Both the position numbers and the translations under genes were made by a program. A stretch of 62,846 nucleotides of DNA, filler included, from Collodictyon triciliatum (Eukaryota): the NCBI GenBank assembly GCA_043381765.1. It is 6 parts of 6 records of this genome, joined end to end, with 100 filler letters (N's around TTAATTAATTAA, not from the genome) between each part and the next. Parts side by side here need not be neighbours in the genome. Positions count along the whole stretch, not along the records: positions 12,024 to 23,950 come from JBHJMP010002278.1; positions 24,051 to 35,964 come from JBHJMP010002279.1; positions 36,065 to 47,978 come from JBHJMP010002280.1; positions 48,079 to 59,967 come from JBHJMP010002281.1; 2 more parts are not named here. One strand, 5' to 3'. Positions 1 to 62,846 of the stretch are shown piece by piece; position 1 is the stretch's first letter, and the number at the start of each line of letters is the position of its first letter. The notes beneath the pieces were generated by a model. The model did not search any database. It saw nothing but the letters and a program-made list of their open reading frames with translations, and had not been told where the DNA came from.

Positions 1-77
1 GTTTTTTTATTTTGGTTTTTTTATTTTGGTTTTTTTATTTTGGTTTTTTTATTTTGGTTTTTTTATTTTGGTTTTTT
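1..77. repeat. (TTTTTTTATTTTGG)n 14-bp tandem repeat, probably at a contig end
   Basis: About 5 direct copies at the window start. Confidence 0.9.
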
Positions 78-499
78 ACCTCGTGCCTCTCCCGAAACTG
101 CGATGGGCCGTGGGAGTCTGTGAGTACAATAAACATTTGACAGACGAAATGATTAAAAAAAAATGTGTATAAAAAAGGAGAATGACAGGTTCTGTGCTGA
201 GAATAAGCCTGCAGCCAGCGAAAACAGCGCTGCTGAGCCTTTCCGCACAAGTCCACCCGCCCTGACTCAGCCGCAGTTTGGACGTTGTTCCACGCAGTTG
301 CTTCGCGTAACGCCGATCGCTGCACCGATGGGGAATGTTTTGCATGAACGCGCGTCGGGTGCAGAACAAACGCAGAAACAAACACAGACGGGAAATGGAG
401 CGAAAGGGCAGAGACGCCGCCGCACACAAACAAGCAATCTCGAAGCAGCCGTGTGGACATTCCGTTTATGCGCCGACGCAGCAGCAGCACGAACGCTGG

Positions 500-3400
500 T
501 CCGAACCGCAAGCGCTGGGCATCGGCGGATCGGACATACAAATACAGCCAGGATGCGGCAGCAGACGCCAATTGCAGGGAAGTCCGACGCGGTGGGAGAC
601 TACAGACCGCAGCGCCGGTAGAAGTGGATGTAGTGGTCCCGCTCGGACAGCTGCGGTGTGTTGTGAGGGGCCTGCGTGGAGACCGGGCATCATCAGCATA
701 TCTGCTGTGCGGGTGTGGCATCTTTGTAAAGAAGGAGCAACTTACCCGGCTGATGAAGCGGTCGTCCATTTTGATCCATTCACTGCTGTTGATGCTGCTG
801 TTGCTGTTGGTGCTCGGGCACGGGCTCTGCGGATGGTGTGCGTATGCAACGTAGTGTCCAGAATTCGGCCTGCACGAACCACAGGTCAAAGTTACTCGGT
901 GTTGCGCTGGTAGAGGCCGCTTTGGGCGCAAGGCAGGGGGATGCTGTTTCTTGCTCGCAGCGCAGATAGATAGGTTTCATGCTCATACTGTAGATTCAAC
1001 TAAAAAAAAGTACTTACTCGAGACCGATGTGCTCAACAAACGCCACCAATTCGTAAGGCTTTCCTTTCTCAGATCGGCCCGTCTCTGCAAAAGGGTGACA
1101 CAGCGGTGATGATTTTAATGAAACTGACAAAAGGGCGACAAATTTTCAGAAGAAAATATTGTAGAGAAATTAAATGAATAGCATTCCAGATAAACCCGAT
1201 TCTCGGCTTTCCTTCATAACTGCCGCTATATTGAGCACCAATGACTATGAACAAAATACCAAGATGTAAATTTTGTCCGAATCGAATAGGCTGGCGGTTC
1301 TTTCGAATTGTGGTTCCATCAAACTTGAAGCGACTTATGTGAACCATCAGATAGTTTGGCAAAGTTCCAAATCTGTGTGACACGGTTGCTGATTGAAAGT
1401 AGTAATTCCTTATAAAACTGTAAAAGTCAATGGGGAAATGTGGGGGAAATAGGCAAAAGAAAAAGTATAAGGACACGGAAAATAATGAAAACTTTTCTTC
1501 CTGGTTATCAGTTTTAGATCAAGCGTACCTCCTTGGTGCGATTTGCATTTTTCGCATGTATACTCGATTTCTTCCTCCTTTACGAAAGGTTACTTTTTTT
1601 AAAAAAAAAAAAGCGCAGAGAAAATGGGTAGATTTGTACATAATAGGCGCTTAATAAAAAACACATCAAAGAAAAAGAAAAAGAAAAAGAAAAACCTGCA
1701 AATACTCGTCAAAAAGTGATTTCATTTCTGAAATTTCGCCTTCTCTTTGGTACGTGTTACTTTAAAGAAAGTGAAATAATTGATTCTTTGTCGTAGAATA
1801 TTGACAAAAGTAATTACCATGAATGTACGTTTATGCTATACATAAGAGCCAAAAAAAATAATTTATTATATACGTGATTCGGAGAGACAAGACACATTCA
1901 GATTCAACTGTATTATGTACAGATTTGCACGACTTGCACTTTCGAGTGTGATTCACCTGACATGTGAATAATTTAATGGTATCAGTAAGACTGGTTTACG
2001 GGGTAAGACTCCGTATTTGCATCTGGACTATCATTACACTAAATGTCGATTGTAAAGCAAGAAGATATAACGAATACCTCAACAGTAAAGTGAGACCGTA
2101 TTGATTCAGCATCCTGGAAAAAAAAAGGTTCAGAGGCCATGTAGTTGCATTTATTTTATCAAATATATATTATGAATCTGAAGATTTGAGAATGCATACT
2201 TTAGTGAGACAAGTCTCTTTACTCACATGAGCTGCTTCTTCATGTAACGAATCCAACAAATATGTAAGGAATTCATGGGCATCCTGAGTGGTTTTGTAAT
2301 ATTGAGAATGTGTTTGTTTGCTTTCAGTACTCGAGAGCAATTCTAGTAAGAAGTAAATTAGAATGAAGTGCCGTTCACCTGCTGTTCAAAAGTTCGAAAT
2401 AGCTTGTTCTGGAGCCCTATGCATTCTCGAAATTCTTCCGTATTTATGATGCTGTCCCCATCTCCATTGTGCTAAAAAAAAAAAAAAAGGACAGTGGGCT
2501 TCATGATAATACTATTTGAGTCATAGATAAAGGAGTGTTTGAAGAGAATATGGAGGGGAAAAAAAGGAAAGCTAATAACGGATTATCATCGATCCGTATT
2601 GTTGATGAGTTGTTGGTGTGAATGAAACCTGTATTCTCTTATACAACTGTATTAAGCTATGAGTCACGGATGGGCTGTGGTTTCTGAATGAATGACAACG
2701 AGATTATGCTGGGTGTTAAGGCAAATTGAAGGGCTGACTGTTATGAAAAGACTACTATTATTTTACAAACGCAGCATCTGATCTGGTCAGTTGGCTCATA
2801 ATCCCTTTGAATGAGAAAAACGATTGAAGAACTGAATTGATGTAACATGTATTTCCAAGATTTTTGAGTCTAATAAAAAAAATTTAAAGAAAATTAAATA
2901 CAGCTGTATGACTAGAGATTGCATCCACACAGCAGCGATTAAATTAAGGGTGTCCGTTTTTTTTCTTTGGAATGAGTAAAATATGAATCTTTTTTCTTCA
3001 GCTCAAGAAGCATGGCTTTGGTCGAAAATTGCATGGGCGGATACCCTTGCCGACCAGGTATATTCAGCCGTGCAGATGGTTGTGTAAATTTTAAGAGAGT
3101 CTGGAGGCTATTTAACAGGAAAGGGTGAATAAAAGGTCACAAAAATGTTGGTGAGATAAAACAGAAACGTTGATTATTTGAGGTGGGGAAAGAGAGCAAA
3201 AAGGACGAGATTTTCACACTTGAATGCCCCAGACAAGACCGATATTTCATGGGTAAGAAAAAAAGGGAGGCAATAAAATATATTTTGTTATGCTTGTACT
3301 GTGATAATGCAAACCTGGGATTGGTATTTGGCATGTTGGGTTCTGTGTCGGGGATTCTCGGTGTGAGAAATGGTGCAGGCTTTTTTCTTGGCGAAGCATC

Positions 3401-4230
3401 TCCTGGGTCCACTTTATATATATTCGTATTGGTCAGCTATTAGGAAAGGAATATGCATACGCGAATGAAAAGCACAAGAGAGAAAGAAGGAAACAGCGGA
3501 TTAGCCGAGCAACAGGAAAGAATGAAGAATCAAGGAAGGGAGGAAGCAAAGGGAAGAGCAAGGCAAGAGAGAAGGGACGCACACTCACGCCGTTCCGTGC
3601 GAGGGAGCTGCCCGACCCCCCCGGGCTTCCAGGAACGGAGCTCTGTGGACGGGCGGAGTGCGCCGGGGCGGGCGGCCGATATGGCGGCAGAGACAGAGAC
3701 GGAGACGGAGGGGGAGAGGGGGATGCGGGCGCGGGTGCGGGTGTCGAGCGTGTCGAGCGTGTCGAGGGACGGCACCGTCTGCAGCGCATCGGCGGCAGGC
3801 GGCGGGTCCTCCGCGTCCGACGCGTCCTCCAACGCCGCCCGTTTGCAGCTGCGCGGAGCCCCCAGAGACCCACGCGCCCTGCCCCGTGCGGTCTCTGCCG
3901 TGTCTGCGCGCACGCTGCCCGCGTCCAGCGTGTTGTATGGTCGGCCCAGTCTCGAGAAGAGGCTGCAGGCCCGGTGTGTGTGCGGGCGCGGCCTCTCTTC
4001 CATCCCGTGCGGCTCGCTGCGCCTCTGTGTTTGCGTGTCGTTGGTGTTCGGCTCTGTTGCCTCTTGCTCCCCTCCCCTGCCGCGCCTTGAAACGCGTCGC
4101 CCAACGACTATCTTTGCCTTCCCTGGCTGCGTTGCGGGTTCCTGGCGGATTCCGTCTCTGCGGGCATTCGGCGATGGTTGCGGCGATGCAGCGCACCTCC
4201 TCAACGGGCCAACGGTCTTATTTTCAAACC
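500..4230 (-). CDS. Ubiquitin-specific protease (peptidase C19/USP), multi-exon; both gene ends approximate
   Basis: Minus-strand exons give the Cys box GLKNLGNTCYINSVLQSF (~2870-2815), DAHEFLTYLLDSLHEE (~2283-2235), LPNYLMVHISRFKF (~1365-1320), the His box YELVAFVEHIGLE / PNSGHYVAYA (1055-1018, 870-840) and WIKMDDRFISR (~778-746), with GT-AG introns between them. Confidence 0.9.
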
Positions 4231-4569
4231 TGGAAATTATGATGCAGAGGGCTGCAGGGGCTATACTTTGCGTATGATACCGCGCCCTAGCTCAGTATGC
4301 AATGGCACAGCATATTACAGCATACGTTTTATTGCTGCGGTGTCTGAGTAGAAAGGTAAATCTTGTGTGCGCGAGCGATGCATGGAACGGAATCGAGGCC
4401 AACGACCATGTCCATAATTGGAATGACCGACTCATTTGCTTCTCGGCATCTATTGCGCAACGCATCACAACGCATCACAACAAAGCACAAAGCACAAAGC
4501 ACAAAGCACAAAGCACAAAGCCAACGCACGGCCTGACATTGACACTCACCTACAGACACGCAGGTGCCA

Positions 4570-7500
4570 ATGCGCGAGAGGCATCCTCCACAACTGCGCT
4601 TCCTGGTGGTGAACCCCGACTGCGAAACCGCACCGCACACCGGAGAGACAAACGCACACCCAGAAAAAGAAAAAGAGAAAGAGAACGACAAAGAGAAAGA
4701 GAACGACAAAGACAAAGACAAAGACAAAGACAAAGACAAAGACAAAGACAAAGACAAAGACAAAGACAAAGACAAAGACAAAGACAAAGACAAAGACAAA
4801 GACAATGACAGAGGCCAAGACAGAGACGGGGCTGCGGGGCCGATCGAGCTGACGCCGAGCGTGTCTGTGTTCCACCGGCGGATGGTGCTTGTGTGCGACA
4901 CGGAGGTGCACATGCTGCTGGACTCGCGGCGGACGCTGCTTGCGGGGCTGGTGGGGCGGCGTGCGGCCGGGGCGGTTGTGCGGGGCATGGCGGGGCGGGC
5001 CGGGGCTGCTGTGGCCGTGGCGCACGCGGTCTGCGTGCCGGGCTTCTTCCTGCTTGCGGCGGGGGCGTCTGCGTCTGCGTCTGCGTCTGTGGGGGCGGCG
5101 CTCTTCGCGGGGGCGGCCTCGGTCGGGACGCTGCACATGCTTGTCATGGCCCTCCTTCTGCAGACGGACCTTGTGCGCATGGCCCTCGCAAACTTCGAGA
5201 ACTCGTATCTCATCGCAAACGTGGCGGCCTCCGTCCTCTGCCTCCTCGACATGCTCGGCTGGCCCCTCTACTCCCTCGTCGCCCTCCCCTACTTCCTCCT
5301 CGCCTGCCTCAACGTCTTCCTCATTGACGCATTTCCCGTCAGCTTCTCCCGCTTCGAGGCCCGCTTCCTCCGCATCCGCGACGCAAAGAGGTCTGCCAGC
5401 GCCCTGGCCGAGTACCGCCCCGACACGCCCACGGACCGCAGCCTGAGTCATGACCATGACCATGACCATGACAATCACAGTGACAGTCGCAATGACAACA
5501 GCAATGACAATCGCAACCAGAATGACCGCAACTACAGCCCAAACCATGACCATGACGAAGCCACCCCCGACCCCCAACCCCACACGCCCCACAGACGCTC
5601 AAACGCCCGCTCGCTGCGCCCGCCATCTTCCGCCTCCTTCGTCCGCCCCCGCCACCCGTCCGCCCCTTCCCACCGCGCCTCGGCCGCGGCTCTGGACTCC
5701 GCCTCCCGCCCCCGCCCCTCCGACAGAGCCCCGCACCTCATCGACTTCTCCTGGATGTCCGACCCAAACTACGTGCGGATGATATCCCGCAATCTCTACC
5801 TCATGCTCAGCGGCACGAGGGCGTCGCAATGGTGGGCAAGGCTCCTATGGCCCCTCCAAATCGTCAGGCTCCACGGTTTATTCACCATAACCTGTCTGCT
5901 CTTGTCCACTCTTGTCCCCATACTGGTCTACTTTTTTGTTCAATTCAAACTGCTGGACGGAATGCATGTGAGAAGCTTCGTCATATTCCGCAGTGTTCTT
6001 ACCACTGATGCTATTTGTCGCTCTTGCTGTATAAACATGGGCTTCTTCAACTTTCGCCGCTTGCTCTCTACCTTTGTCTACCCTCTCAAAATGCATTGTA
6101 TCAGCCGTCGTTCGATGAGAATCCCTCTTGTCCTGGGCTGGGAGAAGATGCTACAGACAAAAGTATCAAAAGTCGAAAACCACCCGGTCCTCTCTAGGAA
6201 TCACATTCAACAAATCAATCGCCACCAGAGCACAGATCACTCAGCCAGCCACTATGCAAACTACTCTTTAAATGAAGTCAAAGAATCAAAAAGGCATCGC
6301 TCCATCATCGATTATGCAGCAAACATGCGAAAGAGTGTATCAAACGGCTCTCGCAAGATATTTCCTCAGATGTCAGAGAATGTACCACATCTCTTTTCAT
6401 CCCGTATGTCGCTATCCTCCAATCGTATGATGACCTCATCAACTATATCTATTATTCCACCTGCCAGTGACTTTGTTGCTTCTGCGCCTCAACCCCCAGA
6501 TGCAGATATTCAAGATTGTGAGCGACACTATTCAAAAACTAAAACACTGGAGACAGTATCCACCCCAACAATAGAAAATTTCCCCGAATCATCTGTTCTG
6601 CCTACATCAGTCCCTCTTAGCGTAAGCCATCAAGATATTCAAACACCTCAAGTTACCATCAGAAGGGCCACTGTTGCTCTTCGAAGTAATCCATCCATCA
6701 GCAACACAACTCCAAAAAAGACTGCTCTATCATCTAGTTCCAGTACGGGGTTTGAACAGCAATTGTCCATATATGAAAATATGGCACAGGAACAAGCTGG
6801 ACCGAGTGGGTCTTCACCAGCAAAACTCGGCAACTCATCACCAAAGACGCTTGGCAGGTTGTCGGTTTTGCAAGTTCCAACTCAAAGTCAGAGCCAAAGT
6901 CCGAATCAGGTTCAGGTTCAGATTCAGGTTCGAAGTCAAAATCATGTGCAGTCTCAAGTGCAGTCTCCGCCTCAACCTCAAAATCTTCTCGGAGTTTTCC
7001 ACTCGCAGAGATTCGAGTCTGTGAGTTCATATGGCACATCCATGGGGCGCCCGTCTTACTGGAGGCCCTTTGCGTTTGAGGAGCACACCTTCGACCGGCA
7101 TCACCGAGTAAACGACCTTCCCGCTCCAGACGAGAATGTGCGGTATTGCCTTGTATCCACCCCAATGAACGACCGCACGACGATAGACTACACAGAGACA
7201 TTTGGCGATTTGCTCTTTGGCATCCATGGGAAAAAATATTTACCAATTTTATCGAAATATATATTTGGGGCGTTTCAAGGATTTTGGGCCCTTGGTCTTT
7301 TGTTTACTCTTGTTCTCTTTACGTTTGACTCACCCATCACGAATATTATCGGTTACATCAGTGTATTAATAGGGATAGCACACCAGCTATGTTTCCTGGC
7401 GCTCTACTCTGTGAACGGGGTGGTCATGACTTTGAAGTCATTCGAGACAATTTTTCTTTTCATCAATTCAGTGTGTTGCTGTTTGGCGTTGGGTGAGTAT

Positions 7501-8190
7501 CTCCAATGGAAAAGCCTGTCAGTTTGGTTGGGGGTACCCTTGATATTTCTCAGTCTTATTTCGGGGACCCTGATTGACGCGCAGCCGATATCATTCCAGA
7601 GGTTCTCTGCCGTCCTTCGAAAGATCTATTCAATGCACTACTGCGAGGAACGCGATGCCTTGGAAGGGCTCCCAGAGAGCATAGAGGATGTAATTGAGTT
7701 GGTTCGGAGCCATGTGATGAAGGTGCGCAAAAGGCAGAAGGCAGCATGGGAGCGACGCTGCAAGGAGGATGAGAAGGGTATCGGTGAGAAGAGGAAGGAG
7801 GAGGAGGATGCGGAGGGAGAAGAGAGACGCCCGGCAGAAGCAAAGCGAGGCATGCGAGAGAAGCTGCACGAAAAGTGGATGCTTCTTTCTCTGTATGCAC
7901 ACTCGACATGGATTAGTCTGACCATCGGGCTGATTATGATGGTTACCCTGTTCGTGTTGGTCGAGTGCGACAGCCTGCTGCATTCGAGGCAGCGGACGAT
8001 ATCCCTGACGCTGGCCTCGTGGACGCTGGACGCCATCATCCGCATCACGCTGATGAACATGATTATCATTTACCTGAGGCGCGTGGTAGCCAATGTGCTG
8101 CACCCTTTCCGCACAGCAACCATCGAACGCCGCGTAATCAAAATGCCCCTCGTGACCGGGCTGTGCGACCTGGACGACAACCTTGTCTGA
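4570..8190 (+). CDS. Single-exon multi-pass membrane protein of unknown family with an internally duplicated domain (paralog 1)
   Basis: Uninterrupted ORF of about 1200 aa. First ATG is at 4570; the true start may be M at ~4882. Two homologous hydrophobic halves: FENSYL..DAFPVSF..RIPLV and FETIFL..DAQPISF..KMPLV. Confidence 0.85.
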   Translation: MRERHPPQLRFLVVNPDCETAPHTGETNAHPEKEKEKENDKEKENDKDKDKDKDKDKDKDKDKDKDKDKDKDKDKDKDNDRGQDRDGAAGPIELTPSVSVFHRRMVLVCDTEVHMLLDSRRTLLAGLVGRRAAGAVVRGMAGRAGAAVAVAHAVCVPGFFLLAAGASASASASVGAALFAGAASVGTLHMLVMALLLQTDLVRMALANFENSYLIANVAASVLCLLDMLGWPLYSLVALPYFLLACLNVFLIDAFPVSFSRFEARFLRIRDAKRSASALAEYRPDTPTDRSLSHDHDHDHDNHSDSRNDNSNDNRNQNDRNYSPNHDHDEATPDPQPHTPHRRSNARSLRPPSSASFVRPRHPSAPSHRASAAALDSASRPRPSDRAPHLIDFSWMSDPNYVRMISRNLYLMLSGTRASQWWARLLWPLQIVRLHGLFTITCLLLSTLVPILVYFFVQFKLLDGMHVRSFVIFRSVLTTDAICRSCCINMGFFNFRRLLSTFVYPLKMHCISRRSMRIPLVLGWEKMLQTKVSKVENHPVLSRNHIQQINRHQSTDHSASHYANYSLNEVKESKRHRSIIDYAANMRKSVSNGSRKIFPQMSENVPHLFSSRMSLSSNRMMTSSTISIIPPASDFVASAPQPPDADIQDCERHYSKTKTLETVSTPTIENFPESSVLPTSVPLSVSHQDIQTPQVTIRRATVALRSNPSISNTTPKKTALSSSSSTGFEQQLSIYENMAQEQAGPSGSSPAKLGNSSPKTLGRLSVLQVPTQSQSQSPNQVQVQIQVRSQNHVQSQVQSPPQPQNLLGVFHSQRFESVSSYGTSMGRPSYWRPFAFEEHTFDRHHRVNDLPAPDENVRYCLVSTPMNDRTTIDYTETFGDLLFGIHGKKYLPILSKYIFGAFQGFWALGLLFTLVLFTFDSPITNIIGYISVLIGIAHQLCFLALYSVNGVVMTLKSFETIFLFINSVCCCLALGEYLQWKSLSVWLGVPLIFLSLISGTLIDAQPISFQRFSAVLRKIYSMHYCEERDALEGLPESIEDVIELVRSHVMKVRKRQKAAWERRCKEDEKGIGEKRKEEEDAEGEERRPAEAKRGMREKLHEKWMLLSLYAHSTWISLTIGLIMMVTLFVLVECDSLLHSRQRTISLTLASWTLDAIIRITLMNMIIIYLRRVVANVLHPFRTATIERRVIKMPLVTGLCDLDDNLV
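4705..4805 (+). repeat. (GACAAA)n hexamer repeat (poly-DK if translated on +)
   Basis: About 16 perfect copies. Confidence 0.95.
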
Positions 8191-8469
8191 TGCCGCGCAG
8201 GCGCAATAAAGCCCGACCAGCAGCAGACAGCAGACAGCAGACAGCAGACAGCGGCAAAGAGGGGCTGTGGCATTGTTTCCAGATTTGTGTGCGGGAGGCG
8301 ATCAATCAGACCAAACGCCTGCGAGTTGGCGGCGGAGGCCGTTTTGACTGTTGTGCAGCAGGTGGGGTGCGACGATCGCAGGCCGTGAGAACGGGAGGAA
8401 GAGAAAGCGAAAGAAGGAGGGAAGAGGAAGGAAAGACACAGAGTCTCACGGGCCACAGAGAGCGCAGGA

Positions 8470-9166
8470 ATGTCGGAGGCGGAGACGGAGACGGAGACGG
8501 AGCCGGCACTTCTGGACCCGAGTGACAGCGCGCTTCTGGCAGAGGCCAACGCGGCGGACGAGGGCGGGGCAGAGGCAGAGGCAGAGGCAGAGGCAGAGAA
8601 CGAGGCAGAGGCAGCGAACGAGGCAGAGGCGCAGCCGGGTGGCGCGGCAGACAGTGCGGAGGGCCGCCGCAGAGCCCGCAGTGAGCGCTTCGGGACGGCG
8701 GCTCCGACAACCACAGAGGCGCAGCGCCTTCGGCAGCGGATGCAGCGCTTCGGCACGGACGCACACCCCGCCGCGGAACAGACGCCCACGCAGCCCGACG
8801 CGGACGCCCGCAAGAAGGCCCGCCTGGAGCGCTTCGGCACAGCCACAGCCACAGCCACAGCCACAGCCACAGCCACAGCCACAGCCACAGCCACAGCCGC
8901 ACCTGCAGCCGACTCTGCAAAGATCCAGGAGAGGCTTCGCCGCTTCCGCGACCCTGCTGCCGAGAAGGATGCCGAAGAACACGCTCGCAAGATCGAGGAG
9001 CGCAAGGCCAGGTGGCTTTTTGTACTCTCTTTTTACTTTTTCCTTTTCCTTCTCTTTTTTTTCTTTTTCCTAACACGCCGGCACAATGAAAGCGTTGCAC
9101 TTGCGCCGCCGAGTGTCCCTGACAAACAATCACTGCTCGACATGCAGGTTCGGTGCGAAGGAATAG
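8470..9166 (+). CDS. THO1/SARNP/MOS11-like mRNA export factor; exons 8470-9011 and 9148-9166
   Basis: Repeated R-x-x-R-F-G motifs (RSERFG, RMQRFG, RLERFG, RLRRF). Splicing the GT-AG intron 9012-9147 completes a further one, RKAR|FGAKE*. Confidence 0.8.
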
Positions 9167-10308
9167 GCCCACAGTTCGAGCCCAGCGTGCAGACGGACAG
9201 CGGCCTTCGCGCATCCTTTTTGCCGGCCCTGTGTCCTCGGTTCTCCTTCCTCCCTTCCCCCTTCTCCTTCCTCGCCCCTCCATTTTTTTTCTTGCAGCCC
9301 GCCCAGCTTCCCCACCATAAAGCCGACGGCACAACCCTGCTTTGCAGCGACCTCTATGCGCTCACAACGGTGGTCCGCGTGTGTTTATTAGCAAAGAAGC
9401 AGCCGACAGAAACAACAAAATAAGAAAGGCCCAGGGCGAAAGGAAAAACAGAAGGCAGGGAAGCAAAGAACGGCGGGCTAAAGCGGCTTACATGCTGCAT
9501 CTCCTTTCGGTTCTGTTCCATTCCATTCCATTCCATTCCATTCTGCCCTGCTTTCTGGTTCTCTGCATCCTGCTCTCCTTCGTCCAAAAGTCCGTCCTCC
9601 GCCGGGGTGTTGCAAAGAATCCCCACACCCACACGTCCTCCATCGTTAGTTCAATCAATCAATCAGTCAATCATTCAATTTTTTTTCTTTTTCTCTTCAT
9701 CCGCAGTCTCAGCGCCACACAAGCAGCTTTGCAACGCCACCACCCCCAATCACACACCACCCCCACATCTGCATTTCCGAACCCGCCCCGTGCGCCTCTG
9801 CGCTGCTTCATTCTGCGCCGACAGCAGTCCCGCATGTCTCGGGAAACAGCAGCCGCAGCAGGAAGGCGAGGCAGGAAGCGGGGATTCGGCGTGGCCCTAT
9901 TGAAGACGAGCAGATGTGGGAGGTGTGGGTGGGTTTGGCGGGTCTGTGCTGCCCTTGGCGCGTGTGTGGCCAGCAGGCTTCTCAGCTCTTGGAGTTTGGC
10001 CGGACGCCCCACGACGGGTAGATTTGGTCGTGGATGGTCGGCTGCTTTGGCTTCACGTTGAACTTGCCGATCTTCTCCATGCTCAGGTCATTGGTGCCTG
10101 CACGGTAATGATGATGATGATGATGATGATGATGGTGATTAAGATTCAGACTGCTTGGTATGTGTCACACCCCAGCGCGACACAAATAGGGGCAAAAGCG
10201 GGAAGGGGACGCGGTGGCTTATGCTCATTAAATGAATGTAAACCACAATATACAGTTGATATATACAACAGCTTGTGGAATGGCTTTGAGATAGGATGAG
10301 TAGTGGGA

Positions 10309-11784
10309 TTATGCAGCCTTGCTACTTGGTGCGCGGTCCTCTGTTCTGTGGCTGTAGTTCATGGTCATGTGTTTCACGCGCTCTTGCTCCTTGCGCTTCT
10401 CCTCTTCACGCGCGAGTGTAGCCATGGCGTAGCGGTGGTTTTGCGGAATATTCAAGTCTCTTACCTGGGTGGAGCCATCATCATTCCTCAATCATTTTGT
10501 TTTTTCCAAGATAACTGAGGAGCAACATAATAGAAATGCTATATGTCTGACCCAGATGGCTATATACGTCTTTCTATTCATGATATGATTTGTTTTTGTT
10601 TGTAATTCATCTGTATTATGTATGAAGCGTATTGTCAGCGGGTCTTGTTTCGCGTGTCTCATATTCCGGCGAAGGACTCCGAAGTTGACTCCAAAAATTG
10701 AAGAACACCCTTCGCTGTTAATTGGTCGTCATCGTTTTATACTAATTACCTGTGGCTTGTTCCCCTTCTTCACTACAACTCTGAACTTCAGGGAACCGTC
10801 CTCGCTGCCTTGAATACTGTCAGAAGACCGAAATCCTGTTTAATAGGAGAAAAAGAATGAATCGGTCATTCATACATCACAGAAAAAAAACAACGAAAGG
10901 ATCGTTTAACAAAATCCATATATTCATATTGATTAAGGGACAAAGAAGACATGCGATTTGAAAGAATGTATCCAATTAAACATGCTGTCAAATTATTAAT
11001 TAAAGGAACATACAATCATATTTCAGACCAAGATTATCATCATTAAAAGGAATAGAGCGACAATATTCTATTTTAATATTAAAAAAAAAACCTAGAGCTG
11101 AGCCACTTTCGAGGACGTTTCGTGGAATGGAAACGGTGACATTCGAGCGCGAGTCTGAGCGTCTTGATTCCAGACTGTCTTGAACGAGTTTATTAAACTG
11201 CGATGTTTGTAAAAAAAATAAATTGAAAATGACATTGAGCAAATCCAATCTCAACAACACTTTGAAATAGGAAATCGATGCACAAGTTAAAATTTTGTGA
11301 GAAAATAATTATACAAAGATCAACTTCATCATAAAATAGAAAAAAGAGGAGGAAAGGATAATATAATAAATTAAACCTCTCTTTCAAGCTCGTCCTCTTC
11401 TTCTTTGTCCACTGGTTTCGGTCGTGCATGACTCAACCGCACCTCGTCTGTATCTGGGCTGACAATTTTGTCCCTTGGAATCTTATAGGTTCAATAAAAT
11501 ATATATAAACAAAGGGTATTCGTTTTTTAAATGTATGAAAAATATGTTGTTAATCGAAATATTGATATTATTATATTTTTGGTTCCATTTCAACAGTTTA
11601 TTGAGAGATAACAAAGCCGAGGAAATCGCCTTCATCTCTAGGATATAAAATGATTGGAAAGAATGTAGTATTATTTTGATATCAGAAAGACGTAGGATTA
11701 TTTCACCTTTTCTTCATCCGAATCCTCTTCATCACTATCAAGTTCCTCATCTAGGTCATCATCACTGCTTCCATCACCCGATTC
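10309..11784 (-). CDS. UPF2: UPF2 (nonsense-mediated decay factor), 3' exons only; 5' part lost at the contig break
   Basis: An acidic tract is followed by EEEDELERE|FNKLVQDSLESRR..VSIP, LKFRVVVKKGNKPQ and RDLNIPQNHRYAMATLAREEEKRKEQERVK. This matches the C-terminal UPF1-binding region of UPF2. Confidence 0.75.
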
Positions 11785-11891
11785 CTGGAAATATACATAT
11801 TTTGTATGATAGACAGTTAGACAAGAAGGAAAATCGCAAATCACACAGGGGGGGGGGGGGGGGGGGGGAAGAAGAAAAAAAAAGAAAAACA

Positions 11892-11923
<32 letters not shown>

Positions 11924-12023
11924 NNNNNNNNNNNNNNNNNNNNNNNNNNNNNNNNNNNNNNNNNNNNTTAATTAATTAANNNNNNNNNNNNNNNNNNNNN
12001 NNNNNNNNNNNNNNNNNNNNNNN
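11924..12023. other. Artificial contig spacer N44-TTAATTAATTAA-N44
   Basis: 100-bp spacer with stop codons in all six frames. Identical spacers lie at 23951-24050, 35965-36064, 47979-48078 and 59968-60067. Confidence 0.97.
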
Positions 12024-12123
12024 CCCCCCCCCCCCCCCCACACACACACACACACACACACACCCAATGATAATAGAACAATCGTTTGTGTTGTGTGGCC
12101 ATATTGTTGCGAGGCAAACTTAC

Positions 12124-13480
12124 GAAGAATTTCGCATCAATTTTGTGTCATGACCAGCAAAAACTACAATTCCAATAATCCATTCAGTGTTACGGAGTTG
12201 GCAGCCCTGAAGTGAAGAGTGTAAAATAGATGAGCGAGGGGATGCAATTTTAATCGACTATTTCTTCATACATAATGACCTACCCTCAAAAGAATATGGT
12301 TACTGTCCAACGAGATTGTTTCGGAGCCTGCCATGGCAATGTTTCCTTCAAACTTGTATAATTGGTTATTAGGGTGTTCACATTTGATGACAGACTGGAT
12401 TAATTTGGCATAGTCTGGAGTTGCAACTATCGACCTTTCAATGTTTGTAGGGGCTTGTTTGACTTTGAGATTTGTTTCACTGCAATTACAAAAAGGAAAA
12501 AAAAGGAAAAAAAAACACAAATGTGCGATTGTATTAGTTATCTATAAAGAAGATCGCGAAGCTGAAATATAATGATGACAACAACGACAATAATAACATG
12601 CTCTTAAAATAGATAGAGACAAGATCATAAATGTTTTGGGATGGTAGAATCGAAATAAAAATTGTGTACCCATCCAGATTTGCAGTCTCGATATAACATA
12701 TACTATCAGCGACATTCGACTTTACAATCAGTAAGTCAGCCGGGAAGAACTCGCGGTCTTTGACTCTTACTATGTCTCCAACTTGAAGGTCTTTCCAAAT
12801 TGTGTTTCGAAAGTCTTTATTCGCATCGTCATAAGCCTCGATGGAGCGATTATTTATCTCGTCGTCTTGCTTATGGCGTAGCTAGTTATATAGAGGTTAT
12901 CATGGCTTTTCGTCGAGATAAAAAAAAATAAAGAAAATGAAGCAAACAATTCAAATGAACAGAATAAGAGAATCAAAGAAAAATGCCAACAAAGAACAAC
13001 TTACGAAATCTTCTCTTGCCTCCTTGATAGCAGATACTCCAAGGACAAAAAGAAGGGGTAGCATACTAAGATATGGGTTCACAGGGGAAACGCCTGGGAT
13101 GGCCTGTCATATATTGTAAACTCAGTGAATTCAAATTATTGGTGCCGATAGACTCCTCTTTTCCTTTTTTTTCTTTGCACCTCAATTTTTTTTCTTGCCG
13201 AAGATTACAGGGAAAAAAATAAGAAATAAATACAAGCATGTATTTGCGTACTTACTTGAATAATTGCGATGATTAGAAAGTAAAAATTTGCAAGTCTCTG
13301 AAACTGTTCAAACAAATTTCGAGGCAGAAAATCCCAAAAGTGGTACTTTGAGGTAATAACCATATTCTTCAAGTAGTGTTCATGCTGTGTTCCGACAACA
13401 ATCTCACGGTTCGGAGTGGAGAATTCATTCGATCCAGTCAGCCCGAGAAGGTCGAGACATTTGAGGAAGAAGTCGGCCAT
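12124..13480 (-). CDS. P4-type ATPase (phospholipid flippase), first five exons; truncated at the contig end
   Basis: [74 protein letters not shown] and [29 protein letters not shown] are diagnostic P4-ATPase motifs. Confidence 0.95.
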
Positions 13481-13635
13481 GGAAGAAGCGTGCGCTCGAT
13501 CAGCTACGTTGAGACGCGATAGAGAGAAGAGGTGTTATAGTAGCAGAAATAAAAACAAAACATAGCTTAAGTAAAATATAAATAAAAAAATAAACATAAC
13601 ATAAGAGTAAAACGAAACAATTATAAGAATATGAA

Positions 13636-13762
13636 ATAGGAATAATAGGAATAATAGGAATAATAGGAATAATAGGAATAATAGGAATAATAGGAATAAT
13701 AGGAATAATAGGAATAATAGGAATAATAGGAATAATAGGAATGATAGGAATGATAGGAATAG
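13636..13762. repeat. (ATAGGAATA)n 9-bp tandem repeat upstream of the P4-ATPase
   Basis: About 14 near-perfect copies. Confidence 0.95.
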
Positions 13763-13966
13763 AAAAGTCCTGCAAGAGGGAGGAGGGATAAAAAGTTTTT
13801 GTAAAAAACCTACGTTCTAAAACCTAAAACAAAATCGCAGATGTGTCCGAGGTACGACTATGACTCGTGGAGGGTTCAACGTTTCCTTTGCTTATTTTTC
13901 TGAAAGGTTTAATTCTTTTAGAAACTCTTTTGCTGAGACTCCTTTGCACGCCCCTTTTTATTTTTA

Positions 13967-14021
<55 letters not shown>

Positions 14022-14646
14022 TTATGACTGCATGGACATTACAAGACAAAACAAGGTTCTGATCAGGAGTCAGAACCACAGGCAAAGAAATACGCCTGAT
14101 AATAGTCCAGAAGGGATGACAACTTTTATTTTTGAACCAAAAGGGAATAATGGCTCGTTGGCTTTTTAATTGGTTTTTTGTTTTGTTTTGTGTGTGGCGG
14201 AGGACGCTGCGATCAGACCATTACGATCACGGTGTTGCCACACAGGCCCACGCCCAATCCACGAATCAGCAGGAAACAGCCAGTCGCAACGAGGCCCTTG
14301 GCCGCCGGGTGCCGTTTCTGCTATGGACATTTGCCTGCCGACCGCACAAGACCAACAGGCCGAAGCACCGCGCCACCGCAGAGGCACAGAGAACCAAGAG
14401 AGAAAGAGAGAAAAAAATAAAAGTCACAGAACAGAAAACACAAGCAAAAAGGGGGAATTCGTTGGGGGCTCCGGCCGAAACATTCAATTCCACAGCCCAT
14501 ATGTGGCGGATAGCACTCTGCACCCGAAGTGGACACATGAAGGGAGGGAGGGAGGGAGCCACCAACAGCGATAAATGGCAAGATACAGACGGCACGGCGC
14601 TTGGTTGCAGACAGACTTTATCAAAAGTACATTTCCGCGGGGCGGA

Positions 14647-15438
14647 CTATGAGCGGGCGTCGGAGCGGACAAAGTGAGGCTGGTGCCCGGCGTAGCCTGC
14701 AACGTGGCCGGCGGGGGGGAAGACGTCGCGGGCGCGTGTGGCCAGGGCGGTGCGCGTGTCGGCGGTTGCGGCCGGTTGCGGCAGGCGCGTGCTGCGGGCG
14801 CGGCCGACGGTCTCGTGCGCGTCCACAACGTGTCCGGCGTAGCCCGGCAGGAAGTCGGCCGAGGCGGGGCGGGGCTGTGGCTGCGACTGGGGGCGGGGCC
14901 GGGGGCGGGGGCGGCCTTTGGGGTCGGCCCCGAGGGGCAGCGTCACACCGGGCGGGTGGTGCGCGTGGCGGGCGGCGGCCTCGTGCACGTGCTGTGTCAC
15001 AGACCCTGCCGCAATGTACTCGTCCAGCAGGCGCGTGTCCGACACCCCGACAACGTCGCGCCGCCCCGGCCGGTGCCCCGCGTAGCCCGGCCCCGGCGTG
15101 TGCAGGGTGGTCGCCATTGTGGGCGGCACCGGCTGTGTCTGTGTCTGCGTCTGTGTCTGTGTCTGCGTCTGTGTCTGTGTCTGCGTCTGCCACCCCGGCG
15201 GCCCGCCAGGCTTCTGAGCGTAGTCCGGGATCGTGTGCGTGGTCTCGGAGACGCCCGTCATGCGCGCGTTGGGTGTCGGCGTCGCGCCCGGGTGCAGCGG
15301 CCGCAGGATCGACGGCTTCGGCGCAACGGTCAGGGCCCCGAAGCGGCGCAGCGGATCGTCGTGGATGTATGTGTCGCGCCCGCTGCCGTCCGCCCGGAAG
15401 TGCGCGTACCGGCTGCCCTTCTGCGTGTACTGGTACAT
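14647..15438 (-). CDS. PYG-repeat protein (PGYxGH motifs), candidate ciliary microtubule inner protein
   Basis: GC-rich ORF with PGYAGHRP, PGYAGHVV, AGYAGHQP and an N-terminal DGSGRDTYI. Confidence 0.65.
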   Translation of the reverse strand: MYQYTQKGSRYAHFRADGSGRDTYIHDDPLRRFGALTVAPKPSILRPLHPGATPTPNARMTGVSETTHTIPDYAQKPGGPPGWQTQTQTQTQTQTQTQTQTQPVPPTMATTLHTPGPGYAGHRPGRRDVVGVSDTRLLDEYIAAGSVTQHVHEAAARHAHHPPGVTLPLGADPKGRPRPRPRPQSQPQPRPASADFLPGYAGHVVDAHETVGRARSTRLPQPAATADTRTALATRARDVFPPAGHVAGYAGHQPHFVRSDARS

Positions 15439-16032
15439 GGCCTGCCGTCGGGTATTCTGTTTGCTATTGCGGTGGTCCTTTGTTATGCGCGGTGGCGGGG
15501 GAGGGGTTGGTGCATGTTTGCGTCGGTGCCGTCAGGCATACTCTGTGACAGACGCCGCTGCCTTGTGCGGGTGCGGGTGCGGGTGCGTGTATGTTTGTAT
15601 GTATATATAAAACGCGCAACCTCTGGTTTTCTTTTTTTTTTTTTTTTTTTTTGGTGATTCATTTTGATTGATTAGTTGCGGTGGGTGGTGTTCTTTGGTT
15701 GATTCATGTCCCGTTCTGACGTGCCATTGCTTTTTTGTTGGTCTGTAACTGCTTTCCGTTACGTGTCCGCATTGGGTGGGCGTTACTTTTTCTTTTCTGG
15801 AACATACAGTGCGGGGTTGGTTGTCTGACACGCCAAAAAGTTTGGATTCTTTTGGGTGGATTACCATTCAAAACAAACACAAAAACAAATACAAAAAAAA
15901 TTAGGTTCTTTATTTTTTTTTTTCGTTTCCTCGTTCACAATATCATATTTCAGTTCATTTTTCATTTCATTTCCGTTCTTAAATTTTTTTTTTTTTTTTT
16001 TTGCCGCCTGGGTACATAAATCAAATTCCTGT

Positions 16033-18519
16033 TCAGACTTTCAACGACTGCACAATCGAAGGAACCAAGGGGACTCTTAAATACGAACCATCAAAAGCTG
16101 CCGTCTTCAGAGGTCTTATTGTCATAAAAAATGCTCTCTTTGTGTAAATTATCCCATTATTCAACAGAATCGTCTTCATCAATCCTAAGTTTGACCATGT
16201 ACCCAAAGGTGTACTTATTTCGATCAAGTGATTTCCTTCATACGTGTTGGCTGATATTAAACACAAAAAAAGAAAAGAGAATGCATAACCTATATGTAAG
16301 ATCAAAGAGGTCGTAGAAGATGCTATCTTTCGTTCAATAGAGCTCCTCTTCATCACTTGCTTAAATAGACTGCCCTCCTTCGTGCACTTGGACGCCAAAT
16401 CTTTGACATGATTTCGAAGTAACTTTGATAACTCTGTCGCTCCGTATGCATCGCACACAAGCATGCTTGCAATCCCCAATATGACCGCGTCTTCCATCGT
16501 CATTTGAATACCATGCTCTTTCCAACGTCGCAAAGTCTTGTCCAGTTCGATGGATGAAGGCTTGAAAGATATGGGATATGCATCTATAAACACCCCTGCT
16601 ACACACGAAAAAACAAATCCCATCAACCCGGCATAGGACATGGGGCTGCTCCATCCATATACAGAAATAGCCAACCCAAAAAGTAGGATTGTGTTGAACA
16701 ACAGGAATGATGACTCTACTGTATACATCGAGTGCATAATACACGCAGTAGGGAAAAGTAGAATGACGCAGACCATTCTCACTATGGCCAGTATTCCAAA
16801 AACTTTCAGATAAATCTCAAAAGAGGTTTTTTCATCCGCCATTAGAAAGAAGAAGAAAAAGATACCCAGGAACCAGGTTGGGATGGTTATGATGCCAAGT
16901 GTGACAAACATTTTGCGAACTCTTCTCCATATACCTTTGCCAAAGATGGTCTCTCCCAGCGTTTTGTTTGAATCCAGATATTTCCCATGGTAACCATCGC
17001 TCATGACGACAATCAACCGCGATTCCGCAGTGAGATGTACACTCGTTGGATCACTTTGTTTGCCCACTTGGGGTATGGATTTAAAATCGTGTTGATTGTT
17101 ACAAGGAGGTTCGTTTTTGATTTGGGTGACTATTATGACATCATTATCCACGTGGTCATTTTTCTTGGCTCCCGTATTCTCCTCATCTTTTACTTCCAAA
17201 ACTTTAACATCAGCATTATCAGATGATTTGTGTAATTGAACCATATCATTTTCTTTTAAGACTCTCTTTGCATATGATTCTATTGAATCGCCACATACTA
17301 ATATTTCCTCTTGTTTCCTTGCAGATTCCAACATTTCTATTCGTAGATATTCAAGAATCTGGCACCATTGTTGTGTCAGAGGTATCCTAAGGTATCGTTG
17401 AGCAGTCGTTGACATTGCCAAAGGATTGAATAGGGACCGGTAAAGCCTTTTTGAGGAAAAGTACAGGATGTTGATACAACTGATTCGGCACATCTCTTCA
17501 TTCGTCCAGCTGAATAAAAGTACTTGTATTGTAGAGACCCGGGCGTCTGGTATCAACCTTGCCTGAACAAGACCATAAACAAGAAATTGACAAACAATAA
17601 TCATGAAGATCGACAAGTGCGAATGAAATTTTATGTCCTTTACGTAAATCATAACACGGGCAAACAGCTCTTTAGAAAAGTTTACGTGCGGGAATGTTTT
17701 TAATACTTGCTTCCGAATTTGGTCTAAATCAATGTGATTTACCATCTTTGGGACAGGCGAACTTTCCAGTAGCATGTCATTGTTTATCCAGGCGTCTCTT
17801 AGGCTCTTTAACATCACTGGATTGGTTGATTCTTGAACAGAAATACTTTGATTCGTGCTCGTCAACGATGAGGACGTGGATTTCAAGCTGTTGAACCCTT
17901 TGTCACTTTTCATCATTTTCAGATAGCTGGAAACCCCTTTTTCAAACTTTGAGAAGCTGAATGGAAAGGCGTCCATGAATATCAGATTGATATGAGAAAA
18001 GAAGATAAAGACGAGGCAATGGCCTGCTCTGCCGTCCCAGTTTGTAATACTTCCGATAGAATACATCTGAGTTATCAGATTAATCACAAGAAAGTTATTT
18101 TCAAAGCAAGATGCTGCGAATAGGATGATATCTGGCTGGAATGGCTGTACGAAAAATGCGTAGTGCACAATTCCAATACAACAAATGATTTGCACGAGCA
18201 GTGCATACTCTTTGGATGGAAAGAGGAGCAATCCAAACCATAGAAAAACACCAACAGTACAAAATATTATTATCAGTATAGAAAAAGGTGGTTGATAAAC
18301 TCGTGTGAGTATCTTGCGCCATTTGACTCCAAATATTCTCTCTGCAATAGACGCTTTAACGTCGAAAACAAAGGCATCATCACTACGCACAAAAGCATAC
18401 GTCCTTTTCAAGGTCGATTCTCGAAAATGCTCCAATATTCTCAAAGGCTCACAGCTTGACCCATTTTCCAACATATGGTTTTCGTGAGGCTGATCACGCC
18501 CGAACCGATCGGTTGCCAT
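16033..18519 (-). CDS. Single-exon duplicated-domain membrane protein (paralog 2)
   Basis: 828 aa from the ATG at 18519. Halves are FENNFL..DAFPFSF..RIPLT and VESSFL..DAYPISF..RVPLV. Confidence 0.9.
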   Translation of the reverse strand: MATDRFGRDQPHENHMLENGSSCEPLRILEHFRESTLKRTYAFVRSDDAFVFDVKASIAERIFGVKWRKILTRVYQPPFSILIIIFCTVGVFLWFGLLLFPSKEYALLVQIICCIGIVHYAFFVQPFQPDIILFAASCFENNFLVINLITQMYSIGSITNWDGRAGHCLVFIFFSHINLIFMDAFPFSFSKFEKGVSSYLKMMKSDKGFNSLKSTSSSLTSTNQSISVQESTNPVMLKSLRDAWINNDMLLESSPVPKMVNHIDLDQIRKQVLKTFPHVNFSKELFARVMIYVKDIKFHSHLSIFMIIVCQFLVYGLVQARLIPDARVSTIQVLLFSWTNEEMCRISCINILYFSSKRLYRSLFNPLAMSTTAQRYLRIPLTQQWCQILEYLRIEMLESARKQEEILVCGDSIESYAKRVLKENDMVQLHKSSDNADVKVLEVKDEENTGAKKNDHVDNDVIIVTQIKNEPPCNNQHDFKSIPQVGKQSDPTSVHLTAESRLIVVMSDGYHGKYLDSNKTLGETIFGKGIWRRVRKMFVTLGIITIPTWFLGIFFFFFLMADEKTSFEIYLKVFGILAIVRMVCVILLFPTACIMHSMYTVESSFLLFNTILLFGLAISVYGWSSPMSYAGLMGFVFSCVAGVFIDAYPISFKPSSIELDKTLRRWKEHGIQMTMEDAVILGIASMLVCDAYGATELSKLLRNHVKDLASKCTKEGSLFKQVMKRSSIERKIASSTTSLILHIGYAFSFLFLCLISANTYEGNHLIEISTPLGTWSNLGLMKTILLNNGIIYTKRAFFMTIRPLKTAAFDGSYLRVPLVPSIVQSLKV

Positions 18520-19419
18520 ATGCAAAAGCAGAGCTGTAAATATTTGCAGTATCTCAGATACTGTCCTAAAATACAAATGGATGGATAGTAAATAATGAAG
18601 AATGAAAACATGAAATACAATATTAAGAATAGATTTTTAAGTAAAAGTTGAATAAAATAAGATGAAAATACGTATCGAGGAGAGAACGGAGCCTGTTAAC
18701 AGCAAAGGTATATCTTCCTCTAGTAAGTTTTTTTCCCCCCTCTTTTCTTTTAACTTACGACATTTCTTGGTCATATATCGTGCGTCAGGAATATTCTTTT
18801 CTTTTCCTTCTAACGTTCTCTTTACGAACGCCTCTGTTGTTGTCATTCTGCCCACGCCAGCGACAGGGAACTGGATCATTGTGACTGGTTTGGTGCGCAG
18901 CGAACTTTTTCTGCTTCGAAAATAAGCAAAATGTAACTGAATGTGGAATTGAACATAATTTAAAAATAAGACAAATTTGGACGCATACTTCACGTTCTTG
19001 GAAAATCTTGTTCAAGGGAGCAGTCGACGGACGCAGCTCTGCCAAGATAAGGACAAGCAATGGTGCGGTGACCGCACAACACTGGGTAGGGTTTCGGCCG
19101 CGCTATCGGCTCACTTTTGTTTCATCTCGTCTCTTTTTTTCTGTTTTTTTTTTCTGTTTTCTGTATTCTGTTTTTGTTTTTTTTTGTTTTTTGTTTTTTG
19201 TTTTTTGTTTTTTGTTTTTTGTTTTTTGTTTTTTGTTTTTTGTTTTTTGTTTTTTTGTTGAGGGCTCTTGGTGCGCATCTATATTGGCTTTGGGTCTCCT
19301 TACCGCATAAAAAAGCATGTTAATTTTAGTTGTCGCACAAACAGCGGTCGCGGCCACCTGCGATAAGAGTGTCAGCGGATGGGTCAATACCACAAAAGCA
19401 CTAATTACGATAAAAAAAA

Positions 19420-19800
19420 AACACAAAAACACACAAAAACACACAAAAACACACACAAAAACACACACAAAAACACACACAAAAACACACACAAAAACAC
19501 ACACAAAAACACACACAAAAACACACACAAAAACACACACAAAACACACACAAAAACACACAAAAACACACACAAAAACACACACAAAAACACACACAAA
19601 AACACACACAAAAACACACACAAAAACACACACAAAAACACACACAAAAACACACACAAAAACACACACAAAAACACACACAAAAACACATACAAAAACA
19701 CATACAAAAACACACACAAAAACACACACAAAAACACACACAAAAACACACACAAAAACACACACAAAAACACACACAAAAACACACACAAAACACAAAA
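19420..19800. repeat. (CACACACAAAAA)n 12-bp minisatellite
   Basis: About 30 copies, ending ~50 bp upstream of the ATG at 19852. Confidence 0.95.
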
Positions 19801-19851
19801 AAAAAAAAAACACATAGCCGATCGAGTTAAGAACACGCCAGCACAGCAAGG

Positions 19852-21237
19852 ATGAACTTTAGACCATCAGGTCAAAGACACAGCATGTCGTTTGTCTCTG
19901 GTGGCACGTTGGAGGTTGACGGTCTCTCGAACCACACCTCGCTGGCCGCCCCAAAAACCGCACAAGATCCTCCCGAGCCCATCCCAGCACAACTTGGCGG
20001 TGTCGCTTGCACATCATACCGCAAAACAATCGAGCTCAAGCCACCTCCGTTGCGTTCACTGCAGCCTGGTGTGAGTTCTGCTCCGGTGGAAGTCCGATCA
20101 AAGCCAAAGACCCTGCAGGATTCGCCAGCACCGGCCACGGCTCAGATGGCAGCCAGGAACCCAGCAAATGCCCAAGTCATATCGCTATGTGATTCAGACG
20201 CCAGCGACTCATCAGACTCGGATGTAGAGATTGTGGACTTGCATGAATCTTATAACGATAAAAGCTGTCATGATAGCGGTGACAATCATGATGACGATGG
20301 TGATGATGATGATGATGTCACTGTTGTATTCCCACACGCCGTGAATGATGAAGTGCAGTTTATTCGCAAGGTCCATGTTGTTGTAGATGCGTCTGTGGCA
20401 AACAAATATGGCACGACTCCCAACGCTCAAAAACCAAAGGCTGCTAATCTCAGCACTGATCCAGAAATCGAGGTATTGCCGAATGGTCCTGGCCCGCAGT
20501 TTGAGCTCTGTGATATCTGCGATTCACACTTTCCTGCCTCAGAGCTATTGGAACATTTGAAAAGCATCGCCCATCAAATTCGCATCACAGATACGCCGAA
20601 AGAGCCATTGAAACAATCCACGTCGATCGATCGGACGAGCATCGGGTACAAGATAATGAAGGCTATGAATTGGAAAGGCGAGGGACTAGGTCTTAATGAG
20701 CAGGTCTTTCTTCTTTTCTCTCCTCTCCCTTTTTCTTTTCTTTTGATTTTTCTTCTCAATATTTCTCGTTTCCTTTTTTTTTTTTATGTTCCATTCTCAT
20801 CTCCATGCTGATCAATATTTACTCGCCTCGTTTTATCCATCCTTGTTTGGATTGTGATTTATTTTCTCTCAAGAGAACAACAAAAATATGGCATATCGCA
20901 TAAATGAGATGATTTTCACATAATTTAAAATAGGGAACAATTTCCTGTTGCCAATATTTCAGTTTTTTTTTTTTTTAACTTTCTGTACTTGATATAATTG
21001 CAGGGTCCGCTGGATCCGATAAGCGTTATTTTCAAATCGGATCGAAAAGGTCTTGGATCTAAAGGCAGTAAAAAAACAGTGGATCAAGTAGTTATGAAAG
21101 GAAACATAAAAAGAAAGAAGGTTAGATTTATCGTTTCGTGCCATTGATATATTATCTATATAAGATGTATAAATCCAAATAATTTCTCTAATCTATGTTC
21201 AATACATCCTTGATATATTCAGAAAAGCAACAAATAA
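19852..21237 (+). CDS. C2H2-type zinc finger plus G-patch protein; exons 19852-20703 and 21004-21120, possible last exon ending ~21237
   Basis: CDIC..EHLKSIAHQ is followed by a G-patch split by an intron: SIGYKIMKAMNWKGEGLGLNEQ|GPLDPISVIFKSDRKGLG. Confidence 0.85.
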
Positions 21238-21949
21238 CCTTATTATTGGCATATATGATTAAGTTGAATATACCTATCGCACTCAATATATCCTGTAGCT
21301 CATTGATATAAACTATCTGTATAAAAATTCTTTTAGATGTTTACCAGGGTCAATTCTGCGTCGGACATATTGTGAATAAGAACCCCAACTCCCATAATTC
21401 AAATGTACTCTTCGAAGAGTTTAAGAACGTCTATAAATTCTTCTCTAATAAATGCAAATTCTCCTATCTATACAAATAGAACGAAATATTTTAAAAATTA
21501 ACAATCACATGTTTTGATTTAATTGAGGCTCAAATGACTTAAAAAAAAAACTTTCAAGACGAACTCGCATGTTTGTCCTAATAGTTGTGCAATTTATATG
21601 CTTGAATGAAGTGCAAAGCATCATATATATTTGACCTTATTAAAGGATTGATTTATTACATGCTCTTATATGATAAACCCGAAACAAGTGGAGAAAAAAT
21701 AGCGCACCACGAGAAATGAGCCGATTCAATGTATTATTAGTATTAATTCAGAGAACCCAAAGCTAGGAGTGATTTTGTATTTACCCCAGCCTAAACTCGT
21801 GCACCGATAGATGTTCTGGCCTGTGAATTCGTGTACGTTTTATAGGAAAGTCTACCATATTATTTTCCCTTCTATTAATTAATTTATTATTTGATTCAGT
21901 CAACATCCATTTGTAACATCATACAGGCAGATAATACCTTTAACAAGGT

Positions 21950-22024
21950 GGGCACTTTGAATCGAATAAAGGAAAAAAAAACCTTCAACAAGGTGGGCAC
22001 TTTGAATCGAATAAGGGAAAAAAA
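21950..22024 (+). mobile_element. Two tandem ultra-short retroposed tails (21950-21980 and 21995-22024)
   Basis: GGGCACTTTGAATCGAATAARGG-A(n) occurs twice, flanked and separated by three copies of ACCTTYAACAAGGT (21936, 21981, 22025). Confidence 0.85.
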
Positions 22025-22382
22025 ACCTTCAACAAGGTAGGAATTACCGCAACTCTTTTCCTTTACTAATGATTATTTGAGACCTTGACAAACCTCTGTG
22101 CTCTATACGCATCTCTTGAGGAAAACAATTTGATATTACATCTCTCTCTATCTATAAATAAAAAAATAACAATTCATAAACAAAACAAAATCATGAGTAT
22201 TAATGTTGCTTATCAGTCCATTTATTCTTTCCATCACAATTGTGTTTGGACGATGAGATGAACTTCTTGATGTTTAAATCCAATAATGCCTTGTAAGAGA
22301 ATACTATTTTGTACTAGCTTCAGTAACAAAAATAAAATAAAAAATAGAAAGCTACGCGAGGGAAAGACCAACATAAAAAACC

Positions 22383-22406
22383 TTTGAATCGAATAACGGA
22401 AAAAAA
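22383..22406 (+). mobile_element. Ultra-short retroposed tail
   Basis: TTTGAATCGAATAACGG-A7 between 13-bp direct repeats AACATAAAAAACC / AACAAAAAAAACC. Confidence 0.75.
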
Positions 22407-22450
22407 AACAAAAAAAACCATTATAATTATAAAAAATATCACTGGGGACT

Positions 22451-22570
22451 CATTATTTCCTCAGAATTCCATACATACATACATACATACATACATACAT
22501 ACATACATACATACATACATACATACATACATACATACATACATACATACATACATACATACATACATAC
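22451..22570. repeat. (ATAC)n microsatellite
   Basis: 30 copies. Confidence 0.97.
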
Positions 22571-22914
22571 GTCAATCCTCTGGTATCTCCTGGCATTCAA
22601 GATTTCAGAAAAAAAAAATTAACAAACAGGAGTATAACCAATTCCATGGGCTTTAAGTCCAGCCAAACTTTCAGTTCCAGGAGGCAGCAATTTCTGAAAA
22701 TTTGATTAGAGATTCAGCCCCAACAAGCGGGTGAGCAGAAAGACACCAACCGGAATGCTTGTGAGGTCTCTTTCTCTCCTTTGGAGTTCCGAGCCTGCGC
22801 ACTTCTAGAGCTCGGTGGTGCATGGCTGCTAGCAAAAACAAAAAGGAACAAACAGAGGACATTATCTTTATTCTGTCTGGTTCCGCGAGTAAGACTGAGG
22901 CAACCCTAGGACAG

Positions 22915-23710
22915 TTAAACAGCCAGGGCCCAAACAGATGCCAGCCAGTTGCTGACTGCTTCGTCGATGGCTTCCACACCGCCCCGAGGATTCAGAAACG
23001 ATTCCAGCACAGGCAGGGACTTGGTGGACAAGGAAGAAAGTGAAGCCACAGACGCATGAGTTTCGCTTTGGACAATCCCGTGGACTGATGGGGTTGTGCG
23101 TCCTCGCACAGACTCTGGAATGTGTTCGCTGGCTGGTGAGCTGTAGGCTGGTTGGGCCAGGCCTGTAATCATACGCTCTATCTCGCAAACACACGCGCGA
23201 AACTCAGCCTAATAGATGGATTCATGATTGGTTATGACGTGTGCTTTTTTTTTTTTTTTTTAATAGCCGTTCCTTACAAAAGCGTGTAAATTAGCTAACG
23301 GAAAATAGTGAATAAACAATCCCATAAATAAAAAAAGACAAGGAGAGGGCAATAACATTTAGATAATATAAATATATCGTGTCTGCGAGGTCCTTGGGAA
23401 AGGATGTGCGGAAGAATCTGACACAGATAAAATAGGGAAATGACCTCAAGTTCCTCTGTCGTGTTGGATTGCATTTGCCCAATAGCATCTGCGCAACGCC
23501 TTCGGAGTGTTTGGACGCGGTCCCAAAGCTGAACCAACAGTGCTGAGTTCACTTCTCGTCCCACCAGGAAGTATTTGCGTTCCCGCTCAACAACAGCACT
23601 TTTGTCTACTTTTTCACCCTTTCCAGCGACAACAGGAACAGGATTTACTGGAAGGGGCGCAGCACGCACGATATATGCCATCAAGAAAGTTCTCTTGTAC
23701 GGTTTGCTAA
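22915..23710 (-). CDS. 3' exons of a hypothetical protein
   Basis: The exon ..RKYFLVGREVNSALLVQLWDRV..TTEELE splices in frame across a GT-AG intron (~23444-23211) to AEFRACVCEIERMITG..WALAV*. Confidence 0.55.
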
Positions 23711-23855
23711 GATTTGTGATTATGAAGTCAAATTAGTAAAGTACAGAAACATGAAAACAAAACAATAAAAGAAACCCTGCAGAGTCTTGATTAGATGTTG
23801 CTAGCTCTACCCATTGCGTTATGATTTGTCCTGAAAATATTTTAAACATAAGTAC

Positions 23856-23950
<95 letters not shown>

Positions 23951-24919
23951 NNNNNNNNNNNNNNNNNNNNNNNNNNNNNNNNNNNNNNNNNNNNTTAATT
24001 AATTAANNNNNNNNNNNNNNNNNNNNNNNNNNNNNNNNNNNNNNNNNNNNTTTGTTTTTTTGTTTTTTTGTTTTTTTGTTTTTTTGTTTTTTTTGTTTTT
24101 TGTTTCTTGTTTCTTGTTTCTTGTTTGTCATCTGAAAAGAAACATGCTTATCGATGGATGAAATACAAATCTTTCTAATTGAAAAAATTCAAACAAAGTG
24201 AGAAAAAGAAATAGATGGGGACAAGAAAAAAATGAATAGAGAGGGAGAAAAGAATGAAAGCATGTCAACGACGCGGTTGCATCCGGCCTCTGTTCTTGCC
24301 CAGTTCAAAGCGGTGGATGAAAGGAGTTGTAAGTACAATGTGACGAGTGCGCCAAAGAACTTACCAACTGAAATTCTGCTGCAGTGGGTGGGACATAAGG
24401 CTTCGGCTCCTCCATTCCGATCCAGTGCCGCACTCTGCTTCGCAACTCCTCAAACGACTGATTGGCCACGTAGGGATCTTCTCGTGTCGAGCGGTTTGAT
24501 CGCGTAGAGCTGCGGCGACTGCCACTCGAGACAGAAGGCGACTGCATCTGTGCGTCTGTATTGAAACGTCTTCGTGTTATCAACTGTGTGTAAAAGCGCG
24601 GCTTATCTTTGCCTTTCGTGATCTGCCTTGGTGGCTTTGTGATTGTGGACTATCAGATCACTCGCTGCGCAGGCATCTACGCAACACAAAACGACTTGCA
24701 CCGTTACAAATAGAATGGTATGCTAATATGATATTAGGTATATAAATCTTAAAGTCAATTTCAGAATGTATGTAGACTTAAGAGGTAAAATAAGATTGCA
24801 TGACACTTGTTAATATTGATTCCACATATGTATTATGATATTAATCAATATCCATCTCCTGCCTATTCCGCTTGTGTTTGATCAATCCATCACAAATCAA
24901 AACAGATACAAAACCTGAA

Positions 24920-25310
24920 AAACACAAAAAAACACAAAAAAAACACAAAAAAACACACATAAAAAACACACATAAAAAAACACACATAAAAAAACACACA
25001 TAAAAAAANNNNNNNNNNNNNNNNNNNNNNNNNNNNNNNNNNNNAAAACACACATAAAAAACACACATAAAAAACACACATAAAAAACACACATAAAAAA
25101 CACACATAAAAAACACACATAAAAAACACACATAAAAAACACACATAAAAAACACACATAAAAAACATACATAAAAAACATACATAAAAACACACATAAA
25201 AAACACACATAAAAAACACACATAAAAACACGTAAAAACACACACACAAAACACACATAAAAACACACAAAAACACACAAAAACACATAAAAACACGCAT
25301 AAAAACACAC
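24920..25310. repeat. (AAAAAACACACAT)n-like minisatellite with an internal N gap
   Basis: CA-rich 12-14 bp units ending just before the ATG at 25322. Confidence 0.9.
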
Positions 25311-25321
25311 GTCGCAGACCC

Positions 25322-27845
25322 ATGAGCCAAGCCAGGTCCCCGCCCTTCCTGCCCCACACGCGGCCCCCTTTCCTATCGCCCAACCCAACACCTCTCTCGG
25401 AACTCCCAACGCCTGCACCTCTGCAAATCTGCAGCAATCCCCAGCGAAACGAAGACCGCCCAACGGAGACGCGTCCGAAGCGCACGAGCCACAAAGCCCC
25501 CGTCAAAATCCCACACACAACGCTCGTCCCGACCACGCCAAAGTCGACGGCGTCTGCCTCGTCCACGCCGCAGCACGAAAGCAGCCCCTTGGCCGGCAAA
25601 AGCCATGTGGACGGGCGAATCGAGCGGCTCCTCGCAGAGCTCAGCAAGGCCGAGTCGAATCCTGAGGCACTGCTTCCGATGGCCGGGTCGCCTTCAAACA
25701 GCCCCACATTCCTGCAGCCAGCATCGGACAAAGCTTCATTACGTAGCAACCACATCAGCCAAAGCTCACTTCACACGCGCTCGGGCGAATCAAACCAGGA
25801 ATCGCCTGTCGTGGTAGCTTTGCATGCTGACATCGGCAATCAATCGGGAGACTCGGACACTTGCAATGCGGGGATTGAAACGGCCATCACGTCGATATCG
25901 GCTTCTTTCCTGGAAAAGTATTCTCATACCACTGGCAAGAATGACCTTCACTCGGTCACAGGGTGTGATACCCACGGCAGACAATCCCGCGATGCAAGAG
26001 CTTATAATGCTGCGAGTAAAGAAAGCCGTGCGCAAAGTGGACTGGTAATAGTTTTTTATATCTCTTTGAAATTTTTAACTATAATGGTAATAGTAATAAT
26101 GGTAATAGTAATAATGGTAATAGTAATAACAATATTAAATAATCCTGTCGTTTTGGATAACCTATGGTAAGGAAGCGGTAAACCAGTTTGCAAAGTGTAT
26201 TGAACTTCACATATGGATAGAGTGGACGAGTAGATAACCCAATCACCGATCCAGTGCGCGTGCCCTCTGGTTCTATGCAAAAATCCGGGCAATCAATCCA
26301 TGCGATGGCGCGAGTACCAACACCCTTGCAGTATGCTGCTAGAATCACAATGTCTAGGCCATTGACCCCGAATAATGAAGCTATGTAAGAATTGATACAC
26401 AATTGAATTCGCATCGAATCTGCATTGAATCTAAATTACTGCGAGACACAGAAGTGCAATAATTCAACCGAAAAGAAATGCGTATCTCCTCGAGAAAAGG
26501 CCCCCTAGTCTGTGCCTTGGTAAGCTTTATCTCCCCTGATTCAACGCATCCCCCACAAACAATCATGCATCGTAATTTTGAGAGGACAGAATCCATGCAA
26601 AATCAACTAGATAAATCTATTATTTAATTATTATTCTTTTAAAAAAACAAATAAACATCATCAGAACAAGAAATCCTCCGAAAGGATTGTGCACATGAGT
26701 CCCCATCCGCTCTGCATCGCCGTTCGTGCCAACTGAGCAGAGATTTTGATCAAGAAACCACACTCTTGTACCTCAACCAGCATTTAACAGAATCTATCCA
26801 CTCAATCAACTTCCCGAACCCACGGTCTTTGTCGAAGAAGGCTGCCCGCATTCAAGTGCCTGGGATTCCTATTCGCAAGCATGACGGCGAATCCCAACCA
26901 GCATCTCCAGAAATGCCCCGCTTACAAACTCCGCTCAACAATCTGAAACAACAGCCCTCATCAGCCCCGTTCCATAGCCCTCCATCCGAATCTCATCCAG
27001 TCTCACAAAATCTGGTGGTGTTGAGTCTTCCTGTTGCCACTCTATCTGTCTCGCCAGAGAGTTGTGGATTTCCGAAATCCAACAAGGATAAGCATGCACA
27101 TCTTCTACACAAGAACAAGTTGGTCCTCAACTCTTGCTCTTCTCTTTCCACAAAGACCAGAGAAGAGGAGAAAGTCTCTGGGACGAGAACATACAAAGAT
27201 GAATCGAATCCAAAGAAGCGTGAGAGGAAAGCATCCAATGGCAGCGAAAGAGTTAATCAATCTTTGGGGTCCCACCGGGCTCAGCTTAACCACAGGGTCA
27301 ACACTGACCAACCGCGAAAGCCGATGCGGTCGTCTGTGGGTGATCTGGTTAGGATTTGTTTCACTTTATTTATGTGTTGTATAGCTACGTTTACCAATCC
27401 CCTTTGAGTACTTTATGTACTCATCACCTTTTCCACCTGAGCATCGGTCATGAAATGATTCATATCTTATGATGCAAACGGGGAAAAAAAAACGTGAAAT
27501 TAATCATTCACCTAACCCCAGAAGATTGCGACAAAGGAAGCCTTCTTCGTCTCTGAAAAGCTGAGCACGACGGTGATATTAGCATTTCTAATTTTTTCTT
27601 TTCTTTTCTTTTCTTTTCTTTAGTGGGTGTCTTGCTTTTGGAACCACTTTCTAGTCGACTGCTGGTATTTAATTTTAATTTTCAAAAAAAAAAATGTGGG
27701 CCAATAATAATAACAAAAAAAATGATTACAATCATGAAAATAAATAGAGGACTGCCTCTCCGCGATTAAGAACTCTGACTCCGTCCGATATGGGCTATGT
27801 CACTGGCTCAGCAGACATGGTGTTATCCCATTTGATAAAAGGTGA
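25322..27845 (+). CDS. Hypothetical Ser/Pro-rich, probably disordered protein; multi-exon, 3' end uncertain
   Basis: Long open exons at 25322-26045 and ~26665-27347 are bounded by GT/AG. No recognisable domain. Confidence 0.55.
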
Positions 27846-28009
27846 ATAGTGATTCCACAAACCCAAAATATCATTTACACTAAAGAGATTAGGAACCAGT
27901 TCTATGTATAGTTAAACGCGATTGGATATCACAAAATTGCACTACTTATGAAACGGTTCCATCTTCAAAAAAGTATTCACCACGAGATAAGATCTGATTT
28001 TCACTTAAT

Positions 28010-28072
<63 letters not shown>

Positions 28073-29228
28073 TCCTTGTGTTTATATATTCGTACTCTTC
28101 AGCGCATCCAGAACAGCCACGAATTTCACTTTATCCGCCACCTCTCAAAGCGGCTTCGGAGAACCCTGTGGAACGACCACTCCTTACCTAATTCAAAAAA
28201 AAAAGAAATGAAAAAGGGATGTCAATTGAGCTGCAGTCCTTTTTCAGCTGTTATTTTCTCTTCACTGCCACGCTATATCATTTTATCGGTAGTTTGAATG
28301 ATTTCGTCTGGCCAAGGATAAGCAGTTTGTCTAAATACGTCTTTTAATCCGTTTGTGATTCGTAAGTGCCTCCGTTTCTCACATAAAGCAAGTGATTTTG
28401 TGATACTTTTCCCCTCTTATTTTTCCTTCTGTTCCCACCGCGTGATGGTATACATGTATATGTTCATGGGACAGCCTCTTGTAGATTCCTTACACAATCG
28501 AATTGTAACACACATATCATCGAGTGAATATCGGGTCTACAATTTATCATCCCTAATTTTCAATAAAAAAAATAAAATAAAATAAAGTATTATTCACTCA
28601 ACACATGACCCAATGAGTTGCCTGTGATGTGTAATGATTGAGATAAGGAGGACAAAATAAGAAAAAAAATTGGTTTATTTTGTTTTAATAGTTAATAATA
28701 TTGCGACACAGGAAAAGGGAAGAGAGAGAAAGAGAAAGAGAAAGCGAAAGTGAAAGTGAGGGAAAAGTGGACAATATACTCAGATTGCAGTGCTTGAATC
28801 GCTTAGTTCAGAAGTCCAAAAGACTGCTCCCCCATCAGCGCCTTCTTTTTTTCTTTCTTTACAATCTTTATCCAATCTCTCATCCAATAACGACGCGCAG
28901 GGCCGCTGCGTCTACTACTTTTTTTTTTCTCTTCTTCTTCCACCCTGTCCTCTTTTCTTTCTCTTACTGTACCAATCCAGTCATCTGCATCTACAAAACC
29001 AAATCCATCATAGAATCGCCATCCATTCAATAACAAATACAAGGGGAGAAACAAACGAGAAGAAAAAAAAAGGAAAAAAAAAGAAAGAAGATGATTAAAT
29101 CCAACCAACATCCAAGACCACGACTCACAAATTACACAGATGAGGCAAGCCATTCCAACCAAGAGAGAATACCACGAACAACAAAACAAAAGAAACAAAG
29201 GAAGCAGACAAGGAAGCAAGGGACCGAC

Positions 29229-30428
29229 CGCCTTCTGGGTGAGCCGGACAAGGGCAGGAGAGCCGGGGACGTATTCGACAAGGCCGAGGGCGGCAACGAG
29301 GTCGTAGTAGTATCTGTAGTTGTTGATGGGCTGGGAGGCGGTGGAGACGGAGGCGAGGGTGTCGGCCTCGGCCAGGCGGGCCTTGAGGTGAGTGTCGGGG
29401 ACGCCGGCGGGGAACGCCGGATGCATGGCGACGAGCGAGCGGACGAGCGGCTGCGCATACGCGGGGACGTCCCAGGCGCAGAGCGACGTGTCCACGCGGG
29501 GCGCACTTGCGCGGCACGCCTCGGGCAGCGACTGCCGCTCGTCCTCGTACTCGGCCCTGCACGCCACGCAGCACCGCACGCCCTCCACCGCGGCCGTGTG
29601 CTCCACGCAGACGCTTTGGTCGCACCACGGACACGGCCCCACCCGCGCCCGCGTCCGCTTGCGGCAGATGGTGCAGAAGCGCAGCAGCCCCGCGGATCCG
29701 GAGTCGTCTGCCCCGGATTCGTCTGCCCCGGATTGCTTCGCCCCGGATTGCTTCGCCTGCGCCTGCGCCTGCGCCTCGCGGTACTCGTCCTCGCACAGGT
29801 AGCAGGAGTAGAAGCCGTCGTACGTGCCCATGTGCTCCACGCAGACTGCAAAGTCGCAGAAGAAGCAGCGCACAACCGCAGGCCTCCTGCCCAGGCAGAT
29901 CTCGCACCGCTGCGCTGACGGCCGGTGCCGCGCTGGCGCTGCCTGTCCTTTGGCCCGCGCCTCGGCCGCGTACTCTGCCTCGCACTCTGTGCAGGAGTGG
30001 TATTGGTCGTACGAGACCATGTGTCTGCGGCACACGGTGAAGCTGCAGTGGAAGCACTCCTGCCCGTCGTCCAGCAGCTCCTCGCACAACGGGCAGAGCA
30101 CAGCCTCTTCCTCGTCCTCTCTTTCATCCTCGTCCTCGCCCTCGTCCTCGTCCTCGTTCTCTTCTTCGGGGTATTCAAACTCTGCCTCCCGCGTTGTGGC
30201 CTGATCGGGCGCGCGGGCGTCGTGTCCGCGGCTGGTCCGCTTCTGCAGCTCCTCCGCATCCTGCTCCAGACACACGCCGCACAGGCTCTCGCCTTTCGTT
30301 GCAAGCAGGCAGCCGAAGCAGAAGCGGTTGTAGCACGAGGCGCACTTTCTGTGGTTGTTTGTAAACAGCGTTGTTCCGCAGGCGAAGCAGTACACGTCCT
30401 TGGGCGTCTGGCCGGCCTCTTGTGCCAT
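29229..30428 (-). CDS. Protein with four Cys/His-rich zinc-binding modules (B-box/treble-clef-like); first exon
   Basis: C-x2-C-x(9-11)-C-x2-C-x4-C-x2-H/C-x(9-10)-C-x2-C occurs four times. A probable donor lies at 29228, after which the ORF runs into pyrimidine-rich intron-like sequence. Confidence 0.8.
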
Positions 30429-31446
30429 CCCGCTTGTCCCTTCCCTTGTCCCTCGTCTTTTTTTTTTTTTTTTCGATTAGTGTTGATCTATTTCTTTGAT
30501 TCTGTTACTGCTTCTTTTCTTTTCTTCTCTTCTTTGTGAAGGCTCTTCTCGCCTGTCTCGGAATCGAGTCCAGCGCGTCGAGATGAATCAGATGCTGGTG
30601 GATGATGGAAGGAAAAATACAAGACCGTCGATCTAAGTGTCCAGATTTGGAATATAGATTGTTCAATGAAACGAACCGGATACAGAGATACCAGCAAGCG
30701 CACGTGTAAGTTTTGACAACCTGCTTTGTCGCTGGCGTCCAAGAAGAAAAAAAGAAACATCCACTTATCTTCCATCGTACAAACGATGCATTTTTTTTTT
30801 TCATCAGGAGTTCAAAGTAACAATAAAATTTTAATAAATTAATCAAAATCTTTTGTTCTTTTTGTTTCAAGTATCATCCGGCAAAGTGGAATGTCTTTTG
30901 CTAATGCTTCAGTATTCGTNNNNNNNNNNNNNNNNNNNNNNNNNNNNNNNNNNNNNNNNNNNNNNNNNNNNNNNNNNNNNNNNNNNNNNNNNNNNNNNNN
31001 NNNNNNNNNNNNNNNNNNNNNNNNNNNNNNNNNNNNNNNNNNNNNNNNNNNNNNNNNNNNNNNNNNNNNNNNNNNNNNNNNNNNNNNNNNNNNNNNNNNN
31101 NNNNNNNNNNNNNNNNNNNNNNNNNNNNNNNNNNNNNNNNNNNNNNNNNNNNNNNNNNNNNNNNNNNNNNNNNNNNNNNNNNNNNNNNNNNNNNNNNNNN
31201 NNNNNNNNNNNNNNNNNNNNNNNNNNNNNNNNNNNNNNNNNNNNNNNNNNNNNNNNNNNNNNNNNNNNNNNNNNNNNNNNNNNNNNNNNNNNNNNNNNNN
31301 NNNNNNNNNNNNNNNNNNNNNNNNNNNNNNNNNNNNNNNNNNNNNNNNNNNNNNNNNNNNNNNNNNNNNNNNNNNNNNNNNNNNNNNNNNNNNNNNNNNN
31401 NNNNNNNNATAGTATGGTGCTTGGGTGGCTACTAGTTTTACATATT

Positions 31447-31470
31447 TTCCCTCTCATTTGATTCAAAGTA
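31447..31470 (-). mobile_element. Degenerate ultra-short retroposed tail
   Basis: TTCCCTCTCATTTGATTCAAAGTA between GCTACTAGTTTTACATATT and GCTATTATTTTACATATT. Confidence 0.6.
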
Positions 31471-31534
31471 GCTATTATTTTACATATTAGTTTTATCAGT
31501 AAAGTGTCACCCTTCAACTTGAGTCTGGTAAACC

Positions 31535-33734
31535 GAATCAGTATCGATGCTAGAGTAAGGAATCCGATATTTTGCAGACCAGATATCTTCGAGGTCCATT
31601 ATATTCTGCTTCGACTTTATTGTAAATATGTCCTCGAGATTAACCTGCGATTCCGATCGTGCGGATGCCTTTCGTCTGTGACCTTTTTTTGCTGACTTTT
31701 TTTATGAAAAAAATTCGTTCAAAAGATGTGTTACAACTAAGCTACTTATTATACAAAAAAGAGTCAGATAGTGAAAAATTATAAGTTAAAATTTCAAAAA
31801 TAATAATACAACAGTAGAAATTCATAGTGTTAAATGGGCTTACATCTGAAGGTTCCGGTTTTGGAGGGGATTCTATGAAAAGAGTTTGAAGATGGATTTC
31901 GCCGGATTCGACTGGCCTTTTGGATGAGATACACCAGAGAGTACCAACCACGTCAACAAAACTCAAACGAATATGTAAGAATAACACTCAATATACCTGC
32001 CATCCTCTGAATCGATAGTCAACGTGTACCATGAAGTTACTGGTTCCATGAGATAAAACTCAGATATGCTCAACTTGAGTCTTCCGAGACACGTGTGCTG
32101 TTTTGTTTTGAAGTCAGACTTTAATACAATTTGAAGATTGTTAATAGTTTCTGTTTGTTTTGTTTTGTTTTGTTTTGTTTTGTTTTGTTTTGTTTTGTTT
32201 TGTTTTGTTTTGTTTTGTTTTGTTATTTAGGGCAAAAGAAAGATCACAAAACAATATCCATTATACCTTTCTGAGGATGTCCTTATCCCATACTACAATT
32301 TCAAGATTATCTGTCTGAGATGAAACCGGGAATGAAAAAATATCTCCAAAGACTGGCGAAGTGCTTTTCTTGACGGCAGATGTTTTTACTCGGGGCAGAT
32401 TCCCATAAGTTATTTTTACTTTGGTAGATGTGTTCTGTGTGATGTTTCTGGCTTCGATTACTGCGCGAGAAGGTAAATGAAAAAGGAGACGGATAATAGG
32501 ATAAAAAATGAAAAGAATAATAAATTAAGTGAAAAATTTCAAAATCAATTTTGTAACTGCTATTGAATTACTTCTAGTTTTCTTGATGAGACAAACCTTT
32601 TATGTATAAATCACCCCTTAAATTAGGCTGGAGCACAAGATTCTTTATAATTTGAGACAATCTCTTTTGCTCATGAGAGTACCAGAGGTTGTAAGATTCT
32701 GCATTTTTGAAATCTGACGTAAGGAATCCTGGTCTTCTATTTAAGTTGCTGTATTGTGATTTGAGATGCCTGACAAGAGCCCCTCTGAAACAGCTCAACT
32801 TTGCCTGAAATGTATATATTGATTTAAAATTTTGGATGAGATTGTATTTTTGCTTGGTTAGGCATGTTAATACTTAGGAATAAACCATCCATACAGACAG
32901 TCTTGATGGGGTAAATAAAACATTAGTATAAATAAAATACTTCTTCAAAAGCTGACGTCGCATATTCTGGGGAAACTTGGAATGCATTTTGAATGATGTT
33001 CAAGAGATCTTCATCGCTAAAAATCCTTTTTGTGCTCATAAAGAAGGGCTGTCTATCGGTCACAGGATTAGCTATACAAGATATGACCTTGGAAAATGTT
33101 TCTTGCTGGATACCACTCAACGCAGGTTGAAAATTGGAACAGTCTTTCCATCTACTGAATATCTTCCCAAGGCTTTGTGTCGATGTCCGATACCCCGGTA
33201 TTCTGCTTACTGGTGATTCATGCTCGCTTTCTCTTTCTGCTGATAATGTTTGGTCGGGAAAGAGAAAGACAAACGAGATATAGGCTTCTCCGCACATACC
33301 GGCTTTCTTCTTCTTCTCGATAGAAAACCAACCTGCATAACTTATGCGTATATTTCCTCGGTCGTCATGGTCTACGTTAGTGCCCACATCTCCAGATACA
33401 GCTCGTTGCATGACGTCAATGGCTGTAAGACATATAGATCCGATGTAGTCATCTTTTTTACCCTGCTTTTCATTATAAAAATCAATGCATATAATCTGCT
33501 CTGTCCCTTCACGAATGCCTTGGATATCTACTCCAGCCATGACCTTCTGAGGAAGGACAGAGACCATCTTCTTTGTTATCAGCACAGTTGAAGCATACTC
33601 AGAATGCCAATTATACGAATTGGTCATGGATGGTTTTCCTGAGCGATATAAGTCCTCGCCGATTCTTAGAGTAAAATACGGACTTAAGCGGTCTTCTTCC
33701 TTTGTAGTAAAACCTCTTGCCTACGTACACAGTC

Positions 33735-33831
<97 letters not shown>

Positions 33832-35449
33832 TTGTAAGGTCTGTGCATGGATAATGTGGCATATATAAAGTAAAAGCAAACCAAAAATCAAAGGAACAAA
33901 ATACAGAAAAGTATCATTTTTTTAAAAAAACTTTTTTTTAAGATATATCAAATAAACGAACCCCAACTATGGCAATATGGCTGGGTATTTGGTTTGTTTC
34001 ATATGTAAAATCATCACTCTGAGATAACATTTGGAAATCACTCGGTGCCTCCTCATTTGTCCAATCTACTTCAGTGATTCTGCATTGATATCTGATGTTG
34101 ATTACAATTTGACTTGAGGTGCGCTCTGAAGTTGGTATGGCTTTCTCAACTCTGTCATGGACTGGGCCCAATGGAACTTTAATTTCCTGAGCAAAAGATA
34201 AACAAAAGAACCAAAAACGTATATAAGCAAATTGGGTGAGGTGAGTGAGATATATAAATGGAATATTTTAGAATTTTTCTGCCTTGTGATATTATATTAT
34301 TTTCATTCGTATATGCTCATGCTTTGACTTACTTTGGTGTCAGAAAAGTCCATATTCCCAGGCTCCCCAAACTGAATTAAAAAGTCTCGTAATAATTCCA
34401 GAGTGAAGAAGGTACAACAACCAATTGGTTCGTATCGCTTTGGATCTGACTTTGTGATGATGATTTTAATATGCTTACCTTATGCAGGAATTCCTAGTTG
34501 GAAGCATTATACATTTTCCAGAGACCCACAAATATATGAAAAATGAAATGATAGTATTTGGGTGTGTATCTATATATAACCCTCACGTTTTCGTAAAGAA
34601 TAAGCCTCAAAATCGAGTTTGGATGTGCTAACTGGAAAATGAAGGGGCCGGTCCAAGACACGCTCCTTGATTCTTTCTTTACCTCCGTCTGATTCTCAGT
34701 GTTGCCGACAACCATGGTGCAATAGTAGGATCCAATATCTGTGGTGCGTTATGAGTGGAAGTTTAAAGAAAGGCTCGACCATGTCCTTTGAAATCTCATC
34801 TAAATCTCCAGATGTGATATTAAATCCTCTTTTCTGCAATCAGCCATGAGGTTCACGAACACCGGATTTTCATTGTGATTATATGGGAGCTTTTTCATAA
34901 GCATATTTTGACGGGAATAAAATCCTGACTTCATTCTTACCTTCAGGGAGAGCCTCTACATCGATAGCTTTGCAGACACGATTGGGCCGTTGCCAAGAAT
35001 AGTCATTATGATGGATTTCAGCGTTTTCTTTCTTTCTTTGTTGATTTTTTTAAAAAAAAAAATAAATATAACAGAATTACCTTCAATTGACAGCGACGCG
35101 CTGAGCCGGTTCTGCAGAACCATAATACTGAATCAGACCCAGTCAAATACACAAAAGACTTTTTTTTTTTTCTTCCTTTATTCGATTCAAAGACAAAAGA
35201 CTCATTATTGAGGTTGGTTGCAAAGAAAATACCAGAAAAGACATGCCAGGCTGAGCAACAAACCTTGTCGAGCCCGTACAGGCTCCCCTTTCCAAAGAGG
35301 CGGCCGTATTCTGCAAATCTGTCGAGTCGTTGATGAGTTTCCCTTGGGCGGGGAACAATCACTTGCGGCTTCACAACTTCGTAACTATGGGGCGCCGATT
35401 TGTTCCTGCGATGGCCGAACGCACGACTGGCAGCACCCGCCGGCTCCAT
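31535..35449 (-). CDS. Multi-C2-domain protein (possibly Munc13-like); multi-exon, 3' end runs into the N gap
   Basis: Three C2-like segments: SWTGPFIFQL..LRLILYE; ARGF..SPYFTLRIG..IDFYNE..DDYIGSI..GWFSI..GEAYISF; and IEARNI..VKTSAVKKSTSPVFGDIFSFPV..LEIVVWDKD. Confidence 0.8.
33734..33831. repeat. (CAA)n intronic microsatellite
   Basis: About 32 copies inside an intron of the C2 gene. Confidence 0.95.
35161..35192 (-). mobile_element. Ultra-short retroposed tail in an intron
   Basis: T11-CTTCCTTTATTCGATTCAAAG flanked by a perfect 10-bp TSD, ACAAAAGACT (35151-35160 and 35193-35202). Confidence 0.9.
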
Positions 35450-35803
35450 CCTAATGTCCTGCAACACCAGAACCAAAGGCAGTTGTAGTCCGGTGAATTG
35501 TGTAAAGAAAGAGAAAGAAAGAGAAAGGAAGAGAAAGGAAGAGAGAGAAAGAGAGAGAAAGAGAAAGAAAGAGAAAGAAAGAGAAACGACAAGGAAAATG
35601 ATCGGGCTGTGTTTGTTGAGGTGGCGCTGGAGAAAGTTGTTGCTGCGCTGTTGTATTTCGCAGGTTTTTCTTTTATTGACATGAGACTTCGTTTGGGGCT
35701 GGGTGTGCTTTGTCTGCTTGATGAAATCCCGCGGCGTTGCACGTGCGAGGTCAATCCTCCTGTCAAAGCAGAGACGACGATTATTTTGTTTGTTTGTTTG
35801 TTG

Positions 35804-35910
35804 GTATGTATGTATGTATGTATGTATGTATGTATGTATGTATGTATGTATGTATGTATGTATGTATGTATGTATGTATGTATGTATGTATGTATGTATG
35901 TATGTATGTA
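35804..35910. repeat. (GTAT)n microsatellite
   Basis: About 27 copies, upstream of the C2 gene. Confidence 0.95.
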
Positions 35911-36414
35911 CGTGAATCTGGTCATCGTTTAGATGTGAGTCAAGGGTGTAATCGTTTAAGACTCNNNNNNNNNNNNNNNNNNNNNNNNNNNNNNNNNNNN
36001 NNNNNNNNTTAATTAATTAANNNNNNNNNNNNNNNNNNNNNNNNNNNNNNNNNNNNNNNNNNNNGAATGATAATACAGTCTTACATGAAAACAGTCTAGT
36101 CTTCGTACCTTGATATTGAATGACTAGTATGCTTTACTCTGGAATTCTTATCATTTTTTAAGGTGATGATTTTTTGTTCGCAGCATAATGTCATAATAAA
36201 GACACCAAAGTGAAATTCCAAAGATTCAAATGAACTTCCAGGTCGTTAAAAAGTAAAAACCTATTGTTAATTCTGCCTGCTGTGTCAAAAACCCTCTCTA
36301 GTGATGATATACCTTCGCACTCTTTCTTTTCAAATATTTTATCTGCCCCCTCTTTCTGTTCTCTATCAAGATACTTGGCATAGCCACCGTTACTGAAGCT
36401 GGACAGTTTGTCGC

Positions 36415-36445
<31 letters not shown>

Positions 36446-37147
36446 GTTTTGTTTTGCTTTTTGTTTTGTTTTGTTTTGGTGAATCAGTATGTAGTTTAAC
36501 TAGAACCACGCAGATTGGGCTAAAATACAAACATCCTCAAAGGGCACGCTGGGAGGGAAAGTTTATCGACGCGGTGAACCTTTATCTCCGATAAAAAAAT
36601 AAAAAAAAAGAAGAAAAATGGTATTTGTAAGGAAACAGGACCTTCACATCCGTTCCGATAAATTCGCACAAGCTATTACAGCATACTTTTGGGCATAACT
36701 ATACTTCATGTGGCACCAATATCGCTGAATTTGCTTTTTGTAAATAGAAAATCGACAAATTCATACTTTCGATAATAGAGAAATATCTGCATGATTTAAA
36801 AGTGCGAAAAAAAATCAAAATTGCTTGTTCTGTTATTCATCATACATCAATGAACCACCATCATGAATTCTACTGCGTCTTATATTCATGTATGCAATCG
36901 AATTCGATTTCCAGAATTTTACAACCGTTCTTTCAACTCATCAATACTAATAAATTCAATGACTTTGATTCTTGCTTGCGTTAGGGTCGAATATTTAGCA
37001 AGTTGAGTTTGAAATATGTGTAATTATATTTATTGAATGGAGGACTTAAGAAGGACTCAGCTATATTTTAATTAGCCTTTGCTTAATTTATTATTCGTAA
37101 GAGGAAAAGCACAAAGATTAGGGGTTTTTATTCCCATAATGAAAATT

Positions 37148-40100
37148 TTACTCAGCTGCTCCTGGTCTCGCTCCCTTATGCGAATCAGAGCTCGTGATGG
37201 ACTCCAGTATACTGTTGCGGAGATTTACAGACTCTAACGTTTGAAAGTCCTCAGCCCCCAAAACAGATTGATAGATTAAAAGGGCCTCTTCTGCATAATG
37301 CAACCCAGTATCATACCTTTTCAAGAAATAATTAAACAAGGGTTATTTTCGAGGAAGAAAAGGCGATGTGCTGCTAATATATTATGAATTTAGCAAAGAA
37401 ATCGACATACTCTTCCATTTGGAATAATTGAATGGCAGCGTGCGTGAACGACTCTGCGAGAAGAAGTGATTTGTCCCCAAAAAGGCGAGAAAGGCTTGTC
37501 AGGTGCTTATCGTAGTAGAAACTAGCTTCTTGAACACTTTGGGTGTGTAGATCAATTAGTGAGCTTATGAAAGAAAAGAAACTGGCTTTTATTCAAGTGA
37601 GTTCATTCAAGACTGATTTTTGAATAACAATAAAGGTTGTACTTGAATTTTATCAAGTTATCTCCGGCTGTTTTCCAAAATTCGATGGTTTTTTCATGGT
37701 CATCGCCAAGCGATTTAACAAACTCTTCAGAGGATGCTCGAAAATAGTCTTTCGATTTTTCGAATCTTGGAAATATTATAAGAACTGGGGTTTAAAACTG
37801 TCAAGTGACAAATACAAACTTGAGATGATTAAATATACAAAAGATTACGCATTTGCACCAGCACAGGCAACAGCAAGGTCACATAACAACAGAGCCATGC
37901 CTTCATGATTTTCTGGACGCTCTTCTTGCAAAACACTTACTTGTTCGTCAAAGTATTTTTGTGAAAAAAACCCTCTGTTACAAATTAAAAAAGGAGGTTA
38001 ATTCGGAGAATTGTCAAAGTCCTTTTTTTTAAAAATAAACAGTGACACAGAGTTCCAATAGACCTCTTTAAAAATCAACATTAACTAAATAATAATGAAG
38101 TTAGTAGCTGGCTCACTCATTGTGCTGAAGAAATTTCTCTCCAATATGACGGAATATCATAGAATCGGCCGGATTTGCTGAAAACTGACGATGAACTCCC
38201 ACGAATTTTTCAAAATAAAAATCTGCCTTGGCAAACCTGATTGCAAACAAAAAAAATTCATTGGGCCAGATTATTTTTGTTGCCTTATCGCATATAGCCA
38301 TGATTTGCAAAAAGAGTTTTATGAACTCTGCACTAAATTGTGTTTACCATCCATGTTGAAGATGCATAACTGCAAGTTCCTCGTAGATAAATACAAGAGC
38401 TTCCGGATTATTCGAGTTTTGGCGGCAAAATAAATCAACAAACTCGGTGAAATAAACCTCTGAAACGTCGTACCTTGAACAGATACATAGTAAAATTTAG
38501 TGCAAAAGTAGCTAATGTACCAATCTATGGGCAACATATTTAAATAATGACAAACTTTTTAACTTTCAAGTATTCCATAGCCAGGGATTTACAAAGTTCA
38601 AGATATTCAGGTTGGCTCTTCCCAAGACATTGACCAAGATTTTTTAATGCTTGTTTGTGGTATATGTCTGACTTGTCATAGCTTAAAGATGTTGAAATGA
38701 AAAATTTAAGCAGATTTCGTTATTACCTGATATATATATATATAATGCATACATTAATGGATTATTTATCAAGCAGAAACTTACATTCCTCTTGAAAGGT
38801 AATCATCTCCGATAGACTTACTGAATACAGCTACATCTGCTAAATTCTCAGACAAATGAATAGTCATAATCCAAAGGCCTTGTCTATGATAATCATCTGC
38901 TTTATCGTACCTAGCAAAATCGCAGATATCATTAATGTAAAACGTTTAAGTTTTAAACATTTGAATCTTACCATGATTTTTGGACGTATGATGACCCGAT
39001 ATCCTTATGCAAATTAGCAATACGAGAATAGTCATTGCCACATGACTTTTTGAAAATATCGATACATTTTCCGTAATAATCTTCGGCAATATCATATCTA
39101 ATTAGGGAAATGGTATTTGTTGAGCCTTCCAATGTAAAGAAAGCATTTAAAAATTGAAATACCTTCTAGAATCCAAACAAGAATCTCCCATTTTCTTGTA
39201 AATAGTCGATACGTCCATTTTTGATGCCTTGTTTGATTTTTCCATAATATTTACATATTCTTCAAAATATTTGTTTGCTTCGTCAATCCTAAACGTGTTC
39301 ACGTTAGCCGTATAAATTTTCATTTTCCCACTAGGTAGCAAAGATAACCTTGAGAAGGATAGCTGAATGGTTTAATATAATATCATAAATAAGGGTAAAT
39401 ACCATCCTCCATCCAGGTACAAATCTTTTAAAGTCCAAATTATTGATGGTAAGTCAATATTTGAGTTTTCTGAGCGTATTTTAGCCTTCAGAATTTCGAG
39501 ATATTTAGAGTGCATCTTTTGAGCAGCATCAAAACTAGTTCATCAAAGTAAGATTGTGTTTAACGCAATAATAAACATTTCGCCAAACAGGTTTCCATAA
39601 TTGTGTTTAGAATGTTATAAATGTAGTACGATAAATAAACATAGCAATTATTGTGGGAGTATGCACTTTCTAGCAGTCAAAAACAAGCTTCCAACATGGT
39701 ATATCTTATCAAGCACGTATGAATCTGTATGACCACGACGGCTTACTTCGCACTCAATCAAGTTGGTAAAATAGTTGTAAGCTTTTTGATACCTATTTTG
39801 GAAAAATCTTTATATGAAAAGCACCTAAAAAATATCATCTATGTCGTGATTAATAGGAAAAAAAAAGAAAAGAAAAACTATTATGTTGTATTGCTGGGGT
39901 ACTTTTTTTCCGAGCAGTATCTATTCGCTAAATCCTCAATCTCTTTGGTAATTTTTTCAACATTGGCAGTTGAAGCGCGAAGAGCTTTGATATACTTTAA
40001 ATGGTACTCGTCCGCCAGGTCAAACCTTATCATATAATAATGACTTATCCGTCCCAATGTGGTTGTCAAGTGAATAGAAATAAATATTACCAATCAATTT

Positions 40101-43100
40101 CAAAATAGACGTCACCGATTTCCTTATACAAATCCATCAATCCAGAAGATGATGGAGATGATGAAAGGCAATCCACCGCATTCTTGAAGGATTCTCCAGC
40201 TTTTCCAAATCTTATGAAAAATGAATATAAATTTTTTTCTTGGTACATCAGAATTGAACTGTCAAGAAATGATAATCATATTTTGATGAAAAGTCTTTAT
40301 TTTTAATTCAACATACTCTCTTTCTGACAAGTGGCGAACGCCTATTCTTTTGAAAATAATATGCAATTTCGGGTTTGTAGAGTCATATAGTTTTTGAGAA
40401 AATTTTATGCATTTTTCATACCTAAATCACACAAATGAATGATCAGTTTCAAAATGGTCAGAAAAATCGTCATTTGAGTTTATTTCCAACAATGTGACAA
40501 TCTTACTCTCTCTTTTCAAAGTACCCATCTATAATAGGTTGGATGATTGGTGTTGGGTCACGTTTGTGTGAACTTGAAGAAGCCGCCACAACATCGATAT
40601 ATTTTGTGTAAAATTCATCTGCAAGCTCAAATCTAAAATTTGTTCGTTTATATTTTGAATTTATCCTTTTTTTGAATAAACTGGGATCAAATAATTCACA
40701 AAACTCACCTCGATTGAGAGAAGTATATATCTCCAGCTGATTTGAATAATTTAGCTATTTCTATATGGAATTCTCCATATGCAAGTTTGTAAAAATGAAG
40801 GCATTTGTCGAAACTATAAAAAAAAGAATGAATAAATTCATGTACCAAGTATTTAATTAGCTTTAACGCAGTGACAAAGGTGGTTATCAAGTATTGCATC
40901 ATTTTGAACGAAGCCAAATATATTTAAAAATATTTAAAAAAATACTTTTGGCGAGATAAAAACAAAGTTCCAATTTCCCGGCATGATTTAATGAATACTG
41001 GGTTCTGAATGCCATATTCTCTTGAAAGTATATTACAATATTCTGTCAAATAGTCACTGGCTACATCCACGCTAGTAAAGATGTGAAGTAATTGTAGGAT
41101 TGTGAATATATGACCTAAAAAATTTTCGAAGCTGTCCCTGCTTTTAATAATAAATTATGATAAAACATTCCACCAAAAAAAATACTTGTTCTGCTGCAGA
41201 TATTTTTGTCCTTCTTTCCAGAGCAATTTAAGCGTATTTTCAATATCTTCATTCGCGGAGATTAAGTAAAAACGAACACCAGGCTGAAACCTTATTTCAT
41301 TTAGAATAAAAGCAATTCAAACATGTTATTGTTTACAATATACTTAAAATTACAAAATCATAGATGATGAAGGTTTTATACTTGTAAAAAAAAAAAAAAG
41401 GATATTACTGTTTTTGTTCGAAAAACATGTCCCCTATTTCCTTGGCTAAATTAGCTGTTTCGACCACCCTGTCGGTTGATTTTTTCGCATATTTTATAGT
41501 CATCTGAAAAACCTCGTCAGCTTCATGGTATCTAGTGGAATATCAGCAAAGGCGTAAGCAATTAATTAGACAAATGTAAAACGAAGTGAAATATCAGTAT
41601 ATTCAGGTACTTTTTACTGGTCATCAAATTTTGGGCAGTTTCTTTGCTCATCTGAATGAACTTGGGATTTTCATCCCCTAGTTTTTCCCTAGCCTCTTCC
41701 AACAATCTGAATGGAGAAAACTCGATCTCTCTGTTAATTTAGGCTGATCAGCAAGTGTATTTATCGATTTACAATCTTACGAGTAATTAATATTAACAAT
41801 TCATCTATACATGTCCGGGATAAATAGTAAGATGTTATCATTTGAATATTCTATTTCATGTTCAAACATTCGAGAGATATTGCGCACCTTTCACGTTCAT
41901 CACAAGAAGCATCCATTATTTGAAAATCACTAGGTAAATGTATTAAGTATATGTGCTATTTATAGGGACCTTAATTCCTCAAAATATTGGATGATAGTTG
42001 ACTTACTTGCTTTCATTGAAAATTGAATACAGTTGGTGATGGTTGACTAGGCTCCTCATGATTATTGAGAAATCTGCTTCTTCATGTTGAATACCTTTGA
42101 TTTTTTCTTTGCAGTCTTCAACTTTCCTGAAGCTTGGTTTGGTACGTACATTTTTAGATACATTTGAATAAAAAATAACAAAGCAAACAAAATACACGTG
42201 TTGCTGAATATCTTAAAAAAATGTGGACGTTACCATCTTATGGACATAAAATGGAACATGGATTCGATCCATAACGCTGACAATATGCTTCTTGGATCAA
42301 CCAGATGTATTCTTATATAGTGCTCTGCCTTTTCATAATATGACCAAGCCTTATCGACACTTTATTGGGTAGTGTAAAATTTATCAAAATTTTGGATAGG
42401 ATAAGATTACGTATGTGCTAGATAAAGTTCTATTAAACAATAATTATGTAAGACATGTTGTAAAACCTCATGACTGAAGTATGAAGGCGGCCAGCTAATT
42501 TTAGCATATTGTAATACTGCTGATTAAATTCTTTGGTCAAAGGTAGATTACTTTTCTCAAGTCCACTTTCAATCTCTTGAAAAGCCTCTGAAATCCTTGT
42601 TTTTTTTGTTTTCGTTTGTTTGTTTGTTTGTTTGTTTGAAAAAGATATTTTTTTGGTACTTAATGTTTTATAAATAATTTCATGAACGGTTTTATGAAAA
42701 TAATAATGTCTTGTGATATTCAAATTATTTTCATAATATGTATGTTCTTGTCTATTGCTCCAAAAACCTGTCCTCCTTCATGTAATATTCTGCTAGCAAG
42801 CAATGCAAAGAGCATACATATATTTGAGTATCGGTGGTAGATTTCTTTAATCTTCTAAGTGCCTGAGACAGATAGCTTCGTGCAGAATCAAATCTAATAA
42901 AATCAAGAAAAACGTAAACATTCATTTATTTTATATTTTAATCTGTATGTGATAAAGTTTTGATGAATAAATCAAATCAAACCCATCTACATACGACGCA
43001 ACTTCAGCGATTTCTTTATAGAAATTGTATATTTCTCTAGGATTTAGAGATGCAGTTGGCTCTAGGGCCAATATAAGTTTGTAAATCTCCAGCGAAGATG

Positions 43101-46100
43101 AGTAGCTGGAGAGTCAAGATTTTTAATTAAACCACATATAAAAGCTAGAATATTTTACTTCAATAGATGTATTGATATATCACGTCACCTCCTGATATTT
43201 GATAAGGCTATGGCGTATTGTCGAAGGTGTAAGATATCAGAGTTTCCAAAATGATGGTTAATATCGAACCAAAGTTTGAAAAACTCAGTGGCCTTGTAAA
43301 ATCTATCACAAGATTTATATCAAGACTCAAACATCGTAGATATTCCGTAATGGTATTTTTTTTTATTAAATATAACAAAACAAATTACCTGTTTCTCGAA
43401 AAAAGAATAAGGGCAATCTGCATATGTACATCACAAATGGGAAAATTAGATAAACTAATTTTTTTGTGGATCTCTAATGCGTGTCTCAGACATTCTTCTC
43501 CGTTCTCAGATTCACTGTTACATGAACAATTGTTTAATACGATGTTTTAAATTCATCTCTTTTTTTTTTTTTTACTATAATTCAGAGGCAACCATTTGTG
43601 CTATCACAAAAAGAGGGGAAACGATGGTCAAAAGATTCCTTAATTTAGCTTTTTCTTCTTTTTTTATGAAGATTATATGTAAATCATACGGATTTGAAGC
43701 CAAGAGGTAACTTCCAATTTTCAATAAAATTTTAGAAAATTCAACACTATTTTCTCCATACGTTTTCCGCACAATATCTTTCGCTTGTTCGGTTAATTGA
43801 TGTCCTCGATGCATGTTTCTGTTTTACAAGAATAATATGTAATTGATTCAGATATCTAGGAGTTTGTTAAAAAAAATCGTTAATTAGGGAATGAAGTCGT
43901 CAACAGACTTTGATTTTCCGACATGAAAATCAGCAACTTTAATCAACATTTGTGCATATTTCAAACTCGCTCGACCGAAGGCTTGCTCATATTTTTCGAG
44001 TGCTTCATCATACCTATTTTGTCATAATATTGATGATAGAAAATACTCTAAGAAAATTATTGGTTGCTTAAGCAAGTGAATGAGATAGGCTAACGTACAT
44101 ATTGACAGAAAAGTAGGCATCTCCTATGTCCTTGTTCATCGACGATATGTCTGAATCTTGAATATAAATACAACGGTCGAGGATTTCGTTCGCATCTTCG
44201 TAATATATTTTTGCCGAATCAAACCTGAATTCAAAATTGATGAGAATTGACATTCGAATCAAAGTCTCATAGGTAAAAACAAGAACTCTTTATGTAGGAG
44301 CAGAAAGTCTCCAATTCTCTTGCTCAAATAAGCTGCCTCCGTGTGTCGGTTGGTGAGAATCCTTTCGCATAGTGATGTCGCTCTTTGAATTCTGGAGTTT
44401 TAGTAGTATTTAATTCACAAGTATCAGAATTTTGAATATTTAATACCATAACTACATCAAAATAAAAGTATTAAAAAAATTCACACAAAAATTTTACGTA
44501 ATATTTTTATACATTTTCAAAGATGAATATTCACGTACTCATGGTTGTGAACAAAATGCATGAATATGACTCTGTATATGTTGATCATTTTTTGCATTAT
44601 TGTGTCATCTGCAATATCCACTGTCTCGAAAAACTCAATCAAAATGAGGTCTTGGGATTCAGAATTTCTACATTGTAATTTAACTCATAATATTATGTTC
44701 TCTTATTAAGTCCACTATTTGAATCTTATATCAAATATTTTATGATGGAATTAGAAGGAAACCCTATGTTTCGGAGACCATCCAAAAATTCAAAAAGATG
44801 TTCTAGTGTGCTCTCCGCTCGTTTGCTATTCGCTCCAAAAACATCGACGCGAATAAAATAGGACTTTCTCATAAAAGTAAAATATTCTTTGTATCTAAGG
44901 CATTCGTTATTTTAATTTATTACATAGTAACAAGCCTGGGAACTTTTTCGGCTGATACAGTGCAACAAAATCAAACCTTCCGTTTTTTAAATGAACCGTC
45001 GAAATTGCAGCATAGGCATCGCTAGTGATAGGGTGCTGCTTGCCAAAAGACACGCGGGATATTTCTATGGCTCGTTCAAGCTCTTGAATAGAAGCGTCCA
45101 TTCTAGAAAAAAAATTATGTTAAAATAGGAAACATATAGAAGGATATAAAAACGCACACCTCCCAAGTTCAGCTTTTGAGAGCCCTATTTCTATGTGAGA
45201 TTCTACTAATTTGGGAGATTGCTGTCCCCATAGCTGTGATCCAATGTGAATAGCTTGTGCTGCTGCATCTATAGCTTCATCAAACCTTCAAGTGCAAGTT
45301 AGTTCTAATTTTAACAAAGACAACACAAAAATTGTGCTGTCGTGGCAATAATAATGAATATGATGTGCCACTTAAACAAAGGAATAGAAAAAGAAAAAAG
45401 AAATACTGTTTGTTTCTCCGATGTAGTTTGCTAATTTCCTGATAGCCAGTAACGGCATCAGGGTGAATGTTTCCATGCAATCCTTCAAGATGTTCCAAGT
45501 AAAGCTTGTGATACACCAAGGCCGAAGCGTATCTGAAATTGTATTTAAAAATTATTAAAGGGTATTTTTATTGAAGCACAAAGTGTACACTTTGGTCCTA
45601 TAATGAAAGCATTATAAGTACTCTTCTATTCGAAGGCATGATTTCCCCAGTTGTTGATATAGTAGAATTTGGCTCTCTAATTGAGTTAATCATAAGGTTT
45701 AATCTATGTTTCAACGATTATTTGGTGGATACAGACGGAAAATACTAGCCTTTTTTTTCAGATACTTGTACTTTTTTCAGCAACATTTGTCTGCATTCAA
45801 GTGCATACCCAGCCTCGATAAGCAAATCAAAAACCAAATTTGCCTTAATACTATTGGACTATATCGGTAGTTGAAAAGAAAAGGATTTAAATATGCGAAA
45901 AATTAATCAAGAAGGCCCCTTTGTTGAAAGAATACTAAGCCTTACCATCAATAAATTGTTGTAAAAAACCGTCGGTTTATAGTCTTCGCCATCTAGCCAA
46001 ATCAAGTAAGACAAAAACTCGTACCGATATCGACTATTTGACAAGGATTCGATAACCTATTTCCAAAGAATCCATCGGAAAAATGGTAACATTATGATTT

Positions 46101-47830
46101 AATATAAAGAACGTGTTCTAATATAAAATTACGTACAAATTAGAATGTAAAGTACTAACATCTTCATTCTTTAGAAATTCTGCAAGCTCACGCTGCATAC
46201 AGGATTCTTTCAATGAAAAGCATATCTCAGATACATCCTCTGGTCTCTGTGGCAAAGTTGTTTGGTGATTCTTCAAAAGAAACGATGCATATGTCTTCAT
46301 GAAGCCCTCAAAGCTCTTCCTGTCACCACAATATTTTCGTTTGACTGAGGTTTGCAGAATTTTGTGACTGTAAAATAACCTAAAGAATAGAATTGTTCAT
46401 GGTTGATGAACTTGAGTGAGTTTGAATGAATTCAGATTTTAAATATATGTATATATGAATCAGTCAGGTATTATATTGTGGGAAAAAGCACTAGAGTATT
46501 TTGGCTACCTTCCATTGCAAATGTATAACGTATCTGTCATTATAAATAGTAGTGATTTCCTGTCGTTTAAAATCATGCATTCGAAATTAGTGTCAAATGT
46601 CAAATATATGAAAACAAGGTAGCAACATTATGTGTATCAAAATGTCAGTAGTAGTTTACCAGTCTTCATAATTGAACTCCTTTCCAAGTGTTTGTTCCAA
46701 ATAGTCGTCCATTTCGTTCTCTGTAAGTCCAGTGCGAGACAAAGCAAGAATTGATGATGCATATCGCACCAACTTGAATCCTTGAATTAAAAGAAGGGGT
46801 TACATGCAATATTTACAGCGAAAGGGGATAATAGTTCAAGGTAAAATATAAAAATGTAATCATGTTCTCCAACCATATTGTTCTTCCCATTTGTTGAGTA
46901 TATTCTGAAACAGTAATTCGGCATTTGGATGATTCAGATATCTCTGAATCTCATCTGAGAGACCCTCATACAGTCCAAATTGTCTTAGTTCATCTAGCAG
47001 TATCCTCAAGTACAATGGATTTCCTAGTAGGCAAGGAATATTGAACATGAATTCAGAATCAAAATATGGTTAATTAAAAATTTGTACATACTCGATGCTG
47101 GAGACTCTGAAATTTTTTGAACTTGATTATCAGATAACTTTTTATCATATCGAGATAGATAAGAGCTTATGATTGATTGTATTTCATTTGTATCCAACAA
47201 ATCAACTCTAATCGTATCCCATCCCAATTCCTCAATAATCTGAGATATTTATGTAATTAGCAGAGTTAAATTCAATAAATTGAGAATAAATCTACAGAAT
47301 AGGATATGAAATCCACATTTCCTTTGCGATAGAGCATCCACCTGCATGTTTTTTTGAGTATAAGACACCGAAATAATGACAGATAAGGATGACCCCGATA
47401 TTGTCGGTACCCAACCAAGTTGGTCGGGATGTGGATGAGAATATGAGGGAAGTAGTTCATCTACACCGTCGATTATAAAGAACTTTCTCCTGCAAAAGGA
47501 AATCCATATTATGTGACTCAAATTTAATATTTATTGCAGTCCAGAATACAAAAATCTCATTGCAATCTGGTATTGATGTTGTTAGGGTACCTTTTCGTTT
47601 TCGAAATCTTGGATATAATATATTGGAGTTGATCATCGGCCAGTGTTGATAATTCTGATTTTATAATAAATAGAATAAAAAATGAATACATTTACACTTA
47701 AAAACGAAATTATTACGATGGTATGAATTATGCAACATAATTAAATAATATGTCTCAAGAAGCTGATCCCAACCAGAGACAGAGCTATGCATGACTAAGA
47801 AAGATGCTGCCCTCTCGACGAAGCTTTTTT
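37148..47830 (-). CDS. NACHT/STAND NTPase-TPR protein (nephrocystin-3-like architecture); about 45 exons, 5' end lost at the contig break
   Basis: Walker B FFIIDGVDEL..LGWVP..VIISV; YLSRYDKKLSDNQVQKI..NPLYLRILLDELRQFG..LFQNILNKWEEQYG; LALSRTGLTENE. These are followed by about 30 TPR-like exons, e.g. FGKQHPITSDAYAAI. Confidence 0.9.
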
Positions 47831-47858
47831 ATTTAAAAAGGTTAGAAAAATCCATGAG

Positions 47859-47978
<120 letters not shown>

Positions 47979-48277
47979 NNNNNNNNNNNNNNNNNNNNNN
48001 NNNNNNNNNNNNNNNNNNNNNNTTAATTAATTAANNNNNNNNNNNNNNNNNNNNNNNNNNNNNNNNNNNNNNNNNNNNAATAAAAAAACATGTTCCCTTT
48101 TTTTTCGCCTTTTTTTCTTTCATTTTTTTTTTTTTTTTTTTTTACTGTTGCTTTCTGTTCGACCCGGGCAACGAGCAGACGAACGTTTCCTTCTCTATCA
48201 CGGGCCTGGACGAGTGGCTATCATATCTTTCCCGTCCCGCTGTTTGTTTCTATCTTTCCTTGTCGGCAACTCAGGCT

Positions 48278-48330
48278 TTTTTTTTTCCTTTATTCGATTC
48301 AAAGTGTAGCGAGGTTATGCCATACAAAGG
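48278..48330 (-). mobile_element. 53-bp 5'-truncated retroposed tail
   Basis: T9-CCTTTATTCGATTCAAAGTGTAGCGAGGTTATGCCATACAAAGG with a perfect TSD, AACTCAGGCT (48268-48277 and 48331-48340). Confidence 0.92.
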
Positions 48331-48359
48331 AACTCAGGCTGATCGCAACGAAAAAGAAA

Positions 48360-50729
48360 TGATGCAACGCCGTTAATTCCACATATAGAATATACTGTTT
48401 GGGCGATAGGTTCGGTTTGATGATGTCAAGTTTGTGTGTGGTAATTATCCGCGTGAAGGATTTTTCAACGACTTCATGACGATTAATATCTTACTAATTA
48501 AAAGTAATGTATTTTTATAGTATATGTCATATAATGTTAAATGATCATATATTAAAGGCAAATTAAATTATATACTATACAATCCACAAATAGAATGATA
48601 GCGTCGCCTTTTTCTCTTTTCTCTCTTTTCTCTATTTCGATGCATAACCTGCTCTTTACCGTGTATTTAATTTCACCACACATGGAGCTCTATCCGCAGG
48701 TCTCGTAACAATCCTTTTTGTATCCTCTCTGTCACGAGCAAACCTTTCGCTTATTTCTCTAGTTCTCACCTGGAAGCATACATTTTTCATATTATAGACC
48801 CATGCAGTTTCTAATTACTGGCGATAGTTGCTTCCATCCATTTTTTTTTTTTTAAAGAGTTACTGAATCCATTCTATTTTTTTTCGTAGACACGACTCTC
48901 AATCCTTTCAATCAGGGTTCGTCGGCTTGGCCATCGTTTGGGTGATTTTTTCGCTCCGTGTATTTCTTTTTGGGATTATTCGAGTATTCATGGCCCAGTC
49001 TTTGGTCTCAAATTCTTGTCTATTGGTATGAATCTGTATGGACATATCACCTCTCAAGTCACTATTGTACGAATCTGTCAACTAACAGTTGCCTGAGTCC
49101 ACATCTATTCATATACTTTCATAATGCAGCTCGCTTATTATTTTTTTGTCGGATTTTTTTTTTTATGTGGAGTAATACACTCATTTGTTTTACCAGGGTT
49201 CCGTATGGAGTGCAATTCAACACATTCTCATTACTTATTCTCTTCTATGGTTCCTTGATTCATGAAAGAGCTCCATGGTAAGAATATAAGCACATTACTT
49301 GGCCCATATTTTTTGGACTCAACACACTGATATGCGGGTTTATTGGAGGTAAACATACATGCACATTTTTTTCTTTTTGATATTTCTTTCGAACACGCTT
49401 TGTATGACAAGTAATTGTATTTTTATTTTATTTTCCTTTTCTTTTTAAACAAAAATTCGTGGGTGAGTGTGTTCGCGATATATTTTATTATTATTATTAT
49501 TACTATTATTACTGTTGTTTTCATTTCTTTTGCAATGCGTCTGAAAAATGAAGTCCTAAGTACACCTTTATCAAACTCATATATGTAGGCTGGATTGGCG
49601 TTGGAGTAACATATGGGTCCAGCGAATCTTTAGAAAGAGTGGTCTCATATTTTGCATCATTCATCTACTTACTTTTGTCAATACTGCTCACTTATTATGG
49701 AATAATGGTCCATAAGCGGCCGGATGGATACAATGTAAGTGTTCCCCTCTTTCAATATAAGCCGGTTTAAAGTGAATAAATGCAACATAAATTCATTCGG
49801 TATGAAAAGCAGCTGGATTCAAATAATTTTTGTCCTTGCTATTGTAGTCAATTACAGGTTGTTCGTACATAGAATGTATATAGAAAATGTAATTCATATT
49901 ATAACCACATAGATGCACGTTTTATATCGGACATCAGAATATTCATGGCCTGTGCTTACCGGAGTTTTAATATTTTCGTTCTATTCCCGGTCTTTCTTCA
50001 ATCTTTACTTCGCCATCGAGCCAAAGAGTGTTGCATCTCCCCATCGCCGCGTAAGTTCGAAAATGCCGAAACAAACAAGGACTACGTCAGTGATAAGATA
50101 TATTGTGATAAAATAACCCGCTCTTTTTCAATTTAGGCGATTGACTATGACTTGGATACGGAGTACTGCATATGGAGCTTTGTATGGGAATTGATACCAG
50201 TTATCCTAATCCTCACATTCTTCAAGGTATCAGTAAATTTCACAAACTTTAATTCAAATATGAAATTATTATATCATCTAAATGGTGACCTTGGTAAATG
50301 CAGTTATTTTCACAATTGCATTGAGTTGTATTTAAAACTTCTCATCACTTTGCTTTCATATTCAGTCATGTGTTTACTTTCCTTATTTGACCAATAAAAA
50401 CACATAATTGGAACAACGTTTTAGATTCCTGATATTGAAAATATGTTCAAGAGAAAATCACGTGCTCATCTGGAGAATCTGCCGCCGCTCCTTTACATGA
50501 ATATCAATTGTTCGTACTTTTACTCGAGCCATTTGATTCTTTCTAGACATTTCTGTCACATATAATTGTATAAATGCATGCCATCTGATAGGAGTTTTAT
50601 TATATGAATTTAACAGCCCCACCAGGTGAGCATAACTACTTCCAGAACCCTCGCCGATATGACAGCGAAGACGAAGAAGACTCAGAGTCTTCATCTCTCC
50701 TGGAATCCCCTATCGAGATACAAAGCTAA
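48360..50729 (+). pseudogene. GPR137: GPR137-like lysosomal 7TM protein with an apparent frameshift and in-frame stop (pseudogene or assembly errors); 5' end approximate
   Basis: SFQSGFVGLAIVW, VPYGVQFNTFSLL, FVWELIPVILILTFFK and YFQNPRRYDSED resemble GPR137 motifs. There is an extra T in the run at 48946-48951 and a TAA at 49279-49281 inside an exon. Confidence 0.75.
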
Positions 50730-51004
50730 CACTGGACTTAGTTCTCCATACATACTTTCCCTCTCATTCGTTAATTCAGTTCATAGGCCATTAAAGCAAA
50801 TATAATATGTTGTTTTTGGAGGGAACAAAGCATTCACTTGCAGGTCTATATGACGTAGAAGGTTAAATTTGTTTGCGTTTTCTTTTGTTGAAAAAAAAAA
50901 GAACAAAGAAACTTCGAATCAAGATGAGCAACAAAGGAAGATAGAAAAGAATGCTCGAAGAGGCTTTTTTTCTTTCTTTTTTTTGTTTTGCCAACCACTT
51001 TTTT

Positions 51005-51760
51005 TTAAACAGAAGAAACGTGGTGGTAGTGATGGCGAGTTCTGGATTCCAGTGTATGAAGTTGCCTGAGCTTGATATAAAAGAACCATACCGAACCGAT
51101 GATATTTGTTATCATGCCAGCAACAGCCCAGTGGTGGAAATCTGAGATTGTAGGCAGGACAAGTTCACTCATCACTGAGGCGAATACATGCTTTGCGTTT
51201 CCGATTGCAGACATGGTTAGAGGCGTTTTTATATTAGCACATAGGAAGACCGCTTTCTTAATTAGAGTTTGTCTCTCATTCATCTTTGTCAAACTTGGGG
51301 GGTTTAAAGACAATAGATACGAGTAAGTAAGGCGAGATAAAAATTATAGGAAAGTTACGCAAAGTATGAAAGCGCTATTTCTACACTATATGGATACCAA
51401 TAACACGTAATAAGAAAAAAAATTCTTCCAAGATGAACGAGATAAAAAAGAATCGAGTTGATTACAAAGACGGACGATAATCGACGAGCAGCGATGGATG
51501 TGGGTATTGTACTCCTGGATAAGCTTGCGGTACCGAAAATCATGCTAACCAGAAAACAAATGTAAAGAGAAAGTACCTATGAATATTTAAGCGTAATTGT
51601 GACGTAAGAAGTATTAAGGATAAAATATAAACTACTCCGACAAAAGAACGTTCTATAAAAATATAGACCCGATGAGTTGGAGATTTCAGTAAGGCGAAGA
51701 CAATACAATCACAAAAGCGATACCAATATGATATGTTTGTATAGGTGCTCAGAGACCTAA
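51005..51760 (-). pseudogene. SLC35-type nucleotide-sugar transporter fragment, apparently degraded
   Basis: VFLCANIKTPLTMSAIGNAKHVFASV..AVAGMITNIIGSVWFFYIK resembles the last TM pair of SLC35/TPT transporters. Upstream hydrophobic frames are broken. Confidence 0.4.
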
Positions 51761-52298
51761 TTTATTAGTTGTATCTCATTCAGCTTGAATATCTGAAATC
51801 CTGTTGCCCTTCTTTATCGAAAATGCTTGTGAGGCTCCCGGCTCGACCTTCACCTTCTCTGTTTCCAGCCCACATCCCCGCAATCAAGATTGCAAGAAAG
51901 ACTACCCGTGCATGGCTTCGCCAACCGAATATTAATTTCCAATAATAGATAAAATATCACAAAACGGCAAAATACAAATTTGGAAAAACAAGATTTTTTC
52001 TTTTATCAGAAAAAATTAACCGCCACAACTCTGCCAAGCGCCAGCGGTTACATTGTTGCTGGTGATAAGGACACAAGAAACCGCAAAGCATGTGGCTATC
52101 TTCTCGACGCCTTTGGTTGCGTACTCTGCGTGCGAATGTAGAGGCCGCCCCCGTACTTTCACACCCGCTCAACATCCAAAACATCTTGAAATCATGCTGA
52201 TTCCTACTCCCAAATGTCTTGCAGACAAAGCCTGGGACGATCTTCGGTCCGTCGGATCCTATTGAGCCTCGTAACCGTTGAGAGAAAGGTAGAGTGTG

Positions 52299-54770
52299 AT
52301 GAAAGTAGCTGTGCTTACACATAATCCTCTTGAGTCAGTCGGTGAGAGAGCATGTATTAGTAAAGAGCCATCAGGAATCGACATTTCTGGTGCTATAGGC
52401 AGCCCAGGGACTGCTAGACAAATTGCCTTTACATGGAGCGAAAATGTAGAGGCCTTTCCTTCTTCAAGTTCAACACATGGCAAGGCTGATGTCATGGCCA
52501 ATCGTTCTGTATCACACCACTTCATTGAGAAAAAAACCCTGTCATTTCTGGGGTATAAAAGAACTGAAAGCCCAACAGACCCAAACGTAAATGAGCAGTC
52601 TCAACCACATTTTTCCGAAATTCAAGATTCTCAAGAGCCCAGACACATGATAGCACCTGTTCCCTGGAACCATGAATGCCGATTGGATGATGTTCTCATC
52701 GCTCCTGTAGAACAAGTTATTCTAGTGAATGCATCTCACTCTTTTGTGCATAGTTTAGGGGGCCAAGTCGCATCTCGGTTCCTTGTCCGATTCACATCCA
52801 AAATGCAACCTGTTTTCATCAGTATTTGGTTTTTGGATTGCATCTTTTGTCTTGTGAGTTTTTTAGGAAGTTCATACATCCCACCATGGGTGTGTTCAGT
52901 TGCTGGCTGTATTACATCCTTTTACTTGGCAATTTTGATGATAATGTTACAGAAAAATGTGGTTAGACGCATCATCATGAATTTCGAAACATCATACCTT
53001 TTAATTATTGCCCTTCTCAATAGCTATTTCCTAGCAGATATTCTTTGTTGGAACCCTGCTTATATGTCTTCCGTTGTGGCTTGCTATTTTTCATTTACTT
53101 TCGGTATATTCATGGACGGTAATTCAATATCTTTTAAGAAATTCGATCAAGGCTTTAATGATGCTCTTTTGAAGAATTTTTCATTAGAAGAGCAGGATCA
53201 GCACAGTTTGAATACTCCTTTTATTCTCAATCACCCGACCCTAAATACTGCCATATCCGGATGGGTTAACGCAGTAGTTGACAAGCAGAATGGAAGAATT
53301 CGCCATCTTATAACTCAGTTGTCTGTTATGAATTTGTTCCATCCGTGGTACCAATACGTCATCACAGCTTTATGTGGGATAACCAACCAGTTGGGAATAT
53401 ACATCATGATAAGATATGACCTCATGCCCCAAAAGTGTATTCGCACAGTAAAAATTATGTGGATGGAATGGGATTCAGATGAAATCCTTTTACTTTTATG
53501 TGCCCATCTTGTGCTATTTTTAACTAAGAGAATAGTTATTATGGCTTTACGTCCCGGACGGGTGGCAGCTATAAAAAGGAATATGATGATGATACCTTTG
53601 GTCCCATATTGGCACCACATCGATTTGTGTATTCAAAGCTTAGAAAATCGAGGGAAAGGACCAAGATTAGAGGTATCTAATCAAAGCATTAGCCGAAACT
53701 TTGAAAAGCTTGCAGCCTACTTTAAGGAACATCGATTATTGGCTCTTTTTTGTCCGAGTTCCATATATTCATTTCCTTACCAGCCCAAGCAGACTCACCA
53801 ATTTTCAGAAAAGCTTGAAAAAATTCTTAGTTATGTACATTCCTTTTGGTTTTACCTTTGGATGTTCTCCATCCCAGTTAGTGTCATATCCTTGTCATGT
53901 CTGGATAAAAATAATTTTCCTTTCTTTGGCTTCGTTTGCAGTGCAGGATTTATGTATGGAACCAAATATTTCAGGGGTTATTGTTACAAAATTTTATTTG
54001 AATCGGTATACTCGTTTGAAAATGTTTATGTCTTTCTATGCTTCAATTTGGCTTGTTTTTCATTGGCAGACTACTTGACGTGGAGTAGTCCCAAAACATA
54101 TATATCCGTACCTCTAATATATCTTGTTTATTTTCACAGCCTGTTCCATGGCGCTAAAAAAAGAGATAATGAGACATTTAATAACAATCTACGGAGGCTG
54201 TTTCAAGACAATTTTGATGAAATCAACAACACACCATTTACTCGTCACCTTTTACAGTCTATCCGCTGCTATGGTGCATATGTAAACTCCAAAAGTCAAA
54301 GGTTACTTCCGGGGGCTATTCAATATGATCATAATTTATACCCGACCATAAACCTCGATGAGCTTGAAAGTCATGACTGGTCGGTCGAGCATATCATTGC
54401 TCCTTTTCCAAGAATGACTAGAAAGGAGTGGTGGGTATATACGAAACTATTCGGGACTTACCATTTATTCATGAACTGGATATCAGTTATTCTCACAATT
54501 GCCATATACATCACAATTGAGACGGAAAATATCTCTACTGGCGAAGAGCGTATAATCAGCCTAGGGATTTTAAATTTATCCAATAGGGCTGTGTTGAATT
54601 CCTCACTGTCCAATCTCTTTCTCTTTTGCTTGAAACGTTCATTGGCATCCACGTTTAACCCCTTTGTTGTGTCCTTATTCGAAGTGGATCATTTGCGTAT
54701 CCCTATTGTCATAAGTTTACTGAAATACATGAAGTATTTGCAGGAATCCAGCAAGAGCAATATTACTTGA
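52299..54770 (+). CDS. Single-exon duplicated-domain membrane protein (paralog 3)
   Basis: 823-aa ORF. Halves are FETSYL..MDGNSISF..MIPLV and FENVYV..RIPIV. Confidence 0.9.
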   Translation: MKVAVLTHNPLESVGERACISKEPSGIDISGAIGSPGTARQIAFTWSENVEAFPSSSSTHGKADVMANRSVSHHFIEKKTLSFLGYKRTESPTDPNVNEQSQPHFSEIQDSQEPRHMIAPVPWNHECRLDDVLIAPVEQVILVNASHSFVHSLGGQVASRFLVRFTSKMQPVFISIWFLDCIFCLVSFLGSSYIPPWVCSVAGCITSFYLAILMIMLQKNVVRRIIMNFETSYLLIIALLNSYFLADILCWNPAYMSSVVACYFSFTFGIFMDGNSISFKKFDQGFNDALLKNFSLEEQDQHSLNTPFILNHPTLNTAISGWVNAVVDKQNGRIRHLITQLSVMNLFHPWYQYVITALCGITNQLGIYIMIRYDLMPQKCIRTVKIMWMEWDSDEILLLLCAHLVLFLTKRIVIMALRPGRVAAIKRNMMMIPLVPYWHHIDLCIQSLENRGKGPRLEVSNQSISRNFEKLAAYFKEHRLLALFCPSSIYSFPYQPKQTHQFSEKLEKILSYVHSFWFYLWMFSIPVSVISLSCLDKNNFPFFGFVCSAGFMYGTKYFRGYCYKILFESVYSFENVYVFLCFNLACFSLADYLTWSSPKTYISVPLIYLVYFHSLFHGAKKRDNETFNNNLRRLFQDNFDEINNTPFTRHLLQSIRCYGAYVNSKSQRLLPGAIQYDHNLYPTINLDELESHDWSVEHIIAPFPRMTRKEWWVYTKLFGTYHLFMNWISVILTIAIYITIETENISTGEERIISLGILNLSNRAVLNSSLSNLFLFCLKRSLASTFNPFVVSLFEVDHLRIPIVISLLKYMKYLQESSKSNIT

Positions 54771-54834
54771 CAAGGTTATTCTGGATGAACAAAGTTACCT
54801 CTCGTTTGTACTGATTTAAATATCGTCAATGCTT

Positions 54835-54856
54835 CTTTGAAGCGAATAAAGGAAAA
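54835..54856 (+). mobile_element. Ultra-short retroposed tail
   Basis: CTTTGAAGCGAATAAAGGAAAA between 17-bp repeats AAATATYGTCAATGCTT (54818-54834 and 54857-54873). Confidence 0.85.
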
Positions 54857-54921
54857 AAATATTGTCAATGCTTTTATCAGGGTTTCACCGCAGACAAAAT
54901 TAAAATATGTAACTGAAAGTT

Positions 54922-55157
54922 TTTTTCCCCTTTATTCGATTCAAAGCGCAGCGAGATTATGCCATTAAAAGAAGTGAGACGGGAGCGCATGGGAGAGAGC
55001 AAACGCGATAAGAGAAGACACTACCGTGGAGAGGCGAGCGCTGGAAATAAATCAGTGATGGCGAGTTGGTCAGGCGGGCATCCCAACTGGTTGATTGGTT
55101 GCATGGGTAGCAGTGGTTGGATATGCTGTGGGAGATATCGCACGACACATTCCCATC
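54922..55157 (-). mobile_element. 236-bp 5'-truncated non-LTR retroelement 3' end (longest family copy)
   Basis: It has the same 3' terminus and aligns with the 53-bp copy. Perfect 14-bp TSD TGTAACTGAAAGTT (54908-54921 and 55158-55171). Confidence 0.92.
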
Positions 55158-56179
55158 TGTAACTGAAAGTTAAATATGAAAGAAAGAAGAAGAAAAAAAA
55201 ACGAACGAACACTTTGGGCATATGCATTTGTCTTTTGTCTTTTCTTGTTTTTCTTTCTAGCTGACCCACCAACCAAGACCCAAAGCGAACGGACAAGAAA
55301 TAATTGTAACTTGCATCACTTTTCGTATCGCTCCTTGTTTTGCCGCATTTTTTTTTATCCTTTCTCTCAATTTGCGTGACCAGGAATTAAAAGTGTTGGT
55401 ACCATGGAAGTTTTTATTTTCTTTTCGAGACGAACACACTAAGCAGACCCAAAAATAAAAAAAAGTAATATTACTGTTGTCAACGCCATACTTGATAATT
55501 TAAAGTCCTAGGGGCGTTCCATAGGACTTGTCTCGTGGGCAGTTCGAGCATCCAAACACTCGCTGAAAAGTAATAAAGTAATAAAAGGGAAAATGAAAAG
55601 AAAAAACATCATCAGTCCTGAAGAACCCGTGCGCGGCAAGCGAGGATAGGATGAAAGAACGGTCAAAAGAAGCGGAAAGGGGTGATGATGTGCTTCGCTA
55701 ACCCCTCGTCGCTGCGCCCTTGCCACTGGCTATTTGAGCCACCCGGTTTCCAAACACATCTCAGAGGCAAAGCCCCACGAGACAAAACACGCCACCAAAT
55801 CCCGAACCGAATTGGGTGAAAAGAAACCAAAGAGTAAGCCGGGTTGAGAAGATAGAAAATAATTTTAATAATAAAAAAATTAGGAGAATGAAACAGAAAG
55901 TGAAATCAAAAGGCTCTGCTTAATTTACTGCGGAGTCGGCCACCCTCCTTTTGATCGCTGCGATCTTGTCGATCATTTTCTTTGCTTTGCCGCTTCATTT
56001 TCAGGCTTTGCCCTCTAGTAGCAACATACATCCGCAAGCACTCGATCTTCAACTGATTTATCGTGAACTGTTGATTGAGAATAGATAAATATACAGCTGT
56101 CGGAGTCTCGCTTGTGCAAAGGTTATAACGCAAGCTCGATTTCTTAGATCAGCCCCCTTCAGAAGACCCAACTAAAACG

Positions 56180-58001
56180 ATGGCCTCTGTCAAAATAAAC
56201 ATCCGCACCGCTGGTTACGATCCGAATCAGCAGTTGCTCGTTGAGATACCAGGGGCAGAAACAGTGGGGGAGCTGAAGAATAGGGTATTATATAGTTCAT
56301 GATCCAAGCATTCACAACCTTAAAACATGAAAGAAATGACATAAACTCATAAACGAGTTTGAACAGGCCCAATGCACAAATTGTGGTATTATCACCTATA
56401 TATTATAGAGGTGATAATACCACACAAATATTATTTTTAATTTATTTATTTATTTTTTAAAAAAAAAGAAAACATAACATGAGATCATTTCCTTAACATT
56501 TTTTTTTCGATCTACGCTAATTAAAAAAAAAAAAAAAAGAAGCAAAGATGGCGTAAATGTTCCTTTGGAGCGATAAAATAAGGATTTAGAGGAAATGTCG
56601 GTCTATGACACCCCAATGCGCTTTAACTCCCTTCTTCCCATAAAAACCGCAGATTACGCAATCACATCCATCCCATCCTATCCCATCACAACAGCGTCTC
56701 ATCTATGCTGGTGCTATTCTTCGAGATGAACAAAAAATAGCGGACGTTTTTTATCAGGTTTGGGGGTTTCACCTATGATCGTATGCTATTGTAGTCCGGA
56801 GTTCTTCCTTGAGTAAATATATCATTTAGGGCTGTCATGGAATATGTTTCACATAAAGAACGAGAATTGATCCGTTATCTTTCTATTGCTACAGCTATAT
56901 TTTTATTTTTGAAAACAGCGAGTAAAAAAGAATTTCGTTTTACTACCACAGAATCAACCTGATTTCAGTTATGTGGCCCACCTAGTCATATCTAACTCAA
57001 CGTCAGATCCACAGACCTCCTCTAGTAGGGCAACTCAAAACCAAACAGAAACAAACCAAAGCTTCCCTAATCAACTCCAATATCCAGGCCCGTACTACAA
57101 TCATCTATATGCAAATTACCCTCCGTTTGCTTTCAATTCTCCGCTTGCATTTACGTAAATATTACATCATTATGTTGCAGTAAATCAACCATTTTTGAAA
57201 CAAATTTCGTCTACTTTATTTCTCAGTTTAAGCAGACCTTTTTTTCTTTTAATTTTCTTGTTAAAAAATCGACAATCTAGAAAACAATTTACCATAGCCC
57301 AAATGCAAATATCAGCGCTTTATTTTGCATCATGTATGGTCTAAGGTGTTCTCAACTATTAGGGACTCATACTATGAAGGGCAAGGGGTCTCACATAACC
57401 CTTACCATCAACACGGAGGCCACTACTTTCAACCATATAATGGATTCACTCAAACACACCCACAAATATCACCACAGCAACAACAACAACAACAACAACA
57501 ACCACAAATACATCAACCACAAATACCTCAACAAGTACAACAACCCCAAATACCTCAACAAAATCCCCAGGTTTTTGTCCGACATTTTCAGTTCGATTTA
57601 AGCGTCGCTTTTCGTTATCTAATGTTTGCCCTAATTCTCTATTCTGCTATACCTGGAGGAGAGTCTATGGTCAGTACGTCTCAAATATACCTACTGGCCT
57701 TGCTTTGGTTATTGTGAGTCCCCCATTAAATTCTCTTTATATCACCTTGTATTTCAATCCTTACTGCTAATGTCTTAACGGCCACTCTCATTACCGTCAC
57801 TCATATAATTATTTTGAACTCTAATTGAGAAAGGCTTAATCTTGTAACTAATGCATGATTCAATATGAAACAATCTTACTTTTTTTTCCCCTCCGCTCGT
57901 TTCAAAGACGAAATAATCTAACATAGTGACATATATCTCTACTTAGATTTCAAATGGGTTTTTTTCAATTCAACGTCCAAGTTAGAGGATTCAGACAATA
58001 G
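56180..58001 (+). CDS. HERP/HERPUD-like protein (N-terminal ubiquitin-like domain, C-terminal TM segments); 3' end uncertain
   Basis: TVGELKNR|ITQSHPSHPIPSQQRLIYAGAILRDEQKIADVF..VAHLV, then a Q/Y-rich linker and hydrophobic FRYLMFALILY..FQMGFF. Confidence 0.8.
56382..56424. mobile_element. 43-bp palindromic MITE-like insert in an intron
   Basis: Perfect 16-bp inverted repeat TGTGGTATTATCACCT / AGGTGATAATACCACA, flanked by the direct repeat CAAAT. Confidence 0.65.
57880..57907 (-). mobile_element. Degenerate ultra-short retroposed tail in an intron
   Basis: T8-CCCCTCCGCTCGTTTCAAAG between ATGAAACAATCTTAC and ACGAAATAATCTAAC. Confidence 0.65.
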
Positions 58002-58571
58002 ATAAGAATAAATGGCACATTTCAATGACTGATCAGGATGCATGGATGCCTTCTTTCTGTAAGATAGTGAATGAGTCCTCATAGCAGATGTTCGTTTTGC
58101 CAGGGCGATTGCAAAGTGCTAAAACCATTCAAACGCCGGCGCAAACGACCAGTCAGTCGCAAGACTCAACCAATTATGGAATATATATATTTATACGTAA
58201 ATCGATTATTTTATTGTTGATATATCAATAAATATATGAAATATCGTATATATTCTACCAATTTATATCATTTAGAAGCTTTATTTTGTGGCTTGGTAAT
58301 CCACTTGACGGGGACAGATTTCTTTATGTCTCTCCACATTAGGTAATTGTGGCTATTCAAAACCGCCACTAAGACGTCGATTTTCTGCTATGAAACAAGA
58401 CTTCCTTTCTATTAGTAGGACCGAATAAATGTGCCTACCAAGATGTCCAAATGAAGAATATTTCACGAGCTGACTTTGGACTATTCAATTGTGCGCGTTC
58501 AAACCGGAACAGCCACAGCGCCACCAACTTCTCTCTAGCGAATGAAAGTCTGCTTCTATTTTCGCTTTGCC

Positions 58572-59835
58572 ATGGCCGAATCGCCAAAAAAAAAACAGCA
58601 TATTCCAAATAAAGAGATTGGTTTTTACAATACTGGAAAGCACAATTCAATTCACCTTACAATTTATCCTCTCCTTTTTTTTTTTCAGCGGCCATCGCGG
58701 GCTGCTAGGGATGCCAATCAGCTAGACCAGAGAAAGCCGCTCATTCCCAGGTTCGTGATCGATAGAAGCGAGGAAGGAGGAGGCCGCAGAGCAAAGAGTC
58801 ATAGACGTTCAAACCCAGCACAATATCTGAACCCGCACAATATTGAACAGAGTACAGTGGGCAAAGCAAAAGGATTGAAGACTTGGAGAGGGTTAAGGCA
58901 CCGCCCAACAACCGGAGAGACTATTTCTTGTTTTCTCTGTGGGCATTCCTATTCACACGACAACTACCAACCAACCAACAAACAAACAAAAGAAAATACT
59001 AACATGAATGCCAACAGGAGCTCCAGGTCGATCCCCCGACCCGCCTTTGTCAGCTCCCTTCAGCACTCCCCCCCAAGAAACAAATGCAGACTGTGACCAG
59101 CACCGAATCCGCCCCTGCCAAAACCACAGCCACACAGCCTACCACAAACACAGCCACAGCCACAACCACAACCACAACCACAAAGGCCGTTGAGTGGGAC
59201 GGGACAGAGACCTTCAATCCCTCCGGAGTCGACTGGTTTGCAGAGCCCGGGTGGATGGACCTGGACAGGATGAAAGCGCGGGCATGGGCACTGTGGCGCC
59301 ACTACCTGGCCGGGATTGTGGCGTGGCTGTGGTCACTGGTTGCCCCACCAGAGCCAACTACAACCACAACCTCAGCCACAACCTCAGCCACAACCTCAGC
59401 CACCGCCGCAACCACAGCGCGGGCCTTGACGCTGTCCATCCCCTTCGTTCCACCCTCGGCCACCTCCGTGGCGCAGACGGGCCTCGACTGCAGAGACGCG
59501 GAGACCCATGTGCGACACATCCACGACCCAGAAGGTAGCTGCCTTTCCTTTTTTCTTTTTCTTTTTCTTTTTCTCTTTCTTTTTCCTTTTTCCTTTCCTT
59601 TTCTTCTTTCCTTTTCTTCTTTCCCTTTCCGCACCACATCACGCCACGCCAGAGCTCCCTGTGACCACAGCACCCTCCCCCGCAGGACCGATCCGGATCC
59701 ACCGCTTCCACATTGAGGGCGGTCCGCACCACGCAGCACCCCTCGCGGCATACCTGACGTACTCCGGCCCCAAAGGCTGTGATGTGGCCCTCCACTGGCG
59801 CAGACGAGACCTGATTCGGACGCAGAGCCTTCCGG
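58572..59835 (+). CDS. Hypothetical protein, 5' exons; truncated at the contig end
   Basis: Open exons bounded by GT-AG with pyrimidine tracts. Thr-rich repeats and a Trp-rich segment are present. Confidence 0.5.
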
Positions 59836-59860
59836 GTATGCCCATTCTTGTTTTTGGCGC

Positions 59861-59967
<107 letters not shown>

Positions 59968-60414
59968 NNNNNNNNNNNNNNNNNNNNNNNNNNNNNNNNN
60001 NNNNNNNNNNNTTAATTAATTAANNNNNNNNNNNNNNNNNNNNNNNNNNNNNNNNNNNNNNNNNNNNTTTTTTTTTTTCCCTCAACTGGGTAGAAATAGT
60101 TTAATCCTTTCCTTTTCTTTCTTAAAACATAACTTCGAATTTTGTTACTAGGATTCACCAGTTCTTCACTTTTTTTTTTTAACCCGGTTTTTTTTCTTTC
60201 TTTCTCTTTCTCTTTCCTTTCGTTTCTTTTTTTCTTTTTTTTTCTTTTTTTTTTTTCTTTTTCTTTCCTTTCTTTTCTTTTTTTCTTTTTTCTTCTTTTT
60301 TTTTTTCTTCTTTTTTTTTTCCGGGTTTTGCTTGAACAAAAGGAAAGGGTTTGGAGGTCACCCAAACCCGAACGGCAAAAGACAACAAGAAAAGAAAAAA
60401 AAAAAAGACATTTA

Positions 60415-62263
60415 ATGGCGACCGACGAGATTGCACAAAAGAGGCAAGAAATGCTTTGGGCACAACAAATCCGTCTTTCAGCTTATGCCAAAGAAAGTGC
60501 AGCTGCCTCCTCAAAAGCTGCAAAGACCACTAGCAGACACCCCTCGCTTCCAAAAGGGCTCAACTCAGATGAAGAGTCAGAAGACTCTGGCGACTCAGAC
60601 GCCAGAGACAAACGTAGAAGGAGAAGGTCAGCAGGATCCTCTTCCTCTAGAAAAACATCATCAAAATCTTCTACAAAGAAAAAATCTTCTTCCTCCTCTA
60701 TTGGCACAGCCCCAAGTGCAGCAGGGGGTTTACATTCCTCAACAAAAGGGAAAACTTCCTACTCCACAAAGCCTCCTATCGTATCAATCGACTTGGCTGG
60801 GGAGCTACATGAGGAGGAACTAAATAAGAACAAAATTATCGTCCAAAAGGGAGGTCTGTAATCCTTTCCCTTACTAACCGTTCAGATTCATTCTGTACGT
60901 ATAAATCGTACCCAAACTCCTCTCAAAAATATGATTCATTTGAGTTCTTTCTATACTTATGTATATGAATATGTATGAAATATAATAATTGAAATAATTG
61001 AAATAAATAAATGACGTTTGAGATATAATCGTTATTTCATCTTGTTCCCTTGTTCCGCATCCAGTTCTTGTATTCAACGATGTTTTGTTCTTCCTTCCTC
61101 ATCTTTTCCTCTTCTGAACACCTTTATCTATTCGATTTTTTAATATAAATATATTGCATACTCATCATTTAAATCATTATAATCATATGATCATAATGTT
61201 AAAAAGAATTTTTTTCTCAATCACGTACCTCATAATAGATATGTCTATATTTTTTTCTCCTCATACAATACTGGATACTTTTTTTTTTGAATCTTTGCAA
61301 ACCATCTACCATTAAATAGCGGGTCAATTATTTATGGAACGCGAAAAGGAACGTCAAAGAAAGAAACAGGAAGAGCAGAGAAATAAAGAAGCACAAGAAC
61401 TTGCTCTCCGCCAAGAAGGTCTTTTCGTTCTATATATTCTATATGTCATCTTAATCATTCAATTATAAAATTTATTCATAACAAAATCCAACCAACCAAC
61501 CAACCAACCAACCAAGAAACAAACAAAATCGAAAAGGAAAGAAAAGAGGAAAAAAGAAGGAAGGAATATGAAAAAGACAAAACTGAATATGAAATGAAAG
61601 ACAAAAAGAAACGAAGAGAAAAAAGATATAAAATCGTTTCATTCAGATATAGTAACCAAGTTGTCCAGTAATATACTTTTTTTTTTAAAAAAAATATTTA
61701 TTGGATAATCATTATATATGAACAAATTACTCTTCGGTCAAAAAAAATACTCTTTAATCCCCAAAAAAGATTCAATTTTTTTTTAAAAAATAATAATTGG
61801 TCTTTATATTAAAATATACAATTTTCGTCTCTTTTCGATTTTAAGACATTAAATAATACTTTGAATAATAATAGCAATCAAGAAAGCGATTGTGTCAAAA
61901 AAGCACCCAAACGAACCTTTAGAAGGCAAAGGAAACACAAAAGCATCAATTCGTCCATCAGAAAAAATACCACAAGCAAAGTCAACATCAATTACTTCAA
62001 CACCTTCCTGTGAGCACAAATATATAATTCCATACAACGCACGCTTTACCCAAGTTTGATATATTAAAGATAAAAACTCAATACTAATATTCAGTGCCAG
62101 TAAGAAAAGAACAATCAAAGAAGCATTCCCATTCATTTCAAAAGCGGAGAGAACACTCCTCAGAAGACGAAGAAAGCTCAAAAGATGAGTATGGGGATAG
62201 CTACGATAGTGAATCAGGTGCCTCAGAAGACGAAGAAGAAGAAGATACAAGGACCAAAAAGTG
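60415..62263 (+). CDS. Hypothetical Ser/Lys/acidic low-complexity protein; multi-exon, probably continues beyond 62263
   Basis: Exon MATDEIAQKRQEMLWAQQIRL..IIVQKG, then a charged coiled exon (~61320-61418) and an acidic exon (~62145-62263). Confidence 0.6.
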
Positions 62264-62846
62264 TGTAATTGCATTATAAATGCATAATTATATGATCTAC
62301 TTTTTAACCTTACATGTTTCGCAGTTTGTTGTTTCCTTCCTAAATAAATGGAAAGTTGTTTTTTTTCAATCATTCCTAATGTTATCTTTATATACTTATT
62401 TGTAATTAAAAATAATAAAATAGTGTTTGAAATGTTCGCAAATATATCGCTCGGTTATCAGATTCATTATTTTTTTCCAACTACATCGGGTTTTATACGA
62501 GTCTCAAACACTCGATCTAATTTATGATTTTTCAAAAAAAGAAAAGAAAACAACCCAATACCGCATTCCACCTCATTCTTTCAAAAAATCTTGGTGATCA
62601 TCTCTCTTTTTTCTCTCTAGGGAATTGTCCAAAATTATTGCATCGTTTCAGCGAAACCAAAGACATCGCCACCTAGATGATGACGATGACATTGATAACA
62701 TGGAATCAAAATTAAGTGATATTGAGAAGGAGGAAAAATACAGGTCAGAAATGTGTCAGAAATTCGTTTTTTTTTTAAGTACACACTTGAAGAGTTAAAA
62801 AAAAAAAAAAAAACAAACAAACATTAACCAAAAATTGTTTTTAAAA

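What the first reader, a model, noticed from the sequence alone, without database searches (positions are those of the whole stretch)
21936..57922. Dispersed family of ultra-short retroposed insertions, each with its own TSD
Seen: nine copies on both strands and on three contigs share the 3' end CTTTGAATCGAATAAAGG-A(n). They lie at 21950-21980, 21995-22024, 22383-22406, 31447-31470, 35161-35192, 48278-48330, 54835-54856, 54922-55157 and 57880-57907. Each site has a different 10-19 bp direct repeat. Seven inserts are only 22-32 bp, scarcely longer than their TSD. Established: a shared polyA 3' end, variable 5' truncation and variable-length TSDs are the signature of target-primed reverse transcription by non-LTR retrotransposons. 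Inference: this is a high-copy, long-active family, since TSDs range from perfect to decayed. It mostly deposits only its last ~20 nt plus tail, which standard repeat finders would miss.
Basis: partly seen in the sequence, partly recalled or inferred. Interest (0 to 1): 0.85.

Follow-up and report, generated by a model that had tools for sequence, protein, structure and literature searches.

The report
Ultra-short truncated LINE tail insertions
These are genuine dead-on-arrival copies of one LINE-type jumping gene, ordinary in kind, and unusual only because most kept just the element's last 18 letters plus its poly(A) tail.

Summary
The 18-mer CTTTGAATCGAATAAAGG occurs 7 times at up to 3 mismatches, against 0.10 expected. 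Each hit is followed by an A-run. Seven of the nine listed sites have flanking direct repeats of 10-18 bp that 11 of 369 random control positions equal. A motif-blind scan of 171 A-runs gave 7 poly(A)+repeat candidates, and 6 of them are this family.

The interpretation also holds, because a parent exists. One metagenome contig (L008) carries the same terminus behind about 1 kb of reverse-transcriptase-associated coding sequence. It has a zf-RVT domain above Pfam's cut-off. The 236-bp window copy keeps the last 43 codons, at 91% amino-acid identity to L008. Overlapping protein fragments align in order with full-length proteins that carry endonuclease, RT and zf-RVT domains. The best solved match of those proteins is human LINE-1 ORF2p.

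So these are 5'-truncated copies of a poly(A), L1-like non-LTR retrotransposon, inserted by target-primed reverse transcription. That is a new member of a known kind.

One oddity remains. Four of eight independent events start at exactly the same base, 18 nt before the tail (simulated P about 2e-4). No RNA structure or junction microhomology explains this. I found no empty sites and no full-length master element, and the organism is unidentified.

The parts
21937..22043 (+). Site A, arranged as repeat-insert-repeat-insert-repeat. The 18-bp repeat lies at 21937-21954, 21982-21999 and 22026-22043. The inserts lie at 21955-21981 (exact 18-mer + A9) and 22000-22025 (18-mer with 1 mismatch + A8).
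   Evidence: The middle repeat has the 5' variant of the right copy (CCTTC) and the 3' variant of the left copy (GGTGGGCA). That is the pattern expected after one insertion followed by unequal recombination between its two repeats (inference from reading).
22371..22418 (+). Site B. Insert at 22382-22407 (18-mer with 1 mismatch + A8). It lies between A-rich 11-bp repeats at 22371-22381 and 22408-22418, which match at 10/11.
   Evidence: The repeat is low-complexity and was not scored as significant.
31436..31488 (-). Site C. A 31-bp insert at 31447-31477 with a variant end (4 mismatches to the 18-mer, short A-run) and 9 nt of upstream element-like sequence. It lies between perfect 11-bp repeats at 31436-31446 and 31478-31488.
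35151..35202 (-). Site D. Insert at 35161-35192 (exact 18-mer + AAGA11) between perfect 10-bp repeats.
48268..48340 (-). Site E. A 53-bp insert at 48278-48330 (last 44 nt of the 3'UTR + A9) between perfect 10-bp repeats.
   Evidence: The 44 nt are identical to L008 (alignment A1).
54821..54873 (+). Site F. Insert at 54835-54859 (18-mer with 1 mismatch + A7) between 14-bp repeats matching at 13/14. It lies 65 nt downstream of the stop of ORF 52293-54770, in the same orientation.
   Evidence: An RNA contig of X1 ends in its A-run (table 8, record 4).
54908..55171 (-). Site G, the longest copy. The insert spans 54922 to 55154/55157 (233-236 bp) between perfect 14-bp repeats, or 17 bp with 1 mismatch.
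   Evidence: It matches L008 at 206 of 227 aligned columns.
55021..55152 (-). Inside site G: the last 43 codons plus the stop codon of the element's RT-bearing ORF. The 3'UTR follows down to 54929, then the A-run.
   Evidence: 39 of 43 residues identical to the L008 frame, E 9e-28.
57867..57922 (-). Site H, a possible old or variant copy. The 30-bp insert at 57880-57909 has 5 mismatches to the 18-mer and ends GGGG + A8. The 13-bp flanking repeats match at 11/13.
   Evidence: On their own, neither the motif nor the repeat is above chance.

Best explanation
The inserts are dead-on-arrival, 5'-truncated copies of one family (perhaps two subfamilies) of a poly(A)-tailed, L1-like non-LTR retrotransposon.

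Mechanism, established for this class and inferred here:
1. The element's endonuclease nicks one DNA strand.
2. The exposed 3' end, which ends in T at most of these sites because most repeats begin with A, anneals to the poly(A) tail of the element's RNA.
3. That end primes reverse transcription of the RNA (target-primed reverse transcription).
4. A second nick 10-18 bp away on the other strand produces the site-specific direct repeats.

In this organism the cDNA usually ends very early. Four of eight independent events in the window end exactly 18 nt from the tail. The others end at about 20, 27, 44 and about 226-229 nt.

I take the sharp 18-nt end to be a preferred stop, set either by the template RNA or by the enzyme-RNA complex. 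This is inferred and the cause is not shown.

Each insert carries AATAAA immediately before its A-run.
For: - Motif excess: 7 observed against 0.10 expected.
- Flanking repeats: 7 of 9 sites score 10 or more, against 11 of 369 random controls.
- Motif-blind scan: 7 poly(A)+repeat candidates among 171 A-runs, and 6 of them are this family.
- Nested 5' ends on a common 3' end (alignment A1).
- Parent element: L008 has the identical terminal 44 nt and an A-run behind an ORF with zf-RVT PF13966, at 32.4 bits against a cut-off of 27.5.
- The 236-bp copy retains 43 in-frame codons at 91% identity.
- Fragments P0022 and P0029 align in order with residues 950-1201 and 701-882 of P0013 (E 8e-24 and 3e-30).
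- P0013-P0016 carry Exo_endo_phos and RVT_1, and three of the four also match zf-RVT below Pfam's cut-off.
- P0013 matches human LINE-1 ORF2p best, at E 3.4e-57, against about 1e-23 for R2.
- Spliced RNA contigs of two runs pile up on the element, with up to 23 contigs over one position and many different flanks.
- Shared 18-nt start: simulated P of 2.4e-4 to 2.4e-3.
Against: - No RT or endonuclease sequence of the family itself was recovered. The link to a complete ORF2 runs through fragments 57-98% identical to one another and then through relatives at only 28-32% identity.
- No full-length or intact copy was seen.
- No empty site was seen.
- Only eight independent events could be examined. 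Two of them (B, H) have weak repeats.
- The 18-nt pile-up has no demonstrated cause. The 18-mer is predicted unfolded (0 kcal/mol) and the 3'UTR folds no better than shuffles, with z between -0.63 and +0.98.
- The organism is unidentified.
Confidence: 0.88

Rival explanations
1. Same retrotransposition machinery, but the 18-nt units are copied from a distinct short RNA. This would be a 3' fragment of the element's transcript with its 5' end at the C of CTTTG, for example a decay or cleavage product protected by bound protein. The enzyme would then run off the end of the template, rather than stall on a full-length RNA.
For: The 5' ends are exact to the base at four unrelated targets. I read no consistent microhomology with the target at those junctions. 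No predicted structure could stall the enzyme. No copy shorter than 18 nt turned up in either the motif search or the blind scan.
Against: No RNA 5'-end data exist, because the runs are kept only as contigs. Copies of 27, 44 and about 229 nt show that longer templates are also used. The sample is small.
Confidence: 0.25
2. The family is a non-autonomous SINE-like element, or a retroposed cellular mRNA, rather than a truncated LINE.
For: All window copies are short (25-236 bp) and there is no RT ORF in the window.
Against: The longest copy and L008 run in order into an ORF with zf-RVT. Rfam finds no tRNA, 7SL or 5S match anywhere in the window. The 5' ends are nested truncations, not a fixed head.
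Confidence: 0.03
3. The short inserts are filler captured during double-strand-break repair, or are assembly or adapter artefacts, and not endonuclease-dependent retrotransposition.
For: Inserts of 25-32 bp are in the size range of repair filler. The assembly is a fragmented draft whose contig ends lie in simple repeats.
Against: Break repair does not make 10-18 bp duplications of the target. The terminus is found independently in a metagenome contig (L008). It is also found in contigs of runs X1, X2 and X3, from two studies.
Confidence: 0.02

Closest known systems
LINE-1 (L1) superfamily non-LTR retrotransposons, such as human L1
   Same: - Poly(A) tail directly behind an AATAAA.
- Variable-length target-site duplications, here 10-18 bp.
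- Nested 5' truncation.
- The parent's C-terminal region has the cysteine-histidine zf-RVT domain.
- It aligns in order with proteins of endonuclease-RT-zf-RVT layout, whose best solved match is human L1 ORF2p.
   Different: - Only 28-32% identity to those full-length relatives.
- No clear T-rich/A-rich nick-site consensus at the eight sites (reading).
- The length distribution is far shorter. Half of the events are exactly 18 nt, whereas human L1 copies average on the order of 1 kb (recalled, not from a call).
Ylli, the L1-clade LINE of the yeast Yarrowia lipolytica
   Same: It is an L1-like element with poly(A) tracts that survives mostly as very short 5'-truncated pieces. Strain CLIB89 has 17 full-length copies, 7 copies over 1 kb and 104 fragments between 30 bp and 1 kb (PMC5014426, passages read).
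   Different: [quoted passage not shown] Here they are clear. No discrete minimal unit is described in the passages I read. No sequence relationship to Ylli was tested.
SINEs and other LINE-tail-dependent non-autonomous retroposons
   Same: They share the 3' tail of a partner LINE, and the LINE's enzyme inserts them.
   Different: They have their own promoter-bearing head and propagate. The 18-nt units here have no head and cannot be transcribed on their own, so each is an end product. No tRNA, 7SL or 5S match was found.

Membership tests
APE-type poly(A) non-LTR retrotransposon (L1-like) | Reverse transcriptase domain in the element's ORF | tested here: inconclusive
   No RVT_1 hit was found in any fragment of the family itself. 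Fragment P0029 aligns to P0013 residues 701-882, overlapping the end of P0013's RVT_1 domain at 502-749.
APE-type poly(A) non-LTR retrotransposon (L1-like) | Apurinic-type endonuclease domain | tested here: inconclusive
   Seen only in the distant full-length relatives P0013-P0016 (Exo_endo_phos). No 5' part of this family was recovered.
APE-type poly(A) non-LTR retrotransposon (L1-like) | C-terminal cysteine-histidine (zf-RVT) domain downstream of the RT | tested here: met
   PF13966 at 32.4 bits against a cut-off of 27.5 in L008. It is also above the cut-off in P0005, P0006, P0008, P0011, P0019 and P0022.
APE-type poly(A) non-LTR retrotransposon (L1-like) | Common 3' end with a poly(A) tail | tested here: met
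APE-type poly(A) non-LTR retrotransposon (L1-like) | Variable-length target-site duplications, different at each site | tested here: met
   Seven of 9 sites are above controls.
APE-type poly(A) non-LTR retrotransposon (L1-like) | Variable 5' truncation | tested here: met
   The 5' ends lie at 18, about 20, 27, 44 and about 229 nt.
APE-type poly(A) non-LTR retrotransposon (L1-like) | ORF1 and a full-length master copy | not testable with these tools
   No genome is held. The longest piece found is 1.16 kb.
SINE | Promoter-bearing head derived from tRNA, 7SL or 5S RNA | tested here: not met
   Rfam gave 0 matches in the window. The longest copy is ORF2 coding sequence plus 3'UTR.

The most novel reading that the evidence does not exclude
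The last 18 nt plus poly(A) form a discrete module. It would be the minimal piece of template that this L1-like enzyme holds and copies, so most insertion attempts end at a programmed point. That would make it the shortest regularly retroposed unit described.

Each unit carries AATAAA followed by an A-run. The family would then scatter ready-made polyadenylation signals through the genome. One such unit lies 65 nt behind the stop codon of ORF 52293-54770, in the same orientation, and an RNA contig ends in its A-run.
Probability: 0.2. Interest if true: 0.6.

Novelty: new member of a known kind. Interest (0 to 1): 0.35.

Why it matters
In kind this is textbook LINE biology, so the main value is practical. 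Inserts of 25-32 bp fall below what repeat maskers detect, yet they occur about once per 7-8 kb here: 8 events in 61,881 non-N bases. They could therefore account for many unexplained small insertions and A-runs in this genome.

The sharp 18-nt end point is the one feature worth following up. What sets the 5' end of a LINE insertion is still debated. A natural system with one dominant, base-exact stop would make that question experimentally approachable. Inserts that each carry AATAAA could also alter the 3' ends of host genes.

Tried and rejected
- **Rfam:** 0 matches in the window.
- **Metagenome scan with the exact 18-mer:** 35 loci. Of these, 34 lack both an A-run and upstream similarity, so I treat them as chance matches. 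Only L008 belongs to the family.
- **Other collections:** Viral contigs and genome contigs gave 0 matches.
- **Protein word-index searches for longer relatives:** none found.
- **Protein Atlas:** no usable hit for ORF P0001. A flippase exon gave only 'Eukaryota', so the organism stays unidentified.
- **Pfam on window ORFs:** 11 ORFs and 110 ORFs gave no RT or endonuclease in the window.
- **Sequencing runs:** no RNA holder is listed on record.
- **Empty alleles:** none of the joints shown skips an insert. Five joints were not shown, and large parts of the stretch had no cover.
- **RNA structure as the cause of the 18-nt stop:** the 18-mer folds at 0 kcal/mol. The 3'UTR z-scores are +0.11 and +0.98, and those of the terminal 53-59 nt are -0.63 and -0.24.
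- **Microhomology between target end and element at the 5' junction:** I read at most 1-2 nt, and not consistently.
- **Copies shorter than 18 nt:** none recognised.
- **Literature:** four searches found no description of this terminus or of an 18-nt retroposed unit. Only open-access full text and preprints were searched.
- **Earlier findings of this scan:** none.
Full report
**What the window is.** The 62,846 bases are six pieces of about 11.9 kb. They are joined by artificial spacers (44 N, TTAATTAATTAA, 44 N) at 11924-12023, 23951-24050, 35965-36064, 47979-48078 and 59968-60067. There are two ordinary gaps, at 25009-25044 and 30920-31408. Most of the piece ends shown lie in simple repeats.

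The organism is a eukaryote with spliceosomal introns. Contigs of runs X1 and X3 skip seven and two GT..AG intervals of 86-368 bases (table 5). No whole genome is held, and I could not name the organism.

**The observation.** CTTTGAATCGAATAAAGG occurs 7 times at up to 3 mismatches (four exact, three with one mismatch). Chance expectation is 0.10, and 0 of 100 shuffles reach 7. All seven hits are followed by an A-run of 7-14 bases.

The copy at 31451-31468(-) has 4 mismatches and the copy at 57890-57907(-) has 5. At up to 5 mismatches the window yields 21 hits, most without an A-run, so the motif alone does not establish these two.

I scored flanking direct repeats with a fixed rule: the downstream copy must abut the tail, and the upstream copy may end anywhere within 300 bases. 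Seven of nine sites score 10 or more. Among 369 random control positions (400 drawn, 31 dropped for N), 11 do so. I did not inspect those 11 positions. The window is rich in simple repeats.

- Site 22382 has an A-rich 10/11 repeat that the script absorbed into the tail (read by eye).
- Site 57880 has only 11/13, which half of the controls equal.

A motif-blind scan took all 171 runs of 7 or more A on both strands. It asked for a repeat of at least 10 bp between the base after the run and the 600 bases upstream. This returned 7 candidates, of which 6 are this family (sites A1, A2, D, E, F, G). The seventh is a 13-mer with one mismatch 544 bases away. The scan missed sites B, C and H. I think this is because of its filters: a short A-run at C, a low-complexity repeat at B and mismatches at H.

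**The parent element.** The exact 18-mer hit 35 loci in the metagenome contigs. Of these, 34 have neither an A-run nor any upstream likeness, so I take them to be chance matches.

The remaining locus, L008 (1,157 bases), reads on its minus strand as follows:
- an open frame that runs off the contig;
- one frameshift;
- a stop codon;
- about 96 nt of 3'UTR that ends in the 18-mer;
- A10.

The frame carries zf-RVT (PF13966), the zinc-binding domain found behind the reverse transcriptase of many non-LTR elements. It scores 32.4 bits against a curated cut-off of 27.5.

The link to the window copies is direct:
- The 53-bp window copy is identical to L008 over all 44 non-tail bases.
- The 236-bp copy matches L008 at 206 of 227 aligned columns.
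- The 236-bp copy keeps 43 in-frame codons and the stop, with 39 of 43 residues identical.
- Six RNA contigs of X1 continue beyond the 5' edge of the 236-bp copy. Their consensus matches the next 30 bases of L008 at 28 positions, by my reading table 7.

An exhaustive HMMER search with the 202-residue L008 frame gave 14 hits.
- Seven are short fragments at 59-98% identity, and one (P0017) shares a 27-residue stretch at 89%. A longer cluster mate of one fragment, P0019 (359 aa), shows the same frame without the frameshift.
- Four are full-length proteins of 1,226-1,275 residues at 29-38% identity. All four have Exo_endo_phos and RVT_1, and three also show zf-RVT below its cut-off.
- Fragment P0022 aligns to residues 950-1201 of P0013 (E 8e-24).
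- Fragment P0029 was reached through P0021. It aligns to residues 701-882 of P0013, overlapping the end of the RT domain (E 3e-30).
- P0013 matches human LINE-1 ORF2p best among solved structures, at E 3.4e-57 against about 1e-23 for R2 proteins.

The parent is therefore an L1-like element. This rests on a chain of overlapping fragments, not on an intact copy of the family.

**How the inserts arose.** A shared poly(A) 3' end, nested 5' ends and a different 10-18 bp duplication at each site are the signature of target-primed reverse transcription. That rests on established knowledge of this class. Most repeats begin with A, as expected if a T-ended nick anneals to the tail. I see no stronger nick-site consensus in eight sites.

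The two inserts at 21955 and 22000 share one target. The middle repeat copy combines the 5' variant of the right copy with the 3' variant of the left copy. That fits one insertion followed by unequal recombination between its repeats better than two hits at one site (inference). I therefore count eight independent events.

**The residual oddity.** Four of the eight events (A, B, D, F) begin at exactly the C of CTTTG, 18 nt before the tail. Site B is ambiguous by one base. The other events begin at about 20, 27, 44 and about 226-229 nt.

If seven short events had 5' ends spread evenly over 15-60 nt, four or more would share one end with probability 2.4e-4. For six events spread over 15-32 nt the probability is 2.4e-3.

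This is not a product of searching with an 18-mer. The blind scan is motif-free, and neither it nor a scan for shorter tails found copies under 18 nt.

I found no cause:
- The 18-mer is predicted unfolded.
- The 3'UTR and its terminal 53-59 nt fold no better than shuffles.
- The junctions show no consistent microhomology.

The 44-nt copy also begins at a CTTTG, preceded by one C. I note this without explanation.

**Other evidence from the runs.** Summed contig depth over the two longer copies is 458-606 in X1 and 401-597 in X3, against mostly under 20 in neighbouring bins. Up to 19 contigs (X1) and 23 contigs (X3) cover single positions. The flanks beyond the tail differ between contigs (tables 2, 3, 7).

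The family is therefore multi-copy and present in RNA-derived assemblies of two coded organisms, and in a freshwater metagenome run. Depth summed over copies is not a measure of expression. None of the joints shown skips an insert, so no empty allele was seen.

**Comparison with what is known.** Severe 5' truncation of L1-like elements is ordinary. The closest precedent I could read is Ylli of Yarrowia lipolytica: 17 full-length copies, 7 over 1 kb and 104 fragments of 30 bp to 1 kb, with no target-site duplications identified (PMC5014426, passages). The figure for the mean length of human L1 copies is recalled, not taken from a call. Four literature searches found nothing on this terminus or on a fixed 18-nt unit.

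**Verdict.** It is a new family of a known kind. The extreme shortness and the base-exact 18-nt start are a modest curiosity that a genome-wide length histogram would confirm or dissolve.

Noticed in passing
window 11924-12023, 23951-24050, 35965-36064, 47979-48078, 59968-60067: The window is not one locus. It is six contigs of about 11.9 kb joined by artificial spacers (N44-TTAATTAATTAA-N44). Most of the contig ends shown lie in simple repeats or homopolymers.
   Followed up: yes
window 16033-18636(-), 52293-54770(+), 4543-8190(+): Three long intron-free ORFs of 867, 825 and 1,215 codons have many hydrophobic segments and no Pfam family. P0001 and P0002 are distant paralogues (E 1e-11, 21% identity). 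Each looks internally duplicated and ends with an R-[IVM]-P-[LI]-V motif, which P0003 also shows by eye.
   Followed up: partly
window 54835-54859: The 18-nt insert with its AATAAA lies 65 nt behind the stop codon of ORF 52293-54770, on the same strand. An X1 RNA contig (693 nt) covers 54180-54859 and stops in the insert's A-run, with 13 further unaligned letters. An X3 contig stops at 54849 (table 8). This could be a donated polyadenylation site, or merely a contig break at a repeat.
   Followed up: no
window 50760-50800(-) and 31447-31477(-): A stretch at 50760-50800 shares TTTAATGGC and AATGAGAGGGAAA with the element's 3'UTR and with the variant end of the copy at 31447. I saw no flanking repeat. 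It may be a tenth, decayed copy, or a second subfamily with a different terminus.
   Followed up: partly
window 48890-50617(+): A multi-exon gene with six consecutive GT..AG introns of 86-240 bases is supported by one spliced X1 contig (table 5). X1 and X3 differ from the window at many of its positions, so they are not the same strain as the assembly.
   Followed up: no
window 13208-13534(-): An exon encodes the N-terminal domain of a phospholipid-translocating P4-ATPase (PF16209, E 1.3e-19). It is the only strong Pfam hit among 110 ORFs.
   Followed up: no
window 57439: An X1 contig carries a 21-base insertion, nearly palindromic, relative to the window (table 4).
   Followed up: no
window 28803-30476(-): This ORF of 557 codons has four repeats of a cysteine-rich module (C-x2-C ... 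H ... C-x2-C) separated by acidic or alanine-rich linkers. It has no Pfam family.
   Followed up: no

Follow-up and report, generated by a model that had tools for sequence, protein, structure and literature searches.

A sharp 5' truncation hotspot 18 nucleotides from the 3' end of an ordinary L1-type LINE in Collodictyon triciliatum

Why do several short, A-tailed insertions in a single stretch of DNA begin at the same base? We address this question in 62,846 nt of the Collodictyon triciliatum genome (assembly GCA_043381765.1), hereafter the window. The window consists of separate contigs chained via 100-nt N spacers at intervals of ~12 kb (11924-12023, 23951-24050, 35965-36064, 47979-48078, and 59968-60067); neighborhood across the spacers is meaningless. 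An earlier note observed that short copies share a 5' boundary at CTTTG, at the base of a small stem-loop, and proposed that they may form a discrete unit, either a hairpin RNA acting as a micro-SINE or the product of a preferred reverse transcriptase (RT) termination or cleavage site. We conclude that the boundary is a real and sharp truncation hotspot of an ordinary L1-type LINE; a cause for the stop is proposed below by inference. Throughout, positions are numbered from the C of CTTTG as 0, so that the body finishes with GG at +17 and upstream bases take negative numbers.

The copy that raises the question lies on the minus strand. Its 18-nt body (35175-35192) starts at the hotspot C and matches the last 18 nt of the 3' UTR of an L1 family, here family A; the same 18-mer also ends RT-coding copies. 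The body is followed by an A-rich tail, AAG plus A11 (35161-35174), and the insertion is bounded by an exact 10-bp TSD (upstream copy 35193-35202, downstream copy 35151-35160). As the earlier note had it, 2 other stubs also start exactly at this C: 54835-54856 on the plus strand (TSDs 54818-54834 and 54857-54873, 16/17, 1 mismatch) and 57880-57907 on the minus strand, a diverged copy with a 4-G run and A8 (TSDs 57908-57922 and 57865-57879, 12/15). The fourth cited copy, 22382-22407 on the plus strand, does share the C at 22382 with its TSD, a low-complexity 12-bp repeat (22371-22382 and 22408-22419, 11/12), and starts at 22382 or 22383, that is, at 0 or +1. The TSDs of all 4 cited copies were read by eye.

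Five more copies are present in the window. Two form a plus-strand array at 21936-22038, organized as TSD-stub-TSD-stub-TSD, in which both stubs start at -3 after an identical untemplated GG; the array is therefore probably one insertion that was duplicated afterwards, and the shared GG and -3 junction suggest duplication via recombination or slippage between TSDs. The other 3 are on the minus strand: a copy truncated at -26, with a 44-nt body, A10, and a 10-bp TSD (48277-48330); an old stub, diverged in sequence, that begins near -1 and has a degenerate TSD, read by eye (31449-31469); and a longer 5'-truncated copy that retains the end of ORF2 and the whole 3' UTR (54920-55155; blastn, 237 nt at 89% to locus L171). 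Across 54835-54946, the plus-strand stub and this long minus-strand copy stand tail to tail with ~50 bp between them.

Longer relatives point to the source of the stubs. The exact 18-mer has 1,830 genomic copies, against 0 for its reversed control (genome of 75.4 Mb in 14,576 contigs), and a DNA search with the upstream 100 nt retrieved longer copies sharing up to ~680 nt. These encode a protein C-terminus with a C-x2-C-x8-H-x4-C knuckle, and the ORF2 stop lies ~78 nt upstream of position 0. One locus, L154, combines an RT fragment, the CCHC knuckle, and the family-A 3' end; its RT fragment has 144 genome matches, and several such loci end in the same 18-mer. A 747-aa stretch of locus L201 carries Exo_endo_phos (PF03372, E 1.9e-16) and RVT_1 (PF00078, E 8.8e-28) in one ORF; the link of L201 to family A is through this RT, which shares 78% identity with the L154 fragment. 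The knuckle matches zf-RVT (PF13966) at E 4.5e-4 and 21.3 bits, under the 27.5 cut-off. Since longer copies encode the knuckle and RT, and RT loci end in the same 18-mer, we identify the stubs from sequence as the last 18 nt of the ~96-nt 3' UTR of a LINE, plus an A-tail; the LINE is classed as L1-type by its domains and by named database matches at 28-36% identity, which include "LINE-1 reverse transcriptase-like" and "Transposon TX1."

The stubs are dead-on-arrival TPRT products of this LINE. Their 3' end is fixed and carries an A-tail, while their 5' starts vary from +9 to -125 and beyond; TSDs of at least 10 bp flank 119/173 copies chosen by a 3' anchor, with a mode of 16-17 bp; and T precedes the TSD in 87/114, corresponding to a first nick at T/A. 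Of 21 sequence runs listed, all of contigs, 4 were compared and show that the element is present; contigs cannot show RNA ends.

How sharp is the boundary once copies are chosen independently of it? Copies were selected by their 3' end only, with the last 9 nt plus tail as anchor, which avoids selection by CTTTG. The 2 anchors had 1,447 and 478 genomic matches (controls, 9 and 2), and we took the 100 matches listed for the first and 70 of the 100 listed for the second, all of them on the first contigs. Dropping those that came within 45-55 nt of an N or the end of a locus, and adding exact-anchor copies from the flanks, gave a total of 173; copies shorter than 9 nt or with mutated anchors are invisible to this design, and long copies, often at contig ends, are under-sampled. 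The leftmost match fell at 0 in 43 copies, at -1 in 22, at +1 to +9 in 54, at -2 to -4 in 15, and further upstream in 39; bodies of 22 nt or less account for 134/173. Expressed as stop rates, 43/119 copies reaching position 0 end there (0.36) and 22/76 end at -1 (0.29), versus 97/2144 (0.045) per base elsewhere (binomial P against this background, 2e-27 and 2e-12). The hazard climbs over the U run (0.046, 0.09, 0.09) before reaching 0.36 at the next base. A second stop appears at -18 (7/23, P 5e-5, uncorrected for 40 positions).

Exact genome counts of the sequence reaching from a given position to the 3' end give the same profile: 2,730 copies from +5, 2,028 from +1, 1,830 from 0, 1,177 from -1, 679 from -3, and 467 from -9. 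Corrected for substitutions with 41 long copies, the stop rate is ~0.05 per base at +4 to +1, ~0.39 at 0, and 0.04 at -4 to -9; ~1,100 of the 1,830 exact copies end at 0 to -2. The shared boundary is thus a sharp, real hotspot and not random truncation. The histogram of 5' endpoints that the earlier note called for has a peak at 0/-1 in place of a smooth decay, and the note's alternative of a preferred RT termination or cleavage site was right in kind. Its other suggestion, that the minimal class may be a discrete unit, holds insofar as the endpoints are nonrandom and fails on discreteness: 54/173 copies start inside the proposed stem and loop, and another 54 start further upstream than the peak.

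Such a peak could also arise from microhomology between CTTTG and T-rich target ends, an explanation that the earlier note had also raised. We compared junctions with a null in which targets were swapped among copies, using 105 junctions without inserted bases, including loci chosen by other patterns. Over all of these short copies, overlaps of 3 or more bases are enriched (16 vs 5.9 expected, P 0.0004) and junctions with no overlap are underrepresented (46 vs 58.6). At the peak, however, 31 of the 54 junctions without insertions share no base, and the overlap is one base in 16, two in 1, and three or more in 6; with insertions included (n = 67), 31 are blunt, 17 have 1-2 shared bases, 6 have at least 3, and 13 have 1-4 extra bases, which are of mixed composition. 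Among unambiguous blunt junctions, 26/39 lie at 0/-1. As the blunt-only histogram keeps the peak, microhomology is refuted as its cause; it accounts for a minority of events, and we consider it barely credible that it produced the peak.

The bases next to the junction gave 2 further observations. T is overrepresented immediately before the peak (67 of the first 100 matches listed, by eye). An origin as untemplated A on the cDNA was considered and rejected: every class, and a second family described below, has TSDs ending in T, so the excess is read as a second-nick preference. Separately, copies starting within +1 to +9 (L016, L036, L049, L057, L076) frequently carry untemplated top-strand A's, with 8/15 insertions being A1-3 or CA, unlike the peak copies.

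The number of copies ending at 0 to -2 could also be taken as the output of a micro-SINE that amplifies autonomously as a discrete 18-nt hairpin RNA produced from master copies. SINEs often have 3' ends in common with LINEs, which counts in favor of this idea. Against it, 108/173 copies lie off the peak; the ends are ragged (-1, 0, +1, +2) and the lengths form a continuum up to RT-coding copies; tail variants are common to short and long copies (chi-square P 0.19); and none of 89 peak copies has a 5' flank in common with another (best 14/21). We found no SINE head or promoter, as the TSD adjoins the 18-nt LINE tip directly, and an Rfam search of the 3' end region (L163, 300-600) gave 0 matches at E<=5. 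The headless structure, ragged ends, length continuum, and unshared flanks largely refute the idea; the stubs are not a discrete micro-SINE, and amplification from master copies is extremely unlikely.

The secondary structure of the stub does not rescue the hairpin RNA. A 5-bp stem with a 7-nt loop (0 to +16) can be drawn, as the earlier note did, yet it is unfavorable at +1.3 kcal/mol. The minimum-energy state is unfolded for the consensus unit and for the copies at 35161, 54835, and 22382; only the 57880 variant folds (-1.9). Stem pair probability is 0.22-0.29 for the unit alone and 0.01 in a 56-nt context. A stem-keeping subfamily resembling the 57880 variant was sought with a degenerate pattern and rejected, the exact variant being 1 of 40 matches; this pattern admitted pair-keeping changes only and is not a covariation test. 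Covariation across 36 long copies amounts to 1 two-sided change, a score equaled in 88-133/500 shuffles, at the low power of copies that are 89% identical (4/39 distinct rows, with three indel-shifted ends and one deletion, were excluded from the alignment, and L001 was added).

On the same 36 copies, RNAalifold picks another hairpin, upstream of the boundary, at -18 to -3 (consensus -1.76 kcal/mol). It can be extended to -21 to 0, and its 3' foot then coincides with the peak. In a 156-nt fold, its inner pairs have probabilities of 0.75-0.97, and C0 and A-1 of 0.55-0.58; in a 56-nt fold, a competing helix cuts C0/A-1 pairing to 0.21. Common polymorphisms at -5, -3, -1, and 0 all preserve the pairing, as A>G and C>T changes opposite U or G do by default. 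The hairpin is weak (-2.0 to -2.8 kcal/mol). Its 2 two-sided and 35 one-sided changes are equaled in 107-234/500 shuffles, the 3' UTR as a whole shows no folding advantage over shuffled sequence (z -0.23 and -0.40), and a hairpin in the cDNA is not predicted.

A second L1-like family, family B, serves as a control within the same genome. Its ORF2 C-terminus is 34-38% identical to that of family A, and its 3' anchor has 929 exact matches (control, 3). Here, too, the copies are short: 81/92 examined match for 50 nt or less. Lengths were defined by TSDs, and peaks at 18 nt and 26 nt proved to be artefacts of a subfamily variant compared with one reference. Among 63 copies with TSDs, lengths cluster at 21-24 nt (10), 31-35 nt (16), and 42-43 nt (10), and 18-19 nt is represented by only 2. 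In both sequence variants, the largest cluster coincides with the 3' foot of a hairpin predicted upstream of it, and the other 2 lie off any hairpin 3' foot. Extreme shortness is therefore common to both families, and stop positions depend on the template. The family-B clusters (L294-L373 and others) are spaced ~10 nt apart, which might reflect the helical period.

We favor a reading in which reverse transcription aborts at the 3' foot of the weak predicted hairpin just upstream of the boundary, like Alu truncation hotspots, and hold it at about even confidence. On this account, ORF2p would nick at a T/A step and prime ~8-9 nt into the A-tail, and the other strand would be nicked ~16-17 bp away; the geometry of both steps is displayed by the insertions, the order of events being taken from human L1 work. 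RT then copies the A/U-rich last 18 nt and, in roughly half of the events that reach this point, stops after copying C(0) or A(-1), as the endpoint counts display. The cDNA is joined to the top strand blunt or with 1-4 extra bases, as seen at the junctions. The stop itself would reflect a pause of RT at the 3' foot of the 3'-UTR hairpin at -21 to 0 (core -18 to -3), perhaps held by ORF2p or another protein, and the already nicked top strand would allow an early switch to second-strand synthesis, capturing the cDNA. The relevant structure would thus lie upstream of the boundary and not inside the stub.

Human precedents are consistent with such a pause. In Alu, truncation peaks sit immediately 3' of SRP9/14 sites and at the same places as hairpins (PMC4666360). 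Human ORF2p holds a stem-loop adjoining 15 or more nt of single-stranded A and requires 20-25 A (PMC10830416); the ~26 nt between the priming site and the upstream hairpin are near this length. The same source reports that mixed-sequence 25-nt tails are unused in vitro, so the length match is an analogy only. Several results stand against the hairpin pause: the -18 stop falls on the 5' base, not the 3' foot, of the upstream hairpin, the energy is weak, fold and covariation do not exceed shuffles, the class with 5 G's in its tail has 1/10 at the peak, and the family-B clusters at 21-24 and 42-43 nt fall elsewhere. Furthermore, the upstream hairpin was chosen post hoc, after the peak was known.

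Three other explanations compete for the same stop. The template itself may be short: L1 RNA would be reduced, by cleavage or by 5'-to-3' trimming, to a polyadenylated fragment of ~26 nt that ORF2p or the terminal hairpin protects, and RT would run off the end of this fragment and jump to the top strand, which amounts to the processed RNA of the earlier note minus autonomous amplification. The stops at 0/-1 and -18 fall at the 5' bases of predicted small hairpins 18 nt apart, 44/67 peak junctions are blunt or carry 1-4 extra bases as run-off and jumping predict, and 26 nt is near the ORF2p footprint (PMC10830416). Set against this are the instability of the terminal hairpin, the copies that start inside it, the lack of dependence on tail length, the different family-B lengths, and the mixed bases inserted at the peak; we regard a short template as possible, though on the doubtful side. 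Slightly more tentative is the full scenario, in which L1 RNA is processed to ~26-nt polyadenylated 3' fragments, perhaps in 18-nt steps, that are bound by ORF2p and inserted instead of the full RNA. If true, this would be a host restriction route, turning most retrotransposition events into harmless 25-bp scars that record the RNA footprint of ORF2p.

Alternatively, sequence without structure might suffice, the RNA:cDNA hybrid being weakest after the A-tail and U run, so that the cDNA is released just past the U3 tract. The rising hazard across the U run and the weakness of all predicted structures fit this view, whereas family B stops where the context is C-rich or begins with G and has no U tract, and the -18 stop follows a GC-rich stretch; we judge it unlikely. 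A length ruler, under which a constant 26-27 nt of synthesis on any sequence would bring on the second nick or strand transfer, would predict an effect of tail length. Start position does not correlate with it (rho -0.01, P 0.91, a comparison blunted by later slippage). The peak fractions by tail class are 36/102 for GG, 19/35 for GGG, 9/26 for GGGG, and 1/10 for 5 G's (chi-square P 0.052). In the 5-G class, starts tend to be later (5/10 at >0), as a ruler would have it. Extra G's after +17, up to 5 in total, replace A's, leaving the G plus A length near constant at 8.6-9.4 nt across classes and confounding position with distance. The differing family-B stops, with only 2/63 at 18-19 nt, and the absent tail-length correlation argue against a fixed ruler, and the near-constant tail weakens that argument; a ruler remains very unlikely in our estimation. 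As a separate observation, G-rich tails seem commoner in diverged copies.

In most respects, the element behaves like L1 elsewhere. Its insertions resemble human L1 TPRT insertions as described in PMC7617806: an ORF2 with APE and RT and, here as a candidate, a C-terminal CCHC knuckle, an A-tail, TSDs of 12-21 bp, a T/A nick, and 5' truncation, which that source explains by an early switch to the second strand. Unlike the human insertions described there, most Collodictyon stubs are no longer than 22 nt, the stop is resolved to 1-2 bases, tails are only ~5-14 nt, and the target has only 1-2 A after T. PMC4666360 describes Alu 5' truncation peaks near 45 and 170 bp that are likewise nonrandom, made by L1 ORF2p, and poor in microhomology, and attributes them to pausing at stem-loops or protein-bound sites. 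There, truncation affects ~16% of Alu copies and is spread over broad zones of a SINE; here, in contrast, the peak is the main class, is 2 bases wide, and lies in the RNA of the LINE itself, 18 nt from its end. Anolis CR1 stubs of <50 bp (PMC5389967) are similarly abundant very short LINE stubs that ordinary searches miss, yet CR1 belongs to another clade and its lengths are described as declining smoothly without a single-base hotspot. As with stringent-type LINE/SINE 3' stem-loops and ORF2p-bound stem-loops (PMC10830416 and PMC5135761), a small 3' hairpin may be held by RT ~20-25 nt from priming; unlike those, neither hairpin here passes a covariation test, and a SINE head is absent. A literature search, mostly of open papers, turned up no published LINE with truncation concentrated on a single base ~18 nt from its 3' end.

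The element class is thus ordinary, and structure-linked truncation peaks are already in print for Alu; new here are counts of the boundary across the genome, a null model for microhomology, a control from a second family, and tests of structure. The cause of LINE 5' truncation is a long-open question that is usually approached via broad length distributions. Family A provides a natural collection of >1,000 events whose stops fall within a span of 2-3 bases, at a distance of 18 nt from the end of the RNA, beside a sister family in the same genome that stops elsewhere. On so short a template, pausing, RNA trimming, and early second-strand switching become separable by a few point mutants. The same process leaves thousands of 25-50 bp insertions and 16-bp duplications that are easily missed in repeat annotation.

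Some minor observations touch on these insertions or on the window. Loci L016 (minus strand, near index 2353), L020, and L156 have GG(G)A(A) followed by a T-run and no A-tail, as if the tail were inverted. Near 126-200 on the plus strand, locus L173 has an insert of 51 nt followed by A9 and flanked by a 15-bp TSD. The insert is related to neither family and, by eye, starts at the base of a 7-bp inverted repeat; it possibly represents a third family. Finally, the window contains 2 long open frames, at 4543-8187 (plus strand) and 16036-18636 (minus strand), which appear by eye to encode paralogous multi-pass membrane proteins with similar internal and C-terminal motifs.

Follow-up and report, generated by a model that had tools for sequence, protein, structure and literature searches.

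A predicted Collodictyon triciliatum gene with one symmetric phase-2 exon per TPR looks old and stable rather than reshuffled

The minus strand of the window (the whole stretch analysed, 62,846 nucleotides of Collodictyon triciliatum DNA in six parts joined with 100 filler letters, of which positions 36,065-47,978 come from JBHJMP010002280.1) carries a real protein-coding gene, in predicted exon structure, with one frame-neutral exon per TPR and about 37 repeats (Table 1). The array looks like an old and stable arrangement and not a reshuffled sensor, and on balance, if without great confidence, we favour the view that this is a selected gene for a solenoid of about 37 TPRs, a fossil of serial duplication whose product, lacking P-loop and DUF4062, would serve as a scaffold or regulatory partner.

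The TPR array (37148-45532) was resolved into a predicted chain of 38 GT-AG exons that runs from 45532 to the TAA stop and encodes 1534 residues with no internal stops; 36 of these exons, and a doubtful 42-nt one, have lengths that are multiples of 3. All 37 introns within the array are phase 2, as is the intron entering it, and the 10 junctions modelled in the upstream module are of mixed phases. The whole gene as modelled has 47 introns and 5865 nt of exon sequence in a span of 10678 nt. The TPR exons measure 126 nt (17), 105 nt (5), 123 nt (4), 129 nt (3), 120 nt (3), 132 nt (2), 114, 111 and 42 nt, with a terminal exon of 169 nt; it should be noted that the number of exactly 126 nt is 17 or 18, as T37 joins them with an acceptor at 37536 ('VQEASFYYDKHL'), which gives a better repeat fit than the acceptor at 37521 used in the model as computed (111 nt). 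Array introns are 57-175 nt long (mean 102 nt) and, apart from a 28-nt segment discussed below, introns across the whole gene are 51-276 nt, the one between N11 and T1 being 276 nt. Leaving out T17 would give a T16-T18 intron of 276 nt. The original prediction had named nine exons of 126 nt in symmetric phase 2, and all nine are flanked by AG and GT splice signals and are open solely in the frame from the second base; its figure of about 30 such exons proved an understatement. It had also described an R before the exon border and Y or F after it. Y or F does start 26 of the 38 exons, but R is the split-codon residue at only 7 of the 37 junctions and is thus the weakest part of that description. 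As the border falls in the A/B turn, each exon contains helix B of one TPR and helix A of the next.

Table 1. Features of the predicted gene and its surroundings, in positions of the window.
Feature	Positions	Strand	Basis or remark
Whole predicted gene, visible part	37148-47825	-	10 upstream exons + 38 TPR exons
N runs beyond microsatellite	47979-48022 and 48035-48078	.	window sequence
(TTA/AAT)n microsatellite, 39.7 copies, directly upstream of first readable exon	47860-47978	.	tandem repeat
NACHT-type module of DUF4062-NACHT-TPR (nephrocystin-3-like) family	45809-47825	-	homology
N1, 5' side open, Walker A relic 'FLVMHSSVSGWDQLL', coding status doubtful	47706-47825	-	non-synonymous variant at 47712
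N2/N3, readable as single exon ('NYQHWPMINS...EIFVFWTAINIKF')	47518-47654	-	non-synonymous variant at 47644
28-nt GT..AG segment, very short intron or frame-breaking insertion	47490-47517	-	reading frame
N4, Walker B 'KFFIIDGVDEL' + 'LGWVPT...VIISVS'	47342-47489	-	family HMM
N5, NACHT C-terminal part 'SYLSRYDKKLSDNQVQKI'	47092-47239	-	family HMM 29.5 bits, single ORF piece
N6, helical-domain motif 'NPLYLRILLDELRQFG...'	46874-47023	-	family HMM 63.2 bits alone
N7, winged-helix part 'ILALSRTGLTENEMDDYL'	46660-46780	-	family HMM
N8 'KSLLFIMTDTLYICNG'	46509-46559	-	homology
N9 'LFYSHKILQTSVKRKY...' + helical spacer	46133-46379	-	homology
N10, helical spacer	45946-46056	-	homology
N11, first TPR's helix A 'ANLVFDLLIEAG', donor GTATGC, phase 2	45809-45858	-	reading frame
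T1, 126 nt	45407-45532	-	AG/GT borders, chain, repeat HMM
T2, 126 nt	45160-45285	-	synonymous variant at 45225
T3, 126 nt	44977-45102	-	Pfam TPR_12 E 3.6e-5
T4, 132 nt, degenerate	44763-44894	-	repeat HMM 12.0 bits
T5, 129 nt, degenerate	44539-44667	-	repeat HMM 10.7 bits
T6, 105 nt, 35-aa form	44287-44391	-	chain, repeat HMM
T7, 126 nt	44099-44224	-	AG/GT borders, chain, repeat HMM
T8, 105 nt	43909-44013	-	chain, repeat HMM
T9, 129 nt	43690-43818	-	chain, repeat HMM
T10, 126 nt	43389-43514	-	chain, repeat HMM
T11, 114 nt	43189-43302	-	chain, repeat HMM
T12, 123 nt	42983-43105	-	chain, repeat HMM
T13, 126 nt	42768-42893	-	chain, repeat HMM
T14, 129 nt	42467-42595	-	chain, repeat HMM
T15, 126 nt	42234-42359	-	AG/GT borders, chain, repeat HMM
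T16, 126 nt, degenerate	42007-42132	-	repeat HMM 13.0 bits
T17, uncertain candidate, 42-nt symmetric mini-exon	41888-41929	-	read from sequence
T18, 120 nt	41611-41730	-	chain, repeat HMM
T19, 123 nt	41409-41531	-	chain, repeat HMM
T20, 105 nt; 117 nt with alternative donor at 41174	41186-41290	-	chain, repeat HMM
T21, 126 nt	40946-41071	-	chain, repeat HMM
T22, 105 nt	40709-40813	-	chain, repeat HMM
T23, 126 nt	40507-40632	-	chain, repeat HMM
T24, 105 nt	40317-40421	-	chain, repeat HMM
T25, 120 nt	40091-40210	-	chain, repeat HMM
T26, 123 nt	39903-40025	-	chain, repeat HMM
T27, 126 nt	39667-39792	-	chain, repeat HMM
T28, 132 nt	39403-39534	-	chain, repeat HMM
T29, 126 nt	39163-39288	-	AG/GT borders, chain, repeat HMM
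T30, 126 nt	38972-39097	-	Pfam TPR_12 E 0.0058; three synonymous variants
T31, 126 nt	38785-38910	-	AG/GT borders, chain, repeat HMM
T32, 126 nt	38556-38681	-	chain, repeat HMM
T33, 126 nt	38348-38473	-	synonymous variant at 38443
T34, 120 nt	38117-38236	-	chain, repeat HMM
T35, 126 nt	37849-37974	-	chain, repeat HMM
T36, 123 nt	37643-37765	-	chain, repeat HMM
T37, 126 nt with acceptor 37536	37411-37536	-	repeat HMM match 37532-37416
T38, last repeat + tail, TAA stop 37148-37150	37148-37316	-	chain, repeat HMM

The exon pattern exceeds chance. The longest chain of symmetric open AG..GT exons of 99-135 nt was 37 on the minus strand in phase 2; the remaining five strand/phase combinations of the array stretch gave 2-4, and 100 shuffles a mean of 3.35 (maximum 7); control stretches with long ORFs elsewhere in the window reached up to 18, so that the statistic is imperfect by itself. 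Support independent of the chain comes from the GC content (37.3% in exons and 27.8% in introns) and from variants in low-coverage metagenome contigs (depth 2-7). The gene span has 22 substitutions, 15 of them intronic, five in TPR exons and two in N1/N2; at this depth the TPR-exon variants are all synonymous (5/5), the N1/N2 variants are both non-synonymous and the indels are all intronic (3/3). Selection would thus appear to maintain the TPR part of the gene.

Identity between repeats averages 14% (maximum 32%, 666 pairs). A nucleotide repeat search found a single direct repeat (33 nt, 76%) and no tandem repeat of exon-plus-intron period, which bears out the claim that the expansion is old. 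With a repeat HMM the 37 best matches in the window were the 37 exons, the next scoring 8 bits. When the 37 exon peptides were combined into a profile, it matched 26 distinct PDB sequences at E<=0.001, every one a TPR protein: consensus TPRs reached 2e-19 and kinesin light chains 4e-11 to 1e-8, and APBP2 and a bacterial kinesin-light-chain-like protein were also matched. Only two of the 37 peptides reach Pfam TPR_12 individually. The best reading, by analogy with the Ectocarpus NB-ARC-TPR and Tetrahymena LRR arrays, would be a fossil of serial tandem duplication of one exon-plus-intron unit, so that every copy would have received the same intron position (the A/B turn) and phase; the duplication would have taken place long ago, since nucleotide similarity is gone and protein identity is so low.

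The array had originally been put forward as the splice- or shuffle-variable sensor of an NLR-like receptor. An immune receptor of this kind, diversified by exon skipping, duplication, or somatic or germline shuffling, now seems improbable. The internal TPR exons are all symmetric and any of them could therefore be dropped or doubled in frame, the architecture is akin to that of DUF4062-STAND-TPR proteins including the phage-defending Avs2 of Pseudomonas (from the available part of bioRxiv 10.64898/2026.09.04.749371), the Ectocarpus precedent that was invoked is real (PMC3341825, as far as its accessible text goes), and the family is expanded in Diphylleia rotans (at least six Trinity genes). 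However, the repeat HMM detected no pseudo-exons in the introns and no opposite-strand TPR units or extra copies in the window, the units share no nucleotide similarity that might drive exchange, the TPR-exon variation is synonymous only and this copy is without an effector domain and a working P-loop. Exon skipping fared no better in the relatives: among 11 proteins of three D. rotans Trinity genes there were no in-frame skips, the isoforms differing in retaining an intron or in stopping short at the repeat border. All four isoform break points in the D. rotans TPR region fall between '...G-x' and '[Y/F/N]-x-x-A', and each ends or diverges as expected of a retained phase-2 intron; judging from these transcripts, the D. 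rotans paralogs seem to share the intron position.

The module upstream of the array belongs by homology to the DUF4062-NACHT-TPR family. An HMM built from single-ORF relatives at 34 metagenome loci scored 193.8 bits against the spliced model and 183.7 bits against its non-TPR part alone (best of 100 shuffles, 2.7); six of these relatives were scanned, and DUF4062 with NACHT and TPR_NPHP3 were each found in 6/6 and TPR_10/TPR_12 in 5/6. The nearest relatives are D. rotans EukProt transcripts (31-33% identity over about 340 residues), of which five were scanned, with DUF4062, NPHP3_N and/or NACHT, and TPR_12 each matched in four. In trees of the retrieved sequences, among which was no animal NPHP3, FastTree and IQ-TREE alike place the model in a clade of support 100 with five D. 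rotans paralogs, a grouping that points to a lineage-specific family. The label NACHT-TPR was apt in that the Walker B, helical, winged-helix and TPR parts are present, but in this copy, as judged by alignment and motif searches, only a relic of the Walker A loop remains and there is no N-terminal DUF4062. 'FLVMHSSVSGWDQLL' aligns in register with the family's 'PLVLTGESGCGKSALL', family HMM positions 1-425 (DUF4062 and P-loop region) have no match on either strand of 36000-62846, and a search of every frame of the window for GxxxxGK[ST] or SSTFRD-type motifs found none. Taken singly, none of the upstream exons reaches any NACHT model. The model as built also cut 47567-47590 (24 nt, 8 codons) from N2/N3 as an intron, which is needless.

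These losses, together with the long NACHT-region branch (1.5, compared with 0.46-0.79 for D. rotans genes), might indicate a recently disabled pseudogene that lost its 5' part (DUF4062 and P-loop) and took up a frame-breaking 28-nt insertion while its TPR exons had yet to decay. N1 has an in-frame TAA and the microsatellite directly upstream, no start codon or further exon was identified upstream of it in the window sequence, both N1/N2 variants are non-synonymous and, at 28 nt, the GT..AG segment is much shorter than the other introns (51-276 nt). We nevertheless consider this unlikely, as about 5.9 kb is open over 48 exons in 33%-GC DNA with all GT-AG pairs intact, the exon/intron GC contrast is preserved, the TPR-exon variants and indels are distributed as described above, and once the 28 nt are excised the frame is regained and W and the Walker B aspartate are 15 residues apart, as in the family. 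It is also improbable that this is an intact canonical DUF4062-NACHT-TPR receptor gene with 5' exons hidden by N runs, microsatellite or misassembly: the N runs (47979-48078) and the 119-nt microsatellite do coincide with the point beyond which the gene can no longer be read, and an AG acceptor at 47824-47825 could connect an upstream exon, but the place of the P-loop is taken by the in-register relic, the two N runs sum to only 88 nt and the next 14.7 kb of the window has no DUF4062- or P-loop-like sequence on either strand.

Under the favoured reading, a selected TPR gene, the product would be a solenoid of about 1540 residues and about 37 repeats behind a NACHT-type STAND module. This copy has lost the DUF4062 (TIR-like) effector domain, only a relic of its Walker A loop is left, and it could therefore not work as a canonical NTP-driven switch. 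It may use its helical, winged-helix and TPR parts to act as a binding scaffold, or alternatively to assist intact paralogs as a partner with a sensor-only or regulatory role.

Known DUF4062(NIR/TIR-like)-NACHT-TPR proteins, a family that includes nephrocystin-3-like and DUF4062-bearing Avs2-like bacterial proteins, are nephrocystin-3 (NPHP3), DUF4062-bearing Avs2 and the metagenomic bacterial relatives. Pfam matches among the relatives are DUF4062, NACHT/NPHP3_N, HTH_NWD1, NPHP3_hel, TPR_NPHP3 and TPR_10/12, and the present gene is colinear with such proteins in Walker B, helical ('NPLYLR..LDELRQFG') and winged-helix parts and 42-residue TPRs. Unlike them, it has neither DUF4062 nor Walker A, has 47 introns, and has about 37 TPRs compared with at most about 10 TPR_10 matches per scanned bacterial ORF. 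The Pseudomonas Avs2 of DUF4062-STAND-TPR architecture defends against phage (bioRxiv 10.64898/2026.09.04.749371, available part). The D. rotans transcripts compared (EukProt EP00002 P0135, P0155, P0157, P0159, P0038 and P0066) differ too much from this gene to represent one locus of a single species; P0135 is likewise very long (2314 aa), and the transcripts keep the DUF4062 and canonical GxxxxGK[ST] (e.g. 'KSGIGKSS', 'GEPGVGKT') that are lost here. Among natural structures, the one that the exon profile matches best is the TPR domain of kinesin light chain, of the 42-residue type, although it has only about six repeats and no STAND module. The Ectocarpus loci, in the portion of Zambounis et al. 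(2012; PMC3341825) that was available, likewise combine a STAND NTPase with TPRs, in exons of 126 nt (42 aa) and 102 nt whose lengths are all multiples of 3, allowing gain and loss in frame; the likeness drawn from that text covers exon sizes, not phase or exact border position. There the NTPase is NB-ARC, here NACHT/NPHP3-like; exon similarity permits dS estimates, compared with 14% identity here; and inactivated TPR exons within introns, with shuffling inferred, have no counterpart here. Ectocarpus is a brown alga, whereas this gene is from a freshwater organism with nearest matches in D. rotans. The 90-bp LRR exon arrays of Tetrahymena, with >96-98% phase-2 introns, have been attributed to clonal expansion of exons (Xiong et al. 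2019; PMC6564038, in its available part). They concern LRRs in young genes that number thousands and are similar at the nucleotide level and not, as here, what looks like one old TPR array, but common to both are symmetric exons, almost only phase-2 introns and a 'junction' residue split between adjacent exons.

The TPR array was modelled by enumerating every symmetric open AG..GT segment and then chaining the segments. The predicted chain consists of 38 exons on the minus strand (T1–T38) which run to a TAA stop and, when spliced, give 1534 stop-free codons. All nine exons that the original prediction had named as 126 nt long proved to be flanked on this strand by AG at the acceptor and GT at the donor side, and their phase is 2 on both sides since they are open solely in the frame from the second base. 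Over the whole array the exons measure 126 nt (17 of them), 105 nt (five), 123 nt (four), 129 nt (three), 120 nt (three), 132 nt (two), single exons of 114, 111 and 42 nt (the last of these, T17, being doubtful) and a terminal exon of 169 nt. For the penultimate exon, T37, an alternative acceptor fits better than the one modelled; its use makes T37 the eighteenth exon of 126 nt and adds five residues while leaving the downstream frame unaffected. Introns within the array are 57–175 nt long (mean 102), and phase 2 is found in all 37 of them as well as in the intron that enters the array; the junctions of the module upstream have mixed phases. A 37-exon chain is confined to this combination of strand and phase, with the other five combinations of the same stretch giving chains of 2–4, and in 100 shuffles the mean chain was 3.35 and the maximum 7. 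Chain length counts as supportive only, since stretches with long ORFs, used as controls, gave chains of up to 18. The model is backed independently of the chaining by base composition (GC 37.3% in exons vs 27.8% in introns) and by the distribution of the variants given below.

Positions of the features discussed in the text (numbering of the whole stretch)
Feature	Position	Strand	Remark
TPR array	37148-45532	minus	first base 45532, TAA stop 37148-37150
T37 acceptor as modelled	37521	minus
T37 acceptor, better fit	37536	minus
Candidate mini-exon T17	41929-41888	minus	42 nt, doubtful
(TTTG)9 microsatellite	42601-42638		in the 172-nt intron that separates T13 from T14
Apparent joint in metagenome data	41359>42925		discounted
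Upstream NACHT-like module	45809-47825	minus
NPLYL exon (N6)	46874-47023	minus	helical-domain motif
Walker B	~47450-47485	minus	KFFIIDGVDEL
Short GT..AG segment	47517-47490	minus	28 nt
Segment read through	47567-47590	minus	24 nt
Paired 44-N runs	11924-12023, 23951-24050, 35965-36064, 47979-48078, 59968-60067		members of a pair 12 bases apart
Further N run	25009		36 N
Further N run	30920-31408		489 N
DUF4062-like tblastn match	61927-62049	minus	taken as chance
Long intron-less ORF	4543-8190	plus	1215 aa
Long intron-less ORF	16033-18636	minus	867 aa
Long intron-less ORF	52293-54770	plus	825 aa
ORF with weak G-patch match	19831-20811	plus	apparent intron after it
GC-rich ORF with Cys-rich units	28803-30476	minus	557 aa
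High-GC blocks	4001-6000, 8001-10000, 14001-16000, 28001-30000, 58001-60000

The exon peptides share the consensus [Y/F]-D-x-A-x-x-Y-[F/Y]-x-x-A-L-x-I ... G-x-x-[H]-P ... I-[G/A]-x-x-Y. Taken singly only two of the 37 reached Pfam TPR_12, and Pfam scans of single exons and ORF pieces gave weak TPR_12 matches only. A profile of the 37 peptides matched 26 different sequences of the PDB at E<=0.001, TPR proteins without exception, with designed consensus TPRs at the top (2e-19) and kinesin light chains next (4e-11 to 1e-8). Profile positions 1–13 line up with the second helix of the consensus TPR, from which it follows that each exon would encode helix B of one repeat, an 8-residue extension and helix A of the next. 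Such an extension is typical of 42-residue TPRs, and the 105-nt exons correspond to the 35-residue form that lacks it. The predicted intron position is thus the A/B turn of the TPR. The claim that the repeats are highly diverged and old was borne out: pairwise identity averages 14% with a maximum of 32% (666 pairs), there is no trend of identity with distance along the array, and the units share no nucleotide similarity.

Upstream of the array ten further exons were predicted by eye and by script, colinear with relatives of the DUF4062-NACHT-TPR family. These relatives were uncovered with the exon encoding NPLYLRILLDELRQFG as query, which recovered 34 metagenome loci, each with one long ORF; all six of the ORFs scanned carry DUF4062, NACHT and nephrocystin-3-type TPRs, and weaker Pfam matches among the six were to HTH_NWD1 (three), NPHP3_hel (one) and NPHP3_N (one). 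An HMM of the metagenome ORFs scored 193.8 bits against the spliced model, of which the non-TPR part (residues 60–420) gave 183.7 bits vs at most 2.7 for 100 shuffles. Pfam NACHT and NPHP3_N gave no match to the exons of the gene, which were scanned singly. The model has the colinear helical plus winged-helix region with the motif NPLYLR..LDELRQFG and the C-terminal 42-residue repeats of TPR_10/TPR_12 type that mark the family, and this computed homology to database-retrieved relatives points to membership. An intact Walker B (hhhhD[GA]hDE) aligns to VLVLDALNQL of the relatives. Two short segments affect the reading of this region. Removal of the 24-nt segment as an intron is unnecessary, as read-through adds eight residues and keeps the downstream frame. 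The 28-nt GT..AG segment lies far below the length of every other intron of the gene; its removal is needed to hold the frame and also restores the gap of 15 residues that in the family separates the Walker B aspartate from a conserved W.

The N-terminal part of the family architecture was not recovered. Walker A (GxxxxGK[S/T]) was absent from all frames of the window in a motif scan, and FLVMHSSVSGWDQLL (HSSVSGWD), which lies in register with the family's PLVLTGESGCGKSALL (GESGCGKS), is its probable relic. HMM positions 1–425, which cover DUF4062 and the P-loop region, had no match on either strand of 36000–62846, and the TIR-like DUF4062 domain was not found by the relatives' HMM, by tblastn with bacterial and Diphylleia rotans N-termini or by motif scans. 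A DUF4062-like tblastn match far upstream (best E 0.07) lacked Pfam support; the several matches at this place are not independent because the queries are related. The description of the gene as NACHT-TPR thus stands as regards Walker B, the helical and winged-helix homology and the TPRs, and fails as regards Walker A and DUF4062. Just upstream a TAA closes the reading frame of the module, and beyond it lie a 119-nt (AAT)n repeat and then two N runs. Hidden 5′ exons, by which the N-terminus would be encoded further out, are in our estimate very unlikely.

The N runs just upstream of the readable 5′ end of the gene are one of the pairs that recur about every 12 kb; this regularity resembles masking more than assembly gaps, and the positions are those of the non-genomic filler between the joined records. 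Elsewhere in the window the three long intron-less ORFs are mutual distant paralogs (~20–27% identity, E down to 3e-13), look internally duplicated and have no Pfam family; the 867-aa member had no relative in a 5.8-billion-protein collection. The weak G-patch match (Pfam E 7.8e-4) is under the curated cut-off, and the 557-aa ORF contains several Cys-rich units (C..C...H....Y....SC..C..EY) with no Pfam match. Blocks of 47–60% GC stand against a background of 31–40%, many of them packed with di- and tri-nucleotide microsatellites; the NACHT-TPR gene is in an AT-rich part. Rfam gave no matches in the window.

With the NPLYL exon as query, HMMER found 242 matches at E<=0.001 among 1.84 billion representatives, with identity at or below 58% throughout and none at E<=1e-10. 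When these were re-ranked against the first 440 residues of the model, the top six among the 150 matches listed (of the 242) were EukProt EP00002 transcripts of D. rotans, a freshwater flagellate, which have 31–33% identity to the model across ~340 residues. Canonical P-loops are kept in the D. rotans proteins, and Pfam scans found DUF4062, NPHP3_N and/or NACHT, and TPR_12 each in four of five. This species expresses at least six distinct DUF4062-NACHT-TPR genes (P0135, P0155, P0157, P0159, P0038 and P0066), one of which encodes 2314 aa. The model and the five usable D. rotans genes formed a clade with support of 100 in both a 136-row FastTree phylogeny (minimum coverage 200 model positions) and a 41-row IQ-TREE phylogeny (16 near neighbours and, with a minimum of 250, 24 random picks); where a Trinity gene had several isoforms, the shorter ones were left out of the trees. 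Within the clade a long branch leads to the model, the D. rotans genes forming its sister group, and this position next to five paralogs suggests a lineage-specific family. Ten further proteins, eight of them the next tree neighbours of the model, are all metagenomic, two being named nephrocystin-3 at source. On these comparisons the nearest known relatives of the gene appear to be those of D. rotans. Array colinearity was compared between the model and P0135, and the TPR repeats are degenerate in both. A search for longer homologous proteins gave no match for an 80-aa exon and one match for the NPLYL exon, and our literature search found nothing in print on a DUF4062-NACHT-TPR family in collodictyonids.

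A gene in which every repeat has a symmetric exon of its own is a textbook substrate for exon shuffling, and for brown algae such genes have reportedly been put forward as a means of making immune receptors variable. The original prediction held that the gene may be an NLR-like receptor whose TPR sensor varies by splicing or shuffling. Against this, a search of six frames of the whole window with a repeat HMM gave 37 best matches that are the 37 exons and a next match of 8 bits; as it was trained on these exons, the HMM is a fair test for extra copies and not for the exons themselves. There are therefore no intronic pseudo-exons, opposite-strand units or spare cassettes in the window, and no second paralog of the gene was found there. 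Nucleotide repeats between units amounted to one 33-nt direct repeat (76%) with no tandem repeat of exon-plus-intron period, which leaves no substrate for unequal exchange. As for exon skipping, three D. rotans Trinity genes have several isoforms with four differences within the TPR regions. In all four the isoform is truncated or diverges precisely at ...G-x | [Y/F/N]-x-x-A; R or K is the last residue of three of the ORFs, and the fourth continues into unrelated residues. These break points would match the product of a retained phase-2 intron starting GTAA or GTATG, and no in-frame repeat skip was seen among the isoforms compared. They also suggest, from transcripts, that the D. rotans relatives have an intron at the same repeat position.

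Freshwater metagenomes of two studies contain DNA of the window at low coverage. Three of four freshwater runs gave short contigs only (151–244 nt, 90–100% likeness) and the fourth gave no reads. Variants were read from these low-coverage contigs, which carry no information on exon number; an apparent joint within the array was discounted as one side had just 22 letters. The gene span has 22 substitutions, of which 15 are intronic and five lie in TPR exons, and three indels, all intronic. The TPR-exon substitutions are all synonymous, a result of five sites in shallow contigs that likewise speaks against a diversifying sensor. Taken together, these results make the variable receptor very unlikely. 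Both variants in the first upstream exons (N1/N2) are non-synonymous. That the gene as a whole is a recently disabled pseudogene we consider unlikely, if less so than the other alternatives; the lost P-loop and the N1/N2 variants stand on one side, the stop-free array and its synonymous variants on the other. The array itself is an old and stable one that purifying selection maintains, the synonymous-only part of this evidence being the five sites.

The explanation that we favour, with modest confidence, is that of an ancient array in a gene that has lost its effector and P-loop. The array would have grown long ago as one exon-plus-intron unit was duplicated in tandem again and again, which would place an intron at the same position and in the same phase in every copy. 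The gene would belong to a protist expansion of the DUF4062-NACHT-TPR family, and this copy would have lost the DUF4062 effector and the nucleotide-binding loop and kept a constrained TPR solenoid, perhaps as a binding scaffold or a sensor-only partner. Plant sensor NLRs act via helper NLRs. By analogy the copy might be a selected sensor-only partner that signals via intact DUF4062-NACHT-TPR paralogs, with the A/B-turn intron an ancient shared trait of exon-modular STAND-TPR sensors in collodictyonid-like protists and perhaps homologous to the brown-algal NB-ARC-TPR arrays of 126-nt exons; we regard this extension as a long shot. In the retrieved parts of the papers concerned, the phase-2 90-bp LRR exon arrays of Tetrahymena are read as serial duplication in the same way (PMC6564038), and DUF4062 is described as a TIR-like NADase, as the effector of the Pseudomonas anti-phage protein Avs2 and as present also in NPHP3, NWD1/2 and TEP1 (10.64898/2026.09.04.749371, 10.64898/2026.05.01.722283). 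An old, stable array argues that the one-repeat-per-exon layout by itself records array growth and not ongoing diversification. With its effector domain and nucleotide-binding loop gone and a huge TPR solenoid retained, this STAND protein would be a natural example that bears on the origin of sensor-only or decoy members in NLR-like families.

The NB-ARC-TPR loci of Ectocarpus are the closest described case, and the precedent is real: the available part of the account gives TPR exons of 126 nt together with a shorter class of 102 nt (PMC3341825). The likeness extends to the 126-nt exons (17, or 18 with the better T37 acceptor) and the five 105-nt exons among the 38 here. According to the same part of that account, the Ectocarpus loci have intronic pseudo-exons, whereas none was found in the window, and their exons are alike enough for shuffling to be inferred, unlike those of the present gene (PMC3341825). 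Compared with the Ectocarpus loci as described there, the gene differs in lineage and in STAND clade (here nephrocystin-3-like NACHT), and is older and more stable, with a degenerate NTPase. The same exon architecture is now seen in a different STAND clade, with its nearest relatives in the little-studied protist D. rotans.
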